Below, piece by piece: positions 1 through 64,000 of a DNA stretch of 64,000 nt. A program made the translations under genes and the position numbers. The stretch comes from Ginglymostoma cirratum (lineage: Eukaryota), in assembly GCA_024137785.1 (NCBI GenBank), contig JAHRHZ010000038.1, positions 12,700,050-12,764,049 of the forward strand, in the 5' to 3' direction. How positions within the stretch are numbered: position 1 is the stretch's first letter; the number at the start of each line of letters is the position of its first letter. The notes beneath the pieces were generated by a model. That model saw nothing but the letters and a program-made list of their open reading frames with translations, was not told the DNA's origin and searched no databases.

Positions 1-893
1 CCACCACTTTCTCTGGCAGTTCATTCCACACACAAACCACTCTTTGTCTAAAAAAGTTTGCCCCTCGTGGCCTTTTTTAAATCTTTATCTCCTCAACTTA
101 AAAGTATGCCGCCTAGTTTTGAACTCCCCCACCCTAGGGAAAAGACCCTTGTCATTTGCCTTATCTACGCCCCTCATGATTTTAAAAACCTGAAAAAGGT
201 CATCCCTCAACATTTAAAGCTCCAGTGAAAATAGTCCCAGTCTTTCCAGTCTATTTTTATACCTCAAACCCTCCATTCCTGGCAACATCCTGATTAATCT
301 TTTCTGAACATTCTCTAGTTTAACAATATCCTTCCTATAACAGGGTGACCAGAACTGCATACAGTTGTCCAGAAAAGGCCTCACCAACATCCTGTACAAC
401 CTCACTATGACGTCCCAACTCCTACACTCAAAGGTCTGAGCGATAAAGGCAAGTGTGCTAAATACCTTCTCAACCACTGTCTACCTGTGATGCAAATTTC
501 AAAGAATTACGTACCTGAGCCCCTAGGCCTCTCTGTTCTACAATACTGCCCAGGGCCCTATCATTAATTGCATAAGTCCTGCTCTTGTTTTTATTGCCAA
601 AATACTGTACCTCACATTTATCCAAATTAAACTCCATCTGCCACTCCTCAGCCCACTGGCCCAATTGATCAAGATCCCTTTGTAATCTCAGATAACCTTC
701 TTCACTGTTCATTATACCACCAATTTTGGTGTCATCTGCAGACTTACCATCCATGCCTCTTATATTCTCATCCAAATCGTTTGAGTGACAGACAAAAGTT
801 TACCCAGCACCGACTTTTGCTGAACACCAATGGTTAGCGGACTCCAGTCCAAAAAACACCCTGTGTCTCTTACCATCAAGCCAATTTTGTATC
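1..893 (-). mobile_element. CR1-clade LINE fragment (RT C-terminus and 3' region), degenerate
   Basis: Minus-strand ORFs read ADDTKIGG...LQRDLDQLGQWAEEWQMEFNLDKCEV and LYRMLVRPFLDNCMQFWSP...LERLGLFSLE, typical CR1 RT text, broken by frameshifts. The element appears to resume near 1290-1390. Confidence 0.9.
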
Positions 894-894
894 C

Positions 895-1030
895 AATTGA
901 ATTAAATTGAACTGAATTAGGTTTATTGTCACACGTACTCACATGAACACAGAACAGTACAGCACAGTACAGGCCCTTCAGCCCACAATGAAGTACAGTG
1001 AAAAGCTCACAAGTCACCATCTTAGGTACA
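895..1030 (-). mobile_element. 3' end of a LINE/SINE-like element with an (AATTG)-like microsatellite tail, with a short CR1 3'-tail nested in it
   Basis: aattgaattaaattgaactgaatt followed by tttattgtcacacgtac; the same pattern recurs at about 27354. The CR1 tail cacagaacagtacagcacagtacaggcccttcagcccac lies at about 947-986. Confidence 0.5.
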
Positions 1031-1719
1031 AGGTGCCTAGGTACAGAATCTTAGGTACAAAGCAGAAAAATAATGAAAACAAAATTTAAAAAGTTAAACA
1101 TTACAGTCCTTCTTACTAAAAAGGTAGAAAAACAAAGAACCACAGTTAACAGTTCCAACACCACAGTCCATAAGCACCTGGCCATGCTGGGCTCGCACTC
1201 CTCACAAAGGTTCAACCTCATCCCTGCTCCAGTTTTCGCCACCAGCTGCCCTCGGCAAGCTCTCCCTGAATCCCAGGCGATCTAACTTTACTAATTAGTC
1301 TACCATGCAGAACCTTGTCAAAAGCTTCACTGAAGTCCAAAGACAATGTCTACCCCTCTGCTCTCAATCTCTTTGGTTACATCCTCAAATCATCTTCAGG
1401 TCCATGGTTGACACCAGCTTAAAATTTTTTTAAAAATTCCTCAACTTTGGGGACTATTGGAGAAACCATAACTAGGGGACAGTTTAAAGATAAGGAATCT
1501 CCAATTTAAGACAAATGTGAGAAGTATCATGACTCTGAGGAATTCTCTTCCCCAGACAGCAGTGGAAACAGAATTATTGAATTTTTTTTAAGGCAGATTT
1601 AGATAGGTGCTTGACTAACAAGGGAGTCAAATGGTGAAGAAACTCAGCAAGTCTGACAGCATCTGTGGAGAGGGAAATAGGAGTTAAGATTTCGAGTCCA
1701 ATGACTCTTCTTTGGAACT

Positions 1720-3400
1720 TTAAAGGACACCAGTATATGTTGACTTCATTTATCTCACCAAGGCATTTAACATTGTGAGCAGAGATGGTCTATTTAAAAT
1801 GCTGAAGAAGATTGACTTCCTGTCAGAACTGCTCTAAGTAATTACATTCTCTCTGGACACCATTATGAGTAATGTAAATGGAGACAGAACAATATCTGAA
1901 CACTTTCAGATTTCTGGAGTGGGGTTAAACATGATTCTGTTCTGGAAGTGACGCTCTTTGCCACTATTACAAGTCTTCAAATTATCTGCAGAGTGCCTAC
2001 TTACATTCCAAAATTGTTGAAAAGCTGTTCAGGCTTGCTGCTCTGAAATCCAAGACAAAAGTGCACCAAGTCAGGGGCAGCACCGCGGCTCAGTGGTGAT
2101 CACTGCTGTCTCACAGCACCAGGGACCTGGGTTTGATTCCACCCTCAGGCGACTGTCTGTGTGGAGTTTGCACATTCCCCCTGTGACTGTGTGGGTTTCT
2201 GCCAGGTGCTCCAGTTTCGTCTCCCAGTCCAAAGATGTGCAGGTAAGGTGGATTAGCCATGCTAAATTTCCTGTAGTGTCCAGGGGTGTGTAAGTTAGGT
2301 GGATTAGACATGGGAAATGCTGGGTTACAGGGAAAGGGTAGGGGGTTGGGTCTTGGTGGGAAGCTGTTCATTGGGGCGGTGTGGACTTGTTGGGCCGAAT
2401 GGCCTGTTTCCGCACTGTAGGAATTCTATGACTCTATGATCGACGAAGTCCCCAATGGACAGTTGTCCTATGCTGACTACGCTGCACTAGCAATCCATAG
2501 TGAAGAACATCTTCAGCAGCAAGTGGACAAACTCACTGATACCTGGAACAAGTCTGATTTGACTATCACAGTCAGAAAGGCAACTATCATGTATCAGGAT
2601 GTTATCATATCACCAGCATTGACAATGTGATGCAGAAGGATTTTGGTGGCTTCAACATCTGAATTCCAAAATCCCCAGCAGTCTGTTATTGATGCTGAAA
2701 TCAAAATTTGCATCACAAGAGTTGCAGCTGTTATACCCATGCTGAGTATCAGTGTGGAACAACTACCTGACTGAGAACACCAAACTGCAAGTCTACCAAG
2801 CCAGTGTTCTCAGTGTACTCCTATACAGCGGTGAGATCGGGATAATAGATGCTTGTCAGTAGAAAAGGCAGAACAGTTTGCATCTTCATTGTCTCAGATG
2901 TACATTCGGAATTTCTTAACAGGACAGCATCACAAACTTGGAGATCCTTGAGCATGCTAATTCCATCAACATATACTCATTGCTAAGCCGAGTATGTCCA
3001 TGCTGATTTGGTCACATTTATTGACTAGATGATAACTGTATACCTAAAGATCTTCACATAGTGAACTGGCTACTGGTCCACGACCTCCTGGATATCCCAA
3101 TTCTTTGCTACAAGTAAGATACAAAGATGGTGGACATTGACACTGTCAACTGGGAGTCACTGGTGGCTGTGACTTCTTGAGGCTGAATGCAAGGTACTGG
3201 AAGAGGCGAACAGAAACGAAAACCTCACATGGTGAATAAAGCAACTCAGGTTAAATAGATGGCAGTGAATCATATACTTTCTCAGATGGCAGTCTTTGCA
3301 GCTTACATGATGCAGAGACTGCTGTGTTGAAGTGTGACTCCTGAAGCACAGAGTTCCGCAAACAATCATTTTACAAGACAGAAGACTTCCACTGCATCTC
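1720..3400 (+). mobile_element. RTE-clade LINE remnant (RT domain to 3' end), interrupted by a V-SINE
   Basis: Hand translation from about 1746 gives FIYLTKAFNIVSRDGLFKMLKKI (RTE-like FIDLTKAFD..SR.GL), and ORF 2436-2630 has LSYADYAAL (degenerate YADD). Many stops. Confidence 0.8.
2074..2440 (+). mobile_element. HE1-type V-SINE (tRNA-derived head, V domain, CR1-like tail)
   Basis: A box-like ggctcagtgg, B box-like gggtttgattc, V-domain gtgtggagtttgcacattc...tccaaagatgtgcagg, tail gggccgaatggcctgtttcc...(tctatga)n. Confidence 0.9.
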
Positions 3401-3455
3401 AATGGCCAGCACCAATTCTAGAAATCTAGTCCATTTGACTTGGTGCATATGAGAT

Positions 3456-4285
3456 GTATTAGCTTGATTTTGTCCTTTGATTTGGAACTGCATTTACAAA
3501 AATATCCAGTTTGGAAACCAAGGTTGATGGGATTGCTACACTTTTTAAAAGCAAGCAGCCAACACATACCAAGTGCTGTTTACACTGTTGTTTGTTCAAC
3601 CAATGGTTCTGGCATCAGGGGCAGGGGGTGGGGGCAGGAAGATGACTGCAAACAAGCTGGAGCCAGAGGCCTGTACAACATGGGATTCAGCTGCCAACAA
3701 GTAGCAGATTAGTCTGCGGAGTAGTGACCAGTTGGCAAAGGTCTGCCGATAGCTGTGATTATCACACAAGTAGCTGAAAAACTTGGGGGTCCAAACAGAA
3801 AAGCCAATGTTGCAGAAGAATCCAGAAGGTGAGATGCAAGTTGTGAACTAATTGCTCTACGCCTCTGTGACAGTACCTAGAGAAACAAGATCCAGAGCCA
3901 AGTCCTGACAAATAAAAAGTGCATTTTGCAGTCCACAGCCAACCCTGTGTTTAGGGACCAATGAACTGCCTTCCCAGTTTTTCCTTCCACAATAGTTCCA
4001 AAGATTTGTGTGTCTCCATGTGGGTGCGTACGGGTGGGTGAGTTATAACTGGGGTAGAGTCTTAGCTGGTATAGTTCGATGCTGATATTTGAAAGCTGTA
4101 GCTCAAATCAATTTGTAATAAACAGTAAGTCTTGCTAAGTACAGAAACTTGGTTCGCAGTGTCTCTCAACATGGGTCTAAAAAGACATTTAAACTGAGAA
4201 ATTTCACATTCTTTGATGAAAATTTTCACTTTTGTGATAATTTTGGGAATAGCAGGGCTTGATTTTCAGGGCAATACCAGAATAA
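3456..4285 (+). mobile_element. Probable degenerate solo LTR, related to 54060-54973
   Basis: Shares motifs with the 54 kb element (ttgtaataaacagtaagt.../ttgcaataaatagttact..., TG-rich tract, similar 3' end). Termini not resolved. Confidence 0.4.
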
Positions 4286-6122
4286 GGCTTCCTTTTCAAA
4301 GTATCTAGAGAATTTCTTTTCTTCTCTAGGTCACTCATTTGGGTCTGTTTCTTTGACTAAATTAGACAAAATATCATACATAACTGACAATTTCAGTAAC
4401 TCCCTGATGCAATAGCATGAATCCTCCAATTAATATGGTCCTATCAATTACTTTTGTCATTGGAAATTAATATTTGCCTCTGTGAAGCTTATCTTAAAGA
4501 AGCATTGGAAGTTTTTCAGTTCTGTTATCATCTTCTGCCTCACCATATCTGTTAATTGTCTGATAAAGTAAACATTTTAGTGGAACTAAACAAAGAAGAA
4601 ATCAAAGAAATTCAAAATTGACACTGTCAACTGGAAGAGTCACTGATAGCTGTGACTGCTTGAGAATTAATGCAAGAGTAGTGGAAGAAGCGAACAGAAA
4701 CAAAAAAGCTCACCTAGTGAAGAAAGCAGCTCAGGTTAAATGAAGGACAGTATATGGTTGCAGTCGACAATTATTCACAGCCTAACCAAGAATCTTTATT
4801 TTCTGCATTATTCCTCAGGCAAACAGACTATCAATAATAGTTCACCTTTCGACAAGAGTACTCTTAATTTCTTTCCTACATCGTCTTCCAAAGGGTTTTT
4901 AAAAATATTAGAAATATTAAATCAGCTATGCAATATTCCCAGTACTCTCTGTAGTTTTGTGTTGCAACTACTGATATCTCCCAAGCCACCAATAGCTACA
5001 AGAAGTAAATAACTAGAACATAATTACCATATTACATAATTCATCTGTAAGAGAATTATCAGGCAGGTTTGGAATGGATGATATAGAAGATAAAGGTGGA
5101 TACTCAGTGACATCTTTACCCTGTTATAGATGTTCTGATGGTTTACAAAGATAGATATCAAAGTAAATTACTAACCTAATTCAACTGATTAAGAATCCAA
5201 TCAAATAAACACTACAGGATTTGTAAAATTGTTACTTGAGCCAAATGATTAAGAGTGTCATAAGTTTATTCCAGTCTTGATTGCTGCTCATTTTATAACC
5301 AAGGTACTGTGCAATGCTTTATCTTCCTGAAAAGTTTCTTTTGCTGCAACATTGTAACTGGTGTAGTTACAACAATGTGCTTCATAACATTAAAAGGCAT
5401 CAAAAATTCAGCTTCTTCAGTCCTAATACTCAGGACACACTGTTCTTACAATTTTGCCCTCCTTTGGATCAATCTGCTTCCTCTTTGGCAGTTTGGGCTT
5501 TAGAAAAATAGTCAGTACAAAAAAACCTCCAAATGTAAAATCGTATCGAAAAGGTGTACTGAGAAGGAGCGTGTAAATAATCATGCATGCAAGCAAACAC
5601 GAGTGGATCACAAGACAAGCGCACCCTCAAATTGTTTTCAACCTCACCCTAAATTGTTTTCAAATATCACATTAATTCCTGTGATGAGATAAACCAGAAG
5701 ATTAGGCAGGAGGTTCATGGCTGGTGACGAAAGTAGTTTATCAGCATACAGAGATTGTTGTACATTTACAAGACTAAATAATAACCAGGGAACTGATTTT
5801 TGTCACAAGTTCGTAGCCTGAAATCCAAATCTTTCAGCTTATCCTGTTAGTATAATAAGTCATTGGCCATCTTCCAGGGCTCAGCAAATTTATATAGACA
5901 CTGATGCTCCATATTTGATTCCAACTCTGCTTTGAATTAGCTGATATCAGTCAATTGGACGAGGGGTGAAAATGTACTTAGCAAGGATTCTCGTTTCTGG
6001 ATAGATGTCAATAACCCATGCGGGACAGCATTTGAGGCAGGTGAGGACAGCATCAGGCTCATCTGTGACTCTCCAGCAACACATATCCTGCTGACAGTCA
6101 CTATCCAGGCTCATAAATGAAT

Positions 6123-6339
6123 TAAAAAAAAGCTGTGCATGTTGGAAATCAGAAACAAACAGAAATTGCTGGTAAAACTAAGCATGCATGGCAGCATTTG
6201 TGGAAAGGAAACAGAGTTAACGTTTCAGTTCTAGAACTACCAGTTCTGAAGAAGGGTCACTGGACCCAAAACGTTAACTCTGCTTTCTCTCCACACATGC
6301 TGCCAGACCTGCCGAGTTTTTCCAGCAATTTCTGTTTTT
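6123..6339. mobile_element. Palindromic PLE-derived element, family B, with hammerhead-like core
   Basis: Inverted arms aaacagaaattgctgg...cagagttaacgtttc / aaacgttaactctg...ccagcaatttctgttt. TSD gctcataaatgaat (6109-6122) vs gctcataaataaat (6340-6353). Core at 6246-6275. Confidence 0.85.
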
Positions 6340-7129
6340 GCTCATAAATAAATAGTTGTTATCCAAGCAAATGCCATTCATGGACATATAATTCAGCAAG
6401 GAGTTAACATTTTCAAGTAGGAGAAGATTGGTGATGGGAAATATGTCTTCTCTCATTCCTGCATATGCATCATTTAGTGTTCAATTACATATCTGAAAAT
6501 AACATAATTTCAGCCAACCTTAATTTTAGATTGAAGCAGATAACTTGAATCTATGGGTGCATGGTCAAGCCATTCTATTCTGCACACAGTTACATAATGT
6601 TGTGCCAAGTGCTTAATGTTTTGAATTAGATGAACTGTAAACTGTACTTTGACTACTGCAATAGGTCAATTAGTAAGATTCTGCTAGCAATGCCTACAAA
6701 GTGTACTACCTAATATCTGAAGATGAAGGGCACACAATTCTGTAAGAAACTCCCTCTAACATAGAACAGTGTCTATAGTATAACTATTACACCTGGGGAA
6801 CCAAACTCACCTCCATAATAAAGCTGAAATTTTGCCAACTATTTGTCAGCCAAGCTTTAACCTCAGGTCCTAGCCAAACAGCATTGCAATATATCAGCTG
6901 GAACCACATAACGTGGCTCCCACGGTGAGAATTATAAGATAATCAAGATAAAATCTAACAGAAAGTCTCACTTTGGCTCTCAAACACCTGAGTTGCGGGA
7001 GGAAGACTGCAAAGCCACTTCACTTAGATTGGAAGGGTCCATGTAAACAGTCACATATTCCAAACTTCTTTAGATTTTGGAAGGGTCTCAGAACTGGAAA
7101 ATAACAAATTAATACCTTATTCAAGAAGA

Positions 7130-9930
7130 TGCTTCAGACAAGATAGAGAGGGATATAAAGGGTGGGGAGGGGAGTTGCGTTACAAATAAGGAAGAATATG
7201 ACAGCTGTACTGAGCAAGAACACACTGGAGGGCTCATCCAATGAGACCATATGAGTATAGCTCAGGAAGGATGTAATCACTTTACTGGGATCGTACAACA
7301 GATGTCCCAACATTCAGCAGGTGAAAGAGGAACAGATATATAGACAGATGGTGGAAAAAATGTAAAAATAACAGGGTTTTGGGGTGGGTGATTTTAATTT
7401 CCCCTTTATTGACTGGGACACATTTAGTACAAGGGGTTTGGAGAGTGAGGGGCAGAATTTGTAGGTGTGTCCAGGATAGCTTTTTGAAACTATGTAAATA
7501 GTCCAACTAGGGAACAGGCCATACTAGACCTGATATTAAGGAAATGAATCCAGCCAGGGATCGAAGTTTCACTGGGGGAGCATTTTGGGAACACTCCCCA
7601 TAATTCTGTAAGTTTTAAGTTACTTATGGATAAGGATAACAGTAGTCCTCGGGTGAAAGTAATAAATTGGGGGAAGGCTAACAACCAACAAAATATTAGG
7701 CAGGAACTGGGAAATGTAAATTGGGGGCGGCTGTTAGGGTAAATCCACATCTTGCATGCTGGAATTTTTTTTAAAAAAAGGCTGATTGATTAGACTTCAG
7801 GACCAATATGTTCCTGTGAAAATGAAGGATGAGGATGGCAAGATTCGGGAACCTTTGATGACAAGAGAAATTGACAGCTTAGTCAAAAAGATTAAAAGGA
7901 GACATACATAAGGTTTAGGAAACTGAAGATAGACAGCAATCTCGAATAATACAAAGATAGCAGGAATGAATTCAAAAAAGGAATTAGGAGGAGTAAATGG
8001 AGCCATAAAATGTCTTTGGCGAGCAGGAATAAGCAAATTCCAAGGTGTTTTATACAAATATAAAGAGCAAAAGGGTGGTTAGGGGAAGGATAGGTCCACT
8101 CAAGGACAAAACAATGAACTTGTGTGTGTAACCAGAGGAAGTAGTTGAGGTCCTCAACAAATACTTTGCATCAGTATTGACAAAGGAGAAGGACACTATG
8201 AATGGTGAGTCTCAGGAAGAGTTAGTTGAAATTCTAGGGCATGTCAATACAAAAAAGGTGTTGAATGTTTTGAAAAGCATTAAGGTTGACAAGTACTCAG
8301 CAAGGGATAGAATCTCTCTCAGAATGCAGAGGGAGGGAGGTGAGGAAATTGCTGGGGCCTTGTTTGAAATCTTTGTATCCTCTTTAGTCACAGGACAGGT
8401 GCCTGAGGATGGGAGAACAGCCAACGTTATTCGAGATAACAAGCATGGGGCTGGATGAACACAGCAGGTCAAGCAGCATCATAGGAGCAGGAAAACTTGA
8501 CGTTTCGGGGCTAAACCCGAGATAATCTGGGAAATTACAGGCCAGTGAGCCTTACGTCACTGCTAGGCAAATCACTGCAGAAGATTAATAGGGATAGGAC
8601 TTACTCACAGTTGGAAAAATATGGGCTTATTAGCAACAGGCAGCATGGCTTTGCGTGGACAAGGTTATGTCTTTCAAATTTTATTGAGCTTTTTGAGAAA
8701 GTGACAAAGATGATTGATGAGGGCAGCGCAGTAAATATTATCTATAGAGACTTTAACAAGGCTTTTGACATGGTGCCTTATGGCAGGCTGAAGGTGAATT
8801 CACATGGGATCTGCAGTGAGCTGGGAAGATGCACACAGAATTGGCTTAGTCATAAAAGACAGTGAGTAGTGGTAATCTATGAATAGCATGTTCTGTAGGG
8901 AGCTGTGCTGGAACCCCTGTTGTTTGTAATATATATAATTGATTTGGAGGAGAATATAGCGGCCCCGATTAGTAAGCTTGCGGAAGCTGCAGATAGTGAG
9001 GACTGCCAGAGGATACAGCAGGATAAGGATAAGCTGGAGACTTGGGCAGAGAAATGGCAGACGGAATTTAACCCAGACAAATGTGAGGTGATGCGCTTTG
9101 GAAGATATAATGCAAGAGGGAAGTATACAGCAAATGGTAGAACTCTGGGTAGCATGAACATAGAGGGATCCAGGTGTACAGGTTGACAGTTCCCTGAAAG
9201 TGCAGCATAAGTGGATGAGGTAATCAAACAGACATGTCATGCTTGCCTTCATTGGTCAAGATATAGAGTATTAAAAAAAAACAAAATCGGCATGTAGCAG
9301 CTGTATACAACTTTAGTCAGGTAACAATTGTTGGATACAAGGAGATAGCAAGAACTACAGATGCTGGGAAAGGGTCCCAACTCGAAACCTTGATTCTCCT
9401 GCTCTATTGATGCTGCCTGACCTGCTGTGTTCCTCCAGCTCCACACTGTATTGACAATGCTGTAATAGTGTTCTGGTCACTGCACTACCAAAAGAACGTG
9501 GAGGCTTTGGAGGGGGTGGAGAAATGGTTTGTTTTCATTTGAATATCAAAGGATAAGGGGACAACCTGATGGAAGTTTACTAAATTATGACCGGCATCAA
9601 TAGAATAGATAATCAAAGGCTTTTCAGGTGAGAAATGTCAATTACTAGGGAACATAGGTTTAAGTTAAAAGGGGGTAAGTTTAAAGGAGGTGTGAGAGGC
9701 AAATTCTTTCACGCAGAGGGCGGTAAGTCCCTGGAACACATTGCCAGAGGAAGTGATGGAGGCAGATACAATAATAACGTTTACGAAGCATTTTGACAGA
9801 GAAAAGAATAGGCAGCTGGATACAGACCACATAAAAGCAAAAGGTTCTTAGTTTAGAAAGGCATCATGCAATGGTGCAGTTTTGATAGGCCAAAAGGGCC
9901 TGTTCCTGCGCTGTACTATTCTTTGCTTTT
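7130..9930 (+). mobile_element. Long CR1 LINE remnant (APE endonuclease, RT, 3' UTR), carrying two PLE-derived inserts
   Basis: ORF fragments VPEDGRTANV, QHGFAWTRLCLSNFIELFEKVT...IYRDFNKAFDMVP, WAEKWQTEFNPDKCEV; CR1 3' tail gggcctgttcctgcgctgtac at about 9900. Confidence 0.9.
8432..8518 (-). mobile_element. Half copy of the young PLE palindrome subfamily A'
   Basis: gagataacaagcatggggctggatgaacacagcaggtcaagcagcatcataggagcaggaaaacttgacgtttcggggctaaaccc is nearly identical to the arms at 14374-14459 and 40904-40988. Confidence 0.9.
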
Positions 9931-9934
9931 AAAG

Positions 9935-10620
9935 GTGGGAGACAAAAAAGCAGGAAATTTTAAGTGAGCGAGCACACCATCTCCCACAGCAAAATGCTAG
10001 AATCCATTATTAAAGAAGTTATAGCAAATTACCTAAGAAATCACAATGCAATCAGACAGAGTCAACATGGTTTTGTGAAAGGAACATAACTAATAGAGGC
10101 CTTTGAAGACAAAAGGCATTTAATAAGCTGTCACAAAGGTCACAATACAAAATAAGAGCTCATGTTGTAGGTGATAACCTATTGGCATGGATTAAAGATT
10201 GGGCAGCTAACAGGGTACAGAGGGTGAAGATAAATAGATCTTTATTAGGCTGACAAACCAAAAGTTGCGGACTACCACAGGGAGCACTGCTGGGCCTCAG
10301 CTATGTGGAATTTATATTAATGATTTGGATGAAGGAAAAAAACTAAATTTGCCAATAACACCATAATAGGTGGAATGTAAGTTAGCAAGAAGAGGTAAAA
10401 AGTTTACAAACAGGTTATAGACTAGTTAAGTAAGTGAGCAAACTTTGGGCAAATGAAATACATGGGAAAATGTGAACTGGTCCGTTTGGCTGGAAGAATA
10501 TAGAAGCAGTGTACCATTAAATGGAAGCAGATTGAAGAATCCAGTTATACACCGGGAACTTGACATCTGGGTGCATGAAGTACTAAAGATTGGTATACAG
10601 GTACAGCAGATATACAGGTA
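9935..10620 (+). mobile_element. Older CR1 RT fragment
   Basis: cagagtcaacatggttttgtgaaagg (QHGF), cagggagcactgctgggcctcag (PQGS-like), atttatattaatgatttgga (IYINDL). Confidence 0.75.
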
Positions 10621-10890
10621 CGGACCAGCGCCAGGGACCCGGGTTCGATTCCAGTCTCGGGCGACTGTCTGTGTGGAGTTTGCACATTCTCCCCGTGTCT
10701 GCTTGGGTTTCCTCTGGGTGCTCTGGTGTCCTCCCACAATCCAAAGACGTGCAGGGTAGGTGGACTGGCTATGCTAAATCACCCATAGTGCCCAGGGATA
10801 TTTAGGTTAGGTAGGTTAGACGTGGGAAGCCGGGGTGGGATGGACTTGTTGGGGCAAATGGCCTGTTTTCATATTGTAGGGATTCTATGA
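10621..10890 (+). mobile_element. HE1-type V-SINE, 5'-truncated
   Basis: gggttcgattcc B box, V domain and CR1-like tail. Confidence 0.9.
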
Positions 10891-11159
10891 TAAATGAAAC
10901 TCAGGTAATCCTTTGTCATGTTCAATTCCTCTCATAATTAAGGATATCAGTCTTTTTCATTATGTGCTTTATCTGTATACTAACTTTTTTTTGACTTGTA
11001 CTGGAATACCTAAGCCCTGTGCACCTCAAATTCTGTGGTTCTCTGTTAAGTGATACTCTGCTTCTTTCATTCCCCCTTCACATTTTCCTGCACCATACTC
11101 CATCTGCTGGATTTTTTGCCCATTCAGTCTACATCCATCTGCAAATTCCTTACTACTGA

Positions 11160-11445
11160 CGGAATCCCTACAGTGTGGAAGCAAGCCATTTGGCCTATCA
11201 AGTCCACACTGATCCTCCAAAGAGCATCCCATCCAGACCACCTGATTTCCAATGGCAAATCCATGGACACTACGGGCAATTTAGTATAGCCAACCCACTT
11301 AATGATGTTCACATCTTTGGACTGTGGAAGGAAACTGAATCACCCAGAGGAAAACTACATGAACAGCATGTGCAAACTCCACACAGACAGTTGCCCAGAT
11401 TCCTAGAGCTGCAAGGGAGCAGTGCCAACCACTGAGCCACCGTCA
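11160..11445 (-). mobile_element. HE1-type V-SINE within a minus-strand CR1 fragment (about 10900-11600)
   Basis: Reverse complement of head (ccactgagccaccgt), V domain (tgtgcaaactccacacagacag) and tail (gaatccctacagtgtggaag). Confidence 0.85.
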
Positions 11446-11929
11446 CTGCTGTCCTTGCTGCCTAACATACCTCTCCACCTATCTTTGCGTAAGCAGCAAA
11501 TTTAGTTGCCATGCCATCATTCCACCCCCTCCCCCAAATCTATGCCACTGATGTAAATTGTAAAGATTCCAAGGCCCAGCACAGACATCTCGCTAATGCA
11601 GCAGCAGCAAGGTGAGTGGCAGTGCAGAAGCCAGAGACAGTTGGGTTTGCCAACCAATAAACTTATGGGTGTTGGGGGGTGGGGTTTCAGATCAAAACAA
11701 CAACTCTTATCCCTGAAAATCCGCCAGAAGTATCCCTGTGAAAAATTTGCTTTACCCCACATGGGGAGCCACAAAACATCACTTAAGAAATGTTGGCAAC
11801 AGCCAAGTTTGCAAATCCTAAGTCTGAAAGAAAATCGAACTTGCACACTAGATTTCTAAGTAAAAATCCCCAAGGCATGCTGACAGTTCCAGAGTCCATC
11901 TGGTGAATGTGTGATGGTATAAAGGGGGA

Positions 11930-13940
11930 AAACGAACCCATTAGAAACTGTTCTTAACCAAATTACCATCATTCCCGTGTACACGTAAATGTATTTTTTC
12001 ACATCTTTAACTGGTACCCTATGATTCAATTAATGAAGAAAAATAACGACAAATTCGGTTTAATTACTAATTATACAGCACGTTCGGATACATCGGGTAA
12101 GATACACTTCTCTAGCATGAATACACTATTCGTATAAAGTTAGTTTAGTGTGCTAGTCTCAAGCGGTTTGCACCTACGGAATTTAAATTCAGCGTTAATC
12201 ATGGGTCAGTGCTAAGCCTGATTCTGCAATGATGTGGCGTTATAGTTAGCAGTGTACAGCGTAAATTCGGTGTTGTCAAAAGCGCTCAATAAACACGCTG
12301 GACAAATTTTAAACCAGTTTGTTTAAGCATCTGAACAATAACTTTCAATTTCTCCCTCTCCCCTCAACCGCACAATTGTGTACCCGTGCAGACGCCGTGT
12401 TTTATTTATTAAATGGACAGCATGAAGAGTTGCAAGTAAAGCTTATATTTATTGCTCGGCCGAAACTAGAACTACACCTAACAATCGTGTTGCAGCATAA
12501 ACATATCTTGAACATCCCTGAATTTTGCACCCCGACTACATCACTTCGGAGATTGTTCAAGATATTTTATCGCCCTTGGAAATTGCCACTTTTTCATCTA
12601 CACTTACTTTACGCTAGGCTATACGTTGGTTGTGCCATAATAATCTATTTAATGTTCAGTAAATCCTATACAAAAGTGCCAGATCTTAAACCGTTTCTGT
12701 TTTGCAAACATGCCAATTAGCAGAGTTTATGTCCTCGAAACACTATTTACCAACAACTTTGACAATTTACCCAGCGGGTACGACAGTAAATTTCACACGC
12801 ATTGGAGTTCATCACCAGCAGATCCAGCAATGAGCTGAAATGGGTTTCATCTAAACCTAATTTAAACTACGACAATGCATACCTGGAAAATGAGATTACA
12901 GTCGCTTTGTTACAAAGAGCCCCGCAAATAAAATTAGAAAAGCTGCATTCAGAGTTTGTGTTGAGGTGACAACTTTGATAAGTAAATACCAGTCCCACCG
13001 TAATCACTGAACAGTGAAACTGTCCCGGTGAGTTGCATCATGCAAGATGAGTTACAACGAACTAAAATTCAATGACTTCCTCGCCCAGATCGATCCGAAA
13101 TTTTAACGGTTTCCTCTCCTGCAACGTTCCCTCCCGACAGTATCACTTTTTAAGGTCGGTGCATTTGTTTTTTTACAAATAAGAGCAGAACAACTGGGAG
13201 CAGTCATATAGCAGCTCAGCCCGTGGTGATAAGATGGGGCGTTATTTCCATTGTGATGGGGGGGGCGGATGTATTTGCAAATCAGAGGGGATCACGATGG
13301 TGGTAAATTCCCACCATTGATCTGGTCTATAGCGATCGGAACGTAAACTGTAGACTCCTCTCTCAGGGGAAACCTGGTCCCTTTGCTATTTTTAACTGGG
13401 CACAGTCATAAGTCTGAGTCTCTATAGTCACTGGCGGGGGGGGGGGTGAAGGAACAAAACTCAACTACAAATAAATCACACAGCTCAGCATAATTTAGGA
13501 GAGAAAGTATAAAAGCTTCTGACAATGTAATCCCAATCCGTGTCCATTCTGTGTCACTCAGAGACAAAGTTATCGAGCTGTGGCTGAGAAGCCGGCAGCT
13601 GGGGGCTGTCCCCGGTCTCCCCATCTCACTCACTCACACACACAATAAAAACCTACATCCTCCCATCTAACAGTAAGAGTCAATCTCCACTCAGTCTTTA
13701 CCTTCCAACTCCGGCCGTAAACACGGCACTGTCCTTCCGCCATTTTACTCCCTCCCGGCCACGATTGGCTTGTCGAAATTCCGGGAACAGAGGGTGTTGT
13801 CGAGGAGCCTCCCGGTCACCGTCCCGCCGCCCTCTTGGGAAGGGAATTGACTGCTCGTGGGCGCCATCTTGTTAAAGGTAAAGGATACCGCGCGTGGAAG
13901 TTGTCGCTGTTGAAGACGATCTTCCCTAGATCGACTTGTC
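11930..13940. promoter_or_regulatory. CpG-retaining (likely unmethylated) promoter domain
   Basis: CG dinucleotides are visibly frequent from about 11.9 to 13.9 kb compared with the CpG-depleted flanks, the region is almost repeat-free, and there is a GC-rich core at 13700-13900. Confidence 0.75.
13702..13870 (-). promoter_or_regulatory. Core promoter and first exon of a minus-strand gene extending left of the window (probably MKNK1 by synteny)
   Basis: Two YY1-type motifs on the minus strand (AAAATGGCGG at about 13737-13746, AAGATGGCGC at 13861-13870), CCAAT (gattggc, about 13762), GC box-like cccgccgccc, and a donor GAAG|GTAAAG at 13702/13701. The gene identity is inferred only from the MOB3C-MKNK1 tandem arrangement in tetrapods. 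Confidence 0.6.
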
Positions 13941-14339
13941 CGTTAGAGGTGATGTGGAGGTGTCGGTGTTGGACTGGGGGGAACAAAGTCAAAAATCACA
14001 CGACACCAGGTTAGAATCCAAAATAACAAGGTGTAGAGCTGAATGAACACAGCAGGCCAAGCAGCATCAGAGGAGCAGGAAGGCTGACGTTTCGGGACTA
14101 GACCCTTCATCAGAAATGGGGGAGGGGAAGAGGGTTCTGAAAGAAACAGGGAGAGAGGGGGAGGCGGATAGAGGATGGATAGAGGAGAGGAGGCAGACCG
14201 GTCAAAGAGGCGGGGTTGGAGCCAGTAAAAGGTGAGTTTAGGTGGGGAGTTAGGGAGGAGATAGGTCAGTCCAGGGAGGACGGACAGGTCAAGCGGGCGG
14301 AATGATGTTAGTAGGTAGGAGATGGGGGTGTGGCTTGAG

Positions 14340-14532
14340 AGAGATAAAAGGTACTGCAGATGCTGGAGAATCCGAGATAACAAGCATGGGGCTGGATGAA
14401 CACAGCAGGTCAAGCAGCATCATAGGAGCAGGAAAACTTGACGTTTCGGGCCTAAACCCTTTTCTGATGAAGGGTTTAGGCCCGAAACGTCAAGTTTTCC
14501 TGCTGTGTTCATCCAGCCCCATGCTTGTTATC
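14340..14532. mobile_element. Young 193-bp palindromic PLE-derived insertion (subfamily A')
   Basis: Perfect 16-bp TSD gggggtgtggcttgag (14324-14339 and 14533-14548), inverted arms, hammerhead core at 14464-14491. Confidence 0.92.
14464..14491 (+). ncRNA. Minimal type I hammerhead ribozyme motif
   Basis: CTGATGA-A-GGGT-TTAG-GCCC-GAAA-CGTC has all catalytic-core nucleotides, a 4-bp stem II, a palindromic ACGT in place of stem III, and a GUC cleavage triplet. Stem I is weak (UUU/AAG). Confidence 0.75.
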
Positions 14533-15889
14533 GGGGGTGTGGCTTGAGGTGGGAGGAAGGACAGGTTAGGGAGGCGGAGATGAGCTGGGCTGGTTTTGGG
14601 ATGCAGTTGGGGGAGGGGAGATTTTGAAGCTTGTGAAATCCACATTGATACCATTGGGCTGCAGGGTTCCCAGGCTGAATATGATTTGCTGTTCCTGCAG
14701 CCTTCAGGTGGCATCACTGTGGCACTGCAGGAGGCCCAGGATGGACATGTCGTCTGAGGAATGGGAGGGGGAGTTGAAATGGTTCGCGAATGGGAGGTGC
14801 AGTTGTTTGGTGCGAACCGAGTATAGGTGTTCTACAAAGCGGTCCCCAAGCCTCCGCTTGGTTTCCCCAATGTAGAGGAAGCCACAACGGGTACAGCGGA
14901 TGCAGTATACCACATTGGCAGATGTGCAGGTGAACATCAGCTTGATGTGGAAAGTCTTCTTGGGGCCTGGGATGGGAGTGAGGGGGGAGGTGTAGGACCA
15001 GGTGTAGCACTTCCTGCGGTTGCAGGGAAAAGTTCCGGGTGAGGTGGGGCTGGAGGGGACTGTGGAGCGGACAGTGGTCCCTCTGGAAAGCAGATAAGGG
15101 TGGGGAGGGAAAAATGTCTTTGGTGGTGGAGTCGGATTCCGCTTGGGAAGGTTGCAGGAACGGCAACTCATATTCCGCTTGGGAACCCTGCAGCCCAATG
15201 GTATCAATGTGGACTTCACAAGCTTCAAAATCTCCCCTCCCCCTACCGCATCCCAAAACCATCCCAGCTCATCCCCGCCTCCCTAACCTGTCCTTCCTCC
15301 CACCTATCCTATCCTCCCACCCCAAGCCCCACCCCAATCTCCTACCTACTAACCTCATCCCGCCCCCTTGACGTGTCCATCCTCCCTGGACTGACCTATC
15401 TCCTCCCCAACTACACTCACCTCTACTGGCTCCATCCCCGCTTCTTTGACCTGTGTCTCCTCTCCGCCCATCTTCTCCTCTACCCATCTTCTATCCGCCT
15501 CCCCCTCTCTCCCTATTTATTTCAGAACCCCCTTCCCCTCCCCCATTTCTGAAGAAGGGTCTAGGCCCAAAACGTCAGCCTTCCTGCTCCTCTGATGCTG
15601 CTTGGCCTGCTGTGTTCATCCAGCTCTACACCTTGTTATCTCAGATTCTCCAGCATCTGCAGTTCCTGCTATCTCTGAAACAAGGTTATAATCCAACATT
15701 ATTTTTATTTGAAATCACAAGGTTTCGAAGCGCTGCTCCTTCGTCAGGTGCACCTAAGAGGGATCGATAGGAGGCACCAGGTTCAAGTCCCATCTTCTTC
15801 AGAGAAATGTAATAATCTCCGACTGGGTTGATTTGGAAAATATTAGCTAATTTGATTATCTCTGTAATGAAAGAGTATAATCTCTCAAA

Positions 15890-16302
15890 AGTGTGGTTGG
15901 TTGGCTCACCGAGCTGGTTCGTTAGTTCACGGACATTTCATTACCCTGCTGGGTAACATCATCAACGCAGCCTCCGATGAAGCGCTGTTGTGTTTTCCCA
16001 CCTGGTATTTAAACTTTGGGGTCCGTTGGAATTGGTTACCTCATTTCAGGTTTTCCTTCGCAGTGGTATATATATAGGGTCTAATTCTACGTGTTTATTG
16101 ATGGCCTTCTTGGTGGAGAACGAAACCTCTAGAAATTCCCGTGCTTGTCTCTGTTTAGCCTGTCCTCGGATCCTGATGTTGTCCCAATCGAACTGGTGGT
16201 TCTCCCAATTCCAATGAAACGTCTGTGAACTAACGAACCAGCTCAGGGAGCGACCAACCACACCATCCACAACCCAAACTACAAATCTACTCAAAAACCT
16301 TA
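15890..16302 (-). mobile_element. Penelope/Poseidon-like fragment (GIY-YIG C-terminus plus terminal repeat with a short inverted arm), family D
   Basis: ORF 16046-16423 has HQFDWDNIRIRGQAKQRQAREFLEVSFSTKKAINKHVELDPIYIPLR. Inverted repeat gagctggttcgttagttcac (15911) / gtgaactaacgaaccagctc (16225). Degenerate hammerhead at 15932-15965. Confidence 0.8.
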
Positions 16303-16344
16303 AATCTCTTGTTGGTTTTGGGTTTATTATATTTTTCAAAAGGA

Positions 16345-16590
16345 ACAGACTATAATTGGAACTGTGGATGCTGAAGATCTGAAACAAAAACAGAAACAGA
16401 TCTTCTTCAAACAAAAGTGCCATTGATCACAGCAGGTCGGGCAACATCCATGGAGGGAGAGCAAGCTAATGTTTCGAGTCGAGATGATTCTTTGTCCGAG
16501 CTCTTCAAGGGTCACTGGATTCAAAACATTAGCTCTGTCATACCACAAAAGTTGCCAGACTTGCTGAGTTTCACCAGCAATTTCTGTTTC
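16345..16590. mobile_element. Palindromic PLE-derived element, family B-related, degenerate
   Basis: gaactgtggatgctgaagatctgaaacaaaaacagaaa...aagggtcactggattcaaaacattagctctg...cagcaatttctgtttc. Confidence 0.7.
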
Positions 16591-17339
16591 TGTAACAGAG
16601 CATCTGTAGTGACTGATTAAAGGATATGGACCTACTGCCCCATATACTCTGTTCAATGTGCTCATCACTCCTTTGCTACTCAACTGTGTCTTCACCTTCA
16701 TTATACATACTCAGGTTAGTTGATCTGATAATGTCTGAAAGCAGGAAATATTATTTCCCACACCTGATATGAAAATAAAGCATATGGAACTCCTAAGGAG
16801 CCATAACTGCCATTTAAGTAGTCAAAGGTTAAGACAGGAATTGGAGATCCAATACATCCATTTCCAAGTATTACTTTTTAAAACACTTTTTCATTTATGA
16901 TCATTAAAGATCATAATTTTTTCTCCAATATCGAATGTTCTCCATCACTTGACAGTGGCAAAACAAATCATGATCAAGGATTAGCAATATTTAATCTTGT
17001 CAGTATAAGAAATTATTTTCTGACATTCATTATGCATTTTACTGTTTTAAATGTTGAACAGTAAAACATCGGGTAGCTTACAAAATCTAGAACATTGTTT
17101 TCTCTATAATTAACACTTAAATTTCCTGAAAGCAATGTTTCACATTGTTTTTCTTCACAGATACAGCTAAGCCTGGTGTTTCCAGCATTTTCAGCTTTAA
17201 ATTGCTGAAATGTTAATGGGCGGAGCTGTTGGTTAATGAAAATTATTATTTATCTGCTTAGCTCACAGAGTATCATAAAGCACTGTTACAAACATCTCCT
17301 GTAAATGCATGATATAAATCTTATCCTCCTGCCAGCCTG

Positions 17340-18130
17340 GGACTAGAGGGTTTGAGCTATTGACAGAGGCTGAAAAGGCTGGGGCTTTTGTCCCTGGAGC
17401 GTCAGAGGCTGAATGGTGACCTTATAGAGGTTTATAAAATCACAAGGAGCATGGATAGAGTGAATAGCCAACATCTTTTTCAAAGAACAAAGAATAATAC
17501 AGCACAGGGACACACCCTTTGGCCCTCCAAACCTGCGCTGACACATTTTGCCCTCCATACTAAAATTGTCCTCACTTACAGGATCCATACCCTTTTATTC
17601 CCTTCCTATTCATGTATTTGTCTGGGTGCTTCTTGAGTGCTGCTAATGTGTCTGCTTCCACCACCTCGCCTGGCAGCGCATTCCAGGCACTCATTACCCT
17701 TTGTGTGAAAAACTTGTCTCACACATCTCTTTTAAACACCACCGCCCCCCCTCCGCCCTCATCTTGAACCTGTGACCCTAGTAATTGACCCCTGCACCCT
17801 GGGAAAAAGCCTCATACTTTCCACGCTATCCTTGGGTGGGGCATTCCAAAACCAGAGGGCATAAGTTTAATGTGAGAGGGGAAGGATTTAAAACGTACAT
17901 CAGGGATAACTTCTTAATGTGGAGGGTGGTATGTGTATGGAATGAGCTGCAAAAGGAAGTGATGGAGGTTGGTACAATTACAACATTTAAAAGACATCTG
18001 GATGGGTATATGAATAGGAAGGGTATAGAGGAATGTGGGCCAAATGCAATTAGGTCAGATTGGGATGTCTGGTTAGCGTGGACAAGTTGGATTGAAGGTT
18101 TGTTTCCATGGTGTATGACTCTATGATTCT
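17340..18130 (+). mobile_element. CR1 3' end with a nested minus-strand CR1 3' fragment (about 17485-17830)
   Basis: SLERQRLNGDLIEVYKI; TRGHKFNVRGE...WNELQKEV; tail tatgactctatgattc. Confidence 0.85.
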
Positions 18131-18154
18131 ATTTAATCTTTTGCTAGAGATTAT

Positions 18155-18510
18155 GGGGAGGTGCTGGCCTAGTGGCATTAACTGGACTGTTATTCTAGAG
18201 ACCCATCTAATGTTTTGGGGATCCAGGTTCAAATCCCACCATGACAGATGGTGGAATTTGAATGCAATAAAAATTGGGAAGTAAGAGTCTAATGATGATC
18301 ATGAATCTATTGCTAAATGTTGAGAAAAACCCATCTGATTTACAAATGTCCTTTAGGGAAGGAAACTACCATCCTCACCCAATCTGGCCTACATGTGACT
18401 CCAGACCCACAGCAATGTGGTTGACTCTTAACTGCCTTTTGGGCAATTAGGGATGGAGAATAAATGCTGGCCTAGTGAGTGATGTCCTCATCTAATGAAC
18501 AAATTTTAAA
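18155..18510 (+). mobile_element. tRNA-derived SINE (second family)
   Basis: A box tggcctagtgg, B box ggttcaaatcc, tail gggcaattagggatggagaataaatgctggcc. A 5' fragment of the same family lies at about 33976-34065. Confidence 0.8.
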
Positions 18511-18562
18511 TAAATGAGGAAGTTCTACCCTTCCCCTAAATTTTATATTTTTGGAAAACTAT

Positions 18563-20282
18563 GTGCTGAATCTTACATAACAAGGTGTAGAGCTGTATGA
18601 ACACAGCAGGCCAAGCAACATCAGAGGAGCAGGAAGCCTTCCTGCTCCTCTGAAGCTGCTTGGCCTGCTGTGTTTATCCAGCTCGACATCTTGTTATCTC
18701 AGATTCTCCAGCATCTGCAGTTCCTACTATCTCTGCTGAATCTTACAGTTTTTTTCACTAAGTGTGAGTTGTGTCGAAGTTTTTGGAGGGATTCTCGCTG
18801 GAGGCCTATGTATATTTCACAACTCACCTCATTAACTACTTAACAACTATTTCGCCCTACTGCATCCCTCTTGTCTAATTCTATCCACATTTTAACATAA
18901 CTCACCACTTAGTAGGTGCTCACTGATGAACTGGCAGCTTTGCACTCACACTATCATTTAAAAGCCTAATGTGCACTTTGGACAAGCACTGTCTGTCCTC
19001 AGCTGCAGTTCACATCCCTGACGTTTTCCCTGTACCTGCCAAACAAGGAAATTGGCACATAGGAACTGAAAGTGCGGCTGGATAGGGCAGTGCAATCAGG
19101 GAATGGCCTCTTGCCCAGGACCAGCCCTGGGAGCCACAACACCAGACTGCACTAGAATGGTCACCTGGGTTATTGGAGTTTCAATCATCTGAAGGAATGT
19201 CCAATAGTGCAGAAAGAAAGTTAGTGACCTTCTCCATTCCACCAGTGTTTGTGCCACCATCACTCTGATATCTCACACTAACTCTACTATTGTACACATG
19301 TCCCACAGAAGCCCACACACTACCACTCTCACTACTGCAACATCTTCCCCACTCACACTCACTCACCTCAACACCCCTAACCCTGCCTACTCACTCACCC
19401 AGGAAACTTCCATCTGCATCAATTATGCCACCCACTTTTCTCTCCTGTAAAACGTGCCTCTTTCTCATTCCAGGAGGAAAACGGTGCACAGTAGGACGGA
19501 AATGCAAGTTGGGTGGTCATTTGCCCATATGTGAAGAGGATCCTTACTCTGATCACCCTGAGCATCTGATTTACTGTGCAGGGCCTCTCTGACTGCAGTC
19601 TACCTACCTCAGCTTCAGTGAGGACTGCTGACAACCATGACAAACTTCCTGGCTTTGTGTCTGCACTAAACAGCAAGGCCCCAAGACAGAAGTAATATGA
19701 GCCTGGTAGGTCTGGCTGGGGGAAAAGTTCAAAAAAGGCAAAGCATTGCAAGGCAGGGATATTGTGTGCATTCAGGTAGGCTCAGAGTGCGTAAGCACTT
19801 AACAGCAAACAAAGAACCTGGAGATGCAGCCAGATCTGGTCCATGAGGTTGATGTGTATTCCTGAGCACAAAGTGTCATCACTGCAGCTTTCCAATAATA
19901 GTTGTCACTGCAGCCCAAAGTGCACTATTGAATTGAACAAGCATACTGTATTGTGGGGTGCAGATACACCATTAGTATTCTTAGGAGCTGGTACATATTT
20001 GATGCCCGTGTGCGTGGATGCGCATAGCCGGTGTGCCGTAGCCACCAGCAGCAAGAACACTGCAAAGTCCCTGCATTAGCAAGCACTTGCCTTCACCACC
20101 ACCGCCCCCCACCCCCGCCACATGATTTCATAAGACAAGTGCCAAAGAATCCAGTTGCATGATTAATGAAGATCAGAAGATTGCATGAGGAAAAAAAAAA
20201 ATCGCCATGCTTCACGGTGCACTTGGCGCCATGAATCTTGCTCGAGAAAGCACTGTCCAAAAAAAAATTGAAAATTCAGTCC
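18563..20282 (+). mobile_element. Probable PIF/Harbinger-type DNA transposon derivative with Myb/SANT-like relic
   Basis: Imperfect terminal inverted repeats gtgctgaatctt / aaaattcagtcc. From about 19202 the plus strand translates Q*CRKKVSDLLHS, resembling the QCRKKxNDL helix of Harbinger Myb/SANT-like proteins. Confidence 0.55.
18578..18733. mobile_element. Palindromic PLE-derived insertion, family A, hammerhead core absent
   Basis: Perfect 14-bp TSD tgctgaatcttaca (18564-18577 and 18734-18747). The arms meet at gcaggaag|ccttcctgc. Confidence 0.9.
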
Positions 20283-20474
20283 AAAGTTTTAAGCAATTCT
20301 GTTCAAACTGGTAGAAAACCAATAACTTAGTAATTTTAATTCATAACAGCTCTATTTAAACGAAGAGAATAATAAAGCCCAAAAGCAAAAAGTATTAGAA
20401 GTGCAATGCACAAGTAAGAAAAACATAATAAGAATGTCTGCAATATCTTAATTACTGCTATGACCAGTGAATTT

Positions 20475-20480
20475 TTTATT
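20475..20480 (-). terminator. Candidate polyadenylation signal (AATAAA) for MOB3C
   Basis: tttatt on the plus strand at the left end of an AT-rich unique stretch, with U-rich sequence downstream on the minus strand. Other candidate sites exist. Confidence 0.35.
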
Positions 20481-20973
20481 TAGTCCATTTCACAAACCAA
20501 GTTCCTTACAATGTCCTACAAATTCTATCCATTTCCAATTCAGTATATGTTCTTGTAGAAAAATAATTCACAATCGCTCCAGTTCACTCATTTTCAGAAG
20601 GTGATACTTGCAGTTTCAATTTCCTGATTCCAGTACCATAGGTATCAAATGCAACACTTCTGAAAAACTCTCAGATGTCGTCTTGTTTATATAAATGAAG
20701 AAAATAAATTCAGAAATTTCCATCAATCAAAAAACTTACGCAAAACAATATTCTATACAAAATAACATTAAACCGTTGAGGTTTCATATGATTTATATTT
20801 TAATGTTCAGGAGTTTAATGGAGAAATGGATGTTTTGAAATGCATTAATTGAACATGCTTGATTTTAAAATGGATCATGTCAGTTCTTCAAATCAAAGAA
20901 AATAACCTACTTCAAATCAATGAATTTTTAAACATTTAGTTTGAAAGTAATATTGAAGCTAAAGTAATGGGAT

Positions 20974-21200
20974 TAAAACAGAAATTTTTGGAGAAACTTA
21001 GCATGTCTGGCAATGTCTGTGTAGGCAGAAACAGCGTAAATGTTTTGAGTGTAATATGATTCTTAATACCTTGTTCTGAATAAGTCATATTAGACTTGAA
21101 ATATTAATACAATTTCTCTCCATAAATGCTGCAGTCCTGCTGAGTTTCTCCAGCATTTTAGTTGTATTTTAGCTTTCCAGCATCTGCACTATTTTGCTTT
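20974..21200. mobile_element. Old palindromic PLE-derived element, family B
   Basis: aaaacagaaatttttggagaaacttagcatgtctggca ... ctgaataagtcatattagacttgaaatattaa ... cctgctgagtttctccagcatttt ... ccagcatctgcactattttgctttt. Confidence 0.7.
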
Positions 21201-21309
21201 TACGAAGTTAACAGGATGACCATAATGCCTCAGCAATTTCATATAGCAAATATCAGCACCTTAATCACTATGACTTTTCTAATCTAAGATGAGTTAGTTT
21301 GTTTTAGTC

Positions 21310-21845
21310 TCCTTTCTTGAGAAAAGGACATACTGGCATTGGAGGGGGTGCAGAGGAGGTTCACTATGTTGGTTCCAAAGTTGGAAAGGTTGGCTTATGA
21401 GGAGGGGTTGAGTAGACTGGGACTATACTCATCGGAATTTAAAAGAATGCCGGGGGGCGGGGGGTGATCTTATAAAAACATTTCCAATTATGAAAGGAAA
21501 AGATAAAGGTAGAAACAGGGAGGTTGTTTCCACAGGCAGGTGAAACTAGAACTAGGAGCACAATCTCAAAATAGGGGAGAAACAGATTTTGGACTGAATT
21601 GTGGAGGAATTTTTTCACCCAAAGAGGAAGGGAATTCCAAAGATTCACAACCAAGCAGCTGATGCTACTTCGTTCATTGTTTTTAAGGCAAAGATTGATT
21701 TTTGAACAGTAAAACAATTAAAAGTTATGGTGAGCGGGTGGGTAAGTGGAGCAGAGTCCACAAAAGATCAGCCATGATCTTACTGAATGGCAGAGCAGGC
21801 TCGAGGGAGAGATGGCCTACTCCTGCTCCAATTTCTTATGTTCTT
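21310..21845 (+). mobile_element. CR1 3' fragment
   Basis: gtgcagaggaggttcact..., tail gatcagccatgatcttactgaatggcagagcaggctcgagg...cctactcctgctcc. Confidence 0.85.
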
Positions 21846-22804
21846 CGGATAAAATTGGCAGTTGACCTGCTATTATCAGCATAACCCTAACCCTCTGTTT
21901 GGAAAAGCAAAACTAACCATATTTTGTGCTTCTGATTGCTATCCGACGACGTCTGATGAGAGTCTGCATATATATAAGAATAGTATCTGGCTTGGACATG
22001 ACATCCACCATTCCTGAGAAATCTACTTACACTCAGTGTTGAGGCTTGCATTTACGTATTGACTACTTGAATGAGTTATTGATTGGCAATGGCAATCTGC
22101 AAGGAATGAAAGACTTTGGATAAGGGGGAAACTGGTGATTGAAAACAACTTTAAACAACACAAACTTTGACACAGTAAGTCCGTCATAACAGCACTGAAC
22201 TTTAAGCAAGACATTAAATCATCCAATTACCACTTCTAAAAAACAGAAATTACAAAGCATTCATTCATATAAAAGTATAAAACTTGAATAAGAAATAAAG
22301 CATACACTTTTCAAAATACATTTTTTGAGTCCCCATCAAGTCCATAGATAAATGGACATTTGTTTCATCTTAGTCATCAGCTGTGATACACATTGAGTAA
22401 GATAATATCACAAACTGGAGCCTTTTTCAGACTCCATATACCTGCAACTGATGTATGGTTCACATTTCTCAAATCAAACTCAAAAATGTAAATTCTTATT
22501 AGCTGACAGTCTAAACAGTACTTCAGTGAAGAACCCCACAATAATTATTGGGTTGTGATTGATACATGATGCGTTATTCCCATCAAACTGATTTGACGGA
22601 TGTTCTAAGCTAGTCACAGCCAACTACACCCTATACAAAATCTGATATTGCCATTATTGTGAATGTTCCTGCATCAATCTTCAGTCACAAGAGGATCTAC
22701 AGAAGTGAAAGTCAGCATACTCGAAAAATGAGGAGCCTACCTCCACATTGCCAAATTTGGTCTCATCAATAATTCTAAGGAGGAGGCTATATAAATGTTC
22801 TGTC

Positions 22805-23110
22805 AGCATGGCTCAGTTATGTTACTCTATTAGAAGTACTGGAGGAATGCTTTCTTGATAGGTGTGTAATGTCTTCAATGAGACATCAAACCAAGGCTCC
22901 ATCCAGTTGTTCAAATATGCATGAAAGATCTACACGAAAACATATAACGAAGTGCTCCGTTATCCTGGAAAATGTTTATTCCTCCACCAAAAACCACAAA
23001 GGAGGAGTAACAAGTCAAGTCATTTTTCAGTTTTGTTGTCAAGATGTATTCTTTGTAATGATAAAACTGTTTTGACAAACTATGTCTTCTTCAAGTCACA
23101 GGATATAACT
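22805..23110 (+). mobile_element. Highly diverged DeuSINE-like element
   Basis: tcttcaatgagacatcaaaccaaggctcc...aaagatct...tcctggaaaatgtttattcctccaccaa resembles the Deu domain as recalled from memory. A matching tail fragment lies at about 26110-26172. Confidence 0.5.
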
Positions 23111-25324
23111 CTCAATCACAAAAAGTTATTCAACATTTGACCAATAGAATATTAGAATACATATTCCTAGATTTGGTCCCTAGCAAACTGGATCATTTAA
23201 TGCAGGGATGATCAAAGCATCAAGCCAGTTGGAGCACAGCGCTATAAATAAATTTGCGTTACTTTCCTTCTCTTATGTTTAAACAATAGTATTTGCAGTA
23301 ATTTGATTGTGTGGATACATTTTCAATGAACAGTTGGTGTGTTGTGTGTTGTGCATAAGCTTATTTATAAACAAGATGGCTTATCCAGCAGTTTGCTAGC
23401 TGTTACTGAGTTAGTGCCTAAGATGAATGTTGGAGTAAGTTGGACCTATACTTTCCAGTTTAGAAAAATGAGAGATAATCTCATTAAAACATACAAAGTT
23501 TTGACGGGTCAACATTGAGAGGTGGAAGGGATAAACTGAGGTTAAGAAATATTTCTTTACTCAAGGCAGTTGTGAAACTTTGGAATTTTAGATGTATATT
23601 TGAGTGCATTTAAGGTGATAGATTTTTATACCATCATGCAAAGAGCTGTACTGAGTGAGCAGCAAAATGAAGTTCAGCCATGATCAAACTGAAATGAGGG
23701 GGAGGCTCAATGGGCAATATGGTCTTCTGCTCCCGTTGCTTATATTCTTACCCACTCAACCAGCTGTATAGAAAATTACTCCAACAGATTCATCATTTTG
23801 ATTAAATGTCATTCTGAAATAACTGACATTCTTCAGCTGTTTCACTATAAATCATAGTAAAACATTCCAAGATTAAAAGAAATGCAGTTGGCATTTCTTA
23901 TTTTCTTTAAAATATTGGAATCTGTTGGTTAACAATTATCTAAAGGCATAACTGTGGCACATTCATTGCCAGTTTTTGTATACTAGGACCTATAGCTACT
24001 TTGAATTAAGGCTCCAGGATATTTCAAAACCTGGCAAGTGTAGTACATTTAAAACAAGGGTTCAGAAGTAACTTGCATCCAATTCAAAGGCTGGATAGGT
24101 TTCATACCAGGTGATTTCAAGCAGTTATTTGGCAGATTTTGAAAATGCAAAAGCTGGCATGTTATTCTGATCTGGCAGTGTGAGACTAAATTGCCTCAAT
24201 TTTAAATTATGTAAAAGAATAGATAATTGATGAAATCAAACATTTCATTCCTGTTAAATCTCATCAATTCTGTATGTAGCTCAGTGTCAGCTCTTGATGT
24301 ATCACAGATGAATGATTTTTCTTCTTGACCCAATCACGTACAACTTCTGTATCTGTGTCTCTACCATGTTACTGTTCTGGTAAAAATTTAAAAGTCTGCA
24401 GTATGATCCTTGTACTACAATTCTACTACATTAAAACTATTCACTGTTTGGGAGACCAGAATTCATCTATAAACTAAAAATGAGGATATTTTGAATCATT
24501 ACACTAACAGAGTAAAAACTAAACTGTCTTCATACCAGAGATATGGTATGGTGCTGCTGGTATTTTATGCTCAGCACTCACAGGACATCTGATCCCTGAT
24601 CATCCCGATTTGGAATGTTAGTGGTTGATCTTGATGGTATATCCCTAATCACCTTGTCTCGTGGCAGGATGGAATATACTTGAACTCCAGTAGCTTTGAA
24701 TACGTATGAAAACTTTTGGCTTGCAGTTGATGTAATTTCTGATTCCTGGTAGCCTGATGTTGAAGCAGTAAATTTTTGCTCCGTAGTATTTAAGTGCTCC
24801 AGAAGGTACTCTGATGAAGCGTACATCCACTGCCAACATGCAGAAATAGCGGGGGTGGATGGTGGGGGTCACTTAGGTTTCAAAGATGTTGTTATAGGAA
24901 TCACCAAATAAGCAAAGAACACTGTATAAACAAAGTAATTTAGAGACAGACAGTCATGACGTGAATGACAAAGTTTCTATTGGTCTGTGACAATGTTCAA
25001 ACAGGTGTATTTTGTTTGGAAATCTAAATAAATTTGTGTAGAAGAACTGAACTGTGTTCAGTTGACTAAATTGAATCAGATTTGAGAACATAGAGGGAGG
25101 ATATGAGTGACGGCCACTAATTGCAGTATACATTCCATCGCCAATCTGTTCCCATGAATTTTAGGAATTCTTAACTTATGCTTTTGAACAATTTCCCTTC
25201 ATAAGCCTTTGCAAGGATTCAGATTGTAGCATTTGATTTCCTGATGATCCTCTCCAGTATATGGCTCAATTTTTAAAGTTTCATGTCACTTCAGAGACTG
25301 GCTGCAAGGCCTCTCAAGCTGGAA

Positions 25325-25354
25325 TCAATGGCAAATTTTCTCTGTCATCGCTTT
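25325..25354 (-). CDS. MOB3C: MOB kinase activator 3C, last coding exon (KAMTEKICH*)
   Basis: Minus strand: tttttctccttaacag|AAA GCG ATG ACA GAG AAA ATT TGC CAT TGA. Phase 0 matches the previous exon and the peptide resembles the human C-terminus REMTERICH. Absent from the ORF track. Confidence 0.93.
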   Translation of the reverse strand, partial: KAMTEKICH

Positions 25355-27539
25355 CTGTTAAGGAGAAAAAGAATAAAATAAAATCTCATTAAAAGAAGCA
25401 TTTTGCAGTTCAGAGACATTTTTGAGCACATTCAGTTACTGGAACAGCCAGGCAATTGGGAAATTCTGCATTGCAGCAGACACTATGAACGTCACAGGAC
25501 CACCACCAACAATTTGCTTTTATATAGTACCCCTTTGTTATTTAAACAGTGTCCCAAGGCACTCAACATAATCAACAACATGATTACATGGCTGCCACTT
25601 TAGATAATTAGATTGAAAAAGGTTAAAGGGATTTAACTGAAAACATAAACAACCAAAGAAGAGAGGCACAGTTCTCCATTTTGTGTCAGAACCACGATAT
25701 AGGTCCATCTGGTGCTCCTGATCTTGTACTGTTGCTGGCAAACCGGTAGATTGGCCTGTGGAATGAATTTGTGCTCCTGTCTACTTCCATACTCACCCCA
25801 TTCTGAAACATAAATTATGCCCCAGAGATTTCTAGTAACATTTCTTAATGTGGGTAGGCTGGTTGTGTTGTGGTGGTCCAATATATTTATGCTATATTAG
25901 CTTTCGCAAAATACTTTTCAATTTAAAAGCCTCACATAACAAATTAAAAATGGAAAGAATTTCAAAAAGTACAATTATTAGATAAGTGGTAACTTAGACC
26001 CAAACCAGACAGGACTCTTCCTTTTAAGTTGCATTACATAGTTGTGTACAATTGTTTTTGTGATTAGGTGTTTAGCTTCTTTTATTACAAAGCTATCGAG
26101 TGATCCTCTAGGTACTTAATTGACTATGAAACGTGTCAGTGCTTATGAAGGGTGCTAGATAAATGCAAGCCTTTTTTGCTTTTGTATGTTGTCCAATGGT
26201 ACTTGTCACCTTCTACAACTGGCAGACACCACAGAAACTAGACCGCATAGTCGACACAGATAATACATTTATTATTTAATTTATAAAGATTCCTCTTTAT
26301 GATATTGTTTTCAATTAGTTGTGCTCCTTTGTCCACCACTGTTTGATGAGTCTCTGTTGCTTTATTTATGAGGGATTCATTGATCCAGTTCCTTTGCGAC
26401 TTACTTTTCATTATCAATAATCAATCAAACCTTGCACACATTAATGACTTGGATTGGGGATTTTGCATTCTACTTTTTATCCCACAAGATAGTACTTAAA
26501 GAATGCAGCTCTTCCCTTTCATTGCCAGCTAAAAAAAATCTAACAACATAAAGCACTTTTGTGTTTACAGGAAGTTATTGTTAAATAATGGTTATACATG
26601 TTATTACCAATTACTAGGTGATACAGCTTGCACCATTGATAGTCTGTGCCAGTCTTTGACTTAAAAAGAATCAAATTTTCCATTCGTCCCGGCAAAGCAA
26701 AAATCAATAATGATATTACTACTGAGTAGACTTTCAATGAATGAAGACAAATCTGATGAAGGCCTAACAGTATTGCAGTACTTAACGCTACACATTATAA
26801 CAGAATACTTAACAAAACATTGACTCAGAAACCAGGCCAAAACCTGCAGTACTACCATGACATTATCCACTTTTTAATGTACCTAGGTACAAGTGATAAT
26901 ATTAAAATATCACCCTCCCCATGCTCCAGTCCAATCGACTGGCAATAGTGCTGCTTTTTAAATGACAATTATTGTCGTACCACAATATTTCCCTACCTAT
27001 AAAGTTTTACCTGGAAATCTTCCACTGGCCTTTCTCTGTACTTTTTTTTAAATATTTGTAGGTTTAAGGTCATTGGTAGCCCAAAAAACAATTCTGAAGT
27101 CAGCCTTTAATTCTTTTTCTTACTCAAAACATAAATCACATTTCCTGGCATGTCTAAAATTATATAAACGTCATTTAGAGCAGGAATGTCTGAAATCATC
27201 ATAATCACATTACAGGCACCTGGTATTGGACTACTCAAATGTCAGTTTGCATCATTTTATTTCTCATTTTACATTGCTTGAATTTCGATTAAATCTTTTT
27301 CCACCAACACTAATAATGATTTTATTCATATAGTCCTTTTAAGGTAGTAACAGATTTGATTTGATTTGATTTATTGTCACATGTGCCAAGATAAGTGAAA
27401 AGTACTGTTTGCTAATCAGACAAGTCACGCTTTACATAAGTAGAATGCACTATATAGTGTTATAGCTACAGAGAAAGATCAACTCCAATATATGAGAGTA
27501 CTGTTCACAAGTTTGATAACAGCGGGGAAGAAACTATTC

Positions 27540-29480
27540 TTAAGGACTTTAGAGGAGAATTATCAAATGAAACGTAACACCAAGCCACAAATGAAGAATG
27601 TAGGGCAGATGACCAAAAGTTGATCAAAAAGGTTTAAAGGAGTGTTTTAAAGGAAGCAAGTGTATAATATGTTGTAGGACTTGCCTGCTCTGCTTCCCAC
27701 TCAGTTGTGGAGGAGTAATCAACATTTTTCAACAATGGCTACCTGCTGTGAATCCACATGGGGAGTTATTTTTCACCCCTCAATAGAATACACAAGGAGG
27801 GGGAAAGGTTTAAGGAGGAAATTCCAGAGCATGGGGTTTGTAAACTAGAGACAAAATCACTTATGGTGCAGCAATTAAAACCAAGGATGCTGAAGAGGCT
27901 AGAACTGGAAAAGGACAAGTATGTCAGAGGATGAACAGATGAGCTGATGCTAAAGTCGAGTTAGGCAATGTAAAAGGCATGTAAATAATCAGAAATATGT
28001 TTTGGAGCTCATCTTGTGACCAAACATTACTTTAAGGTTGCAAACTTTCTGTTTTAGCCTCAGGTGGTTGCCAGGAGGATGGATGCATAAGTCAGTGGCT
28101 ATTGATTGTGGAGGGTGAAAGACAAACGGTTTAGTCTTCCTGATATTTAATTAGAGGAAATGTCTGCTCATACAAATGTTGATTACTTTAAGAGATATTG
28201 CTGGGGTGAATGTGGTGGTAAGGTAGAACGGGGTCTCATGAGCATATGTTTAAAAACTGAAGCTGTGTTTCAGATGATATCACCAAAGGTGGTCATTTAG
28301 GTTAGAAATGTGGGGGGGTCCAAGGATGGATCAGAGACAATAGAATGGGAAAATAAGTCATTACAGTTACTTCTCTGGCTATGACTAGATTAATTAAAGT
28401 AAAACAAAATGAGTGTAGTCTCACCAAGTTGGATGATAGGTGTTGGAGGACAATCAGGACAACCAAGCATGTCTAAGTATGAGAAGGGACACAGTCTATA
28501 TTGGTTAAAAATGAATCCTATGAGGCAGAAACAATTATTAGAGTGATTTTGTTAGTTGGTCTGGCAAACTGCTTTCAGAGATTCAAACATAGGATTTAAT
28601 TTTTCAGCTCTGCTGGGTCCAGGAACGGTGAGGACTGGAGATTGAGGAGGCTCCTCTCCCTACCCTCCACAGCCACTACTCAGTGGCTGATTGCAAAGGC
28701 TATTAAAAAGGGTGGAGAGAAGGGGGACCTCCGCTCAGAAGCATTTACCCCCTCCCTCACCTTCCATTGCAGCCCGCTGCTCTTTTCAAAGTGGAAGGCC
28801 CGTTATTGGTCCTTTAGCAACAAATCAGCCTTCTGATGATTATTTGGCCATCCTGGGGAACATCACAATGAGCGACAACCGTTTCACATACAGTACAAGC
28901 TTGGTTCCATATTTTAGTTGGGTTCAGAAGCCTGAAGAGAAAATCCAACCCGCAGAATTCCTGAAAAGGTGAGCACAGATTTGAGCAGTGATGGGATGTT
29001 CAAGGTATTAGATGAGACTACAGTTTACAAGGGATCAAGTATTGTTCTTTGAGGAGGATGTTGGTAGATTTGAAGGAAAGAGATACAGAATTTGAGGGCA
29101 ACTGTTAACAATATCAACTTACAGGTTATCAGAAAGAGCAAATTACTGCAGATGCTGGAATCTGTACCGAAAACAAAAATGCTGGAAATCACAGGTCAGG
29201 CAGCATTCACGGGGAGAGAGCAAGCTAACATTGAGTCTAGATAACTCTTCATCTAGACTTGAAGCGCTAGCCTGCTCCCTCTCCACAGATGCTGTCTGAC
29301 CCACTGTGATTTACAGCATTTTTTTATTTTCAGTATCAGAAAGGGAAGTTGGACTTTTGGTTGGAATAGGGTTGAAAGAATAGAAGGCTGGTCTCCTAGG
29401 GCTAAGATAGGACATGACAGCAGACAAGAGAGAAGCTAGAGAAAGCTGTAAATAGGCTTAGGGAATGGAAAAATCTTTGA
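27540..29480 (-). mobile_element. Old L2-like LINE remnant with younger inserts
   Basis: ggtttaaaggagtgttttaaagga...gaggaaattccagagcatgggg and tagtcttcctgatatttaattagaggaaa resemble reverse-strand L2 3' sequence. Strongly decayed. Confidence 0.5.
29137..29333. mobile_element. Palindromic PLE-derived element, family B-related
   Basis: 10-bp TSD tatcagaaag (29127-29136 and 29334-29343). Tail ttactgcagatgctggaatctg plus inverted arms. Confidence 0.8.
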
Positions 29481-29901
29481 GGATGTTTCACTCACCAAGT
29501 TAAAGAAAGGAAGGGATGTGATACATGTGTTAAGTTTCTCAGTACGTCACACATTTCAGAGACATACTCATGATATCATCACTGTTTTATAGTATGACCT
29601 GAGGGTATAAAGTTTTCAGACTTCATCTTACCATGGATCACGTGAAGCACACACATGAATAGAAGAATGCTACTCTTTGTAACTGAATAGCCTGTGAGGC
29701 ACTATTTGTATATTTTAATAAGCTGACATAAGTGTCAGTTGGATTTTCCAATGTCACATTACCCACATTTAGATTATGTTTCAGGAGGTAATGTAAGCAT
29801 TGCTGCACCAGATAGAGATGCCCTGAAGGAGGCAAAACATTTAGCAAATCCACAAAATGGGTAATTTCAATCTCAGTTAAACAGCAGTCCATTAACTCCC
29901 T

Positions 29902-31092
29902 GTGACCAGAAAAGTAGACAACGGTGAGTCAGTCAATGTTGTGTATCTGGACTTTCAAAAGGCTTTCGACCAGGTTCCACACAAGACATTAGTAAGGAAA
30001 ATTAAAACTCATGGTATCAGAGGTAACGTATTGACATGGATAGAGAACTGGTTGGCAGTCAGGAAGCAGAGAGTTGAAATAAATGGATCCTTTTCAGAGT
30101 GGCAAGCAGTGACGAATAGGGTACCGCAGGGTTCACTGCTGGGACTCCAGCTGTTCACAATATACATTAACAATTTGGGCGAAGGCATTGAATGCTATAT
30201 CTCCAGACTTGCAGATGACATTGAGCTGGGTGGCTGTGAGGAGGATGCTAAGAGGCTGCAGGGTGACTTGGACAATCTGGCTCAATGGGCAAATACTTGG
30301 CAAATGCAGTATAATGCGGATAAATGTAAGATTATCCACTTTGGTCATAAAGACAGGAAGGCAGCTTATTATCTGAATGGTGGCAGTTTAGGAGGTGCAA
30401 CAAGACCTGTCATTGAAGGTTGGCATGCAGGTGCAGCAGGCAGTGAGGAAATCTAATGGCATGCTGTCCTTCATAGTGAGAGGATCAGAGTGAGGATGTC
30501 TTGCTGCAATTATACAGGGCTTTGTTGAGGCCACATCTTGGGTATTCTGTGCAGTTTTGGTCTCCTACTCTGAGGAAGGACATTCTTGCTATTGAGGGAG
30601 TCCAGTGAAGATTCACCAGACCGATTCCTGGGATAGCAGGACTGACAGATGAGGAAAGACTGGATCAACAGGGTTTGTATTTGCTGGTATTTAGAAGAAT
30701 GAGGGGAGATCTCATGGAAACATATAAAATCCTGATGGGACTGGACAGGCTAGATGTGGGAAGAATGTTCCCGATGTTGGGGAAGTCCAGAACTAGGCGT
30801 CACTGTCTAAGAACAAGGGGTAAGCCATTCAGGACTGAGATGAGGAAGAATTTCTTCACTCAGAGTTGTGAACCTGTGGAATTCTCTCCCACAGGAAGCT
30901 GTTGGAGCCAGTAAATTAGACATATTCAAGAGGGAACGAGACATGGCTCTTGCAGCTAAAGGGATCAAGGGAATATGGAGAGAGGGCAGGAATGGGACAC
31001 TGAGATTGCATGATCAGCCATGATCGTATTGAATGGTAGTACAGGCTCGATGGGCTGAATGGCCTTCTCCTGCACCAACTTTCTATGTTTCT
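29902..31092 (+). mobile_element. CR1 LINE, 5'-truncated (RT to 3' end)
   Basis: ORF 29902-30456: VVYLDFQKAFDQVPH...VPQGSLLG...RLADDIELGG...WQMQYNADKCKIIHFG; CR1 3' tail at about 31000-31090. Confidence 0.92.
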
Positions 31093-32029
31093 TCCACATT
31101 TTAAAGGCAAGGATAGAAGAAACAGTGAAAAGTGGGGCAGGACTTTTTCTGTTAATAGAGAATGGAGGTAGGTGGGCATGTAATTTCATGCAACTGGTTC
31201 AGCTGCTCACACTGCCTTATCTCTGAGTCACGTTCCTGCAGGCTGGATCAATGGGCAGAAATGACAGTGATCTTATCAGAACAACTTAAAAGCCAAGCAC
31301 TGGAGTCTAACTGGTTTTCTGCAGTCAACTTGCGAACAGGCCATCTGTCTGGATGCCGCAGACAACCTTGACACTGAAGTCCCAACCTGAAACAGGATCA
31401 GCCACTGGTGGTTAAAGGTTGTTTGCAGTTGAGAAAAGTAGTAAATGGTTGTCCTGCATTCCAGGATGATCCTGTGATTGTTGAAATATTCGATCATATT
31501 ACACAAATTGAATCAGCTGTTATTCAGATCAGATGAAGTCATCCTTCCCATTCTTTCCTGCTGTTAAAGATATTCTGCTGTAGTGCACTATTCCAGAAGT
31601 TACTTGATGACAGTTTATATGCACAGTGGACGAAAGCAAGTGCAAAAGTACTGTGGGATTAACTTCTTTTGACACTGCACAGCTTAATTATTCATGTAGG
31701 ATTATCTCGTGTTAAATTATTTGCTGTGTTGTGTTACTTGTGAAAAATCTATTTGTTATAAAGAGGTTAGCAGTTGTGTTAAAATAGTGCGCCAAGGAAT
31801 GGGTCGAACAATTTGTCCCAGGAAGATAGTGTGAAGTGTTGGAATTCTTGTGGTGTTTTGTTACAATACTTCATTCTGTGACATGATATAACCATGTAAC
31901 TGGATTGAGTGCTACTAATTGATTTACATTGCTACTGTGACTGGGCAGCCCCACAACTAAATCTTTATTAGTTTTGTGCAAACACACAACACAGGATATT
32001 TTTGTAAGTTGTGATCAAAAAAAGAATTA

Positions 32030-33965
32030 CTGTTACAGAAATATAGTTGCAGGATGACAAAAATTGCGTCCTCAATATTAGAGGAGTACACAACATTCAA
32101 CAAGAATAGTTGGAGGGATAGCACTTGTCATGAAGGATGGCATTGGTGTATTAATTAGAGATGACCTTGGTTCAGAAGATTAGGATGTATAAACAATTTG
32201 AATGGAGATAAGGTTTGGGGGAACGAAGTCATTACTGGGAGTAGTCTACCAGCCTCCCGACAGTAACTGACAATTTATGACAAAGTATACAAGAAGAAAT
32301 GCCGAATGCTTGTGATAAAGAGATGGTCATAATCTTGGGTGATTTTAATTTGCACACACACTGTAACAAACAGGTCAGCTATAGTAGCTACAATGAATTC
32401 ATAGAACAGTTTCAAGATAATTTCTTAGAGTGGCAAATTCTTGAACCAACCAGACGGCATGTTATAATCGGACATGGTATTGTGAAACGTGAAAGGATTA
32501 ATTCAAGACCTCATCCTAAAGACACCCCAAGTAGCAGTGACCACAACCTAACTGTACTTTACATTCAGTCTTAAAGGGAGATGACTGGGTCTTTAAAGAG
32601 TATTTTAAATTTAAGCAAGGGTGACCACGTGGGCAAGAAATCTAAAATATGAACTAGCGTGCAAGACTAGAGGATAGATCAATAGAGATGCAGTGGTAGA
32701 CATTTAAGGTGATATTTCAGAATCCTCCAAATAAATATATACCAACCATAAAGGAAAGTTTCACAGGAGGACCCACCATCCATGATTAACTAAAGTTAGG
32801 GAAATAGCATATAACTGCAGAAAAGGTAATGTGGCAGGTCAGATAATTGGTCAGAAAATAAAGAATGGTAGAGTTTGACTAAAAGGTTAATCAGACTACA
32901 AAAATAAAGTATGAGAGAAAGCTAGCTACACATATAGAAACTCCTGCTATCCATTTTTAAAGGTTTTAAAAGGAAAGGAGAAAGTAAAGTGAATCAAAAA
33001 CAGAAATTGCTGGAAAAGCTCAGCAGGTCTGGCAGCATCTGTGGAGAGAAATCAGAGTTAATGTTTCAGGTCCAGAGTGATCCTTCCTCGGAACTGAAAG
33101 TAAAGTGAATGGTCAGGAAAAAGATGGCGGCATACATTGGGTTTAAGCTATCGGGCTCAAGTGAATCCCTAGATGGCTATAAGTAGTGTAGGAGTACACT
33201 CAAGAGAGAAATCAGAAGAGCAAAAAGAGGGTATGAGATTGATCTGGCAGATAAGGTTAAAGATAATCCCAAGAGGTTTTAGAGCTATATTAAGAGTAAA
33301 AGGTGGCTGGGAGAGGAGGTCCCCGTAAAGATCAGCATGGCCATCTATGTGTGGAGTTACAGGAGATGGGGGAGATTTTTAATATTTCTCTTTAGTGTTT
33401 ACGGAGGAGAGAATCATGGATCCTAATGAAATAATGGAAACAAATGGGGATGTTTTCGACCGCATCCATATTACCAGTGATGAGGTGGTTGCAGTCTTGA
33501 AGCGCATTAAGTGAATAAATCCCCTGGGCCTGATCAAGTTCATCCTCGGACATTGTGGGAGGCTAGGGAAGAAATTTCAGAGGCCCTTGCAGACTTTTGC
33601 TTCATCTTTAGCTACTAGTGAAGTTCCAGAAGACTGGAAGGTAGCTAATGTTGTTCCATTGTTTAAGAAAGGTAGCAAAGGCAAGCCAGGGAACTACAGG
33701 CCAATGAGCCTGATATCAGTGATAGGCAGGTTATTGGAGAAGATACGGAGGGACTGGATCAACCAGCATTTGGATAGGTGGTGGACTAGAGTCATTAAAT
33801 ATTTTAAAGACAGAGGTGGATAGATGTATCCTTAGTCAAGGGAATCAAGAGTTATCGGGGGTAGATGGAATGTGAAATTCAAAAAAACAAACAGATCAGC
33901 CACAATCTTATTGAATGGTGGAGCAGGCCCACAGTGCCACAGTAACTCTGCACCTATTTTCTATG
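32030..33965 (+). mobile_element. Composite CR1 fragments (endonuclease and linker regions, then a 3' tail)
   Basis: IILGDFNLH...ILEPTR...SSDHN (APE motifs); VPEDWKVANVVPLFKKG...PGNYRPMSL. Confidence 0.85.
32995..33095 (-). mobile_element. Single-arm PLE-derived insertion, family B
   Basis: Perfect 15-bp TSD gaaagtaaagtgaat (32980-32994 and 33096-33110). Confidence 0.88.
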
Positions 33966-34190
33966 CCCATAAATGGAAAGGCAATAGCATAGTGGTATTA
34001 TTGCTGGACTATTAATCCAGATAATGTTCTGGGCATCTGGGTTTGAATCCCATCACAGCAGATTTCTACACCATTCCTGATGCACAAGTGGCAAAATGCA
34101 AGATTATTTCTTCAAAATAAAGCCAACAGAAATATGACTTCACAGGTAAGACTCAGAAATACATACAACCATACATGTAAACATACATAC

Positions 34191-34393
34191 CAGAGGCTCC
34201 AATTCCCGCTCATCTGTCAAGTCAAACTCTGTCACAAAGTAGTAAAAATGTTTGTAGCAAGTGTTGACGTGGGCTTCTGCTCCCATGGCAGTAATCCGAT
34301 CAAAGTGGTGAATGTAAACATGAACAAAGACTCGGAAAAGTCGAGTGAGAATCTTCTTACAGAGTTGCATAAAATTCTTGGGGAAGGGAACAC
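34191..34393 (-). CDS. MOB3C: MOB kinase activator 3C, middle coding exon (203 nt)
   Basis: Acceptor ttttccatag|GT GTT CCC TTC CCC AAG; encodes (G)[67 protein letters not shown]; donor CTG|gtatgt. Confidence 0.97.
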
Positions 34394-36860
34394 CTATGGA
34401 AAAGGAGACAAAGTTAAAAATAAAGAGCTTTGTTGCCTCATGTACAATTTATTTAAAATAGTATAATTACTTTTCATTTTCCCTTTCTATTCATACGGGT
34501 GATTAAGTAACACAACTGCACTGCAGTCCCAGAGCTGCAAATTCAGATGGGAGTACTTTCAGACTATCTTCTTTAACATACAAAGGATATATAGTTTGCT
34601 GTATTTAACCATCTTTGTGCAAAGCGAGACCATGACTTACCAAAGAGGAGGGGAGGGTATGGAAGTAGTGGAAACATAGCCAGTGCGAAATTGTAGGAGT
34701 GGCAAAGTGACATAGGAAGATCCTACATTAATGTCACAGGCATACTGAGTGGGCGGTGGTTTTATAGCAATGATACAGGACAGGGTGAAAGCAAGTTCAT
34801 AACTTGAATAGAAATATAGTTCTCACACATTTCCTGTTTCTATTAAAACAAAAACTGTGTTTTGGTAGGGTTGTGATGAGCAAGTCACACCATTACTTTC
34901 TATAACTGCTGCCCAACACAATACCCATCAGCTTTCCCTCAATCACGAACATGTGCAGGATGTTCCACTAAATTTGTCAGCCTGTCACTGACCCAGCCAA
35001 AAACTCGAAGCTACTTTCGTCAACTACTCCAAGCTCTGCCCAAATGTCTACTGGGAGGAGGCAGAGATTGATTCTGACTTTTGAATCAATTGATATCACA
35101 AATGATAAACAGCACAGAAAAAGGGCATTCAGCTCAGTAAGTGCATGCCAATGTATATAAATTTCCCCTTGAATGCATTTATATTATTGATCACAATAAC
35201 TACTTGTGGTAGCCTATTGTACATTCTCACCACTTTCTGGGTTAACCAAAATTCTTCAGAATTACTCAGTTGATTTCCTGGTGGCTATCCTCTACTGCTG
35301 TCCATTGGTTTTACTCTCTTTCCCCATTCCCTCAAGTGGAAACATACACTGACCTAAATCTTCAGGATTCACAGGCATCAGAAAGAAGCTGGACAGTGTC
35401 CAAAGGTTCCAAGGTAAGTAGCGTGGCAGTTCTTCACCCTTGTTAGATCTTGGGCCCAGCAGCAAATTTTCATCACAGGTCCTTTCTGTCAGCCTACGCA
35501 GGTGAAGGTACAATAATAGGCTAGCCCTGTAGGAAGTCCCTTTCCACCTCTTCCACACCACACTCCTGGTGGCCTAGCTTCATTGTATATTTCTATATTA
35601 AACTTTATTAAGTGGCTGAGAGGTAACCTTCTTGTTGAACTACCCTCCACATTGCTTACCTAGTAAAACACCAAGTGGTTTCTCTGAAGCTGAAAGGCCT
35701 CTGATTGGCCCTCTATCTTCCAGAGCCTGCAAACCACCCTTAACTGGACAGGGAACCTGTCTCCACGTCAATTAAGGGTTCACCCATGTGTAATACTAAC
35801 TTTCATTTTACCAACAGAAGGAGATGGATTCCAAAAACAATTTAACTCCTGTTTCCCACTGTCATGAGGAAAATTCACCCCTTCGGAGTTGACACAATGA
35901 AACCTCAATTTTAAAGACTTCTTTAGGTTTCTCCTCACATGTTCTCTTTTAAAGAGAAAGGAGGTCTAACCTACTCACTGTTTCCTCATATATAACCCAA
36001 TGATTCCACTATCATCATCATAAAAATGTCTTGCATCCCCTCAAATCCCTCCCGGTTGTACAGATGTGTTCCTGAATTAAGAGCAGCTGTGGATTATTTA
36101 GCCCCTCTAGACAGTTCCATTAGCCAATAAGATCATATCTGATCTGACTGATTATGTCCACATCTACAGCCCTCACAGGGTGAGTTCCAGAATAGTACCA
36201 CTCTCTGCATAAAAAAAAAATCAACCTTACATACCCCCGTATCTCGTCCAAAAAAAAACATGCCTCCCACCACAGTCCTTGTACAATCAGCTAATGGGAA
36301 CAGCTTTTTTCTTTTATTGTCTACTGTGTCTGAAATGGTCATAATCAAGTTCACCTTGTGAAGTCTTCCTGCAACCTCCTTAGGTCAAAGGGGAACAACT
36401 CCAGCTTGTCCAACCTAACCTTATAGTTAAAAATCCCATGCCAGAAACTATTCTGGTAAACCTCATACCCTGTCAAGGACCTTCACATTCTCCGTATTAT
36501 GCAGCAATCAAAACTGGAAGCAGTAATATGTTTCCAAACCAGAGATTTATAAACAAACAGTCAGAAGTGATTTGCCTGTTTTCTACTCAGTACCTCTGTT
36601 TATGAAACCCAAGCTCCCATAGGCTTTGCCGAATGTTCTCTCAACATATTCTGTCAACTTCAAATATCTATGCACCTTAAACTTCCAGGTCCCTCAATCT
36701 TTGCACACTCTTTAGAGTTTACCATCCTCTGGTCTGAAAACAACAATTTGCAAAACTCCCTATTTTCTGTCTGAAATATGAAATGGTGAGTAATCCTAGG
36801 ACGTTCAAGGTCCTAGTTCTTGAACTTACTTCCCAAATCCTAAAGGTTTAGCTAACTAAC

Positions 36861-37178
36861 GGCACGGTGGCTCAGTGGGTAGCACTGCAGCCTCACAGCG
36901 CCAGGGACCCAGGTTTGATTCCAGCCTCAGGTGACTGTCTGTGTGGAGTTTGCACATTCTCCCCGTGTCTGCGTGGGTTTCCTCCGGGTGCTCCGGTTTC
37001 CTCCCACAGTCCAAAGATGTGCAGGCTAGGTGGATTGGCCATGCTAAATTGCCCATAGTGTTCAGGGGTGTGTGGGTTATAGGGGGATGGGTCTGGGTGG
37101 GATGCTCCAAGGGTCGGTGTGGACTTGTTGGGCCGAAGGGCCTGTTTCCACACTGTAGGGACTCTAATGATTCTAATG
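36861..37178 (+). mobile_element. HE1-type V-SINE, near full-length, young
   Basis: ggcacggtggctcagtgg...V domain with retained CpGs...gggccgaagggcctgtttccacactgtaggg. Confidence 0.93.
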
Positions 37179-37270
37179 AACTACCTCATTAAGTCTATAC
37201 TGCCTCTCCCTACACCTTCTGTCAAAATATATCACCTCAAATTTCCTTGTGATAAATTTCATTTGCCACT

Positions 37271-37556
37271 TAGAATCGTAGAATCCACACAGTGCGGAAG
37301 CAGACCACACGGCCCATCAAGTTTGCAGTAACCTTCCGTAGAGCATCCCACCCAAACCAATCCCAGTACCATCTCCCTGAAACCCTGCATTTACCAGTTA
37401 ACCTACCAACTCGGCACATCCCTGAACACTATGGGCCAAAACAGATATTGGGAGAACATGCAAACTCCACACAGACAGTTGCCCAAGGCTGGAATTGAAC
37501 CTGGGTCCCTGATGCTGTGAGGCAGCAGTACTAACCACTGAGCCACCGTGCCACCC
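37271..37556 (-). mobile_element. HE1-type V-SINE with internal deletion
   Basis: Reverse head ctaaccactgagccaccgtgccaccc and V-domain part gcaaactccacacagacag. Confidence 0.88.
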
Positions 37557-39495
37557 TGATTTCTGACTGCCTGTTCTACTAGACTGACTATGTCCTGTTG
37601 CAGTCACACCTCCAAGTTGATATTACTGTCAAATTTTGCTCTATTGCCCAGTATCTAAATTATTTACATAAAAGATATTAAAGCAATGGTCCAAGCACTG
37701 AATTTAGGGAACACCCGAGTTTATCATCCTCCGGTCTGAAAACAACAATTTACCACAACTCCCTATTTTCTGTCTGAAGTATGAAATGGTGAGTAATCCT
37801 AGGACGTTCAAGGTCCTAGTTCTTGAACTTCCTTCCCAAATCCTAAAAGTTTAGCTGAGTACCTCAAAACCTGACCTCTGCATCAATGGTAGTGTCGTGT
37901 ACCTTAATTTCAAACTCATTCCTTTGACGGTGCAGAATATTCTGCACCTTCACCATGAAATCCTCAACTCAGGCTCTGTGGTTGCAACATTCCAAGTAGG
38001 GCATTATGATGTTAGTTTGTTCCCCAGAGATAGAATCACCTAGAATACCTCCATTTCTGTGCTTTGTTATTCCTCCCTCTGTACTACTTTGTCCATTAGG
38101 GCCATGATTTTAACTGCATTCTCTCAAAACATCATCACCTCCAACAATCTCCGATACGGAGTATTGGCTTAAGGGTGGCATACACCCAAGGACATCAACA
38201 ATTCCTGACTTTTCCTATTCCAGCCATCTATTGTCCCGAACACACTCTTTTTGATGTGGTCACCTCTGGGACTGTAGAATCTGTTAAACACTCAAGCTCC
38301 CTTTTGTTTCGCACATGATTCCAGCTGCTCCTCAAGATTGGAAACTCTGAGTTCGAGCTGAAGCAGCTGGAAATATTTCCTACACATTTAGTCTCCCACA
38401 ACACATGACACGTCCTGAAGTTTCTATATGGCACAAGAATTGCAAGCAACAGTTTTCATCCATCCATGATCATCAATAGTTGGCACCTTGTTTAAACGAT
38501 CAATTTCAATTAATCCCTCCTCTGCTTTCTGTAAAAAGAAATGATTATTTACATCAAACATATTGTTTATGCTAATGAGAAAACCATATTACAACATGCA
38601 GATGGGAAAGTATGTGTAGAATATTAAAAAGTCAAAGATTTTCTCACCAATCTCTTGTGGAGCAAATAGTGATGATAAAGTTTGATTCATCTTGATTATT
38701 AGTCTCAAGTGTGAAAATGAAATATTACATTATCCTGTAGATGACATGTTCCATTGTGGCAATTATTTATTTCACTAATGACAGAAGACCAGTGTATTCT
38801 TGAGTTTTATGTTGAAACAAGGGAATTGAAGAAGATAGTTGCAGATGCTCGAAAAACATTTGGGAAAGTAATACCCAACAGACTTATTCAGAAAATAGGA
38901 ACAAATGGTGTTAAAGAGGCAATGGTAATTTGGCTAAGGAATTGGTTGAGGTATATGAGACAGTATTAGCAAAAATGTGTTTGTCTCATCAGAGAGATGG
39001 ATGCAATAGAATTTCACAAGAGTGGATCTTAGAACCATTGCATTTCCAGTAAAATATGTCACAAAACTCAGCAATGCAGAAAATGCAGAGTAGGATAGTA
39101 GCAGACTTCTGGAATCCATAGACAGATCATTGAAACAGGCAGAGGCAACTTATGGCAAGTAAATGTTCAGTGATGCGCTTTGGGAGATAAACAATGGAGA
39201 GATAGTAATCAGCACATTTTTGAGGGCAGTGAATGAACAAAGAAACGGAGGAGTGCAAATTCACTAATTCTTGAAGGTGACAGGGTGAGTTAATAAGACA
39301 GTTGACGAAGTGATACTTGGCTCTAAAAATAAAGGCATTGAATTCAAAAACAAGGAAATCATGCTAAAGCTTTAAAAGTCACTGTTCACGTCTCAGTGGA
39401 TATGAAATCATAGAATGATATGGAATAGAAGAACAATATGGAGTCATTTACACCTGTGTCAATTTTTTGGTCAAGCTGTCCAATTAATTGCACTC

Positions 39496-40098
39496 AGTTC
39501 GCAACAAACAACTGCACCTCCCAGTTGCGAACCATTTCAACTCCCCCTCCCATTCCTCAGACGACATGTCCATCCTGGGCCTCCTGCAATGCCACAGTGA
39601 TGCCACCCGAAGGCTGCAGGAACAGCAAATCATATTCAGCCTGGGAACCCTGCAGCCTAATGGTATCAATGTGGATTTCACAAGCTTCGAAATCTCCCCT
39701 CCCCCAACCGCATCCCAAAACCAGCCCAGCTCATCTCCGCCTCCCTAACCTGTCCTTCCTCTCACCTACCCCCTCCTCCCACCTCAAGCTCCACCCCCAT
39801 CTCCTATCTACTAACCTCATCCTGCCCCCTTAACCTGTCCATCCTCCCTGGACTGACCTATCTCCTCCCTACCCCCCACCTACACTCACCTTTACTGGCT
39901 CCATCCCCGCCTCTTCGACTTGTCTGCCTCCTCTCCACCTATCCTCTCCTCTATCCATCTTCTATCCGCCTCCCCCTCTCTCCCTATTTATTTCAGAACT
40001 CCCTTCCCCTCCCCCATTTCTGATGAAGGCTCTAGGCCCGAAACGTCAAGCTTTCCTGCTCGGCCTGCTGTGTTCATCCAGCCCCACACCTTGTTATC
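39496..40098 (+). mobile_element. 5'-truncated Penelope-like element, family A (GIY-YIG C-terminus, pyrimidine-rich spacer, hammerhead)
   Basis: ORF HSVRNKQLHLPVANHFNSPSHSSDDMSILGLLQCHSDATRRLQEQQIIFSLGTLQPNGINVDF. 17-bp TSD tccaattaattgcactc (39479-39495 and 40099-40115). Hammerhead core at 40020-40047. Confidence 0.92.
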
Positions 40099-40903
40099 TC
40101 CAATTAATTGCACTCCCCTTGTGTGCTTTCCCCTTGGTCTGATAATTTTTTATGGTACATTGGAGGAGAAGTCCTGAGCACCACACCTTAAAGAAGACTG
40201 TCAAAGCTTTGGTGAGGCTACAGAGAAGGTTTGCCAGGCTATTATCAAATTTTCTGATGTGGAGAGATTGGAAACACTGGAAGTGTTGTCACAGCAAAAC
40301 TGAAGGACAGGTGGAAACCAGATAGTAATATTCAGAATAATGATGGGTTTTGATAGAGTAATTAGGGAGAAAATGTTTTATCAGATAAGTAAGCCGATAT
40401 CTAGAGTTCAAAGCTAAAATAATTTGGCAACAGAATTAGAAGGGAAATCGGAAGAATTTTTGTCAGGGTAGTTGTGATCTGGAATGCGGTACCTCAAAAC
40501 AGTTGGTGAAATCAGACATAGCCACCCAGATCCCAAAACAAAGCTGCTGGAAAAGCTCAGCAGGTCTGGCAGCAAAACAGAGTTAATGTTTTGGGTCCAG
40601 TGACCCTTCCTCGGAACCTCTCTGGTTTTATAAGGTCACCCCTGAGTCTAAGGCACTGCGGGGGAAAAAAGCCTCAGCCTATTCAACCTCTCCCTACAAC
40701 TGAAACCCTCCAGTCCTGGCAACATCCTTGTAATATAGTCTGCACCCTCTCAGGTTTAACACCATCTTTTCTATAGAAGGGTAACCAGAAATGAACGCAG
40801 TGTTCTAAAAGTGGCTTCACCAATGTCCTGTACAGTGGCAAAATGAGGTCCCAAATCCTATACTCAATGTTTTAATGTATGGAGGCAAGTGGCCAAAAAC
40901 CTT

Positions 40904-41562
40904 AGATAACAAGCATGGGGCTGGATGAACACAGCAGGTCAAGCAGCATCATAGGAGCAGGAAAACTTGACGTTTCGGGCCTAAACCCTTCATCAGAAAT
41001 GATTTCTGATGAAGGNNNNNNNNNNNNNNNNNNNNNNNNNNNNNNNNNNNNNNNNNNNNNNNNNNNNNNNNNNNNNNNNNNNNNNNNNNNNNNNNNNNNN
41101 NNNNNNNNNNNNNNNNNNNNNNNNNNNNNNNNNNNNNNNNNNNNNNNNNNNNNNNNNNNNNNNNNNNNNNNNNNNNNNNNNNNNNNNNNNNNNNNNNNNN
41201 NNNNNNNNNNNNNNNNNNNNNNNNNNNNNNNNNNNNNNNNNNNNNNNNNNNNNNNNNNNNNNNNNNNNNNNNNNNNNNNNNNNNNNNNNNNNNNNNNNNN
41301 NNNNNNNNNNNNNNNNNNNNNNNNNNNNNNNNNNNNNNNNNNNNNNNNNNNNNNNNNNNNNNNNNNNNNNNNNNNNNNNNNNNNNNNNNNNNNNNNNNNN
41401 NNNNNNNNNNNNNNNCCCTTCATCAGAAATGATTTCTGATGAAGGGTTTAGGCCCGAAACGTCAAGTTTTCCTGCTCCTATGATGCTGCTTGACCTGCTG
41501 TGTTCATCCAGCCCCATGCTTGTTATCTCGGATTCTCCAGCATCTGCAGTACCTTTTATCTC
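40904..41562. mobile_element. Young palindromic PLE-derived insertion (subfamily A') spanning the assembly gap
   Basis: Perfect 14-bp TSD tggccaaaaacctt (40890-40903 and 41563-41576), perfectly complementary arms, and intact hammerhead cores on both strands (40969-40996 minus, 41436-41463 plus). Confidence 0.92.
41016..41415. other. Assembly gap (400 N)
   Basis: Run of n. Confidence 1.
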
Positions 41563-41583
41563 TGGCCAAAAACCTTCTTCACT

Positions 41584-41669
41584 GAGATAACAAGGTGAAG
41601 AGCTGGATGGACACAGCAGGCCAAGCAGCATCAGAGGAGCAGGAAGGCTGACGTTTCGGGCCTAGACTC
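41584..41669 (-). mobile_element. Single-arm PLE-derived insertion, family A
   Basis: gagataacaaggtgaagagctgg...ggctgacgtttcgggcctagactc; 7-bp direct repeat cttcact (41577-41583 and 41670-41676). Confidence 0.8.
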
Positions 41670-41848
41670 CTTCACTACTCTGTATATCTGTGACTCAACT
41701 TTCAAGGAACTGCGCACCTGCACCCGCAGTTCTTGTTGGTTGTTTGAACAGATGGCTGATTAATGTGAAATTGTGAACATTAGAGGAAGGGGAACATGTG
41801 TGCCAATGTTATTATAATGGTAAAAATGGACTGTCAATATTCAATTTC

Positions 41849-42060
41849 TGAAATAACTCTAGAGAGGCCAGTATCCCATCACGAAGTCACCCTTTATTTA
41901 GACATCATAATCTCCTTGACTGTAGTACTGCTTCATGCAAAGTCGGGCACCAGACTGTCAATATCTCTGACACTCACCCTCTTTAGATGTCAGCCAGGGC
42001 TCCTTGATTGGACCAGATTGACAGCCCAAAGTCCAGCTGGACCTCATTACAATCACTCGT
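41849..42060 (-). mobile_element. Short solo LTR, same family as 61669-61892
   Basis: Reverse complement reads agtgattgtaa...aatcaaggagccctggctgaca...ggtgagtgtcagag...aataaagggtgac...gagttatttCA. Confidence 0.7.
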
Positions 42061-42459
42061 ACTTCCATAATCTGATTATCATACCCAAGACCTATCGTGG
42101 ACTTAAGTGTTTTTTGAAAAGAACAAATACCTAAATACAGGACTGTAAATATCTGACGAGAGCTTGATGCAAGTCCAGGGAACCCGTATGAACCCAATGC
42201 AGAATGTTTCATTGATAATACCTACAGACTGAAACCAACCAAACGAGTCAGCTTCAAAAAATTTGCATCTCTTGTTTAATTCACAGTTGTAAAATATGCA
42301 GTTTGGAAGGACAATGGAACAGAGTCAGGAATATACAGACCCAGGATCTATATTAACAGGCACTTTCAGCAGCAAAGAGAAAAAAAAACATGAACTGATA
42401 ATGGAAAGGATAGTGCAAGCCTCTGGTCACCCTGCCCTCCTCAACCTCAAAGTTAGGGG

Positions 42460-43145
42460 TGGTTAGGGGGAGTTTGAAAGGTAGGGTATTGTATCAATGG
42501 TAAAAGAAGCCATCACTTGCAGCAATGTGGGAGATGTACTTGAAGGGTCTTCTTTTGAGGCCAGCTAGATAGCATTTAGATATAAAAAGAGGGCAATTAC
42601 CTTGCTGGGATTATACTACAGGCCTCCCAACAGTCAGAGAGAGACAGAGGTGCAGATATGTAGATAAATCACAAAGAAACAGGATTATAGTTGTAGGGGA
42701 TTTCAACTTACCTAACATTAACCAGGATCGCCTTACCGCGAAGGGATTAGGGTGGAATTTTTAAAGTGCATCCTCGAGACCTTTTTGTGCTATTGGGTCC
42801 TACGAGAGTTGGGGCAGTGCTACACCTATTCCTAGGGAATGGAACCTGTTTAGTGGTTGAAGTTTCAGTGGGTGAGCATTTTGGGGACAGTGACCATAAC
42901 TCTATGTTTAAAAGTCATTATGGAAAAGGATAAGGATAATGCAGAAGTGCCTAAATTGGTACAAGTCCTATTGCAAAATCATTAGACAGGATCTAGCAAA
43001 CATAGACTGGGAGCAACTATTTGCAGGTACAGTCTGCATTTGGAAAGTGGGAGCTATTTGTTAAATAGTGTGGTGAGAATTCAGGGCAAGTGTGTCCCTC
43101 TAATTATGAAGAGCAAGGGCAGCAAGTCCAGGGACCCTGGATATC
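42460..43145 (+). mobile_element. CR1 endonuclease-region fragment
   Basis: tactacaggcctcccaac (YYRPPN), gtaggggatttcaacttacct (VGDFNLP), gggacagtgaccataac (DSDHN). Confidence 0.8.
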
Positions 43146-45054
43146 AAGGAATAACAAGGAATACAGCATATTTCATGATCTTCCTCCCAGAAGTGACAAG
43201 TTCACATTTACCCCTGTCCCTGTAGCTTAAAGCCCAAGCCAATGCCTTACAAATGAATATTTTCCTGAATAAAATTTATTTATTTTTATGTTGCTTTCCC
43301 AGAAATAGGAAAACAGGTTTATGAGCTAAGCTCTTCTTTGAATAATAATAATGCCAGCAATAAAACAAATTTTAAGAGATGAACATTGTAATTTTCTCAA
43401 ATGCATTTTCTTTTACCTGCTTCACAGTCCTATTGCTTATTAAATAAAAAGAATAAACACAATGGTCTTCTGAGGGAAAAGACTGCTCAAGAAATCTAAA
43501 ATGAGGAATTTCTGCTCTGTCGTTATAGATATTTGGTAAATTTAAGTCTTTTTTAAAAGATATATCTGAGACACAATTTTAATATAGACTAAGCTGAGAA
43601 AAGATTTATCCTGTGGTCTAAACGTCAAAAGGAGAAAGTAATTTTCTCCACAGACCGAATAGAGCTGGACACTTGAAATGAGCTGTGATTGATGGCACTC
43701 CACTGACGAATTACATAACACTGCAATACAGCAGTCTTCAATTATTTCAAATGGCCAAATTTCACACAGAAGCAGCTTACAGGACTGAATATTACACCCT
43801 GAGCTCAACATTGTATTCAAAATATTAAAGAATGTAAAACACCCACTGTTTTAAAATGTTAGTTGTCCATAAGTAATTTATGATAAAACAAAACTCAGTA
43901 TATAAATGGATTTGATTTATAGATGTTGATCATTAGAATATTTACCATAAATCATTATAAAATCTTCTTGCAACTGCCTCATTTCACATAGGAATGTGCC
44001 ATCTTCTGATCAGCTAGTGTTTGTCTGTCACTGATCTCTAAATCAGCCAGCGACTATGATAATCACACTTTAGCACCTTACCCCAGTCCCAAAATGATCA
44101 TCTTGTCTCCTGTAGTGCATCTCAAAGGCAGTTAACCAGATGTACCAATTAGAAAGTTACTATGTAATAATGCAAAACAAAAGTACAAAGTCACAATTCT
44201 GGAATTAAAAGATGCCCAAGGAGGTTTCAGGCAGGTGTTGTCCTCCCATTACTGCATTCACTTGTTAGGATGTTTTTGAATGTTTTCACCCAAAGGAAAT
44301 GACAGGAATTCTTTTAAAAAGGTTGGACATTAGAGAAACAGCCAAGTCTAAATGTCTATATCTAAACATACTTCCACAAAGATTAGAATTTGTGCATTAA
44401 AATGATGCCTATTAGTTAATTTTAAATGATTTACGCCTCGTAATTGTTAGTTTACTAACAAGAAAGTCAAGCTGATATTGGACTTAATAGATTAGCCATA
44501 TATTTCACCCATATTTAAATATTCCACCAACAGAGTTCACAATGGTGTTGGATTGAATCTAGTTCCAAATCAGAGAAACACCAAGAGGAACAGAAGTGTT
44601 CTCATGATTCCACAGGCACATGTGTCGACCCATCTTATATCCAGCCCTTCTCAGGAGTATCGGTGAATGCTTGTCTCAATACTGATGTCTGTCCCAAGCA
44701 AGTTGCTCGTGGAGGTGCAAACAGTTGGTTCCAAATATGTTGCTAAGGCCCAAAATGCAATTTCCATCTATGCTGTGCCCTCTTGACACATGCATATACT
44801 ACTCATGTTGCCAAATCTGGGATATGATAGTAGGCCCAGATGAATTTCTATCCTAAAGTCTGTTACGGCTCCAATTTGCTGTGCTCCATATTGTAATAGT
44901 TGGGCATTTTTAAGCGAGAGAGTTAGTTCTATATTTCACTCCAAATTACATCTATTAACTTTATTATTCATGTTATCTCAGGTGCACTGATTTCATTGAA
45001 GAAATCTTTTGTGTTTGTTAAATATCAGTGCACATTGAGGCAATTACTACCAAA

Positions 45055-45555
45055 GCACAGGAAGGATGCTGTTAAATTCGAGAGGGTGCAGAAACAATCC
45101 ATAAGGATGTTGCTGGGAGGGTTTGAGCTACAGGGAGAGGCTGAATAGGTGGGACTTTTTTCCCTAGAGCATCAGAGGCTGAGGGTTCACTTTACAGAAA
45201 TTTATAAAATCATGAGGGGCATAGATAGGGTGAATAGCGCAGGTCTTTTTCCTAGGCTGGGGGAGTCCAAAACTAGACAGTATAGGTTTAAGGTGAGAGG
45301 GGAAAGATTTAAAAAGGATCTGAGGGGTAACACTTTCATGCAGAGGGTGATGCGTATATGGAACAAGCTGCCAGAGGAAATGGTGGAGGCAAGTACAATG
45401 ATAACATTTATAAGGCATCTGTATGGGTATACGAATAGAAAGGATTTAGACAGATACAAGCCAAATGCTGGCAAATGGGACTAGGTCAGACTGGGTTGTC
45501 TGTTGGTGCGGATGAGTTGGATCAAAGGGTCTTTTTCTGTGTCGTATGACTCTAA
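45055..45555 (+). mobile_element. CR1 3' end
   Basis: ORF GLFSLEHQRLRVHFTEIYKIMRGIDRV...WNKLPEEMVEA; tail tatgactcta. Confidence 0.9.
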
Positions 45556-46382
45556 GTCTTGAAAATATTCCATGTTATTTTGATGCGCAGTCATTTTCCT
45601 TCCCTTAATGATCAGAACTCGTCTTACTCAACAGGACTAAATTATAACAGTGCTATATCATCTAATGCTTGGGAGTTTTCAGTGGCAATATCCTGAAAGA
45701 AACTGCCCCCTGGAGTATTTCCATCTGTTCTCATAGTCGACTGTTCACTCAGTGCCAGCTACGCACCAATAAGAACACACTAACAGTAGAATGGATGCTG
45801 GAATTCTTCTCTTTCTCTCTTCCCATGCCAAATGACACGAAGCAGACAAAGCAGGTTTTTTCACAGTTAGCTTTTCTTAAAACAGTTATTAAGGCCGTCA
45901 GGCTATAGCTTGAGGGTCATCATTCTACATTACACATGATTGACCAAGGGACTGTCCTACTTTTATCACCTGCCTTGGGCATATTGAAAGGATTTACTTA
46001 TTGAACCTCAACCTGTTTGGCTACATTATGAATGCACCTTCTGTGGACTTAAAGTCCTGGAGTGTGACTCAACTCAGACCTTCTGGCTCAGAGGCAAGAA
46101 CACTAAACACTGACGACTGGAGCCATACTGTACCAGAAAAAAGATGTCTATCAAACAGACATTTTGGTTTCAATATTGTAAAACAAGATACAGATTTACA
46201 TTTTAAAAAGGAAATGTAAATGTGATCACATCATCTGTCTGACTGAGGCATCTGATAAGATTAGATTACGACTTGGACGAGTAGCAAGACTTTTTGCAGA
46301 GGGGAGACTTCCATCACTTGTCAATATGGTCTGTATTCAGGTTTAAGTTCTAACTACGTAAAATCATTAAATAAATGGGTAA

Positions 46383-46527
46383 GGCGTAGTAGGAACTGCA
46401 GATGCTGGAGAATCTGAGATAACAATTGCATTTCTGAAGAAGGGTCTAGGCCCAAAATGTCAGCCTTCCTGCTCCTCTGATGCTGCTTGGCCTACTGTGT
46501 TCATCCAGCTCTACACTTTGTTATCTC
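46383..46527. mobile_element. PLE-derived insertion, family A (inverted tail plus hammerhead arm)
   Basis: 15-bp TSD taaa(t/a)aaatgggtaa (46368-46382 and 46528-46542); decayed core at 46434-46461. Confidence 0.85.
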
Positions 46528-47484
46528 TAAAAAAATGGGTAACTTGAGTGAATGCTTTAATCATTTAAATGCTAAACATATATTGACAGACTCATTTCTT
46601 CATTTGTAACAAACATTTCTTCTATATTCTTAAGATTCTTAAACTTACCGCCCAATATGGTTCATTGACATGCAAAATGTTAACTAGTTTTACATTATCT
46701 ACAGTGTCTTTTTTATATGAAGCAACCTCAATAGTTTATCAACTATAAATTGAACCATTGCTTTATTAACCATTCATGAAAAGGTTTTTATTTTTGTTTT
46801 CTTTCACCACAGCCAAAAACATGTCGGTTGTACTCCTGAGAAAATTCTGAAAATTTCTTACAGACTTAATTTATATCTTGAGCTTCCAGGACTAAGAATA
46901 ACCCTTCGGAAATTTTTGGGATCCCACTTCCCCTGAACAGATGCGTCAGAACAGACCCCAAATCTTCTTTCCTAAGACAGAATGAAAGCCTTTCACACAG
47001 CCAGGGTGGACAACAACAGATCCAAGGATCAATAAAGATATCTATCCCAACGTGAGCCGATCTGTTCTTGAAATTCGGAGCACAGACCTTTAGAGGTGCT
47101 AATATTTCAACACTTTAAACCAATAAAGGACTCAGTCACCTCAAGTAGTACGCCTTCTCCACTGATAAGTTGCTGCCAGCCATGATTGCATTATTGTGCC
47201 CTCCATTTTGAATATAGTTTGATTGGAAGAATGAACAAAAGCCGCCCATCAGGACAAGCTGCTCAAAATACAAAGAGGATGAAAAGCAGCAAATCTATAC
47301 TGTACAGCTTCTTTCTGCTTCATCTTACTTAGTGTAACCATAACTCCAATTTACAGTTCACCAATAACCCCATACTCCTTCTCCCCTATTGGCCATCACA
47401 TATTTGGTATCAAGGCCAAAATAAAAGCCTCAACAAAATAAACATTCCAAAACAAATCTGTAAGTGAAATCATGCCATACTTTA

Positions 47485-48155
47485 CTAACATATGAACAAG
47501 AAACAAGAGTAGGCACTGGACCTACACAGTCAATAAGATTATGGCTCATCTGATTTTAATCATAACTTAATATTCCTGCACATTCCCAATAATCTTTCAT
47601 CAAAAGTCTACCTACCTCAGCCTTAAAAATATTTGAAGTTTCTGCATCCCTACCTTCTAAAACCAATATTTTTAAACTATGACCCCAGTTCTCAATTCAC
47701 CCACGAAAGGAAACATCCTTTCAACATCCACCCAAGTCAAGTCCCCTCAGGATCTGAGATAACTCCAGCATCGACAGTTCCTACTATCTCCCCCAGGGAT
47801 CTTACATGTTTCAATTAAGTCAGTTCTGACTCTGCTAATCTCTAGAGGATACTGGCCTGGCCTGTCTAGCCTTTTCTCATAAAACAATCTGTCCATTCCA
47901 GGTATTAATCTAGTAAACCTTTTTTGAACTGCTTCCAACTCGTTAATGTCCTTCAGTAAATACACTGACCAGTACGTATAAAGTCCTCTAGAAAGGATCT
48001 CACAACACCTATACAACTGAAACATAACTTCCCTTATCTTGCATTCAATTTCCCCCACAACAAAACGTAACATTTATCCGCTTTCCAATTACTTGCTGTA
48101 CCAGCATACTAAACTTCTGTAATTCATGCACTAGAACATCTAGATCTCCCTGCAT
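47485..48155 (-). mobile_element. CR1 3' fragment
   Basis: ORF YWSVYLLKDINELEAVQKRFTRLIPGM...DLIETCKI. Confidence 0.85.
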
Positions 48156-48444
48156 TTTTTTTATTACGTATAAATGAAGTTATTCACTTGTGAATCCCTT
48201 AGTGCCTGTCTTCTCCCAATACTCTAAGCAGTGCTACTCTAGTGTTTGTAGCACAGTGGGTGGAAGACAGTGACTTTCAGTGAAAAAGAATACAGTTCAG
48301 CTTAAGTAATTCTGCTCCTTGTCGACATGGCTGTGGACAGCATCATCCCATTATAAGCAGCAGCATTCTGGGTCGATTGTATGCAAGTCAACAAGGACGC
48401 AGGCAGAATGGCAGGGATGGGAGCACAAATGCTTTCATCCTGAG

Positions 48445-49535
48445 AATGGACATAAGGTACAGGAGCAGTCATGGGCTGCATGGCCTATCATATTTGCTCT
48501 ACAGTTAATTGCATCATGGCTCAACATTTCAATTAATTACTTTCCTATCCTATTCCCACAGCCTTCAACTACCCTTAGATCCCAAAAGTGTATTGATTTC
48601 AATCTCGAATATTCTCATCAGCCGAATGTCCTCAGTCATTGGAGTAGAGAATTCTAAACATTCACAAGCCTTTGAATGAAGAAATTTCACCTCACACTAG
48701 TGCTAAATGGCCAACTCTATGACCAAGCCAAGCAAAACTGCCTTCCAGCAACTACCTTGTGAAGCCTTTTCAGACCTGTCTTTGGTTCAAAGAGATTACC
48801 TTTTTTTTGAAACCTCTTGGCAATTTAAGTACACATTCCAGTCAATCTCTTTTCATAGGACAGCTTCTCATCTCACAAACCAAAAATATACGCAGTATTC
48901 GAAGTGTGGTTTTACTAAGTCTTGCTTATATACTGCAACTATTTTGCCATAAAGACATACACACCATTTGCCTTTCTAATTGCACATTACTTGCATGTTA
49001 ATTTTCTGTGAATCTTATCCAAGCACAGTGAAATCCCTGAGAACCCAATGTTCATTAGTTTCAAACATCTGCTTCCCATTGTTTTTACAAAGTGGATAAT
49101 TCCGCATTGCCTGCATTATACTACTTGTCACCTTACCATCATGCCTTTGAAACATCAGGTCCTCCTAACAGCATCCTTTTCTACCTAGCTTTGCACCATC
49201 AGCAAACTTGAACATATCACAGTCAATATGCATCATAAATAGCTGAGATGCTAAACAAGACCCTTGTGGCACTCCATTAGTTACACCTTACTATCTTGAA
49301 AATGATGCATTATTTTACATTTTATGTCGGTAACCAATCTATGATAAAGGTGCTACTTCCATGCCATGAATCCTTATCATATATAACAATCTATTGCTGT
49401 ACTTGACCAATTCTGAAAACTCAAATATATTATCTAATAGCTCACTATTATTTATTTGTGAGTTGCACCCTGAAAACATTTTAATGCACTTGTCAATTAT
49501 GATTTTCTTATCATAAATTTGTATTGACACTGCCT
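48445..49535 (-). mobile_element. Old CR1 fragment
   Basis: gctttgcaccatcagcaaactt (reverse KFADG), gacccttgtggcactcc (reverse GVPQG), and a CR1 tail at about 48450. Confidence 0.7.
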
Positions 49536-49734
49536 AATAATGGCCTATTAATATTACATTTCACTTGAAAGTGCCAGGAGAAAATACAGACTTACAGTTG
49601 AAAGATGATAAACATTCAATATTGTGAACTGAATAGGAACCACAAGTATCTACTATCGGGTTTGTGGGAAGTAATTATAATGTTTATGAATCATTCTTGC
49701 TTCAGTATTCATTTATTTCAATAGATATGTTACA

Positions 49735-50142
49735 GAGTCATAGAATCATACAGCATGGATACAGATGTTTCGGTCCAACTCATCCGCGCCGACCAAACAT
49801 CCCAATCTGACCTTGTCCATTTGCCAGCATTTGGCCCACATCCTTCTAAATCCTTCCTATTCATATATTCATCCAGATGCCTTTTAAATGTTGTAATTCT
49901 ATCAGCCTCCACCACTTCCTCTGGCAGGTCATTCCTTGCAGGCACCACTGTCTGTGTGAAAAAGTTGCCCCTTAGGTCCCCTTTAAATCCTTCCACTCAC
50001 CTTAAACCTATGCCCTCTAGTTTTGGACTCCCCCACCCTGGGGAAAAGACCTTGTTTATTTACCCTAACCATCCCTCTCATGATTTGATAAACCTCTATT
50101 AGGTCACCCCTTCACTTCTGACGCTCTGGGGTAAAAAGCCCC
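49735..50142 (-). mobile_element. CR1 3' end
   Basis: ORF GFKGDLRGNFFTQ...LPEEVVEA...FKRHLD; tail gagtcatagaatcatacagc. Confidence 0.9.
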
Positions 50143-51281
50143 ATATTAAAGTAAAACGAATTCTTTGGAATGCAAGTATTAGTTTTATATCAGATTGTGC
50201 AGCTTTATTTTTCTGAAATTATACCTTAAAAAGTACCCAAGTATTAACTTGTCAGTGAAGAAAAAGCAACTATAATGTGCACTTTTGGTGCCAGTAGTTA
50301 CAGTTGACAGAGGCCAGTTTCCAAGCAGTAAATAGTGGTGGGATAATGATTAGGTGCTGCAAAAGGGTGGGATAAACTGATAGTAATAGTGATAATCTTT
50401 TGAGTGCTTTCTGAGGAAACTAGTTCATAAAAACAATGGGAAACAGGTGATTATGTTGTATGAGAGCTTCTTCTCCATTCAAAGTGTAATCTCTTGGTTG
50501 ACCACTTCTCAGTGACTAATTAACACTCAAGTCTTCACTCACAAAAGAGGCAGAATCCCTGCATAATCATCATAAACTCTTCACCCCTAAAGCAGCAACT
50601 TTTGTAAAACGGAATAAAGGCCATTCAGCCCATCTAACTGCACCTTTGATTAAACATGTTTGATTTTGTATCTTTTTGGAATCCTAATTTAAATCACCTG
50701 AGATAAGTTGCATAACTCAAGTTGGGTTCAAATATTATTTGATTTAATTTCTCTTTGAAATCAGAAAGATGCACTGTCTACAAAATTAGATGTCATTTCC
50801 TGTCACACAAACACTTTGTCTCAAATCTCAGAGACAAAACATTTAACATGCAGTTTGAATAGCTTTATAAATCTACTTAACAGTGAAATTCTTCAGCATC
50901 CTTTGTTGTGATAGAATTGGGCACTTGAAATGGTTTCTGTCAGCCCCATTAGTGGAATTCCATCACTTAAGGAATAATTCCAGAAAGCATACAAAAACAA
51001 GTTAGATTCATTCTCAGGGCAAGTACAGAATGGTGGAGTTTATCCGAAGACAATTTTGTTTTTAGGGCAGTTCAACCTAGTATGTTAACAACAAAAGAAT
51101 TAATAACTTGCTGCCAGGTAATACGATATCAATCCACCATGCAAAAAATTGATAGGATACAATCATTGTATCCCAACATTCACGCAACATTTTAAATTGA
51201 TAGATGATCTGAACAAAAGACAAGCGTTCTGTGGAAAGGGGAAAACATGACGCAAGATCATATGAAGTATTCTCTGTCTCT

Positions 51282-51317
51282 CGCGTGTGCGCACACGCAC
51301 ACGTGCACACACACATG
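51282..51317. repeat. Alternating purine-pyrimidine tract
   Basis: cgcgtgtgcgcacacgcacacgtgcacacacacatg. Confidence 0.9.
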
Positions 51318-52255
51318 GGGGCAGGATGCCAGCCCATTTGCTAAACCAGAAGATGCAGTGTCAACCCAGGAAAAATGTATTACAAAGGGCACACCGAGCA
51401 AACAGAATACCATTTAGAATGTTATACACAATACCTTTGAGACCTATTTGGCAGTCTATTTGTTAATAGAAATTCTCACTAACTCTATTTAAACAATGCA
51501 GATTATTTTAAATTTCTCAATTGACTATTGAATTCATCAACAACTGGTGTAAAGTTTTAATAGAAATTGTATTTTGGCCATTTAATTTTTTTTTGAACAG
51601 AAACTTTAGAAGTCTTATGATTCTGGAATTCACATTGCCAAAAGAAATTAGTAACATCTGGTCTAACCCGATTTTCTTAATCTCTCAATACTATGAACAA
51701 AATAAGAATTTTCCCGTTAACCATTTCTAAAACAGTACCTTTTCAGTTTGTTGATAAATATCAGCTTAGACTGCACAACAAATACAGCATTTTGTTCATA
51801 TTACAGCTTATTTTTAAAAAATACTCAACCTATTTACCAAATGTCAGTGTTTTATATTCTCTTAGTCAACTCAAATCAAGGGCTCTGGAAATAGTTATTC
51901 ATACAGAAAATGCCTTTTCATTTTGTTGTATTGCCATGTCTATATTTGTCTTCCCAGCGATGGCTGTTATTCAATTCAGGCAGTGTACTTTATAATTAAA
52001 GCTTGCCGAGTAACACTGGTTCATCAAATATTAATAGTGAGGGAGTTGATGACATTAAGGCAACAAATTAGATCACCGACTTATTGTTAGAACCCTGTCC
52101 GAAAGTGGTTTGTAACCAGCAGTTCTATTTCAATGGTTTTAAAACAATACATATTATACCTTTTAGTATTTAGCTTAATCTTCCAAGACAAATGTAGAGC
52201 TCATCATTTAAACTCTTCTATCAAAAATTCTTAATCTTTATCTCAAAAATCTTAC

Positions 52256-52673
52256 CAACACGAGTGGGGAAATTTTCCTCATTATTGATCAAGGCCTCAA
52301 TCCAGTCCATGAGCAAATTCATATATTTTGGAGCAGTCACTTTGGTTGGTTTCTTATACTTGTGTTCATCCTGCCACCTGTACTCATACTTCAGCCCGCC
52401 AGACATGACAGGACAGCTCCTTTCGGTGCAATACTCACAAATGGTACCATAGATGAGGTTGATACGATTGAAGAAATCTACAGTGTTGACTGCAATCCAG
52501 TCATTGAGGTTTTCCCCTGCAGGAAGCTGAACTACTGTCTTGAGATCGACACCAGATTTAAGTGAGGCCTGCGCCTTCTTAAAGAGCTCGAAGCGTTGGG
52601 TTCCAGGCTCAAACTTCTTTCGGGGTCGAAAAGTCCTGTCCTTATTAAAGACTTGCTTCAGGCAAAGGGCCAT
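52256..52673 (-). CDS. MOB3C: MOB kinase activator 3C, first coding exon (418 nt coding)
   Basis: [30 protein letters not shown]...NFPTRV(G). The [10 protein letters not shown]-terminus is characteristic of MOB3C. Donor GTT G|gtaag at 52256/52255, phase 1, matching the next exon. Likely acceptor tactgtcttacag| at 52832/52831. Confidence 0.96.
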
Positions 52674-53075
52674 CTTTCAGAAAGTACAGCGAGGTACCAA
52701 TCTCTTCCTTTAAAAAGGGATTCAGTATAAAAAGGGTTTGTTTCTTTCTTGGCTTAAGCTGATTGTATTTAAGAGCTTCAGATATTTTAATTAGTTTGCT
52801 CTCCACAAGTTGCTGCAGCCATCTGTGTATTCTGTAAGACAGTAGAAACATTTTGCATTCAATTGAACAGAGTCCAGTGATATTTTTTCAAGGTATCCAA
52901 TTGATTGGCATATCAACTCCTGGTAAAGCTACCACTTTGTCAGAACTTAAATACACCAATATGCAATTTTAAGGTACAAGTTAAAATGTTAACAGAGAAC
53001 ATTCATGTCTCATTGTCTGTCAGAACATAAAATAGACATGCAACCTGGTATTTCGACATTATAGACTAGACAATT

Positions 53076-53303
53076 AAAGTTTTTGAGGAGACTTGTAGCT
53101 TGGGTTGTGGATGGGATTGTTGATTTGTTCACCGAGCTGGTAGGTTGATTTGCAGATGTTTTGTCACCATAGTAGGTAACAAATAACAAACAGGAAAGAC
53201 CAACAATGGTTCATCGGAGGCGCAGTGATGATGTTACCTAGTATGGCGATGAAACATCCCCAACCAACCTACCAACTCGCAAAAAAAAAAAATCAACAAA
53301 CCC
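53076..53303. mobile_element. Palindromic PLE-derived element, family D (Poseidon-like terminus)
   Basis: Perfect 13-bp TSD agactagacaatt (53063-53075 and 53304-53316). Arms gagctggtaggttg / caacctaccaactc. Decayed hammerhead gtgatga-t-gttacc-tagtat-ggcgat-gaaa-catc (53225-53258). Confidence 0.82.
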
Positions 53304-54059
53304 AGACTAGACAATTTCCTAGGACATTGCAGGACAGGAACAGGCAAGGAAAAGAGGATACAGGCCATGTGCAGGCAGATGGGATTGGTTTATAATGGCT
53401 GGCACAGACATGGTGGGCTGAAGGGCCTGTTCCTGTGCTGTACTGTTCTATGTTCATGTGAAGCCATTCTCTAGTGTAGTCTACAATGCATTACAGGTGA
53501 ACTAGGGCTAGAAATTGGTGATAATTGGGCTAGATGGCAGATGGATTCAGTCTCCATTTTAAATTCACATAGTCTTTCATTTGTAAGACATAACTATAAA
53601 TTATACAACAGTGAAATAAGTCCAGGAAAACTTGTTGCAATTCACAAAGCAAACAGATCTCAAGAAGCTTTACACATTGAGGTGTGAAATGTCATAGCTT
53701 GAAGGGGTGATGCAAGTACAGTGTGACATATTCACATATGCAGTTTTCAATATGAATACACACAGAGGAAAATTTGACAGACTTTGTAAATCTAGGATTT
53801 TCTTTTAAGAATATAATAGGTTCATGTCAGCAGAAAAGGAGATCTTGGAACAATCAACTATCTTTTCATATCCATTCCCCAGATCCCTTGATTGACTGAG
53901 AAATCAAAACTATCTATTTATCTCAGCCTCAAACACAGTCAACCATGTATTCATCCACAACTCTTTGGGGTAGGGAATTCAAAAGGTTCACAAGCCTCAA
54001 TACAATGAAATTTCTCTTCATCTCAGTCCTAAATGATCAACCACTTTTCCACAACTTAT

Positions 54060-54973
54060 TGTAAAGACCGTATCTTTTTATTTTTCTGTATTTTTGATAA
54101 TGGACTGAAATTGGAAAACGACTGCTTTACAAGCCAAAGATTGTTGAAGGATTACTGCACTTTTTTGCTTAGAAAAAGCCAACTTACTTGAAATGGCCGT
54201 CATTCTAGGTGAAAGCTGACTTACAAATGAGCTGCAGCCACTGTGTATGAACGGAGATTTGATCAGAAACAAATAGCTAATTGTTCTGTGAAGTGGTGAT
54301 TTCTTATTGACGATAAAGGTCTCCCACCTGCCAATAAATGTGAGATTGGCTTTCAGGTAACTAAACTGCTTGGGCTAGCGTGTTTGGATCAGAAGTTATC
54401 AGATCTTTCAAAGAGAAGCTGTATTTGCTCTGCAGTAAAATGATCTCAAGCCTGAACATAATGTGTTTATTTCTCTTCATCAATTGCTGTGAGCTGTGAC
54501 TTTTAATTCATAAGTCAGAGACCCTCATAAGTGTGGACCAGTCACCCTATGCCTCCTGCAAACAAGTGAAAGTATCTGGAAAAGGAGGACCAAGGAACAG
54601 TGTTCAGCTTAGCAAAAGGGTCACGTCAGCAAATCCTGTGGACAAGGACTACTGAGCTGCCTTCACAGTCTCTCTCTCCACCCATAACACCCTTTTTGTG
54701 TTTGTCTGTGTGTAGCGGAAGTTCAATGAGTGGGTTAGAGTTTTGGCTAGTAGAGTTATATGTCAATGGTTCATAACTTTATCAGTAGCTAGAAATTTTT
54801 TTTTTTGCAATAAATAGTTACTCATTAAGTCTAGACACCTAGATTGTGCTGTCAACTAAATGACAGAAAAATAAATGAGGAATTTTGTGTACTTTTATAA
54901 ACTCTAATTTCATTGATTACGCTGGGTAAAGCAGTGCTGAGTATCCAGGTGACTACCCCAGTGAAGCAAAACA
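54060..54973 (+). mobile_element. Solo LTR, 914 bp
   Basis: Begins TG, ends CA, flanked by a 4-bp TSD TTAT (54056-54059 and 54974-54977), has an internal AATAAA near 54809, and cleanly interrupts a minus-strand CR1 (about 53830-55210). Confidence 0.75.
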
Positions 54974-56643
54974 TTATGCCTTGGTTTTCTAGATCTTCCA
55001 CTCCAGGGAAAATATCATCTTAAAGTCTTGTATGTTTCAATGAGGATACTCATTCTTCTAAACTTCAGGGAGTTTAGGCCCAACTTACTTTGTATCTTAT
55101 CACAGAACAACCCTCCCATGCAAGGAGCCAATATAGCAAATCTTTGCTGTATCCCCTTCAATGCAAATAACTCCTTTAAATAAGGAGCTCAAAACTGCTC
55201 ATATTATTCCATGTGCAATGCTAAACGAGGTTTACACCTGGCCATTCAGACAGAGGCAAACATTGAAGCAGAATGTATGTCAAAGGTGGGGGAGTTCATT
55301 GACATAAAAATTATTTCAATATAATTTGCACTGTTACCATTCTGCTAATATACCCTTAACACATTTCAAATTAAGATATTATAACTGAAAATTTCTGTTA
55401 AAGGTTCAGTTTACTAAAAGCTGATATGACCTTCTTTGAATGGAGACTCTAGAATCAAGTTACTTTGGGATGTTTCAGAAGTGAAACTGATAAAGAAGTG
55501 AACTTGACCTTGAGGCAGCTATGTTGGAAAGAGTAGGGTTGCTTCAGATGGTCCTGAAACGCAATACACTACGTCTGTGGCATGTTGAATGCTCTGGTTT
55601 CAAGGAATCCCATGGATTTAGATTACACTGTAACCTTGTTATTCCTAATTAAGCTGCTATGGGCCATATTGACTAAAATCACTAGAGAAAAAAAAACAAC
55701 TTAAAAGGCTTTCCCACAGGTATTAATATTAACTCTATATTTTAACAAAATAAGATTTTTCGGAGCACAAAGTTTTCCATTACAAGTTAAGCTCTGTGAA
55801 CATAAGAAAATCCTCCTGGATTTGGCTTCTGCTCTAAATGACTGCAGAATAAAATTCAGAAAATCTCCAGACAATCTTAAATAGATTTAAAGCATATTAA
55901 ATAAACCAGCTGTAACATTAAAAAAATCAAAGTTATTCTGAGAATTATCGTAGTTGACATGCATATTTCAAATGGTACAGTGTTTGTCAACAGTGGTCAA
56001 CATAGCAGATGACAGACAGAGAAGTTACGGTAAAATTTGTTTTCAAACTGTGTCAAGTAACAACTTTTAATTAACTATTTAATATGAAATAATTGATACT
56101 TATTAGATTATAAAACCAAAAAGAAATAAAGATAAACATGAGCCCATTTGTCCAAAATACATAGGGGTCCAGAAATTCAATGGCACTATGCTCATTTTGA
56201 GCATTAAATGGGTGCTTAGGACTAATGTTCTCTCACTCTGACATTCCATGTACAGCAACCGGCACACTGACGCTAACTGCAGCATTGACTTCCAGTTCCA
56301 GAAGTCACTGCCACACATGAACCTTGGAGCACCATATGGAAGATAAGGAAATTAGAGGGACCACTGCCAAGGACTCCAATGTGGTTGGCTGGAAGCACAC
56401 ACCAGAAGGAACAAACCATAAAACTTGCAAATGGGGCATACTAGTCCATATAACCCATCTTGTAATTTTCAAAATGGAGAAACAGTATGTTCCTTTCTAA
56501 CTATTGCTTTCTTTTAAAGAAAAAGTTGTTTTTCCAATTGGGAAAGTTCTCTGTCTGAACTTGTATTGCATTCATAATAAAGTAAATGAGGTGACTGCAT
56601 GCATTAAAGTCAATAAATACAACTCTTTTGCTTTTACAAGTTA

Positions 56644-56965
56644 GAGCAGCACGGTGGCTCAGTGGCGAGCGCTGCTACTTCATTGTATCAGGGTTCAATT
56701 CCACCAGCAGACAACTGTCTGTGTGGTGTTTGCACATTCTCCCTGTGTCTGCGTTGGTTTCCTCCCACAATCCAAAGATGCGCAGCTTAGGTGGATTGGC
56801 CATGCTAAATTGGCTGTAGTGTCCAGGGATGTGCAGGCTAGGTGAGTTAGCCATGGGAAATGCAGGCTGATAGGGTGTGGGGCTGGGTCTGGCTGGAATG
56901 ATTTTGGAGGGTTGGTGTGGACTTGATGGGCCGAACAGCCTGCTTTCACACTGTAGGGATTCTAT
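56644..56965 (+). mobile_element. HE1-type V-SINE
   Basis: gcagcacggtggctcagtgg, V domain, tail gggccgaacagcctgctttcacactgtagggattcta. Confidence 0.9.
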
Positions 56966-58322
56966 CAATACTGAGGGGTACATGACATTCAAGAAGAATA
57001 GGAAACTAGGTAAATGTAGAGGGGTAGCATTGTTAATCAAAGATGGCATTGGTTCAGTAGTTAGAGGTGACCTTGGTTCAGGAGATCAGAAGGTCAAAAG
57101 GGTTTTGGTGCAGATGAGGTACAGAAGGGCAAAATCGTCACTAGTGAGAATGACCTTCAGGCTGCTTAACAGTAACCACAGTTCAGGGTGTTCAAATGCA
57201 CAGGAAGAAATGTTGAATGTTTGTGATAAAGGGCTGGCAAAAATCCGACAGTAACCATATCTCTAACAACCACAATTTATGGCAAACTTTACACGAAAAA
57301 GTATCAGGTGTTTGTGATAAAGGGCCAGCAAAAATCACAGGTGATTTTTATTTACATAAATTGGAAGGATTAGATTGACAATAGTAGCCTGGATGAGAAC
57401 TTCATAGTACGCTTTCAAGATAATTTCTTAGAACAATACGTTCTGGAACAAACCAGAGAGAAGGATAAATTGAACTCATTATCGTGTAATTTCTCTTAAC
57501 AGTGTGCCACGTCAGACCCTGTCAAATGCCATACTAAAATCCGTGTAGACAACATCTACCACACTACTTTCATTAATCTTCCATGTTACTTCTTCAAAAA
57601 AAATCAATTAAGGTAATAAGAAATAACCTTTTGTTAATAAATTTATGCTGTCTATCCCCAAATAATCTGTGTCCCTTCAAGTTACGGCTAATCTCATCTC
57701 TCAATATCGATTCAAGTAATTTGCACTCAGAACATTTACCCAAGGGAAAACAACATTTATATAGCATGAGAGAAGATTAGTGACTGGTTTTCAGGAAGCG
57801 ATGGCCATGCAGAGGCATCAGTTCTTTTTCAGCAAAATCTCAAGTTCTGTACTACCAAATGATGAAATATTATTTACATTAAGTTTTTCAATTTAATTAG
57901 CTCTTGGTTTCCTGTTATTTCTAATATTTCTTTTGTGTCTCCTATAGTGAAGCCAGGCACAGTGCATCCAATTAACCTCTCTACCGTTTCCTTATTTCCC
58001 ATTAGAATTCCACTGGCACAGCCTCTAAGGAACCTCCCTTTATTTAGCTACTCATTTCCAGTTTACGCACTCTCATACCCTATATTGTCCCTTCCTATCA
58101 ACTTTTTGGTCAGTTTAAGCTGGTATCCAAAACTTTTCCAATCACAAAGCTTCTTGGCAATATTGTAAGTATTTTAATATAAAATTCTCCTTAACAATTT
58201 TAGTTAGACATAAATGGATCTATCTTCCTGTGGAGATTTTCATTTCTCAGTAGAATATAGACTTTTTGAGAATTATGAAACATTCATTCAAAAATGTTCA
58301 CCTCTCCTCATCTACTGTCATA

Positions 58323-58511
58323 TGTGATGTGGAAGTCCCAGTGTTGGACTGGGGTGGACAAGTTCAGAGTCACCAGGTTATAGACCAACAAGTTTATTTG
58401 AAAACATAAGCTTTCAAAGCGCTGCCCCTTCATCAGGTGCAGTCAAGCTCCAAAAGCTTTTGATTTCAAATAAACCTGTTAGGCTGTAACCTGGTATTGT
58501 GTGACTTTTGA
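58323..58511. mobile_element. Palindromic PLE-derived element, family C
   Basis: 11-bp TSD cta(c/t)tgtcata (58312-58322 and 58512-58522). Arms ccaggttatagaccaacaagtttatttgaaa / tttcaaataaacctgttaggctgtaacctgg. Minus-strand core CTGATGA-A-GGGGC-AGC-GCTTT-GAAA-GCTT (58408-58436). Confidence 0.85.
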
Positions 58512-59029
58512 CTATTGTCATACAGTTTAACTTCCTAAGCTACTTTACCCTACTGTCCAAATTTCTCTGTCTTTGACTTGACTTTAAGTTCTAATTATGA
58601 AAGTGAATTTATTTATAAAACTCCCAAGCTCAGCGTGAAATTCCTTAATTTTGTGACCACTCTTTCCCAGCGAATGCCTTAGTTTGAGATTATCCTGTCT
58701 CATAACACAAGACAAGATCTAAAATAAATGCTTCACTTGTTGGTTCCAAAATATTTTCCTTGAACTTTAATTCGAAATTAGTTTTGCTAATTTTATTTAT
58801 TAAATTTGTATGAAAATTCAGGTTTTCAATTATTATTGCATTGTCTTTGACACAAGCTGCTCTTAATTTGATTAGTATACTGTCAATCAAGATAGCTATT
58901 GTTGAGGAGCCAATAATTTACTTTTCTGACACGTTACTTCTTAACTTGACCATACTGATTACACTTCCTGTTCTGCTGAGCCAAGATTTTTCCACATTAC
59001 TGTCTTTAAGTCATCCTTAAGTTAACGCT

Positions 59030-59256
59030 AAATAAAAACCAAAAGAACTGCGGATGCTGTAAATCAGGAACAAAAACAAGGTTGCTGGAAAAGCTCAGCA
59101 GGTCTGGCAGCATCTGTGGAGGAGAAAACAGAGTTAATGTTTCGGGTCCGGTGATCCGTTCTGAGGAAGGGTCACAGGACTCGAAATGTTAACTCTGTTT
59201 TCTCCTCCACAGATGCTGCCAGACCTGCTGAGCTTTTCCAGCAACCTTGTTTTTGT
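59030..59256. mobile_element. Young palindromic PLE-derived element, family B
   Basis: TSD tccttaagttaac (59014-59026 and 59257-59269), about 75-bp near-perfect arms, core CTGAGGA-A-GGGTC-ACAG-GACTC-GAAA-TGTT at 59161-59190. Confidence 0.92.
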
Positions 59257-61668
59257 TCCTTAAGTTAACACTCCTTTCTTTACTTCAAGGGGTTTGGAGT
59301 ATAAAAGGAGGGAAGTCTTCTGCAACTACACAAGGTTCATATCTGGAGTAGTGTGAGCAATTTTGGTCCCCTTTATTTAAGGGAAGATAATATTTCATTG
59401 GAGGCAGTTCAAGTAGGTTCACAAGGATGATTCCTAGTATGAAGGGATTATTTTATGAGCAAAGATTATACAGGTTGAGACTCCAATCATTGGAAGTCAG
59501 AAGAATGAGAGGTGATCTCATTGAAACACGTAGGATTCCCAAGGGGCTTGACAGGGTAAATGCTGAGAGAATGTTTCCCCTCATACAACCGTCCAGGACC
59601 AGATAGCATAGTGTCAGAATTAAGGGGTACCAATTTAAGACTGAGATGAGAATTTCTTCTCTCAGAGGCTTGACAGTCTTTGGAACTCAATGCCACGGAA
59701 AGATGTGGGGGCAGCATCAATGTGTATATTTAATGCTGAGATACACAGATTCTTGATCAGTAGGGGAAATCAAAGGTTATGGGGAAATTACAGGAAAGTG
59801 AATATGAGAAGTGTGGGATCAGCCATGATCTTATTAAATGGCACAGCAGGCTCAAGGAGTAAAATAGCATACTCCTCTTCCTATTTCTTATGGAATTATG
59901 TTTTTTTTCTCCCATTTTGTCTGCCTTTTTAAAACATCAAGTACCCTCAGATATTTAGTTTCCAACAGTAGCCACTATGCAGCCACATTTCCATGACAGC
60001 TATTAGATTAAATTCATATAGCACTATTTGTGCCACTCATTTGTCTATATTGTTACAAATATTTTATGCATTCAGATAAGACACTCACCATTTTACCTAT
60101 ATCACTTTTCTCTGATTTGGCCTTATTCACAGATGCACAATTATTAAACTTATATACCATATTAAACTTTTAGTCTCTTATGTTTTTTTCTCTCTACCCA
60201 AATCAATGAAATGCTGCTTGGGATTGACTTTTTCTCTGGATTTCTGAGATACTCAATTAAAAGCTCACACCTAACATTTTAGTTTAAAGCCCTAATGATG
60301 CAATTTCCCAAGCCATGGTTCCAGCCCAGATTTTGTGAAATGTGTCCCAATAGAACAGTCCCCTGCTTTCCCAGTACTAGTGCCAGTGCCTTGTGCTCAC
60401 TGAAATCAAAATCTGTCTCCACATCACTCTTTGAGCCACACATTTGATGCTTTGACTGTTTAACATATGCTAATATTAAACATATTGATTATTATCTTGA
60501 GGTTAAGGTTATTAATTTTGACCTAATCTGTTCAAATTTCCTCCACAGAAATAAGCACAGATTACGCTGAAAATACTCTGCAATTCTGACAGAATTGTAA
60601 AGGCAGAAACACAGTTAAAATTTCAGGTCTATGACCTTACATCAGAACATAGGTGTTCTCAGTATTTGTTTTATATTTCCAATTTCCAGTATTTTCCTCA
60701 GTATTATCCCAGAAGAATCTCATTCCTTATTCTTTAAGTGTCATTGGTTCCTACTTGGACCATAACAAATGGATTTTCATCCTCTTCAGGTTCTGCTCCA
60801 GCCATAATAAGATGTCTTCCTCAACCCTTGCACGAAGCAGATAGCATAATATTTGAAAATCTTCTTCATGGCTACACAGAATAGTAAAAAAATCCTCTAT
60901 CTACACAGTCCCTGATAGGCATGACATTCATTGTGACACCCCTATTTAAATTACCTCCCACACAACGGTGTCATAAGCAGTTTGTTCACTAGCTGCAGAT
61001 TTTGCTGTCATCCACACAGGCCAAAAAAAATCTCATACACAACAACTCCAAAAACAAAGTTGCTGGAAAAGCTCAGCAGGTCTGGTAGCACCCGTGAAGG
61101 AAAAAGCAGAATTAACGTTTCGGGTCCAGTGACTCAAAACTTCCTCAGAACTCAAAAATCTCAAAACTGTTGGGTAACGGTCAGGTTTAAATTCCTCCAG
61201 CACTTTATCTGGAATTGCAGTCGCATACATCCTGCTTACTAGACCTTTGCTACTTCCTAACCAAAGGGGTAGGATAGCCTCCTGGATCAAAGTTCCCAGC
61301 TAACTCTCCCACTCCCTGATATCCTGCAATATATTCACTTTGGACTCCACCTCAATAACTCTGATCTTAAAGTTTTAGGCATTGCATATACAAGTAATTT
61401 ATTATATATGGTAGCACAATTGTGTGGAACAGGCCGAAAACCAGAGGGTATTTATCCATCTGTCAATGCTGATCCCCATTAGCTCTCGAGTCACAAACAC
61501 ATTGACTGCAAAATCCTGGTTCAGTCTCATCTCCATGTTGCAGTTTACATTTACCCTTTGTAGAGCTCTTGTTGAGATTTTACGCCTTGCCCTCCACTCT
61601 GCTATTACCACCAAAGACCTCAGTTGTCATGGCCCTACAGCCTGGAGCTCCTTCTAATGATACTCCGC

Positions 61669-61892
61669 TGTAGTGATTGGAACAAGGGACAGTTGGATCT
61701 CAGTGAGTATGAGATCCCTGATTAAGACTGGTAACTTTGGCAAATCAGGGAGTCCTATCTGACAGATAAAAAGGTGAGTGTCAGAGGTGCTGCTCACCCA
61801 GAGAGCTGACTCTGAGGAAGATGGATCAGTGTGGGGACCCTGCACGTGTATATAAAGTATGCTTTGATAGCTGTCTAGGTGCAGTTATTTCA
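61669..61892 (+). mobile_element. Short solo LTR (224 bp)
   Basis: TGtagtgatt...gttatttCA with flanks tccgc/tccac (5-bp TSD with one CpG-type change); homologous to 41849-42060. Confidence 0.75.
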
Positions 61893-62674
61893 TCCACCTT
61901 CCTACATCTGTCCTAATTTGTAAAGGTCTCTTTTAATATTGAACACTTCTGTCAAATCTAGCAGTTTGTGCTAACTCCTGCTTAGTGCCTAACAAAGCAT
62001 GTAATTATTTATGAAATTATTTTGAATTTAGATTTTGCAGGCCAGCAGAAGGAGGAAGCAATGACACGTCATATTGAAACAGTTATGCATTCTGACAGTT
62101 TTCACTTTCCTTTGTACTCCTCAAGGCATCTCTTCCCCAACCAGACACAGAAACTTTGACATTTTTATGCTCTTTTGTAAAATAATAGCACTGTGGAACT
62201 CGTAAGGAAGGTCAGGGATTTGCATAACATCTTGCCCTAAATCCTATCTATTCAGTCACCTCCAGCGTGTAGTGTCTGTGTGTTGTCCTTGGGCAACTAT
62301 CCAATTTTAGTAGTTTGTGATATCTCGGAGAAAGAACTGTGCTTTTCTTTCAAAAAAAATAAAAATAGCATTCTCGGCTTGTTAACATTTTAAGCAAGTT
62401 GTCGCTCGCCCTCCCTTTCTTTTCTTACTACAAAAGAAGTTGTTAACTTTATTATGTGTGTGAACAGACTGAAACAGCTGTCTTTCTGTTTAGCCTGCAT
62501 TCCACAGATAAGTGGACAGTTGATTCCCCGCAGCTGATATTCACAAAACTGACACTTACAGATAATTTATTGTGAAAATAATGTTTTTTTACTTTAAGAA
62601 GTTTTATTTTTTGAAAAAAAGTCAAATGTAGAATAAGACTTCAGTATGAAAAAGTTGAAACTTTCATCACTTAC

Positions 62675-62900
62675 CCCACAAAGTATTTCTCTCTCGTCTG
62701 CATACACGATCTTCACAGTTGTTACAGGAAGCTGCAACTGGAGGGGGAGGGATGATATTGTTATAGGCTCAATTTAACACAACCGCGGTTTGGTGTTTTC
62801 CTCTCTGCAAACTCAATCTAGCGATTTTTCACCAGAGCGGTGGGACAGGAGAGAGTTTTATCAGAATTGCTTACTCTCCTGTTTTCCTGTTGATGATGTC
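62675..62900 (-). promoter_or_regulatory. Candidate non-coding first exon and promoter of MOB3C
   Basis: Strong donor GGG|GTAAGTG at 62675/62674 within a repeat-free stretch with modest CpG retention (about 62.0-63.6 kb); ETS-like and RUNX-like motifs nearby. TSS not determinable. Confidence 0.5.
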
Positions 62901-63821
62901 ACATCCTGAGACAAATTTATCCTCTTCCCCATACATATGTATTGTTTCTTTTTCAGGGCTTTAACAAATGTTGGAATAAATAGTTCCCTTGGTTTGTTTG
63001 GCTCGATTGAAAGGAGTTAACTACCAAGGATGTAAAAGGGGTAATGTGGTTTCAGCAGTTCACTTCAGACCAAGTATTTTACTGTCTAACTGCTAAATGT
63101 CAGCTTTAAGCCTTCTTCATTTTTGTGCGCTGTTGAACATCAGATCAGGCATGTCCGGGCGATAGAAGACAGGGAGCCACACCCCTTAGCATTCTACTTC
63201 TCACAGTTTTATAAAATACTCAGCATTTTGCAATCTCATAAACAAACAGATGCATCTGATAACAGTTTTGAGAAAGTGCACCTATCGAGGTAATATTTAA
63301 TTTCTGTGAATGCAGTCCTCGCACAGTGCGTTCACTGAAACACAAGCAGCTGTAATATAGATCGACGCTTTAAAAAAGGACATTTGCAGTACTTGTGCGT
63401 CAGAGGCAAAGACCCATCCCTTACTAAACAAAATAAAGTCTGCATGCGCTTAAAATGAGTAGTTTACCACCGTTGTTATAACGCTGTTAGAATTTTTATG
63501 TCTTGTTTTCTTAGAGAGCCTCAGGAGAGTTGTGCCGTCTGGACAACACGTTTCCCCCATTTGTTCAAAATGTATTTTGAAAATCTTCATACAATTTTTT
63601 CTCTTATTCATCAAAATAAGGGAAAAATATATTTTAAAACTCAAAAACATTTCACAATAATGTTTAAATGTTACTGTTGGATTCCATTCTGTGTCTATTC
63701 ACATGTTTGTTTTTAACTTGAAGACTCCAGCACTTATTACAGGCCTAAGCTTGAACTTTGAACCACTATTATTTTGCAGAAATCTCCCAATCCTGTTTGT
63801 TATACTTCCATGGAATGAATA

Positions 63822-64000
63822 TCACTGGCAATGCTAGCATTTGATCCCGATCCTTGGTTAGCCTTGAGTAAGTGCTGGTGAGTCGCCATTTGCAGATGTA
63901 GACCATGTAATGTAGGTACACCCACAGTGTCATTGGAAGGGAGATTCAGGATTTTGATTCAGCAACAGTGAAGGTTCAGTGATGTAGTTCCAATTCAGGA
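63822..64000 (-). mobile_element. LINE 3' end (CR1/L2-like), truncated by the window edge
   Basis: gtaggtacacccacagtg...gggagattcaggattttgattcagcaacagtgaagg; the terminus resembles the reverse complement of the SINE tail at 18441-18480. Confidence 0.6.

Follow-up and report, generated by a model that had tools for sequence, protein, structure and literature searches.

The 64-kb window of the Ginglymostoma cirratum genome analysed here contains many short inserts built from Penelope-like element (PLE) ends, and this raised the question of whether these inserts form a mobile system of their own, as the original prediction proposed, or are by-products of PLE insertion. The sample was this one window, from which all counts are taken. 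We catalogued 23 inserts, comprising 20 minis (36-244 bp) and three longer PLE fragments; for sizing, the mini at 40904 was taken with its assembly gap closed and a family C copy without its nested sequence. An insert was present at each of the 11 coordinates named earlier, in every case short and built of PLE-terminus arms. The termini fell into four families (A, B, C and D, with subtypes A1, A2 and B2), each with a hammerhead architecture. Fifteen of the 23 inserts (13/20 minis) were two-armed and eight were one-armed. The minis, often near 190-230 bp in size, occurred at a density of 20 in 63.6 kb and made up about 3.1 kb (∼5%) of the window when sizes were summed with gap and nested parts removed. 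Arm ends are numbered from C3 of the hammerhead core (+1), the 5′ ends of about seven old arms having been read by hand where the aligner had stopped short, and two-armed inserts are given without a strand.

Subtype A1 was represented by a two-armed mini at 18578..18733 (perfect 14-bp target-site duplication, TSD), the centre of which coincides with the predicted hammerhead cleavage site (+29); by a mini at 46383..46527, in which a left tail plus 10 nt accompanies a full tail-less arm from -5 (15-bp TSD, 14/15); by a 36-bp remnant at 47756..47791, consisting of a tail and the inverted 8-nt arm end on which its two-armed status rests (degenerate TSD, p 0.09); and by a single tail-less arm on the minus strand at 41584..41673 (5′ end about +6), whose weak 7-bp TSD overlaps the arm. 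Two-armed A2 minis were found at 14340..14532 (arm ends +7 and -3, intact core at 14464, perfect 16-bp TSD), nested in a long A1 copy, and at 40904..41562 (arm ends -5 and -4, both cores intact, perfect 14-bp TSD). The latter spans a 400-N assembly gap (41016-41415), so that its centre was deduced from the 30 nt over which the gap edges overlap exactly, and it would measure ∼230 bp were the gap false. A single tail-less A2 arm (8433..8518, minus strand, 5′ end +9) lies within a LINE reverse transcriptase (RT) fragment; an 8-bp repeat overlaps its end, resembling microhomology rather than a clean TSD, and a search for a second copy of the left flank that might reveal a target deletion gave no usable copy. 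An old family A mini at 9343..9455, for which no TSD was found, has a tail alone on the left and a tail-less arm that starts at about +7.

Family B two-armed minis were located at 6123..6339 (left-hand tail; TSD 6109-6122/6340-6353, 13/14), 20975..21203 (old, right-hand tail, no TSD found) and 59030..59256 (13-bp TSD, arm ends +9 and -3, intact core in the tail-less arm), with a B2 example at 29137..29333 (10-bp TSD, 5-nt microhomology at the centre). A compound insert at 16350..16593, which may be nested or chimeric, joins a B tail stub, a B2 arm (16409-16503, minus strand, ending at -4) and a B tail-less arm. Single tail-less B arms, all on the minus strand, were seen at 1620..1719 (old, 5′ end -4, no TSD found), 32995..33095 (perfect 15-bp TSD abutting -4), 40531..40617 (5′ end -3, no TSD found) and 61048..61152 (5′ end -4, TSD doubtful). 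Family C provided a two-armed mini at 58323..58511 (11-bp TSD, 10/11; tailed arm ending at -5, core intact) and a single tailed arm on the minus strand, split by the long A1 insertion into a 3′ half (13949..14019) and a 5′ half (15677..15752; core intact, 5′ end -5). The family D mini at 53076..53303 is two-armed with a perfect 13-bp TSD and a decayed core, its tail-less arm extending to about -33 and its tailed arm to +8.

It had been proposed that most minis pair a full arm ending in a roughly 35-nt tail with an inverted, tail-less arm. The tail length held (28-40 nt in all 12 inserts measured) and so did the arrangement for 13/20 minis, but the other seven are not built in this way, among them 32995 and 41584, which had been listed with the rest and are single arms; furthermore, the "full" tailed arm is little more than a tail in 4/13 two-armed minis (9343, 16350, 46383 and 47756). 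A tail was present in 15/15 two-armed inserts and in 1/8 one-armed inserts (Fisher p=3e-5), none of the 23 had two tails, and a tail-less arm was present in 22/23. The tail-less arm was the longer in 11 cases and the tailed arm in three, with one tie (sign test p=0.057). The central junctions of the 15 two-armed inserts were all different, with none shared, and within families the centres of six A minis and of five B minis were likewise all distinct. Even the A2 inserts at 14340, 40904 and 8433, whose arms show 83-84/84 identity, had three different builds, and the two that are two-armed, with 84/84 identical arms, still differed at the centre.

TSDs were scored against a null of 3000 random flank pairs. 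Support reached p<=0.0013 in 11/23 inserts and p<=0.01 in 13/23, values that are somewhat generous because the insert boundaries were set by hand; for the 11 inserts named earlier, nine gave p<=0.0013, 58323 p=0.01 and 41584 p=0.03. The 12 best-supported TSDs were 10-17 bp long (median 14), so that of the 7-17 bp range initially reported the upper part stands and the 7-bp examples are weak. The absence of a constant short length fits target-primed retrotransposition rather than cut-and-paste, as had been argued. The AT content of the TSDs differed little from that of the window (0.645 vs 0.598).

The arms are connected to PLE coding sequence through the longer fragments. The long head-to-head A1 fragment at 14020..15676 (14-bp TSD, 1 mismatch) comprises an inverted tail-less copy (14020-15146) and a tailed copy (15147-15676), and carries a coding fragment for the PLE linker with its Cys motif and the GIY-YIG endonuclease (14590..15142, minus strand). 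A single tail-less family A fragment on the plus strand at 39496..40099 (perfect 16-17-bp TSD) runs from the endonuclease C-terminus through a pyrimidine tract and the hammerhead into the arm. Thus, family A arms terminate GIY-YIG fragments at 14.0-15.7 and 39.5-40.1 kb. The family A coding fragment is 87% identical to P0001, an RT and GIY-YIG protein of Rhincodon typus, its own Pfam GIY-YIG match (E 0.0012) being below the gathering score, and the zebra shark model P0002 reads from endonuclease into the family A arm. The same link had been claimed for family D, where it holds through relatives only: the head-to-head D fragment at 15887..16301 (tailed arm from +24, weak 7-bp TSD) carries an endonuclease C-terminus (16049-16219, minus strand) in its inverted tail-less copy, and the peptide had no direct Pfam match but is 72% identical to P0031 (GIY-YIG E 1.9e-4), while model P0029 runs from endonuclease into the D arm. 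In the ESM Atlas the D peptide fell with unnamed eukaryotic clusters (0.93), the nearest named one being GIY-YIG (0.84, 17% of members), which we treat purely as a lead. TSDs on the long fragments (14 and 16-17 bp) and on the minis (10-16 bp) covered a similar range and, together with the shared arms, uphold the proposed PLE origin of the minis. A Zn-finger-like Cys motif between RT and endonuclease is a feature of the Neptune clade, also found in Nematis (PMC8557442); P0001 has the motif, as does frame 14707-15282 of the window, and family A shares this feature of the Neptune clade. No PLE RT sequence remains in the window, RT being present in the close relative P0001, nor does the window hold a full-length PLE or direct pseudo-LTRs (pLTRs) around an ORF, an arrangement expected of full-length copies only. 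Family B resembles family A (70% over 107 nt, E 3e-7), and C is linked by architecture only. No link was found to the human Eulor repeats. Eulor repeats also have a hairpin-and-tail form.

All four families could be aligned in register across core, bulge, stem II, GAAA, 15.2-16.2 pair and NUH, the layout of a minimal type I hammerhead. Watson-Crick pairing was higher within families than across them for both stem I (2.57/4 vs 1.51) and stem II (3.31/5 vs 2.48). The description of the inserts as hammerhead-bearing is therefore right for every family, but the core is intact in only 9/19 arms spanning it and in 6/20 minis. Among 16 Rfam matches none was to a hammerhead; the best were miRNA hairpin models below the gathering score, which we rejected as generic hairpins.

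The 5′ ends of the arms were not scattered. Fourteen of 39 arms ended within 3 nt at the 5′ edge of the hammerhead (-5..-3), and a further cluster, at +3 to +12, coincided with the base of stem II. The family A template is known to continue upstream of this point; of the family A arms reaching C3, 4/7 ended at -5..-3 (p 7e-6; 3e-4 after correction for 45 windows; per insertion, p 7e-4, 0.03 corrected), in a test devised after the data had been seen. The four single B arms had only 3-7/20 nt in common upstream of -4. These ends suggest that the RNA began at -4/-5, although a structural stop of RT at stem I would look alike. As the bases at -5 are mixed, neither a cap-templated G nor an initiator-like site is claimed for -4/-5; a splice acceptor was rejected as the cause of the stop, the nearest AG past the pyrimidine tract in A being near -27, not -5.

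Taken together, the unique centres, PLE arms and TSDs favour the second option of the original prediction, stereotyped abortive PLE insertions. The minis are probably dead-end insertion products of endonuclease-positive PLEs, each built afresh at its own site, and the hammerhead is, as part of the same explanation, probably a passenger of the terminus rather than a replication module of the mini. The PLE GIY-YIG endonuclease would nick both strands ∼10-17 bp apart, giving two 3′-OH primers and the TSD; the TSDs are observed, and their similar range on the coding fragments points to the enzyme. RT would then start not from the RNA 3′ terminus but internally, at an inner site ∼95 nt downstream of C3 and make the tail-less arm. 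The arm ends mark this position, and an internal start is suggested by analogy with the PLE of the anole, the protein of which nicks and extends both strands and uses two internal start sites that bound the tail, according to the sections of that report available (PMC11167929). The 5′ pLTR of the transcript has the same start sites as the 3′ pLTR. In the shark elements the tail may mark the start of the ORF; of 18 matches to the A1 arm peptide, the 17 examined were all short gene models that had taken in the arm by splicing or read-through, with no RT after the arm in any. The remaining nick would, in roughly two thirds of events, serve to prime another cDNA from an outer site, 28-40 nt 3′ of the inner one, yielding a tailed arm in opposite orientation; twin priming is our reading of the observed coupling between tail and second arm. 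This cDNA would often halt at the inner site (4/13 two-armed minis) or proceed, displacing the first. The cDNAs would stop early, mostly at -5 to -3, read here as the RNA 5′ end, or at the stem II base (+3 to +12). Their ends would be joined centrally, either bluntly or with short filler or microhomology, which makes every centre different, and the copies would thereafter decay neutrally. Fold-back on one cDNA was rejected as the only mechanism at work, since it is often the tail-less arm, but sometimes the tailed one, that extends further 5′.

The strongest alternative, which we consider possible but doubtful, is that B, A2 and C were templated by a short non-autonomous PLE-derived RNA, SINE-like in having a hammerhead, an arm, a tail and unseen 3′ sequence, and borrowing PLE enzymes. 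Palindromes would still be made afresh by two nicks, the unit being the single arm. All 13 B, A2 and C arms reaching C3 (8, 3 and 2, respectively) end at -5..-3, with none beyond -5, whereas only 1/4 A1-type arms do so and three extend further. An indel in A2 closes a frame that is open in A1, families B and C have no coding partner within the window, and non-autonomous elements derived from pLTRs are already published. However, the numbers are small, and a one-frame protein search with the B arm (one match of 80 aa, no domain, seven candidates) is uninformative, being weak evidence of absence. The window also has no tandem master. In the available text on the anole element, the start sites lie ∼111-118 nt into an ORF beginning at stem II and ∼172 nt of this ORF is needed (PMC11167929); since RNA past the start site is required there, a mini would, by analogy, lack RNA needed for activity.

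Recombination between direct pLTRs could also have removed the body of full-length PLEs (inverted pLTR, pLTR, ORF, pLTR, tail) and left solo pLTRs. This would give an inverted arm, an arm and a tail within one TSD and a fixed 5′ edge, and solo pLTRs are described in Adineta vaga, but we consider it improbable: the 23 inserts include no full-length or two-pLTR copy, the three long fragments have no 5′ pLTR, tail-only arms and ends at +3..+29 are unexplained, and frequent recombination over ∼100 bp would be required. Still less credible, and largely refuted here, is the palindrome itself as the replicating unit, through a retrozyme-like circular or hairpin RNA. The density and stereotyped size of the minis and the hammerhead architecture of all four families could be read in its favour, but the original prediction had named a unique junction in every copy as the observation that would count against it, and all 15 centres in the window are unique, the A2 pair with identical arms included. 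Truncation was non-random, clustering at the hammerhead 5′ edge, a pattern that the prediction had not foreseen. The predicted fold of two-armed minis is a single long hairpin in which the one hammerhead on each strand is buried, and the core is intact in 6/20 minis. The label "retrozyme-like" fails on the definition by head-to-tail tandems, as the window contains no such arrays (12 tandem-repeat rows, every period <=22, no direct tandem of arms). Finally, MITEs of a DNA transposon family, which the minis do superficially mimic as suggested (they are small, have long inverted repeats and show no coding capacity), are refuted by variable long TSDs and the GIY-YIG link, leaving a negligible chance, since the ends are asymmetric with a tail on one side, the arms consist of retroelement termini, perfect TSDs also flank single arms (32995 and 39496) and no transposase domain appeared in the 150 longest of 174 frames scanned, itself a weak point.

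The minis resemble MITEs and miRNA hairpins and leak into gene models, and with their ∼5% coverage they are relevant to the annotation of shark repeats and genes. Like metazoan non-LTR retrozymes, which are present in the one cartilaginous fish sampled, they are non-coding, related to pLTRs, carry a type I hammerhead and occur as many dispersed monomers (PMC7229834; Li, Clavereau and Pollet 2026, bioRxiv 10.64898/2026.07.22.740005). Retrozymes, however, are head-to-tail tandems with a hammerhead in each unit and a circular RNA, whereas the shark minis are head-to-head or single. In LINE-1 twin priming the RNA is primed at an internal position from a second nick, which leaves one segment inverted, the two segments being adjacent, non-overlapping parts of the RNA. 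Both shark arms, in contrast, are copies of a single stretch made from two fixed start sites. The dispersed minimal hammerheads of metazoan PLEs share with ours the type I core, a bulged base before stem II and a palindromic 15.2-16.2 pair, and opposite-strand pairs ∼100-700 bp apart and single motifs were ascribed to truncated PLEs; in the part of that report available, the ends, tails and TSDs of such copies are not mapped and no shark is named (Cervera and de la Pena 2014, PMC4209133). Poseidon PAc of Anolis carolinensis, the source of the anole data, is similar in having two start sites that bound the tail and lie about as far from the hammerhead, nicking and extension of both strands and AT-leaning targets, and no RNA ends were found at its hammerhead cleavage site; the work was done in vitro on one element and, in the sections available, has nothing on inversions or mini copies (Frangieh et al. 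2024, PMC11167929).

The closest parallel is with the truncated and inverted insertions of endonuclease-positive PLEs (Neptune, Penelope/Poseidon; PMC8557442, PMC3846280), which also show a head-to-head inverted 5′-truncated copy, a 30-40 bp tail at one end, TSDs, a terminal hammerhead and GIY-YIG upstream. An inverted truncated copy with such a tail is thus published PLE insertion anatomy, and the claim of a new mobile system does not stand; the regular ends hint at the mode of PLE insertion. The origin of the inverted ends and tail was stated to be unresolved (PMC8557442), and self-priming on antisense RNA has been proposed (PMC3846280). It is conceivable, as a speculative joint reading, that shark genomes hold an abundant fossil record of PLE twin priming (two start sites, two nicks, RNA from hammerhead stem I), that B, A2 and C stem from short non-coding masters and that 18578 is an in vivo trace of hammerhead cleavage. 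If true, antisense templates would not be needed to explain why all PLEs have an inverted pLTR and a tail on one side, and a SINE-like class of PLE passengers distinct from tandem retrozymes would be defined. We found no report in print of a 5′ stop at the hammerhead edge or of coupling between tail and second arm; should both hold genome-wide, the shark assembly would offer many natural replicates for studying two-nick priming by counting. Compared with the published insertions, the shark copies consist mostly of the terminus alone (36-244 bp), their TSDs are longer than in the A. vaga cases (median 14 against 8-10 bp), their 5′ ends cluster at the hammerhead edge and tails are almost restricted to two-armed inserts.

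Self-comparison combined with hand reading identified 23 inserts from four terminus families of Penelope-like elements (PLEs) in the window, and among these all 11 insert positions in the original prediction were recovered. Family A comprised the subtypes A1 and A2 together with one old copy, family B included B2, and the remaining families were C and D. Twenty of the 23 inserts (each named here by its start coordinate) were minis, short inserts of 36-244 bp made of PLE-terminus arms (13 two-armed and seven single arms), and three were longer (14020-15676, 15887-16301 and 39496-40099). Against a null of 3000 random flank pairs, a flanking direct repeat was present at p<=0.0013 in 11 of the 23 inserts and at p<=0.01 in 13; most of the other ten are old or very short inserts. 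Among the target-site duplications (TSDs), the 12 best supported were 10-17 bp long, with a median of 14, and those on the long fragments (14 and 16-17 bp) resembled those of the minis. Within the 40904 insert there was a 400-N gap (41016-41415) whose edges matched exactly over 30 nt; bridged by this overlap, the insert would be a single 230-bp palindrome, and the gap, which interrupts a near-perfect palindrome in its middle, is probably a false one owing to the hairpin. The region 13949-16593 was an insertion hotspot, with an A2 mini within an A1 fragment within a C arm, continuing with D and B/B2 inserts inside 0.9 kb, and this nesting fits PLE insertion into PLE sequence.

The predicted link of families A and D to GIY-YIG coding sequence was upheld, by contiguity with the arms for A and by two predicted proteins (P0031 and P0029) for D. 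Upstream of the family A arms lay a GIY-YIG coding stretch and a pyrimidine tract, and the GIY-YIG fragment at 14.7-15.1 kb shared 87% identity with a protein from whale shark and 71% with one from zebra shark. These values make a carpet shark the most likely source of the window. Both RT and GIY-YIG domains were detected in P0001, a Rhincodon typus relative of the family A coding fragment, and its Cys linker motif was the one marking Neptune/Nematis; in the zebra shark model P0002 the endonuclease read straight on into the arm. The D peptide itself gave no match in a Pfam search; it was 72% identical to P0031, in which GIY-YIG was present, and the reading frame of P0029 ran on into the D terminus. 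Family B was 70% alike to A over 107 nt, family C had only architecture in common with the others, and no coding partner for B or C was found within the window. The A1 arm and tail at 15546-15674 (+) contained 43 codons without a stop, and in some copies an ATG lay within the core of the hammerhead, a trait also of the anole element (a Poseidon PLE of Anolis carolinensis); in A2 this frame was closed by an indel, and 17 of the 18 gene models matched by the A1 arm peptide, when read, gave no evidence for arm and tail as an ORF start.

All four families had a minimal type I hammerhead layout (stem I of 4 bp, then the core with a single bulged base after it, stem II, GAAA, the palindromic pair and the NUH site) and differed in stem sequence, the same motif being reported for metazoan PLEs in the available part of PMC4209133. 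Pairing averaged 2.57/4 within families vs 1.51/4 across them for stem I, and 3.31/5 vs 2.48/5 for stem II, values that are descriptive only as related copies were counted many times. The core was intact in 9 of the 19 arms spanning it (two of the nine in long fragments) and in 6/20 minis; losses frequently fell on CpG sites, as would be expected of neutral decay. In two-armed minis the ribozyme would be unable to form, because the predicted fold was a single long hairpin (4/4 folded). In 18578 the tailed arm started at the first base past the predicted cleavage site, and the alignment of the second arm, with a single mismatch, reached that base too. The location of this centre (18630-18645) is suggestive of a trace of in vivo cleavage in one insert; the anole study found no RNA ends at the hammerhead cleavage site (PMC11167929).

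In its title, the original prediction had taken the palindromic mini-element to be a separate mobile system. The centres of the two-armed inserts were distinct in 15/15 cases, which is trivial across families, and they were distinct within families too (six minis in A, five in B). The A2 arms of 14340 and 40904 were identical (84/84) and 8433 matched at 83/84, and the builds were unlike, with ends at +7 and -3 in 14340, ends at -4 and -5 in 40904, and a single arm from +9 in 8433 (C3 of the hammerhead core being +1); by their identity, these three inserts were made from one young template. A tandem-repeat scan found no array of arms in the window. Since all 15 centres differ and tandem arrays are lacking, the palindrome is, at least in the window, a product rather than the mobile unit. 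Beyond the 15 cases examined here, some palindromes may have been secondarily copied elsewhere in the genome. The minis are a real feature of known parentage, and the claim of a separate mobile system was not supported.

A tail, extending 28-40 nt beyond the 3' end of the tail-less arm, was present in 15/15 two-armed vs 1/8 one-armed inserts (p=3e-5), or in 14/14 vs 2/9 with the doubtful 47756 reclassed as one-armed. None of the 23 inserts carried two tails and 22 had a tail-less arm. In 11 of the 14 two-armed inserts without a tie, this arm was the longer toward 5' (p=0.057). In four minis the tailed arm halted directly after the tail, at the proposed inner start site.

The 5' ends of the arms were clustered, with 14 of 39 at -5..-3, 10 at +3..+12, two at +29, five at +85 or beyond, five upstream of -30 and three elsewhere; the first base of stem I is position -4. 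These ends were curated by hand, and the aligner concurred for young arms, stopped short on about seven old ones, and placed the end of the arm at 14464 at -7 because the opposite arm happened to match. In family A, 4/7 arms reaching C3 stopped at -5..-3, though the template is known to extend upstream (post hoc p per arm 7e-6, or 3e-4 when corrected for 45 windows; per insertion 7e-4, or 0.03 when so corrected). Four single B arms all ended at -4/-3 with upstream sequences that had no likeness to each other, and in 32995 a perfect TSD directly abutted position -4. In 5/17 gene models the arm peptide was entered from unrelated sequence at the codon for -3..-1, and in one further model one codon earlier, which fits the same 5' edge in other copies; alternatively, splicing could account for it. 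A fair rival is that families B, A2 and C were copied from short non-autonomous masters, as 13/13 of their arms reaching C3 go no further than -5, while A1-type arms mostly extend past it (3/4).

We consider dead-end twin priming by a PLE the probable explanation of the observed ends, tails, TSDs, centres and, for A and D, coding link, all drawn from a single window; the enzyme, the twin priming and the RNA 5' end are what we infer. According to the available part of PMC11167929, the protein of the anole PLE nicks each strand and extends from both nicks, begins reverse transcription at two RNA-internal sites bounding the tail, requires RNA well past these sites, and yields products whose length is fixed by the 5' end of the RNA. 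By analogy, the inner site would be primed from the first nick and the outer from the second, and priming from both 3'-OH ends would give head-to-head arms with RNA 3' ends outward and a TSD. On a single RNA, the outer cDNA would run into the inner cDNA once past the tail. As the start sites also occur in the 5' pseudo-LTR of the PLE transcript, a start there would be expected to give a run-off of 100-130 nt, with the cDNA ending at the transcript start. Two same-sense cDNAs could anneal solely via self-complementary bits, which fits the centres of 18578 and of 29137, where there was a microhomology of 5 nt between the core and stem II. Lacking RNA 3' of the start site, minis are predicted to be dead on arrival.

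The window as a whole was 40% GC vertebrate DNA with LINE RT fragments. On the minus strand, a kinase activator gene of the MOB family was represented by two coding exons (52224-52676 and 34143-34448; Pfam Mob1_phocein, E 2e-42 and 2e-28), and the inserts at 34.4-52.2 kb, being between them, are intronic. LINE RT and endonuclease fragments were found at 8075-8862, 29896-30453 and 32281-32571, with inserts 8433 and 32995 within or adjoining LINE fragments. A CpG-rich, promoter-like stretch (13600-13930) adjoined the nested PLE cluster and had two minus-strand ATGGCG motifs, which we take to be YY1-like. Self-comparison also revealed a dispersed repeat of ~350 bp (2080-2430, 10592-10890, 36862-37170 and 56690-56965), presumably resembling V-SINE, with an inverted partial copy at 37270-37556, near the third of these. 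Translated arms were found in many predicted gene models (P0011-P0028), two of which (P0019 and P0023) read across a palindrome centre, and arm repeats thus contaminate gene predictions. Models of miRNA precursors matched minis at 59110-59216 and 18598-18675 (E down to 7e-10, below gathering scores), so that palindromic minis give rise to false miRNA calls and may also yield hairpin siRNAs.

A full-text literature search, thin on subscription and older Penelope papers, found no report of shark PLE mini-palindromes, hammerhead-edge 5' stops or PLE twin priming, and the available portions of PMC6155905, PMC5753468, PMC12910113, PMC6515669 and PMC3653858 do not mention minis. Families A-D may well be catalogued in Dfam/Repbase already. 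The 5'-edge stop and the coupling of tail and inversion are two regularities that deserve a genome-wide count. As far as the accessible parts of these sources go, a one-sided tail of 30-40 bp and inverted truncated copies are standard PLE insertion anatomy (PMC8557442, PMC3846280, PMC8969392), a 2014 paper described hammerheads paired on opposite strands at a spacing of 100-700 bp, along with single motifs left by truncated PLEs (PMC4209133), and retrozymes are tandem (PMC7229834) and argued to come from pseudo-LTRs (bioRxiv 10.64898/2026.07.22.740005).

Follow-up and report, generated by a model that had tools for sequence, protein, structure and literature searches.

Minimal hammerhead ribozymes (min-HHR) are known from metazoan Penelope-like elements (PLEs). 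The accessible part of the 2014 description by Cervera and de la Pena (PMC4209133) reports a CUGANGA/GAAA core with an extra base after A9 and G at 10.1, a palindromic segment 15.2-16.2 in place of stem III, a short stem I, and several families per genome located in pLTRs, mostly as single truncated copies together with opposite-strand pairs. The four families analysed here share all of these features and, judged by their letters, are the min-HHR arrangement published in that paper, so that a pattern rated surprising in a preliminary description of this DNA was already known. Stem II, with 4-5 bp in families A to C, differs from the min-HHR as given there, and the at least 108,627 matches counted here compare with about 4,000 in coelacanth and about 9,000 in Xenopus in the same part of that source, obtained with different descriptors.

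The Poseidon element PAc of Anolis carolinensis (Frangieh et al., 2024, PMC11167929) likewise carries a pLTR hammerhead, two 3' ends (the 'tail') and evidence that the usual template is uncut: RNA left unprocessed serves as the principal substrate of a reverse transcription that begins internally, and cleavage by the hammerhead requires protein. That evidence was obtained in vitro, with a Poseidon element whose ORF starts within the hammerhead, whereas the signal here is genomic and comes from Neptune-type families (A, B and C); the Poseidon-type family D, unlike these, lacked a 5'-end signal. As in the Neptune and Penelope/Poseidon clades of Craig et al. (2021, PMC8557442), the reverse transcriptase (RT) is followed by a C-terminal GIY-YIG domain, and inverted 5'-truncated partners and the tail recur. 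Penelope promoters of Drosophila virilis (PMC2377424) and Adineta vaga (PMC3846280) lie in the pLTR, as the putative promoter does here; that of A. vaga has a putative TATA box and initiator, comparable to the TATA-like box and initiator-like A of families A to C, whereas that of D. virilis is TATA-less and internal. The A. vaga paper prefers an antisense template, whereas for the short copies here the cap-like G suggests a sense one. Non-LTR retrozymes (Li, Clavereau and Pollet, 2026 preprint, 10.64898/2026.07.22.740005), reported from one chondrichthyan, are also non-coding, hammerhead-bearing and PLE-derived. Retrozymes, however, are tandem arrays with a hammerhead in every unit, an identity rejected for the window copies, which lie kilobases apart or form head-to-head pLTR fragments.

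The window, a 64,000-nucleotide stretch of the Ginglymostoma cirratum genome, contained the following features.

6242-6279, plus strand: family B minimal hammerhead, core beginning at 6246, stem I of 4 bp; G12 changed to A through CpG decay; short, with an inverted partner immediately upstream
14086-14113, minus strand: family A hammerhead, downstream of the GIY-YIG fragment
14464-14491, plus strand: family A hammerhead with intact core, member of an inverted pair
14590-15139, minus strand: 5'-truncated end of a family A ORF, about 90% identical to a long copy and comprising the cysteine linker and a GIY-YIG domain; PF01541 match at E 0.0012, below the curated cut-off
15514-15545, plus strand: TATA-like box (15514-15520) and initiator-like A (15545), the putative promoter and start of the 15549 copy
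15549-15576, plus strand: family A hammerhead, located at the 3' end of a long copy
15577-15683, plus strand: 3' part of a family A pLTR, showing the PLE 'tail' pattern of two usual ends, at about 15641-15645 and 15676-15683
15719-15747, minus strand: family C hammerhead, tetramer ACCU
15932-15965, minus strand: Poseidon-type (family D) hammerhead, with a stem II of 7 bp and U in place of C3
40969-40996, minus strand: family A hammerhead, left arm of an inverted pair
41436-41463, plus strand: family A hammerhead, right arm of the inverted pair; young subfamily with many 100% identical copies
46434-46461, plus strand: family A short copy beginning 5 bases ahead of the core
53225-53258, plus strand: family D hammerhead, decayed
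58408-58436, minus strand: family C hammerhead, tetramer AGCU, with a G-A-C start 7 bases ahead of the core
59161-59190, plus strand: family B hammerhead within a head-to-head inverted pair (arms 59066-59162 and 59164-59260)

A strict hammerhead descriptor matched the window six times, compared with a mean of 0.01 and a maximum of 1 in 100 dinucleotide shuffles, and a CpG-tolerant descriptor matched 12 times compared with 0.21. A genome sample of 100 evenly spaced stretches (1 Mb, about half of it unreadable, leaving 495,915 bases) gave 37 matches versus 0-1 in 20 shuffles. Because about half of the sample was unreadable, it extrapolates only roughly to about 300,000 strict motifs, and exact-pattern counts over the whole genome were relied on: 65,316 matches for family A, 27,279 for B, 8,359 for C and 7,673 for D (108,627 together), with reversed-pattern controls of 0, 0, 13 and 1, respectively. 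An Rfam search with E up to 5 returned 16 matches, none a hammerhead and all of them miRNA-like, arising from inverted repeats. The four families with a common core that the preliminary description had proposed all exist, with a signal far above shuffles, and five copies that it cited were found where it had placed them.

Letter statistics were drawn from 393 copies (134 of family A, 99 of B, 78 of C and 82 of D). The ten fixed core letters were in the majority in all four families, with both the CUGANGA and GAAA boxes present, while N7, the sole free core position, varied between and within families. Family A copies anchored without the core letters were 94-99% identical at non-CpG core positions. 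The commonest forms were GAAA-CGU in A, B and D and GAAA-GCU in C; '(G/A)AAA' and 'GAAA-UGUC', presented earlier as family forms, are CpG-decay products instead. Stem III was absent, and the palindrome at 15.2-16.2 was ACGU or its CpG products in A, B and D and AGCU in C. At the DNA level, the tetramer was ACGT or ACAT/ATGT/ATAT in 127/134 copies of A, at least 84/99 of B and 70/82 of D, and AGCT in 66/78 copies of C, which bears out the reported switch between two tetramers. The unpaired base between positions 9 and 10.1 was A in 131/134 (A), 97/99 (B) and 78/78 (C) copies, and U in 77/82 copies of D. The 10.1-11.1 pair was G-C or its CpG product G-U in 131/134 (A), 84/99 (B) and 65/78 (C) copies, and mostly G-U in D (69/82), so that the main D master may carry G-U.

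The stems, said to stay paired, did so in 82-95% of pair cells compared with 39-47% after shuffling, but not in some family C copies: pair 4 was C.C in 7/78 and G.G in 3/78, and a stem II pair was broken in some subfamilies. Stem I comprised just 2 bp in one family A subfamily. When five single copies were folded by minimum energy, the hammerhead was not the lowest-energy form in any of them (5/5). What looked like a core deletion in one subfamily of C was rejected as slippage in 3 single copies. The letters quoted earlier for families B to D fared less well than the positions, since four of the five cited copies deviate from the quotation or carry decayed letters. The copy at 59161-59190 has the loop ACAG, the 3' arm GACUC and GAAA-UGUU, not the quoted GACCC and CGUU. 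The actual letters at 15747-15719 are GAAA-CCUU, which makes the tetramer of this copy non-palindromic. In the family D hammerhead at 15965-15932, C3 has become U. The copy at 53225-53258 lies on the plus strand, with C3 changed to G, two stem II mismatches and GAAA-CAUC.

Each family sits behind its own Penelope-like RT/GIY-YIG ORF. A same-strand hammerhead flank was located downstream of 21 of the 27 RT-core matches, and in one locus (L114) the pLTR flanks the ORF on both sides. The hammerheads of these families lie in the pLTRs of elements that encode RT and GIY-YIG, as PLE minimal hammerheads do. The anticipated link between family and PLE clade holds, the RT type matching the family at every linked ORF. 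The Neptune CX2-5CxxC linker (PMC8557442) precedes GIY-YIG as C-x4-C-x2-C in families A, B and C (L117, L026, L054, L140 and L145) and is missing from family D (L088, L092 and L102). Named from this motif, A, B and C would be Neptune-type and D Poseidon-type, an assignment to be read with the fact that Nematis also carries the linker (PMC8557442). The RT tree, built from own-genome sequences only, gave support values of 100/99 for A+B, 97/100 for C and 92/90 for D. Identity among the linked RTs was 25-62%, and 25-33% between lineages with unalignable flanks; homologous flanks were shared by A and B only, and the stems of C and D align via the core alone.

Since the core is invariant across linked RTs that are only 25-62% identical, it has likely been kept through selection on active master elements, and the earlier claim of selection on RNA structure stands as the best reading for the masters. 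It does not extend to the copies: in family A, decay per site is alike in the core (0.026) and in the flank (0.029), so the copies themselves are not under selection. This comparison is used for family A only, as 6-8 of 41 family B rows were mis-anchored. The claim of covariation overstated what the counts can show. Within families, a pair-count test on 30 copies of C did no better than shuffles (227 and 424 of 500), and 39 distinct copies of D gave a marginal 14/500, inside the false-positive range of the tool.

Short copies of families A, B and C begin 4-7 nt ahead of the core, at an initiator-like A preceded by a TATA-like box 29-32 nt upstream, and their 5' ends pile up 1-6 nt (A, B) or 1-9 nt (C) ahead of the core. 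Among copies of A and B picked via the 3' flank alone, 40 of 145 and 45 of 122 ends, respectively, lay at -6 to -1, compared with 10 and 16 in -99 to -7. A pile-up was not found in family D, where 4/35 ends lay at -20 to -1. Among junctions without a template C before the initiator A, an untemplated G preceded it in 3,038/5,697 (53%) cases for A, 2,027/4,262 (48%) for B and 396/591 (67%) for C, against a background of 0.29; one base downstream in family B, the G share equalled background (38/100 versus 0.39). A target duplication of 11-15 bp was recognized in 8/20 G junctions, with the G outside it in 8/8. These eight junctions also hold 2-33 nt of filler before the element, so that RT tailing could supply the G without a cap. 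By hand count, about 20 of the first 100 G's in family C were templated by the inverted arm, and a templated G occupied the junction position in 3/22 long family A copies. Contigs from four public run sets of uncertain RNA status, on 15400-15690, repeat the genomic ends. An extra G at full-length L1 junctions has been interpreted as the cap in the accessible part of PMC11702581, and the extra G in families A, B and C is likely the trace of a template that was usually sense RNA, capped and uncut. Literature searches did not find this combination of start-site position and extra G for PLE hammerheads, and it is absent from the accessible part of PMC4209133.

We considered it quite probable that these are type I minimal hammerheads in the terminal repeats of four PLE lineages, their core likely kept through selection on masters, and that a capped, mostly uncut template likely has the motif at its very 5' end in three lineages. 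RNA polymerase II would initiate at the initiator-like A, placing sense-strand starts at -4 (A, B) or -7 (C) from core C3, in which case the 5' strand of stem I would be the first RNA bases. The element RT would begin inside the RNA, at one of the two tail ends about 100 or 135 nt downstream, reach the cap and copy it as G, and this internal start and run to the cap would yield tens of thousands of short hammerhead-bearing copies. With a 4-nt palindrome as its only stem III, the motif would depend on a second hammerhead or on the element's protein for cutting. Dimers would be predicted to cleave in a family-specific way, more strongly with the GUC triplet of A and D than with the GUU/CUU triplets of B and C. 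A cut would free a capped leader of about 32 nt, and a minority of family A copies would derive from the cut 3' product. An excess of about 4-7-fold of family A 5' ends at the predicted cut (hand-sorted) is no more than suggestive of a smaller class beginning there; in family B, cleavage-site starts with unrelated flank numbered fewer than 10 among the first 100 of 408, in an uncontrolled count. Our preferred guess for the purpose of the cut is cap removal, which would switch the RNA between translation and template use.

The pile-up and the extra G might instead arise during integration of ordinary PLE ribozymes, through endonuclease preference, microhomology or RT terminal tailing, with no start site or cap involved. 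The untemplated fillers and inversions at 5' junctions would fit this, as would the preference of the anole endonuclease for ATT beside the pLTR (PMC11167929), the family A boundary having ATT. However, the same effect appears in B and C without ATT there, the G excess is confined to the initiator A, with the G falling outside the target duplication in all eight resolved cases, and the TATA-like spacing recurs in three lineages, the unalignable C included; an RT stalled by structure would moreover be expected to halt 3' of the fold, not beyond it. We regard this explanation as unlikely.

Still less probable is that the fold was retained because it serves the PLE protein as a signal for binding or folding, with cleavage incidental. 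In the anole, catalytic mutants left in vitro insertion unchanged and RNA-seq had no ends at the cleavage site (PMC11167929); here the whole motif is retained in most copies, and the 2 bp stem I noted above also agrees with such a role. Against it, G8, G12 and the NUH triplet are conserved from lineage to lineage, changes at N7 and H17 stay inside hammerhead rules (H17 is G in 1/393 copies), and family A shows the excess of ends at the predicted cut. Similarity through shared descent or chance hairpins in repeats, with the structure unselected, could account for the null and marginal covariation tests, the relatedness of A and B and the missing Rfam match, but an identical core despite 25-33% RT identity and unalignable flanks, together with shuffle controls near zero, makes it highly improbable and already largely excluded. 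Returning to the capped, mostly uncut template, a more far-reaching version, to which we give slightly less than an even chance, would see these copies as a fossil record of Penelope RNA life: Neptune-type hammerheads would make up the initial 35-40 bases of a capped TATA/initiator transcript, cap-G insertions in their thousands would mark uncut RNA of sense polarity as the template, and the family A starts exactly at the GUC cut, several hundred in number, would reflect in vivo cleavage and uncapping of the element's own mRNA.

The motif finding itself repeats the 2014 result in another vertebrate; the added observations touch on the template strand and RNA form of PLEs and on in vivo cutting by minimal hammerheads. 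If the cap reading holds, the template would be sense, capped and mostly uncut, and the ribozyme would be placed where cutting would strip the cap. The copies would then offer exact positions for RNA end mapping, and the junction count could be repeated in PLE-rich genomes.

Hammerhead motifs were counted with a strict descriptor that required both core boxes, a single bulged base and four or more base pairs in the stem; it gave six matches in the window against a mean of 0.01 in 100 shuffles. The same descriptor was applied to 100 stretches of 10 kb placed evenly along the genome, with 495,915 readable bases; it matched 37 times there and 0-1 times in 20 shuffles, and 33 of the 37 carried ACGT or CpG products in place of stem III, although it does not demand the tetramer. 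Across the whole genome (4.36 Gb in 289 contigs), exact patterns found 65,316 family A, 27,279 family B, 8,359 family C and 7,673 family D motifs, with 0, 0, 13 and 1 matches for the respective reversed controls; stem II and two tetramer bases were unconstrained in the patterns for B, C and D. No Rfam model detects these hammerheads, which are a real feature of the genome. The four families of the preliminary description are all present in the window, but the letters of the cited copies differ in places from those quoted.

The features listed there appear in Cervera and de la Pena 2014 (PMC4209133), namely families with compensatory changes, an extra base after A9, G10.1-C11.1 and a palindrome; the finding as first written was therefore known. 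That paper gives about 4,000 motifs for the coelacanth and about 9,000 for Xenopus and reports weak dimer cleavage, and shark names are absent from the two of its supplement files searched. A review restates the dimer model, citing Lunse et al. Beyond this known pattern, we add observations on the start site, a cap-like G and the cut site. Literature searches, mostly outside subscription papers, found no description of the start-site/extra-G pattern in Penelope-like elements (PLEs).

A GIY-YIG fragment at 15139-14590 (minus strand) had 107,425 candidate relatives in the genome, and the long copies among them encode an RT, a cysteine linker and GIY-YIG. In the fetched loci, 21 of 27 RT-core matches had a same-strand hammerhead flank downstream, and the remaining six had none within the fetched stretch; at locus L114, the terminal repeat (pLTR) flanks the ORF on both sides. 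A tree of 15 RT fragments, rooted with a LINE fragment as outgroup, supported A+B (100/99), C (97/100) and D (92/90). RT identity was 62% between A and B, 26-33% between C and A/B, and 25-28% between D and A/B. The link of the families to PLE clades was borne out, and the hammerhead family agreed with RT type in every linked match. The C-x4-C-x2-C linker is present in A, B and C and absent in D. As its presence marks Neptune or Nematis and its absence Penelope/Poseidon (Craig et al., PMC8557442), and vertebrate PLEs are given as Neptune and Poseidon only (2026 preprint, 10.64898/2026.07.22.740005), we infer that A, B and C are Neptune-type and D Poseidon-type. The outgroup and other window features are as follows.

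29896-30453, plus strand: LINE-type RT fragment (PF00078), the RT-tree outgroup
8515-8862, plus strand: LINE-type RT fragment (PF00078)
52224-52676, minus strand: MOB kinase activator exon (PF03637, E 2e-42), a host gene with repeats around the exon
2080-2297, 10592-10809, 36862-37079 and 56692-56964: repeats of one dispersed family, about 300 bp long and lacking a hammerhead, probably a SINE

Two miRNA precursors suggested by Rfam below the gathering score (59110-59216 and 18598-18674) are head-to-head inversions of PLE ends and unlikely to be miRNAs. An open frame adjoining a family C copy (locus L072:2319-3110, plus strand) resembles what we take to be a BMP/GDF family exon.

Pairing was scored in copies chosen by their 3' flank and having at most one mismatch per core box. 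Stem II cells were paired in 95% of cases in A (n=134), 87% in B (99), 82% in C (78) and 94% in D (82), compared with 39-47% after shuffling. One-sided changes were common (92 U-G and 32 U-A at A pair 4; 45 A-U and 29 G-U at C pair 3), and two-sided changes were few (A-U at B pair 2 in 4/99, U-A at C pair 5 in 6/78, C-G at D pair 3 in 4/39), the tetramer switch between lineages being a further one. Recurring C.C or G.G at stem II pair 4 marks family C subfamilies (loci L134, L136, L141, L155, L193; L146, L271, L277) that have still spread, so three base pairs beside the core may suffice. The claim that covariation reflects selection on the master elements held in part: family C pair counts were no better than shuffles (227 and 424 of 500) and those of family D marginal (14 of 500), and the case for selection comes from a core that stays invariant, N7 alone being free, in lineages with RT identities of only 25-33%. 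In family A, the core decays at the speed of the flank (0.026 vs 0.029; 68 and 166 copies), which places selection on the masters and not on inserted copies.

The 5' ends were examined in incidental copies picked by flank only (A, B) or by core (C), after removal of rows with N at the junction, with offsets counted from the core start. Family A (n=145) had 40 ends at -6 to -1, 10 at -99 to -7 and 34 long copies; family B (n=122) had 45, 16 and 6, respectively. In the core-selected family C copies, 30/75 ends lay at -9 to -1, and family D showed no pile-up (4/35 at -20 to -1). A pyrimidine-A initiator-like step lies at -4 (A), -4 (B) and -7 (C), and in long copies the first T of a TATA-like box was counted by hand 31 (A), 29 (B) and 31-32 (C) bases upstream of it, distances for which canonical TATA-initiator spacing is the yardstick. 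In B and AAG-type A, the four bases from the initiator-like A onward constitute the entire 5' strand of stem I. The pLTR of the rotifer Adineta vaga likewise has a putative TATA box and initiator, with an antisense template favoured (PMC3846280); the D. virilis Penelope promoter is TATA-less (PMC2377424). At the other end, copies stop at two sites 35-40 nt apart, a tail pattern that Frangieh et al. (PMC11167929) attribute to an RT starting at two internal sites. At G000:C133:57518227-57518428 (a genome contig), the family A 3' flank recurs as three tandem units of 85 bp without the hammerhead core. A young family A subfamily (loci L001-L010, window 40904-41528) forms perfect head-to-head palindromes, whose arms join around a single central base at the inferred start site.

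At junctions whose base preceding the initiator A differed from the template C, that base was G in 3,038/5,697 family A, 2,027/4,262 family B and 396/591 family C cases, against a share of 0.29 expected from the dinucleotide background; the patterns also demanded a non-C eight bases upstream, a condition that left out the majority of long A copies. For the next base downstream in B, 38 junctions among the first 100 with G or T in the matches listed had G, the same as the background share of 0.39. Twenty family A G junctions, apparently non-inverted as listed, were picked by hand. Eight of them had a target duplication of 11-15 bp, and in all eight the G lay outside it, ending a filler of 2-33 nt; a further duplication match came from a tandemly repeated element, and five junctions were inverted after all. 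Chance matches of at least 9 nt occurred in 15/380 mismatched pairs. At junctions of full-length L1 copies, an additional G has been read as a copied cap (PMC11702581), and the similar G at the A, B and C junctions points to a capped, sense, uncut RNA as the likely template of the short copies. Two observations speak against this reading: part of the G's come from inverted arms, and 3/22 printed long family A copies have a templated G; RT tailing is a possible other source of the G.

Ends at the predicted cleavage site bear on the cut itself. Locally, 7/145 family A ends lay at +28/+29 (2/100 without inversion) and no family B end at +30. Genome-wide, 1,662 AAG-type A copies lacked the base preceding the predicted cut; hand sorting of the first 100 found a point change in 47 otherwise intact copies, an inversion in 19 and other flanks in 34, the last class scaling to about 560, compared with about 90 of 231 one base upstream. 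T-preceded starts numbered about 220 at the cut, about 60 one base downstream and about 30 within the core at a run of A, with 111 matches in all two bases upstream. Three of 21 checked cut-site junctions were inverted and three had target-duplication microhomology. The hand-sorted 4-7-fold excess of family A ends at the predicted cut is suggestive.

In the mechanism we propose, transcription would start at stem I, and reverse transcription would begin at the tail sites and continue as far as the cap. Having no stem III, the ribozyme would need to dimerize via the palindrome, or to be helped by protein, in order to cut, and a capped leader of about 32 nt would be lost from the RNA in this way. 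In viral hammerheads, cleavage has been reported to be linked to cap-independent translation, which may be one possible purpose of the predicted cut in PLEs.

Follow-up and report, generated by a model that had tools for sequence, protein, structure and literature searches.

The motif at 14464–14491 (+) of the window, the 64,000-nucleotide stretch of Ginglymostoma cirratum DNA analysed here, is a minimal type I hammerhead in the pseudo-LTR (pLTR) of a Neptune-type Penelope-like retrotransposon (PLE). Both the hammerhead and its host element are of already known kinds, the hammerhead kind having been described in 2014. Our explanation of the whole, to which we assign a probability of about 0.7, is that this particular copy is predicted to be caught in a hairpin, and that the family uses as its template a capped, uncleaved RNA starting at stem I. 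Positions are numbered with +1 as the first base 3′ of the GUC triplet, which places the core C3 at −28.

The sequence reads CTGATGA-A-GGGT-TTAG-GCCC-GAAA-CG-TC, as the first-pass annotation of this DNA had claimed. It consists of C3 to A9, an extra A between positions 9 and 10.1, a 4-bp stem II in which G10.1-C11.1 is G-C, G12 to A14, an ACGU stem III with the palindromic 15.2-16.2 pair, and the GUC triplet; the cut is predicted after 14491. Assignment to the minimal hammerheads of PLEs (min-HHR), which the annotation had made together with its description of an additional base following A9 and a palindromic stem III, holds under a sequence descriptor and the definition in PMC4209133, since the core bases C3 U4 G5 A6 N7 G8 A9, G12 A13 A14, A15.1-U16.1 and H17 are all present. 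The hammerheads of that report share with ours the core, the extra base between 9 and 10.1, G10.1-C11.1, the palindromic 15.2-16.2, a short stem I, the location in the pLTR and a predominance of solo truncated copies (PMC4209133). They were reported from fish Neptune, Poseidon and Xena elements, and an Acropora Neptune motif in the supplement has a layout identical to that seen here; the searchable supplementary files contain no mention of shark, Callorhinchus, Leucoraja or Chondrichthyes (PMC4209133). Stem I is formed by UUU at 14461–14463 (+), which is also the fold-back joint discussed below, and AAG at 14492–14494 (+), and thus has the roughly 3 bp estimated previously. The native young subfamily has a stem I of 4 bp (AUUU/AAGU) and the older subfamily one of 2 bp, against a min-HHR norm of 3–5 bp, and the predicted pairing of this stem is near 0 even in the native context.

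A pattern search of the window returned three exact matches and none in 100 shuffles. The search with a relaxed descriptor that the first-pass annotation had called for gave 37 matches in an unbiased sample (436 kb from two contigs; four of six random blocks were masked) as against 0–3 in each of 10 shuffles. Across the 4.36-Gb genome 55,970 exact matches were counted with none for the reversed-pattern control, compared with the ~4,000 and ~9,000 reported for coelacanth and Xenopus, respectively (PMC4209133). A scan with Rfam gave 12 matches at E ≤ 1, none of them to a hammerhead family; the matches were rejected as fold-back repeats resembling miRNA precursors, with scores below gathering thresholds.

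The coding part of the host element is best seen at locus L126, a relative of the ORF end that lies upstream of the hammerhead 14086–14113, where an ORF of 802 codons occurs with a reverse transcriptase (RT; Pfam E = 1.8e-5, below cut-off) and a GIY-YIG endonuclease (5.8e-5, above cut-off). Its translation reads DKG, YIDD and a CxxxxCxxC linker (CNRRKCYTC) before GIY-YIG, and two Cys lie inside the GIY-YIG core, in agreement with the CCHH/DKG signature of endonuclease-bearing (EN+) PLEs. The hammerhead follows the ORF stop by ~270 nt. At loci with the 5′ part of the element, hammerhead and tail are followed by 37 further bases and an ATG at +139. The remaining EN+ PLE architecture is likewise present, namely a pLTR with hammerhead, an inverted truncated partner, a one-sided tail of 30–40 bp and a target duplication. 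In these respects the element matches the Neptune EN+ PLEs described previously, with RT, CX2-5CxxC linker and C-terminal GIY-YIG in this order, 5′ truncation, an inverted pLTR, a 30–40-bp tail on one arm, target duplications and assembly trouble at the inverted repeats (PMC8557442; PMC3846280). The linker is common to Neptune and Nematis and absent in Penelope and Poseidon (PMC8557442). By its sequence motifs the element is hence an EN+ PLE of the Neptune/Nematis type; "Neptune-type" is meant here in the sense of motifs, not of a tree, and Nematis is possible. The ORF was not assembled at full length from any one locus. Round-sized assembly gaps occupy the centres of young inverted inserts (41013–41416 in the window and many other loci), which leaves fold-back joints under-represented and simulates long ORFs; apparent ORFs of 1,200–2,000 codons were rejected as runs of N. 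At three loci the open frames have the very same length, 1,049 codons, and are possible intact full-length ORFs.

The hammerhead at 14464 belongs to a head-to-head insert of 193 bp (14340–14532), of which it marks one arm; the insert lies within the UTR of an older member of the family, a position overlooked by the first-pass annotation. The insert is flanked by identical target-site duplications of 16 bp at 14324–14339 (+) and 14533–14548 (+). The left arm (14340–14461, −) belongs to the young subfamily, spans −22 to +100 and lacks CUGAUGA; its youth follows from its 100% identity to 41442–41563. The right arm (14461–14532, +) covers −31 to about +64 and has lost 23 nt between two CCTGCT repeats. 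For RNA reading through the insert, a hairpin of 66 bp is predicted (−129.2 kcal/mol, z = −17.7), in which stem II and stem I have pairing probabilities of 0.00. The core is intact as claimed, while the hammerhead fold is predicted to be impossible in read-through RNA, and the copy is probably inactive because the hairpin would remove both stems and the facing arm lacks CUGAUGA. That it nevertheless acts as a dimer-cleaving ribozyme within the host transcript is very improbable. The core bases are complete, the 3-bp stem I is intact and the right arm folded alone retains stem II (p about 0.75), as such activity would need; against it stand the predicted pairing of the arms over 66 bp, the facing arm that offers no dimer partner, and the fact that the copy is one among tens of thousands of unselected copies. 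The statement in the first-pass annotation that such motifs have been shown to cleave as dimers goes further than the published results considered here: for the PLE min-HHR low activity of dimers and trimers and none of monomers was reported (PMC4209133), and the hammerhead of the Poseidon element of Anolis did not cleave without the element protein (PMC11167929). The insert is head-to-head and solitary, and the head-to-tail tandem units with a hammerhead in each that characterize non-LTR retrozymes (10.64898/2026.07.22.740005) are not found in it. The same −22/−31 fold-back joint occurs twice within 20 kb, at 14440–14467 and ~19.5 kb earlier (L040), and represents either a hotspot or a copied passenger element.

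Every copy listed in the first-pass annotation is present in the sequence. The host copy of the focal insert, delimited by sequence comparison and Pfam at 14013–15105 (−), is 5′-truncated and contains the end of the ORF (Cys-rich linker and GIY-YIG, the latter with a Pfam E = 0.0012, below cut-off), a pyrimidine-rich UTR, the hammerhead 14086–14113 (−) and the tail. Its inverted partner (15147–15677, +) carries the decayed hammerhead 15549–15576 and has its 3′ end at +101. Another 5′-truncated copy (39492–40100, +) holds the hammerhead 40020–40047. Both 14086–14113 and 40020–40047 had been listed as recurrences of the motif and retain the core, but in each of them a single pair of stem II is broken. 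The motifs at 40969–40996 (−) and 41436–41463 (+) are likewise real, yet they are two arms of one insertion around an assembly gap and not separate copies; this second young head-to-head insert (40904–41564) is flanked by a 13-bp target duplication, and both of its arms extend to −32/−33 with a single G separating them. An old fold-back stub at 46387–46527 begins with G-C(−33) and includes the decayed hammerhead 46434–46461. The CpG decay proposed for 15549–15576 and 46434–46461 was confirmed as a G12>A change in both, with an additional CG>TG in stem III at 46434; the CTGAAGA of these two copies reflects subfamily variation at position 7, which is free to vary, and not decay. Truncated copies at 8499–8526 (−), 14440–14467 (−) and 41650–41677 (−) add to the earlier list. 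At 41439–41483 (+) the CTGATGA of the young subfamily provides the ATG of a 14-codon upstream ORF, which the older CTGAAGA variant lacks.

The ends of the copies are the main evidence on the template. At the 3′ side they cluster near +66 or +100, and all 12 rows of an inverted-pair table combine one long with one short arm, one row being a non-adjacent, untrue pair; this pairing matches the two RT start sites reported for Poseidon (PMC11167929), and a one-sided tail of 30–40 bp is a published PLE trait (PMC3846280). For the 5′ side, the unbiased sample of 436 kb provided 66 anchored copies, of which 59 were left after dropping seven that abut assembly gaps. Twelve of the 59 end at −33 to −31, i.e. 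3–5 nt before the core, 16 at −29 to −3 and nine at +4 to +21; 22 end farther upstream, some of these representing alignment breakdown in old copies. None ends at −2 to +3, so the predicted cut after GUC, where the first-pass annotation had proposed to map RNA ends, leaves no pile of genomic copy ends. Genome-wide, departures from the consensus, which pool truncations with point mutations, numbered 6,205 of 48,225 exact matches before A(−32), 4,335 of 42,020 before C(−33) and 1,831 of 37,685 before C(−34). The preceding base was tallied by hand in the first 100 matches listed, which are the earliest positions on the first contigs and may count the two arms of one insertion twice. The G/A/T proportions were 55/33/12 before A(−32), 38/15/47 before C(−33), 23/28/49 at the control before C(−34) and 20/46/34 at the cut. 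G is thus in excess before −32 relative to the control (55/100 vs 23/100 among these first matches; Fisher p = 6e-6). Some of the T's before −33 represent the G joint seen from the opposite strand, as at 40969/41436. Among loci of the local set with readable flanks, a G precedes five of the seven ends at −32, with unrelated sequence upstream. In the sister family with CAGTT before the core (1,074 matches), the proportions at the same register were 44/44/12 in the first 100 listed, and the G at −33 could be a templated variant lengthening stem I. A 3′ splice site was rejected as the cause of the −32 ends, as there is no AG before −32 and no end at the upstream TTTCAG.

The RNA data comprise two raw-read runs under the same species label, a deep one that is apparently unstranded and dominated by read-through (78–93% of placed reads continue into unlike sequence) and a second one with 36 and 8 reads. 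In these two runs, which were given no weight in either direction, no pile of molecule starts was seen at −32 or at the cut. Nine of the 14 opposite-strand joints shown for the deep run involve −35 to −31, the commonest fold-back class; these read joints reflect genomic copies and not start sites. The listed holders of the motif include no RNA record.

The cluster at −33 to −31 might be a joining artefact instead of an RNA start, arising where the RT slips or stalls at AUUU before the C-run and where cDNA ends pair with one another or with AT-rich targets. Many −31 ends indeed carry extra T's, which slippage or microhomology can explain, or palindromic GAAATTTC joints; an A precedes −32 in 33 of the first 100 matches listed, and a PLE endonuclease is reported to cut AT-rich sites (PMC11167929). 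Yet the commonest base in those 100 is G and not A or T, T accounting for only 12, and a longer AT-rich run ~55–65 nt upstream is without ends (0/59). Moreover, copies that span the ORF start stop at −31/−32 as well: of seven loci with the ORF N-terminus two also hold the hammerhead, and both begin there. We consider this alternative unlikely, while granting it some weight. Less probable again is the model of Cervera and de la Pena (2014), by which the hammerhead would cut tandem transcripts to unit length, the unit RNAs then being copied either as they are or once circularised. It would account for the core being kept across subfamilies, for the involvement of +5/+6 in several fold-back joints and for departures at +1 being 2.6-fold those at −1 (2,004 vs 773), an excess that leaves possible room for some cleaved templates but is inflated, since fold-backs at the AAGCTT palindrome and A-rich flanks fall into the +1 class. 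It is opposed by the lack of ends at the cut among the 59 sampled, and by the G at −32, which a ligated circle, having no end there, would not add.

A further alternative, which we regard as doubtful and place between these two in likelihood, is that cleavage has been lost in this lineage, the motif being retained as a promoter or protein-binding element. It was weighed on 77 copies chosen by tail or ORF and not by the motif, all spanning it and tallied per column, with variants in 8% or more of copies regarded as shared at the level of lineages; CpG core positions were excluded, and position −32 was omitted from the non-core count since its variants are truncations. Shared variants affected none of 11 non-CpG core positions and seven of 20 other hammerhead positions (p = 0.03), but in the tail from +5 to +20 only two of 16 positions vary (p = 0.5), so that the excess conservation of the core suggested as a test in the first-pass annotation is weakly seen relative to the rest of the hammerhead and not relative to the nearby tail. 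The latter comparison would suit a non-cleaving motif, as would a stem I of just 2–4 bp, a double-hammerhead fold of −5.3 vs −28.8 kcal/mol for the best dimer fold, and the success of Naiad PLEs without canonical hammerheads (PMC8557442). Conversely, the shared variants are confined to positions that hammerheads tolerate (N7, three loop II bases, 11.4 with U.G to U-A, and the 3′ strand of stem I), and stem I covaries between families (AUUU/AAGU, AGUU/AACU, GAGCU/AGCUC and UGCA/UGCA). Decay of individual copies occurs mostly at CpG sites, as in neutral copies. A per-cell conservation test (p = 3e-22) was discarded because copies share ancestry. Taken by sequence, the support for selection on the hammerhead core in master lineages is weak to moderate.

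Returning to a capped, uncleaved template, we infer from the ends and the excess of G that a promoter in the upstream partial copy would launch a capped RNA at the A of CC-A-TTTC. This A lies four bases before C3, and its surroundings presumably fit the initiator consensus. The hammerhead would then fill the first ~36 nt of the RNA, upstream of the ORF ATG at +139. The element protein would prime reverse transcription within the RNA at +66 and +100, one for each cut target strand. Where the 5′ copy of these sites is used, the RT would cross the uncleaved hammerhead to the cap and copy the latter as an extra base; such run-off would give stubs of 100–133 bp, and two of these cDNAs joined head to head would produce inserts like 14340–14532. 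Untemplated 5′ G in L1 and SVA has been ascribed to copying of the cap (PMC3287187). The ribozyme would probably cut rarely, as a dimer or with help from protein, and a cut would strip the capped 32-nt leader.

Similar to this scheme, the Poseidon element of Anolis carolinensis has two internal sites of RT initiation, which set the limits of the tail, cuts and extends both strands, and uses uncleaved RNA as substrate; its hammerhead cleaves only with the element protein, and cleavage is not needed in vitro (PMC11167929). In contrast to the ATG at +139 here, the Poseidon ORF begins inside the hammerhead, and the accessible part of that study reports neither a start site nor cap copying (PMC11167929). 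Penelope of Drosophila virilis likewise has a promoter and initiator within the pLTR of the upstream partner, but transcription starts 46 bp upstream of an intron of 75 bp extending to stem I of the hammerhead (PMC2377424), whereas the start proposed here falls on stem I itself, with no evident intron. Head-to-head joints have been explained through self-priming on an antisense template (PMC3846280); the putatively cap-derived G points to a sense template. The rotifer pLTR holds an Inr-like sequence, for which the accessible text gives no mapped start (PMC3846280), and the portion of PMC4209133 available describes no start site or cap signal. In the literature searched, whose coverage excluded most subscription papers, Repbase notes and one supplement of PMC4209133, no printed account of the start and cap proposed here was found.

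The ends of the family yield a precise prediction, namely that capped transcripts begin 32 nt upstream of the cut site. Confirmation would count against the cleave-and-circularise and antisense-template models and suggest that the ribozyme is a decapping switch, in a field where the role of PLE hammerheads is stated to be unclear (PMC8557442). More tentatively, initiator and stem I may be the same bases and the ribozyme the first 36 nt of the RNA, so that a protein-triggered cut would drop the 32-nt capped leader and end translation of the protein-bound RNA; about ten thousand stubs would then map the promoter and reveal a sense, uncleaved template. The family, young and highly amplified, may in addition provide a second PLE that works in vitro.

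The window additionally holds two coding exons of a Mob1/phocein-family gene at 52224–52676 (−) and about 34190–34395 (−) (Pfam E = 2e-42), which we take to be MOB3-like; its last exon was not found in a search around the window. By these exons the genome looks vertebrate-like. At 29896–30456 (+) lies a piece of an unrelated LINE-type reverse transcriptase (RVT_1 E = 1e-22), presumably CR1-like. Three further types of hammerhead were noted. Minimal hammerheads of the sister family occur at 6246–6275 (+) and 59161–59190 (+), with stem I AGUU/AACU, a 5-bp stem II and a GUU triplet, and 59110–59216 is a fold-back insert. A third type at 15932–15965 (−) has an extra U and a 7-bp stem II and is decayed; intact relatives with UGCA/UGCA as stem I were found at other loci. 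Lastly, a fourth type, also decayed, is represented at 15719–15747 (−) and 58408–58436 (−), with AGCU as the palindrome of stem III and a stem II of the GGAGC type.
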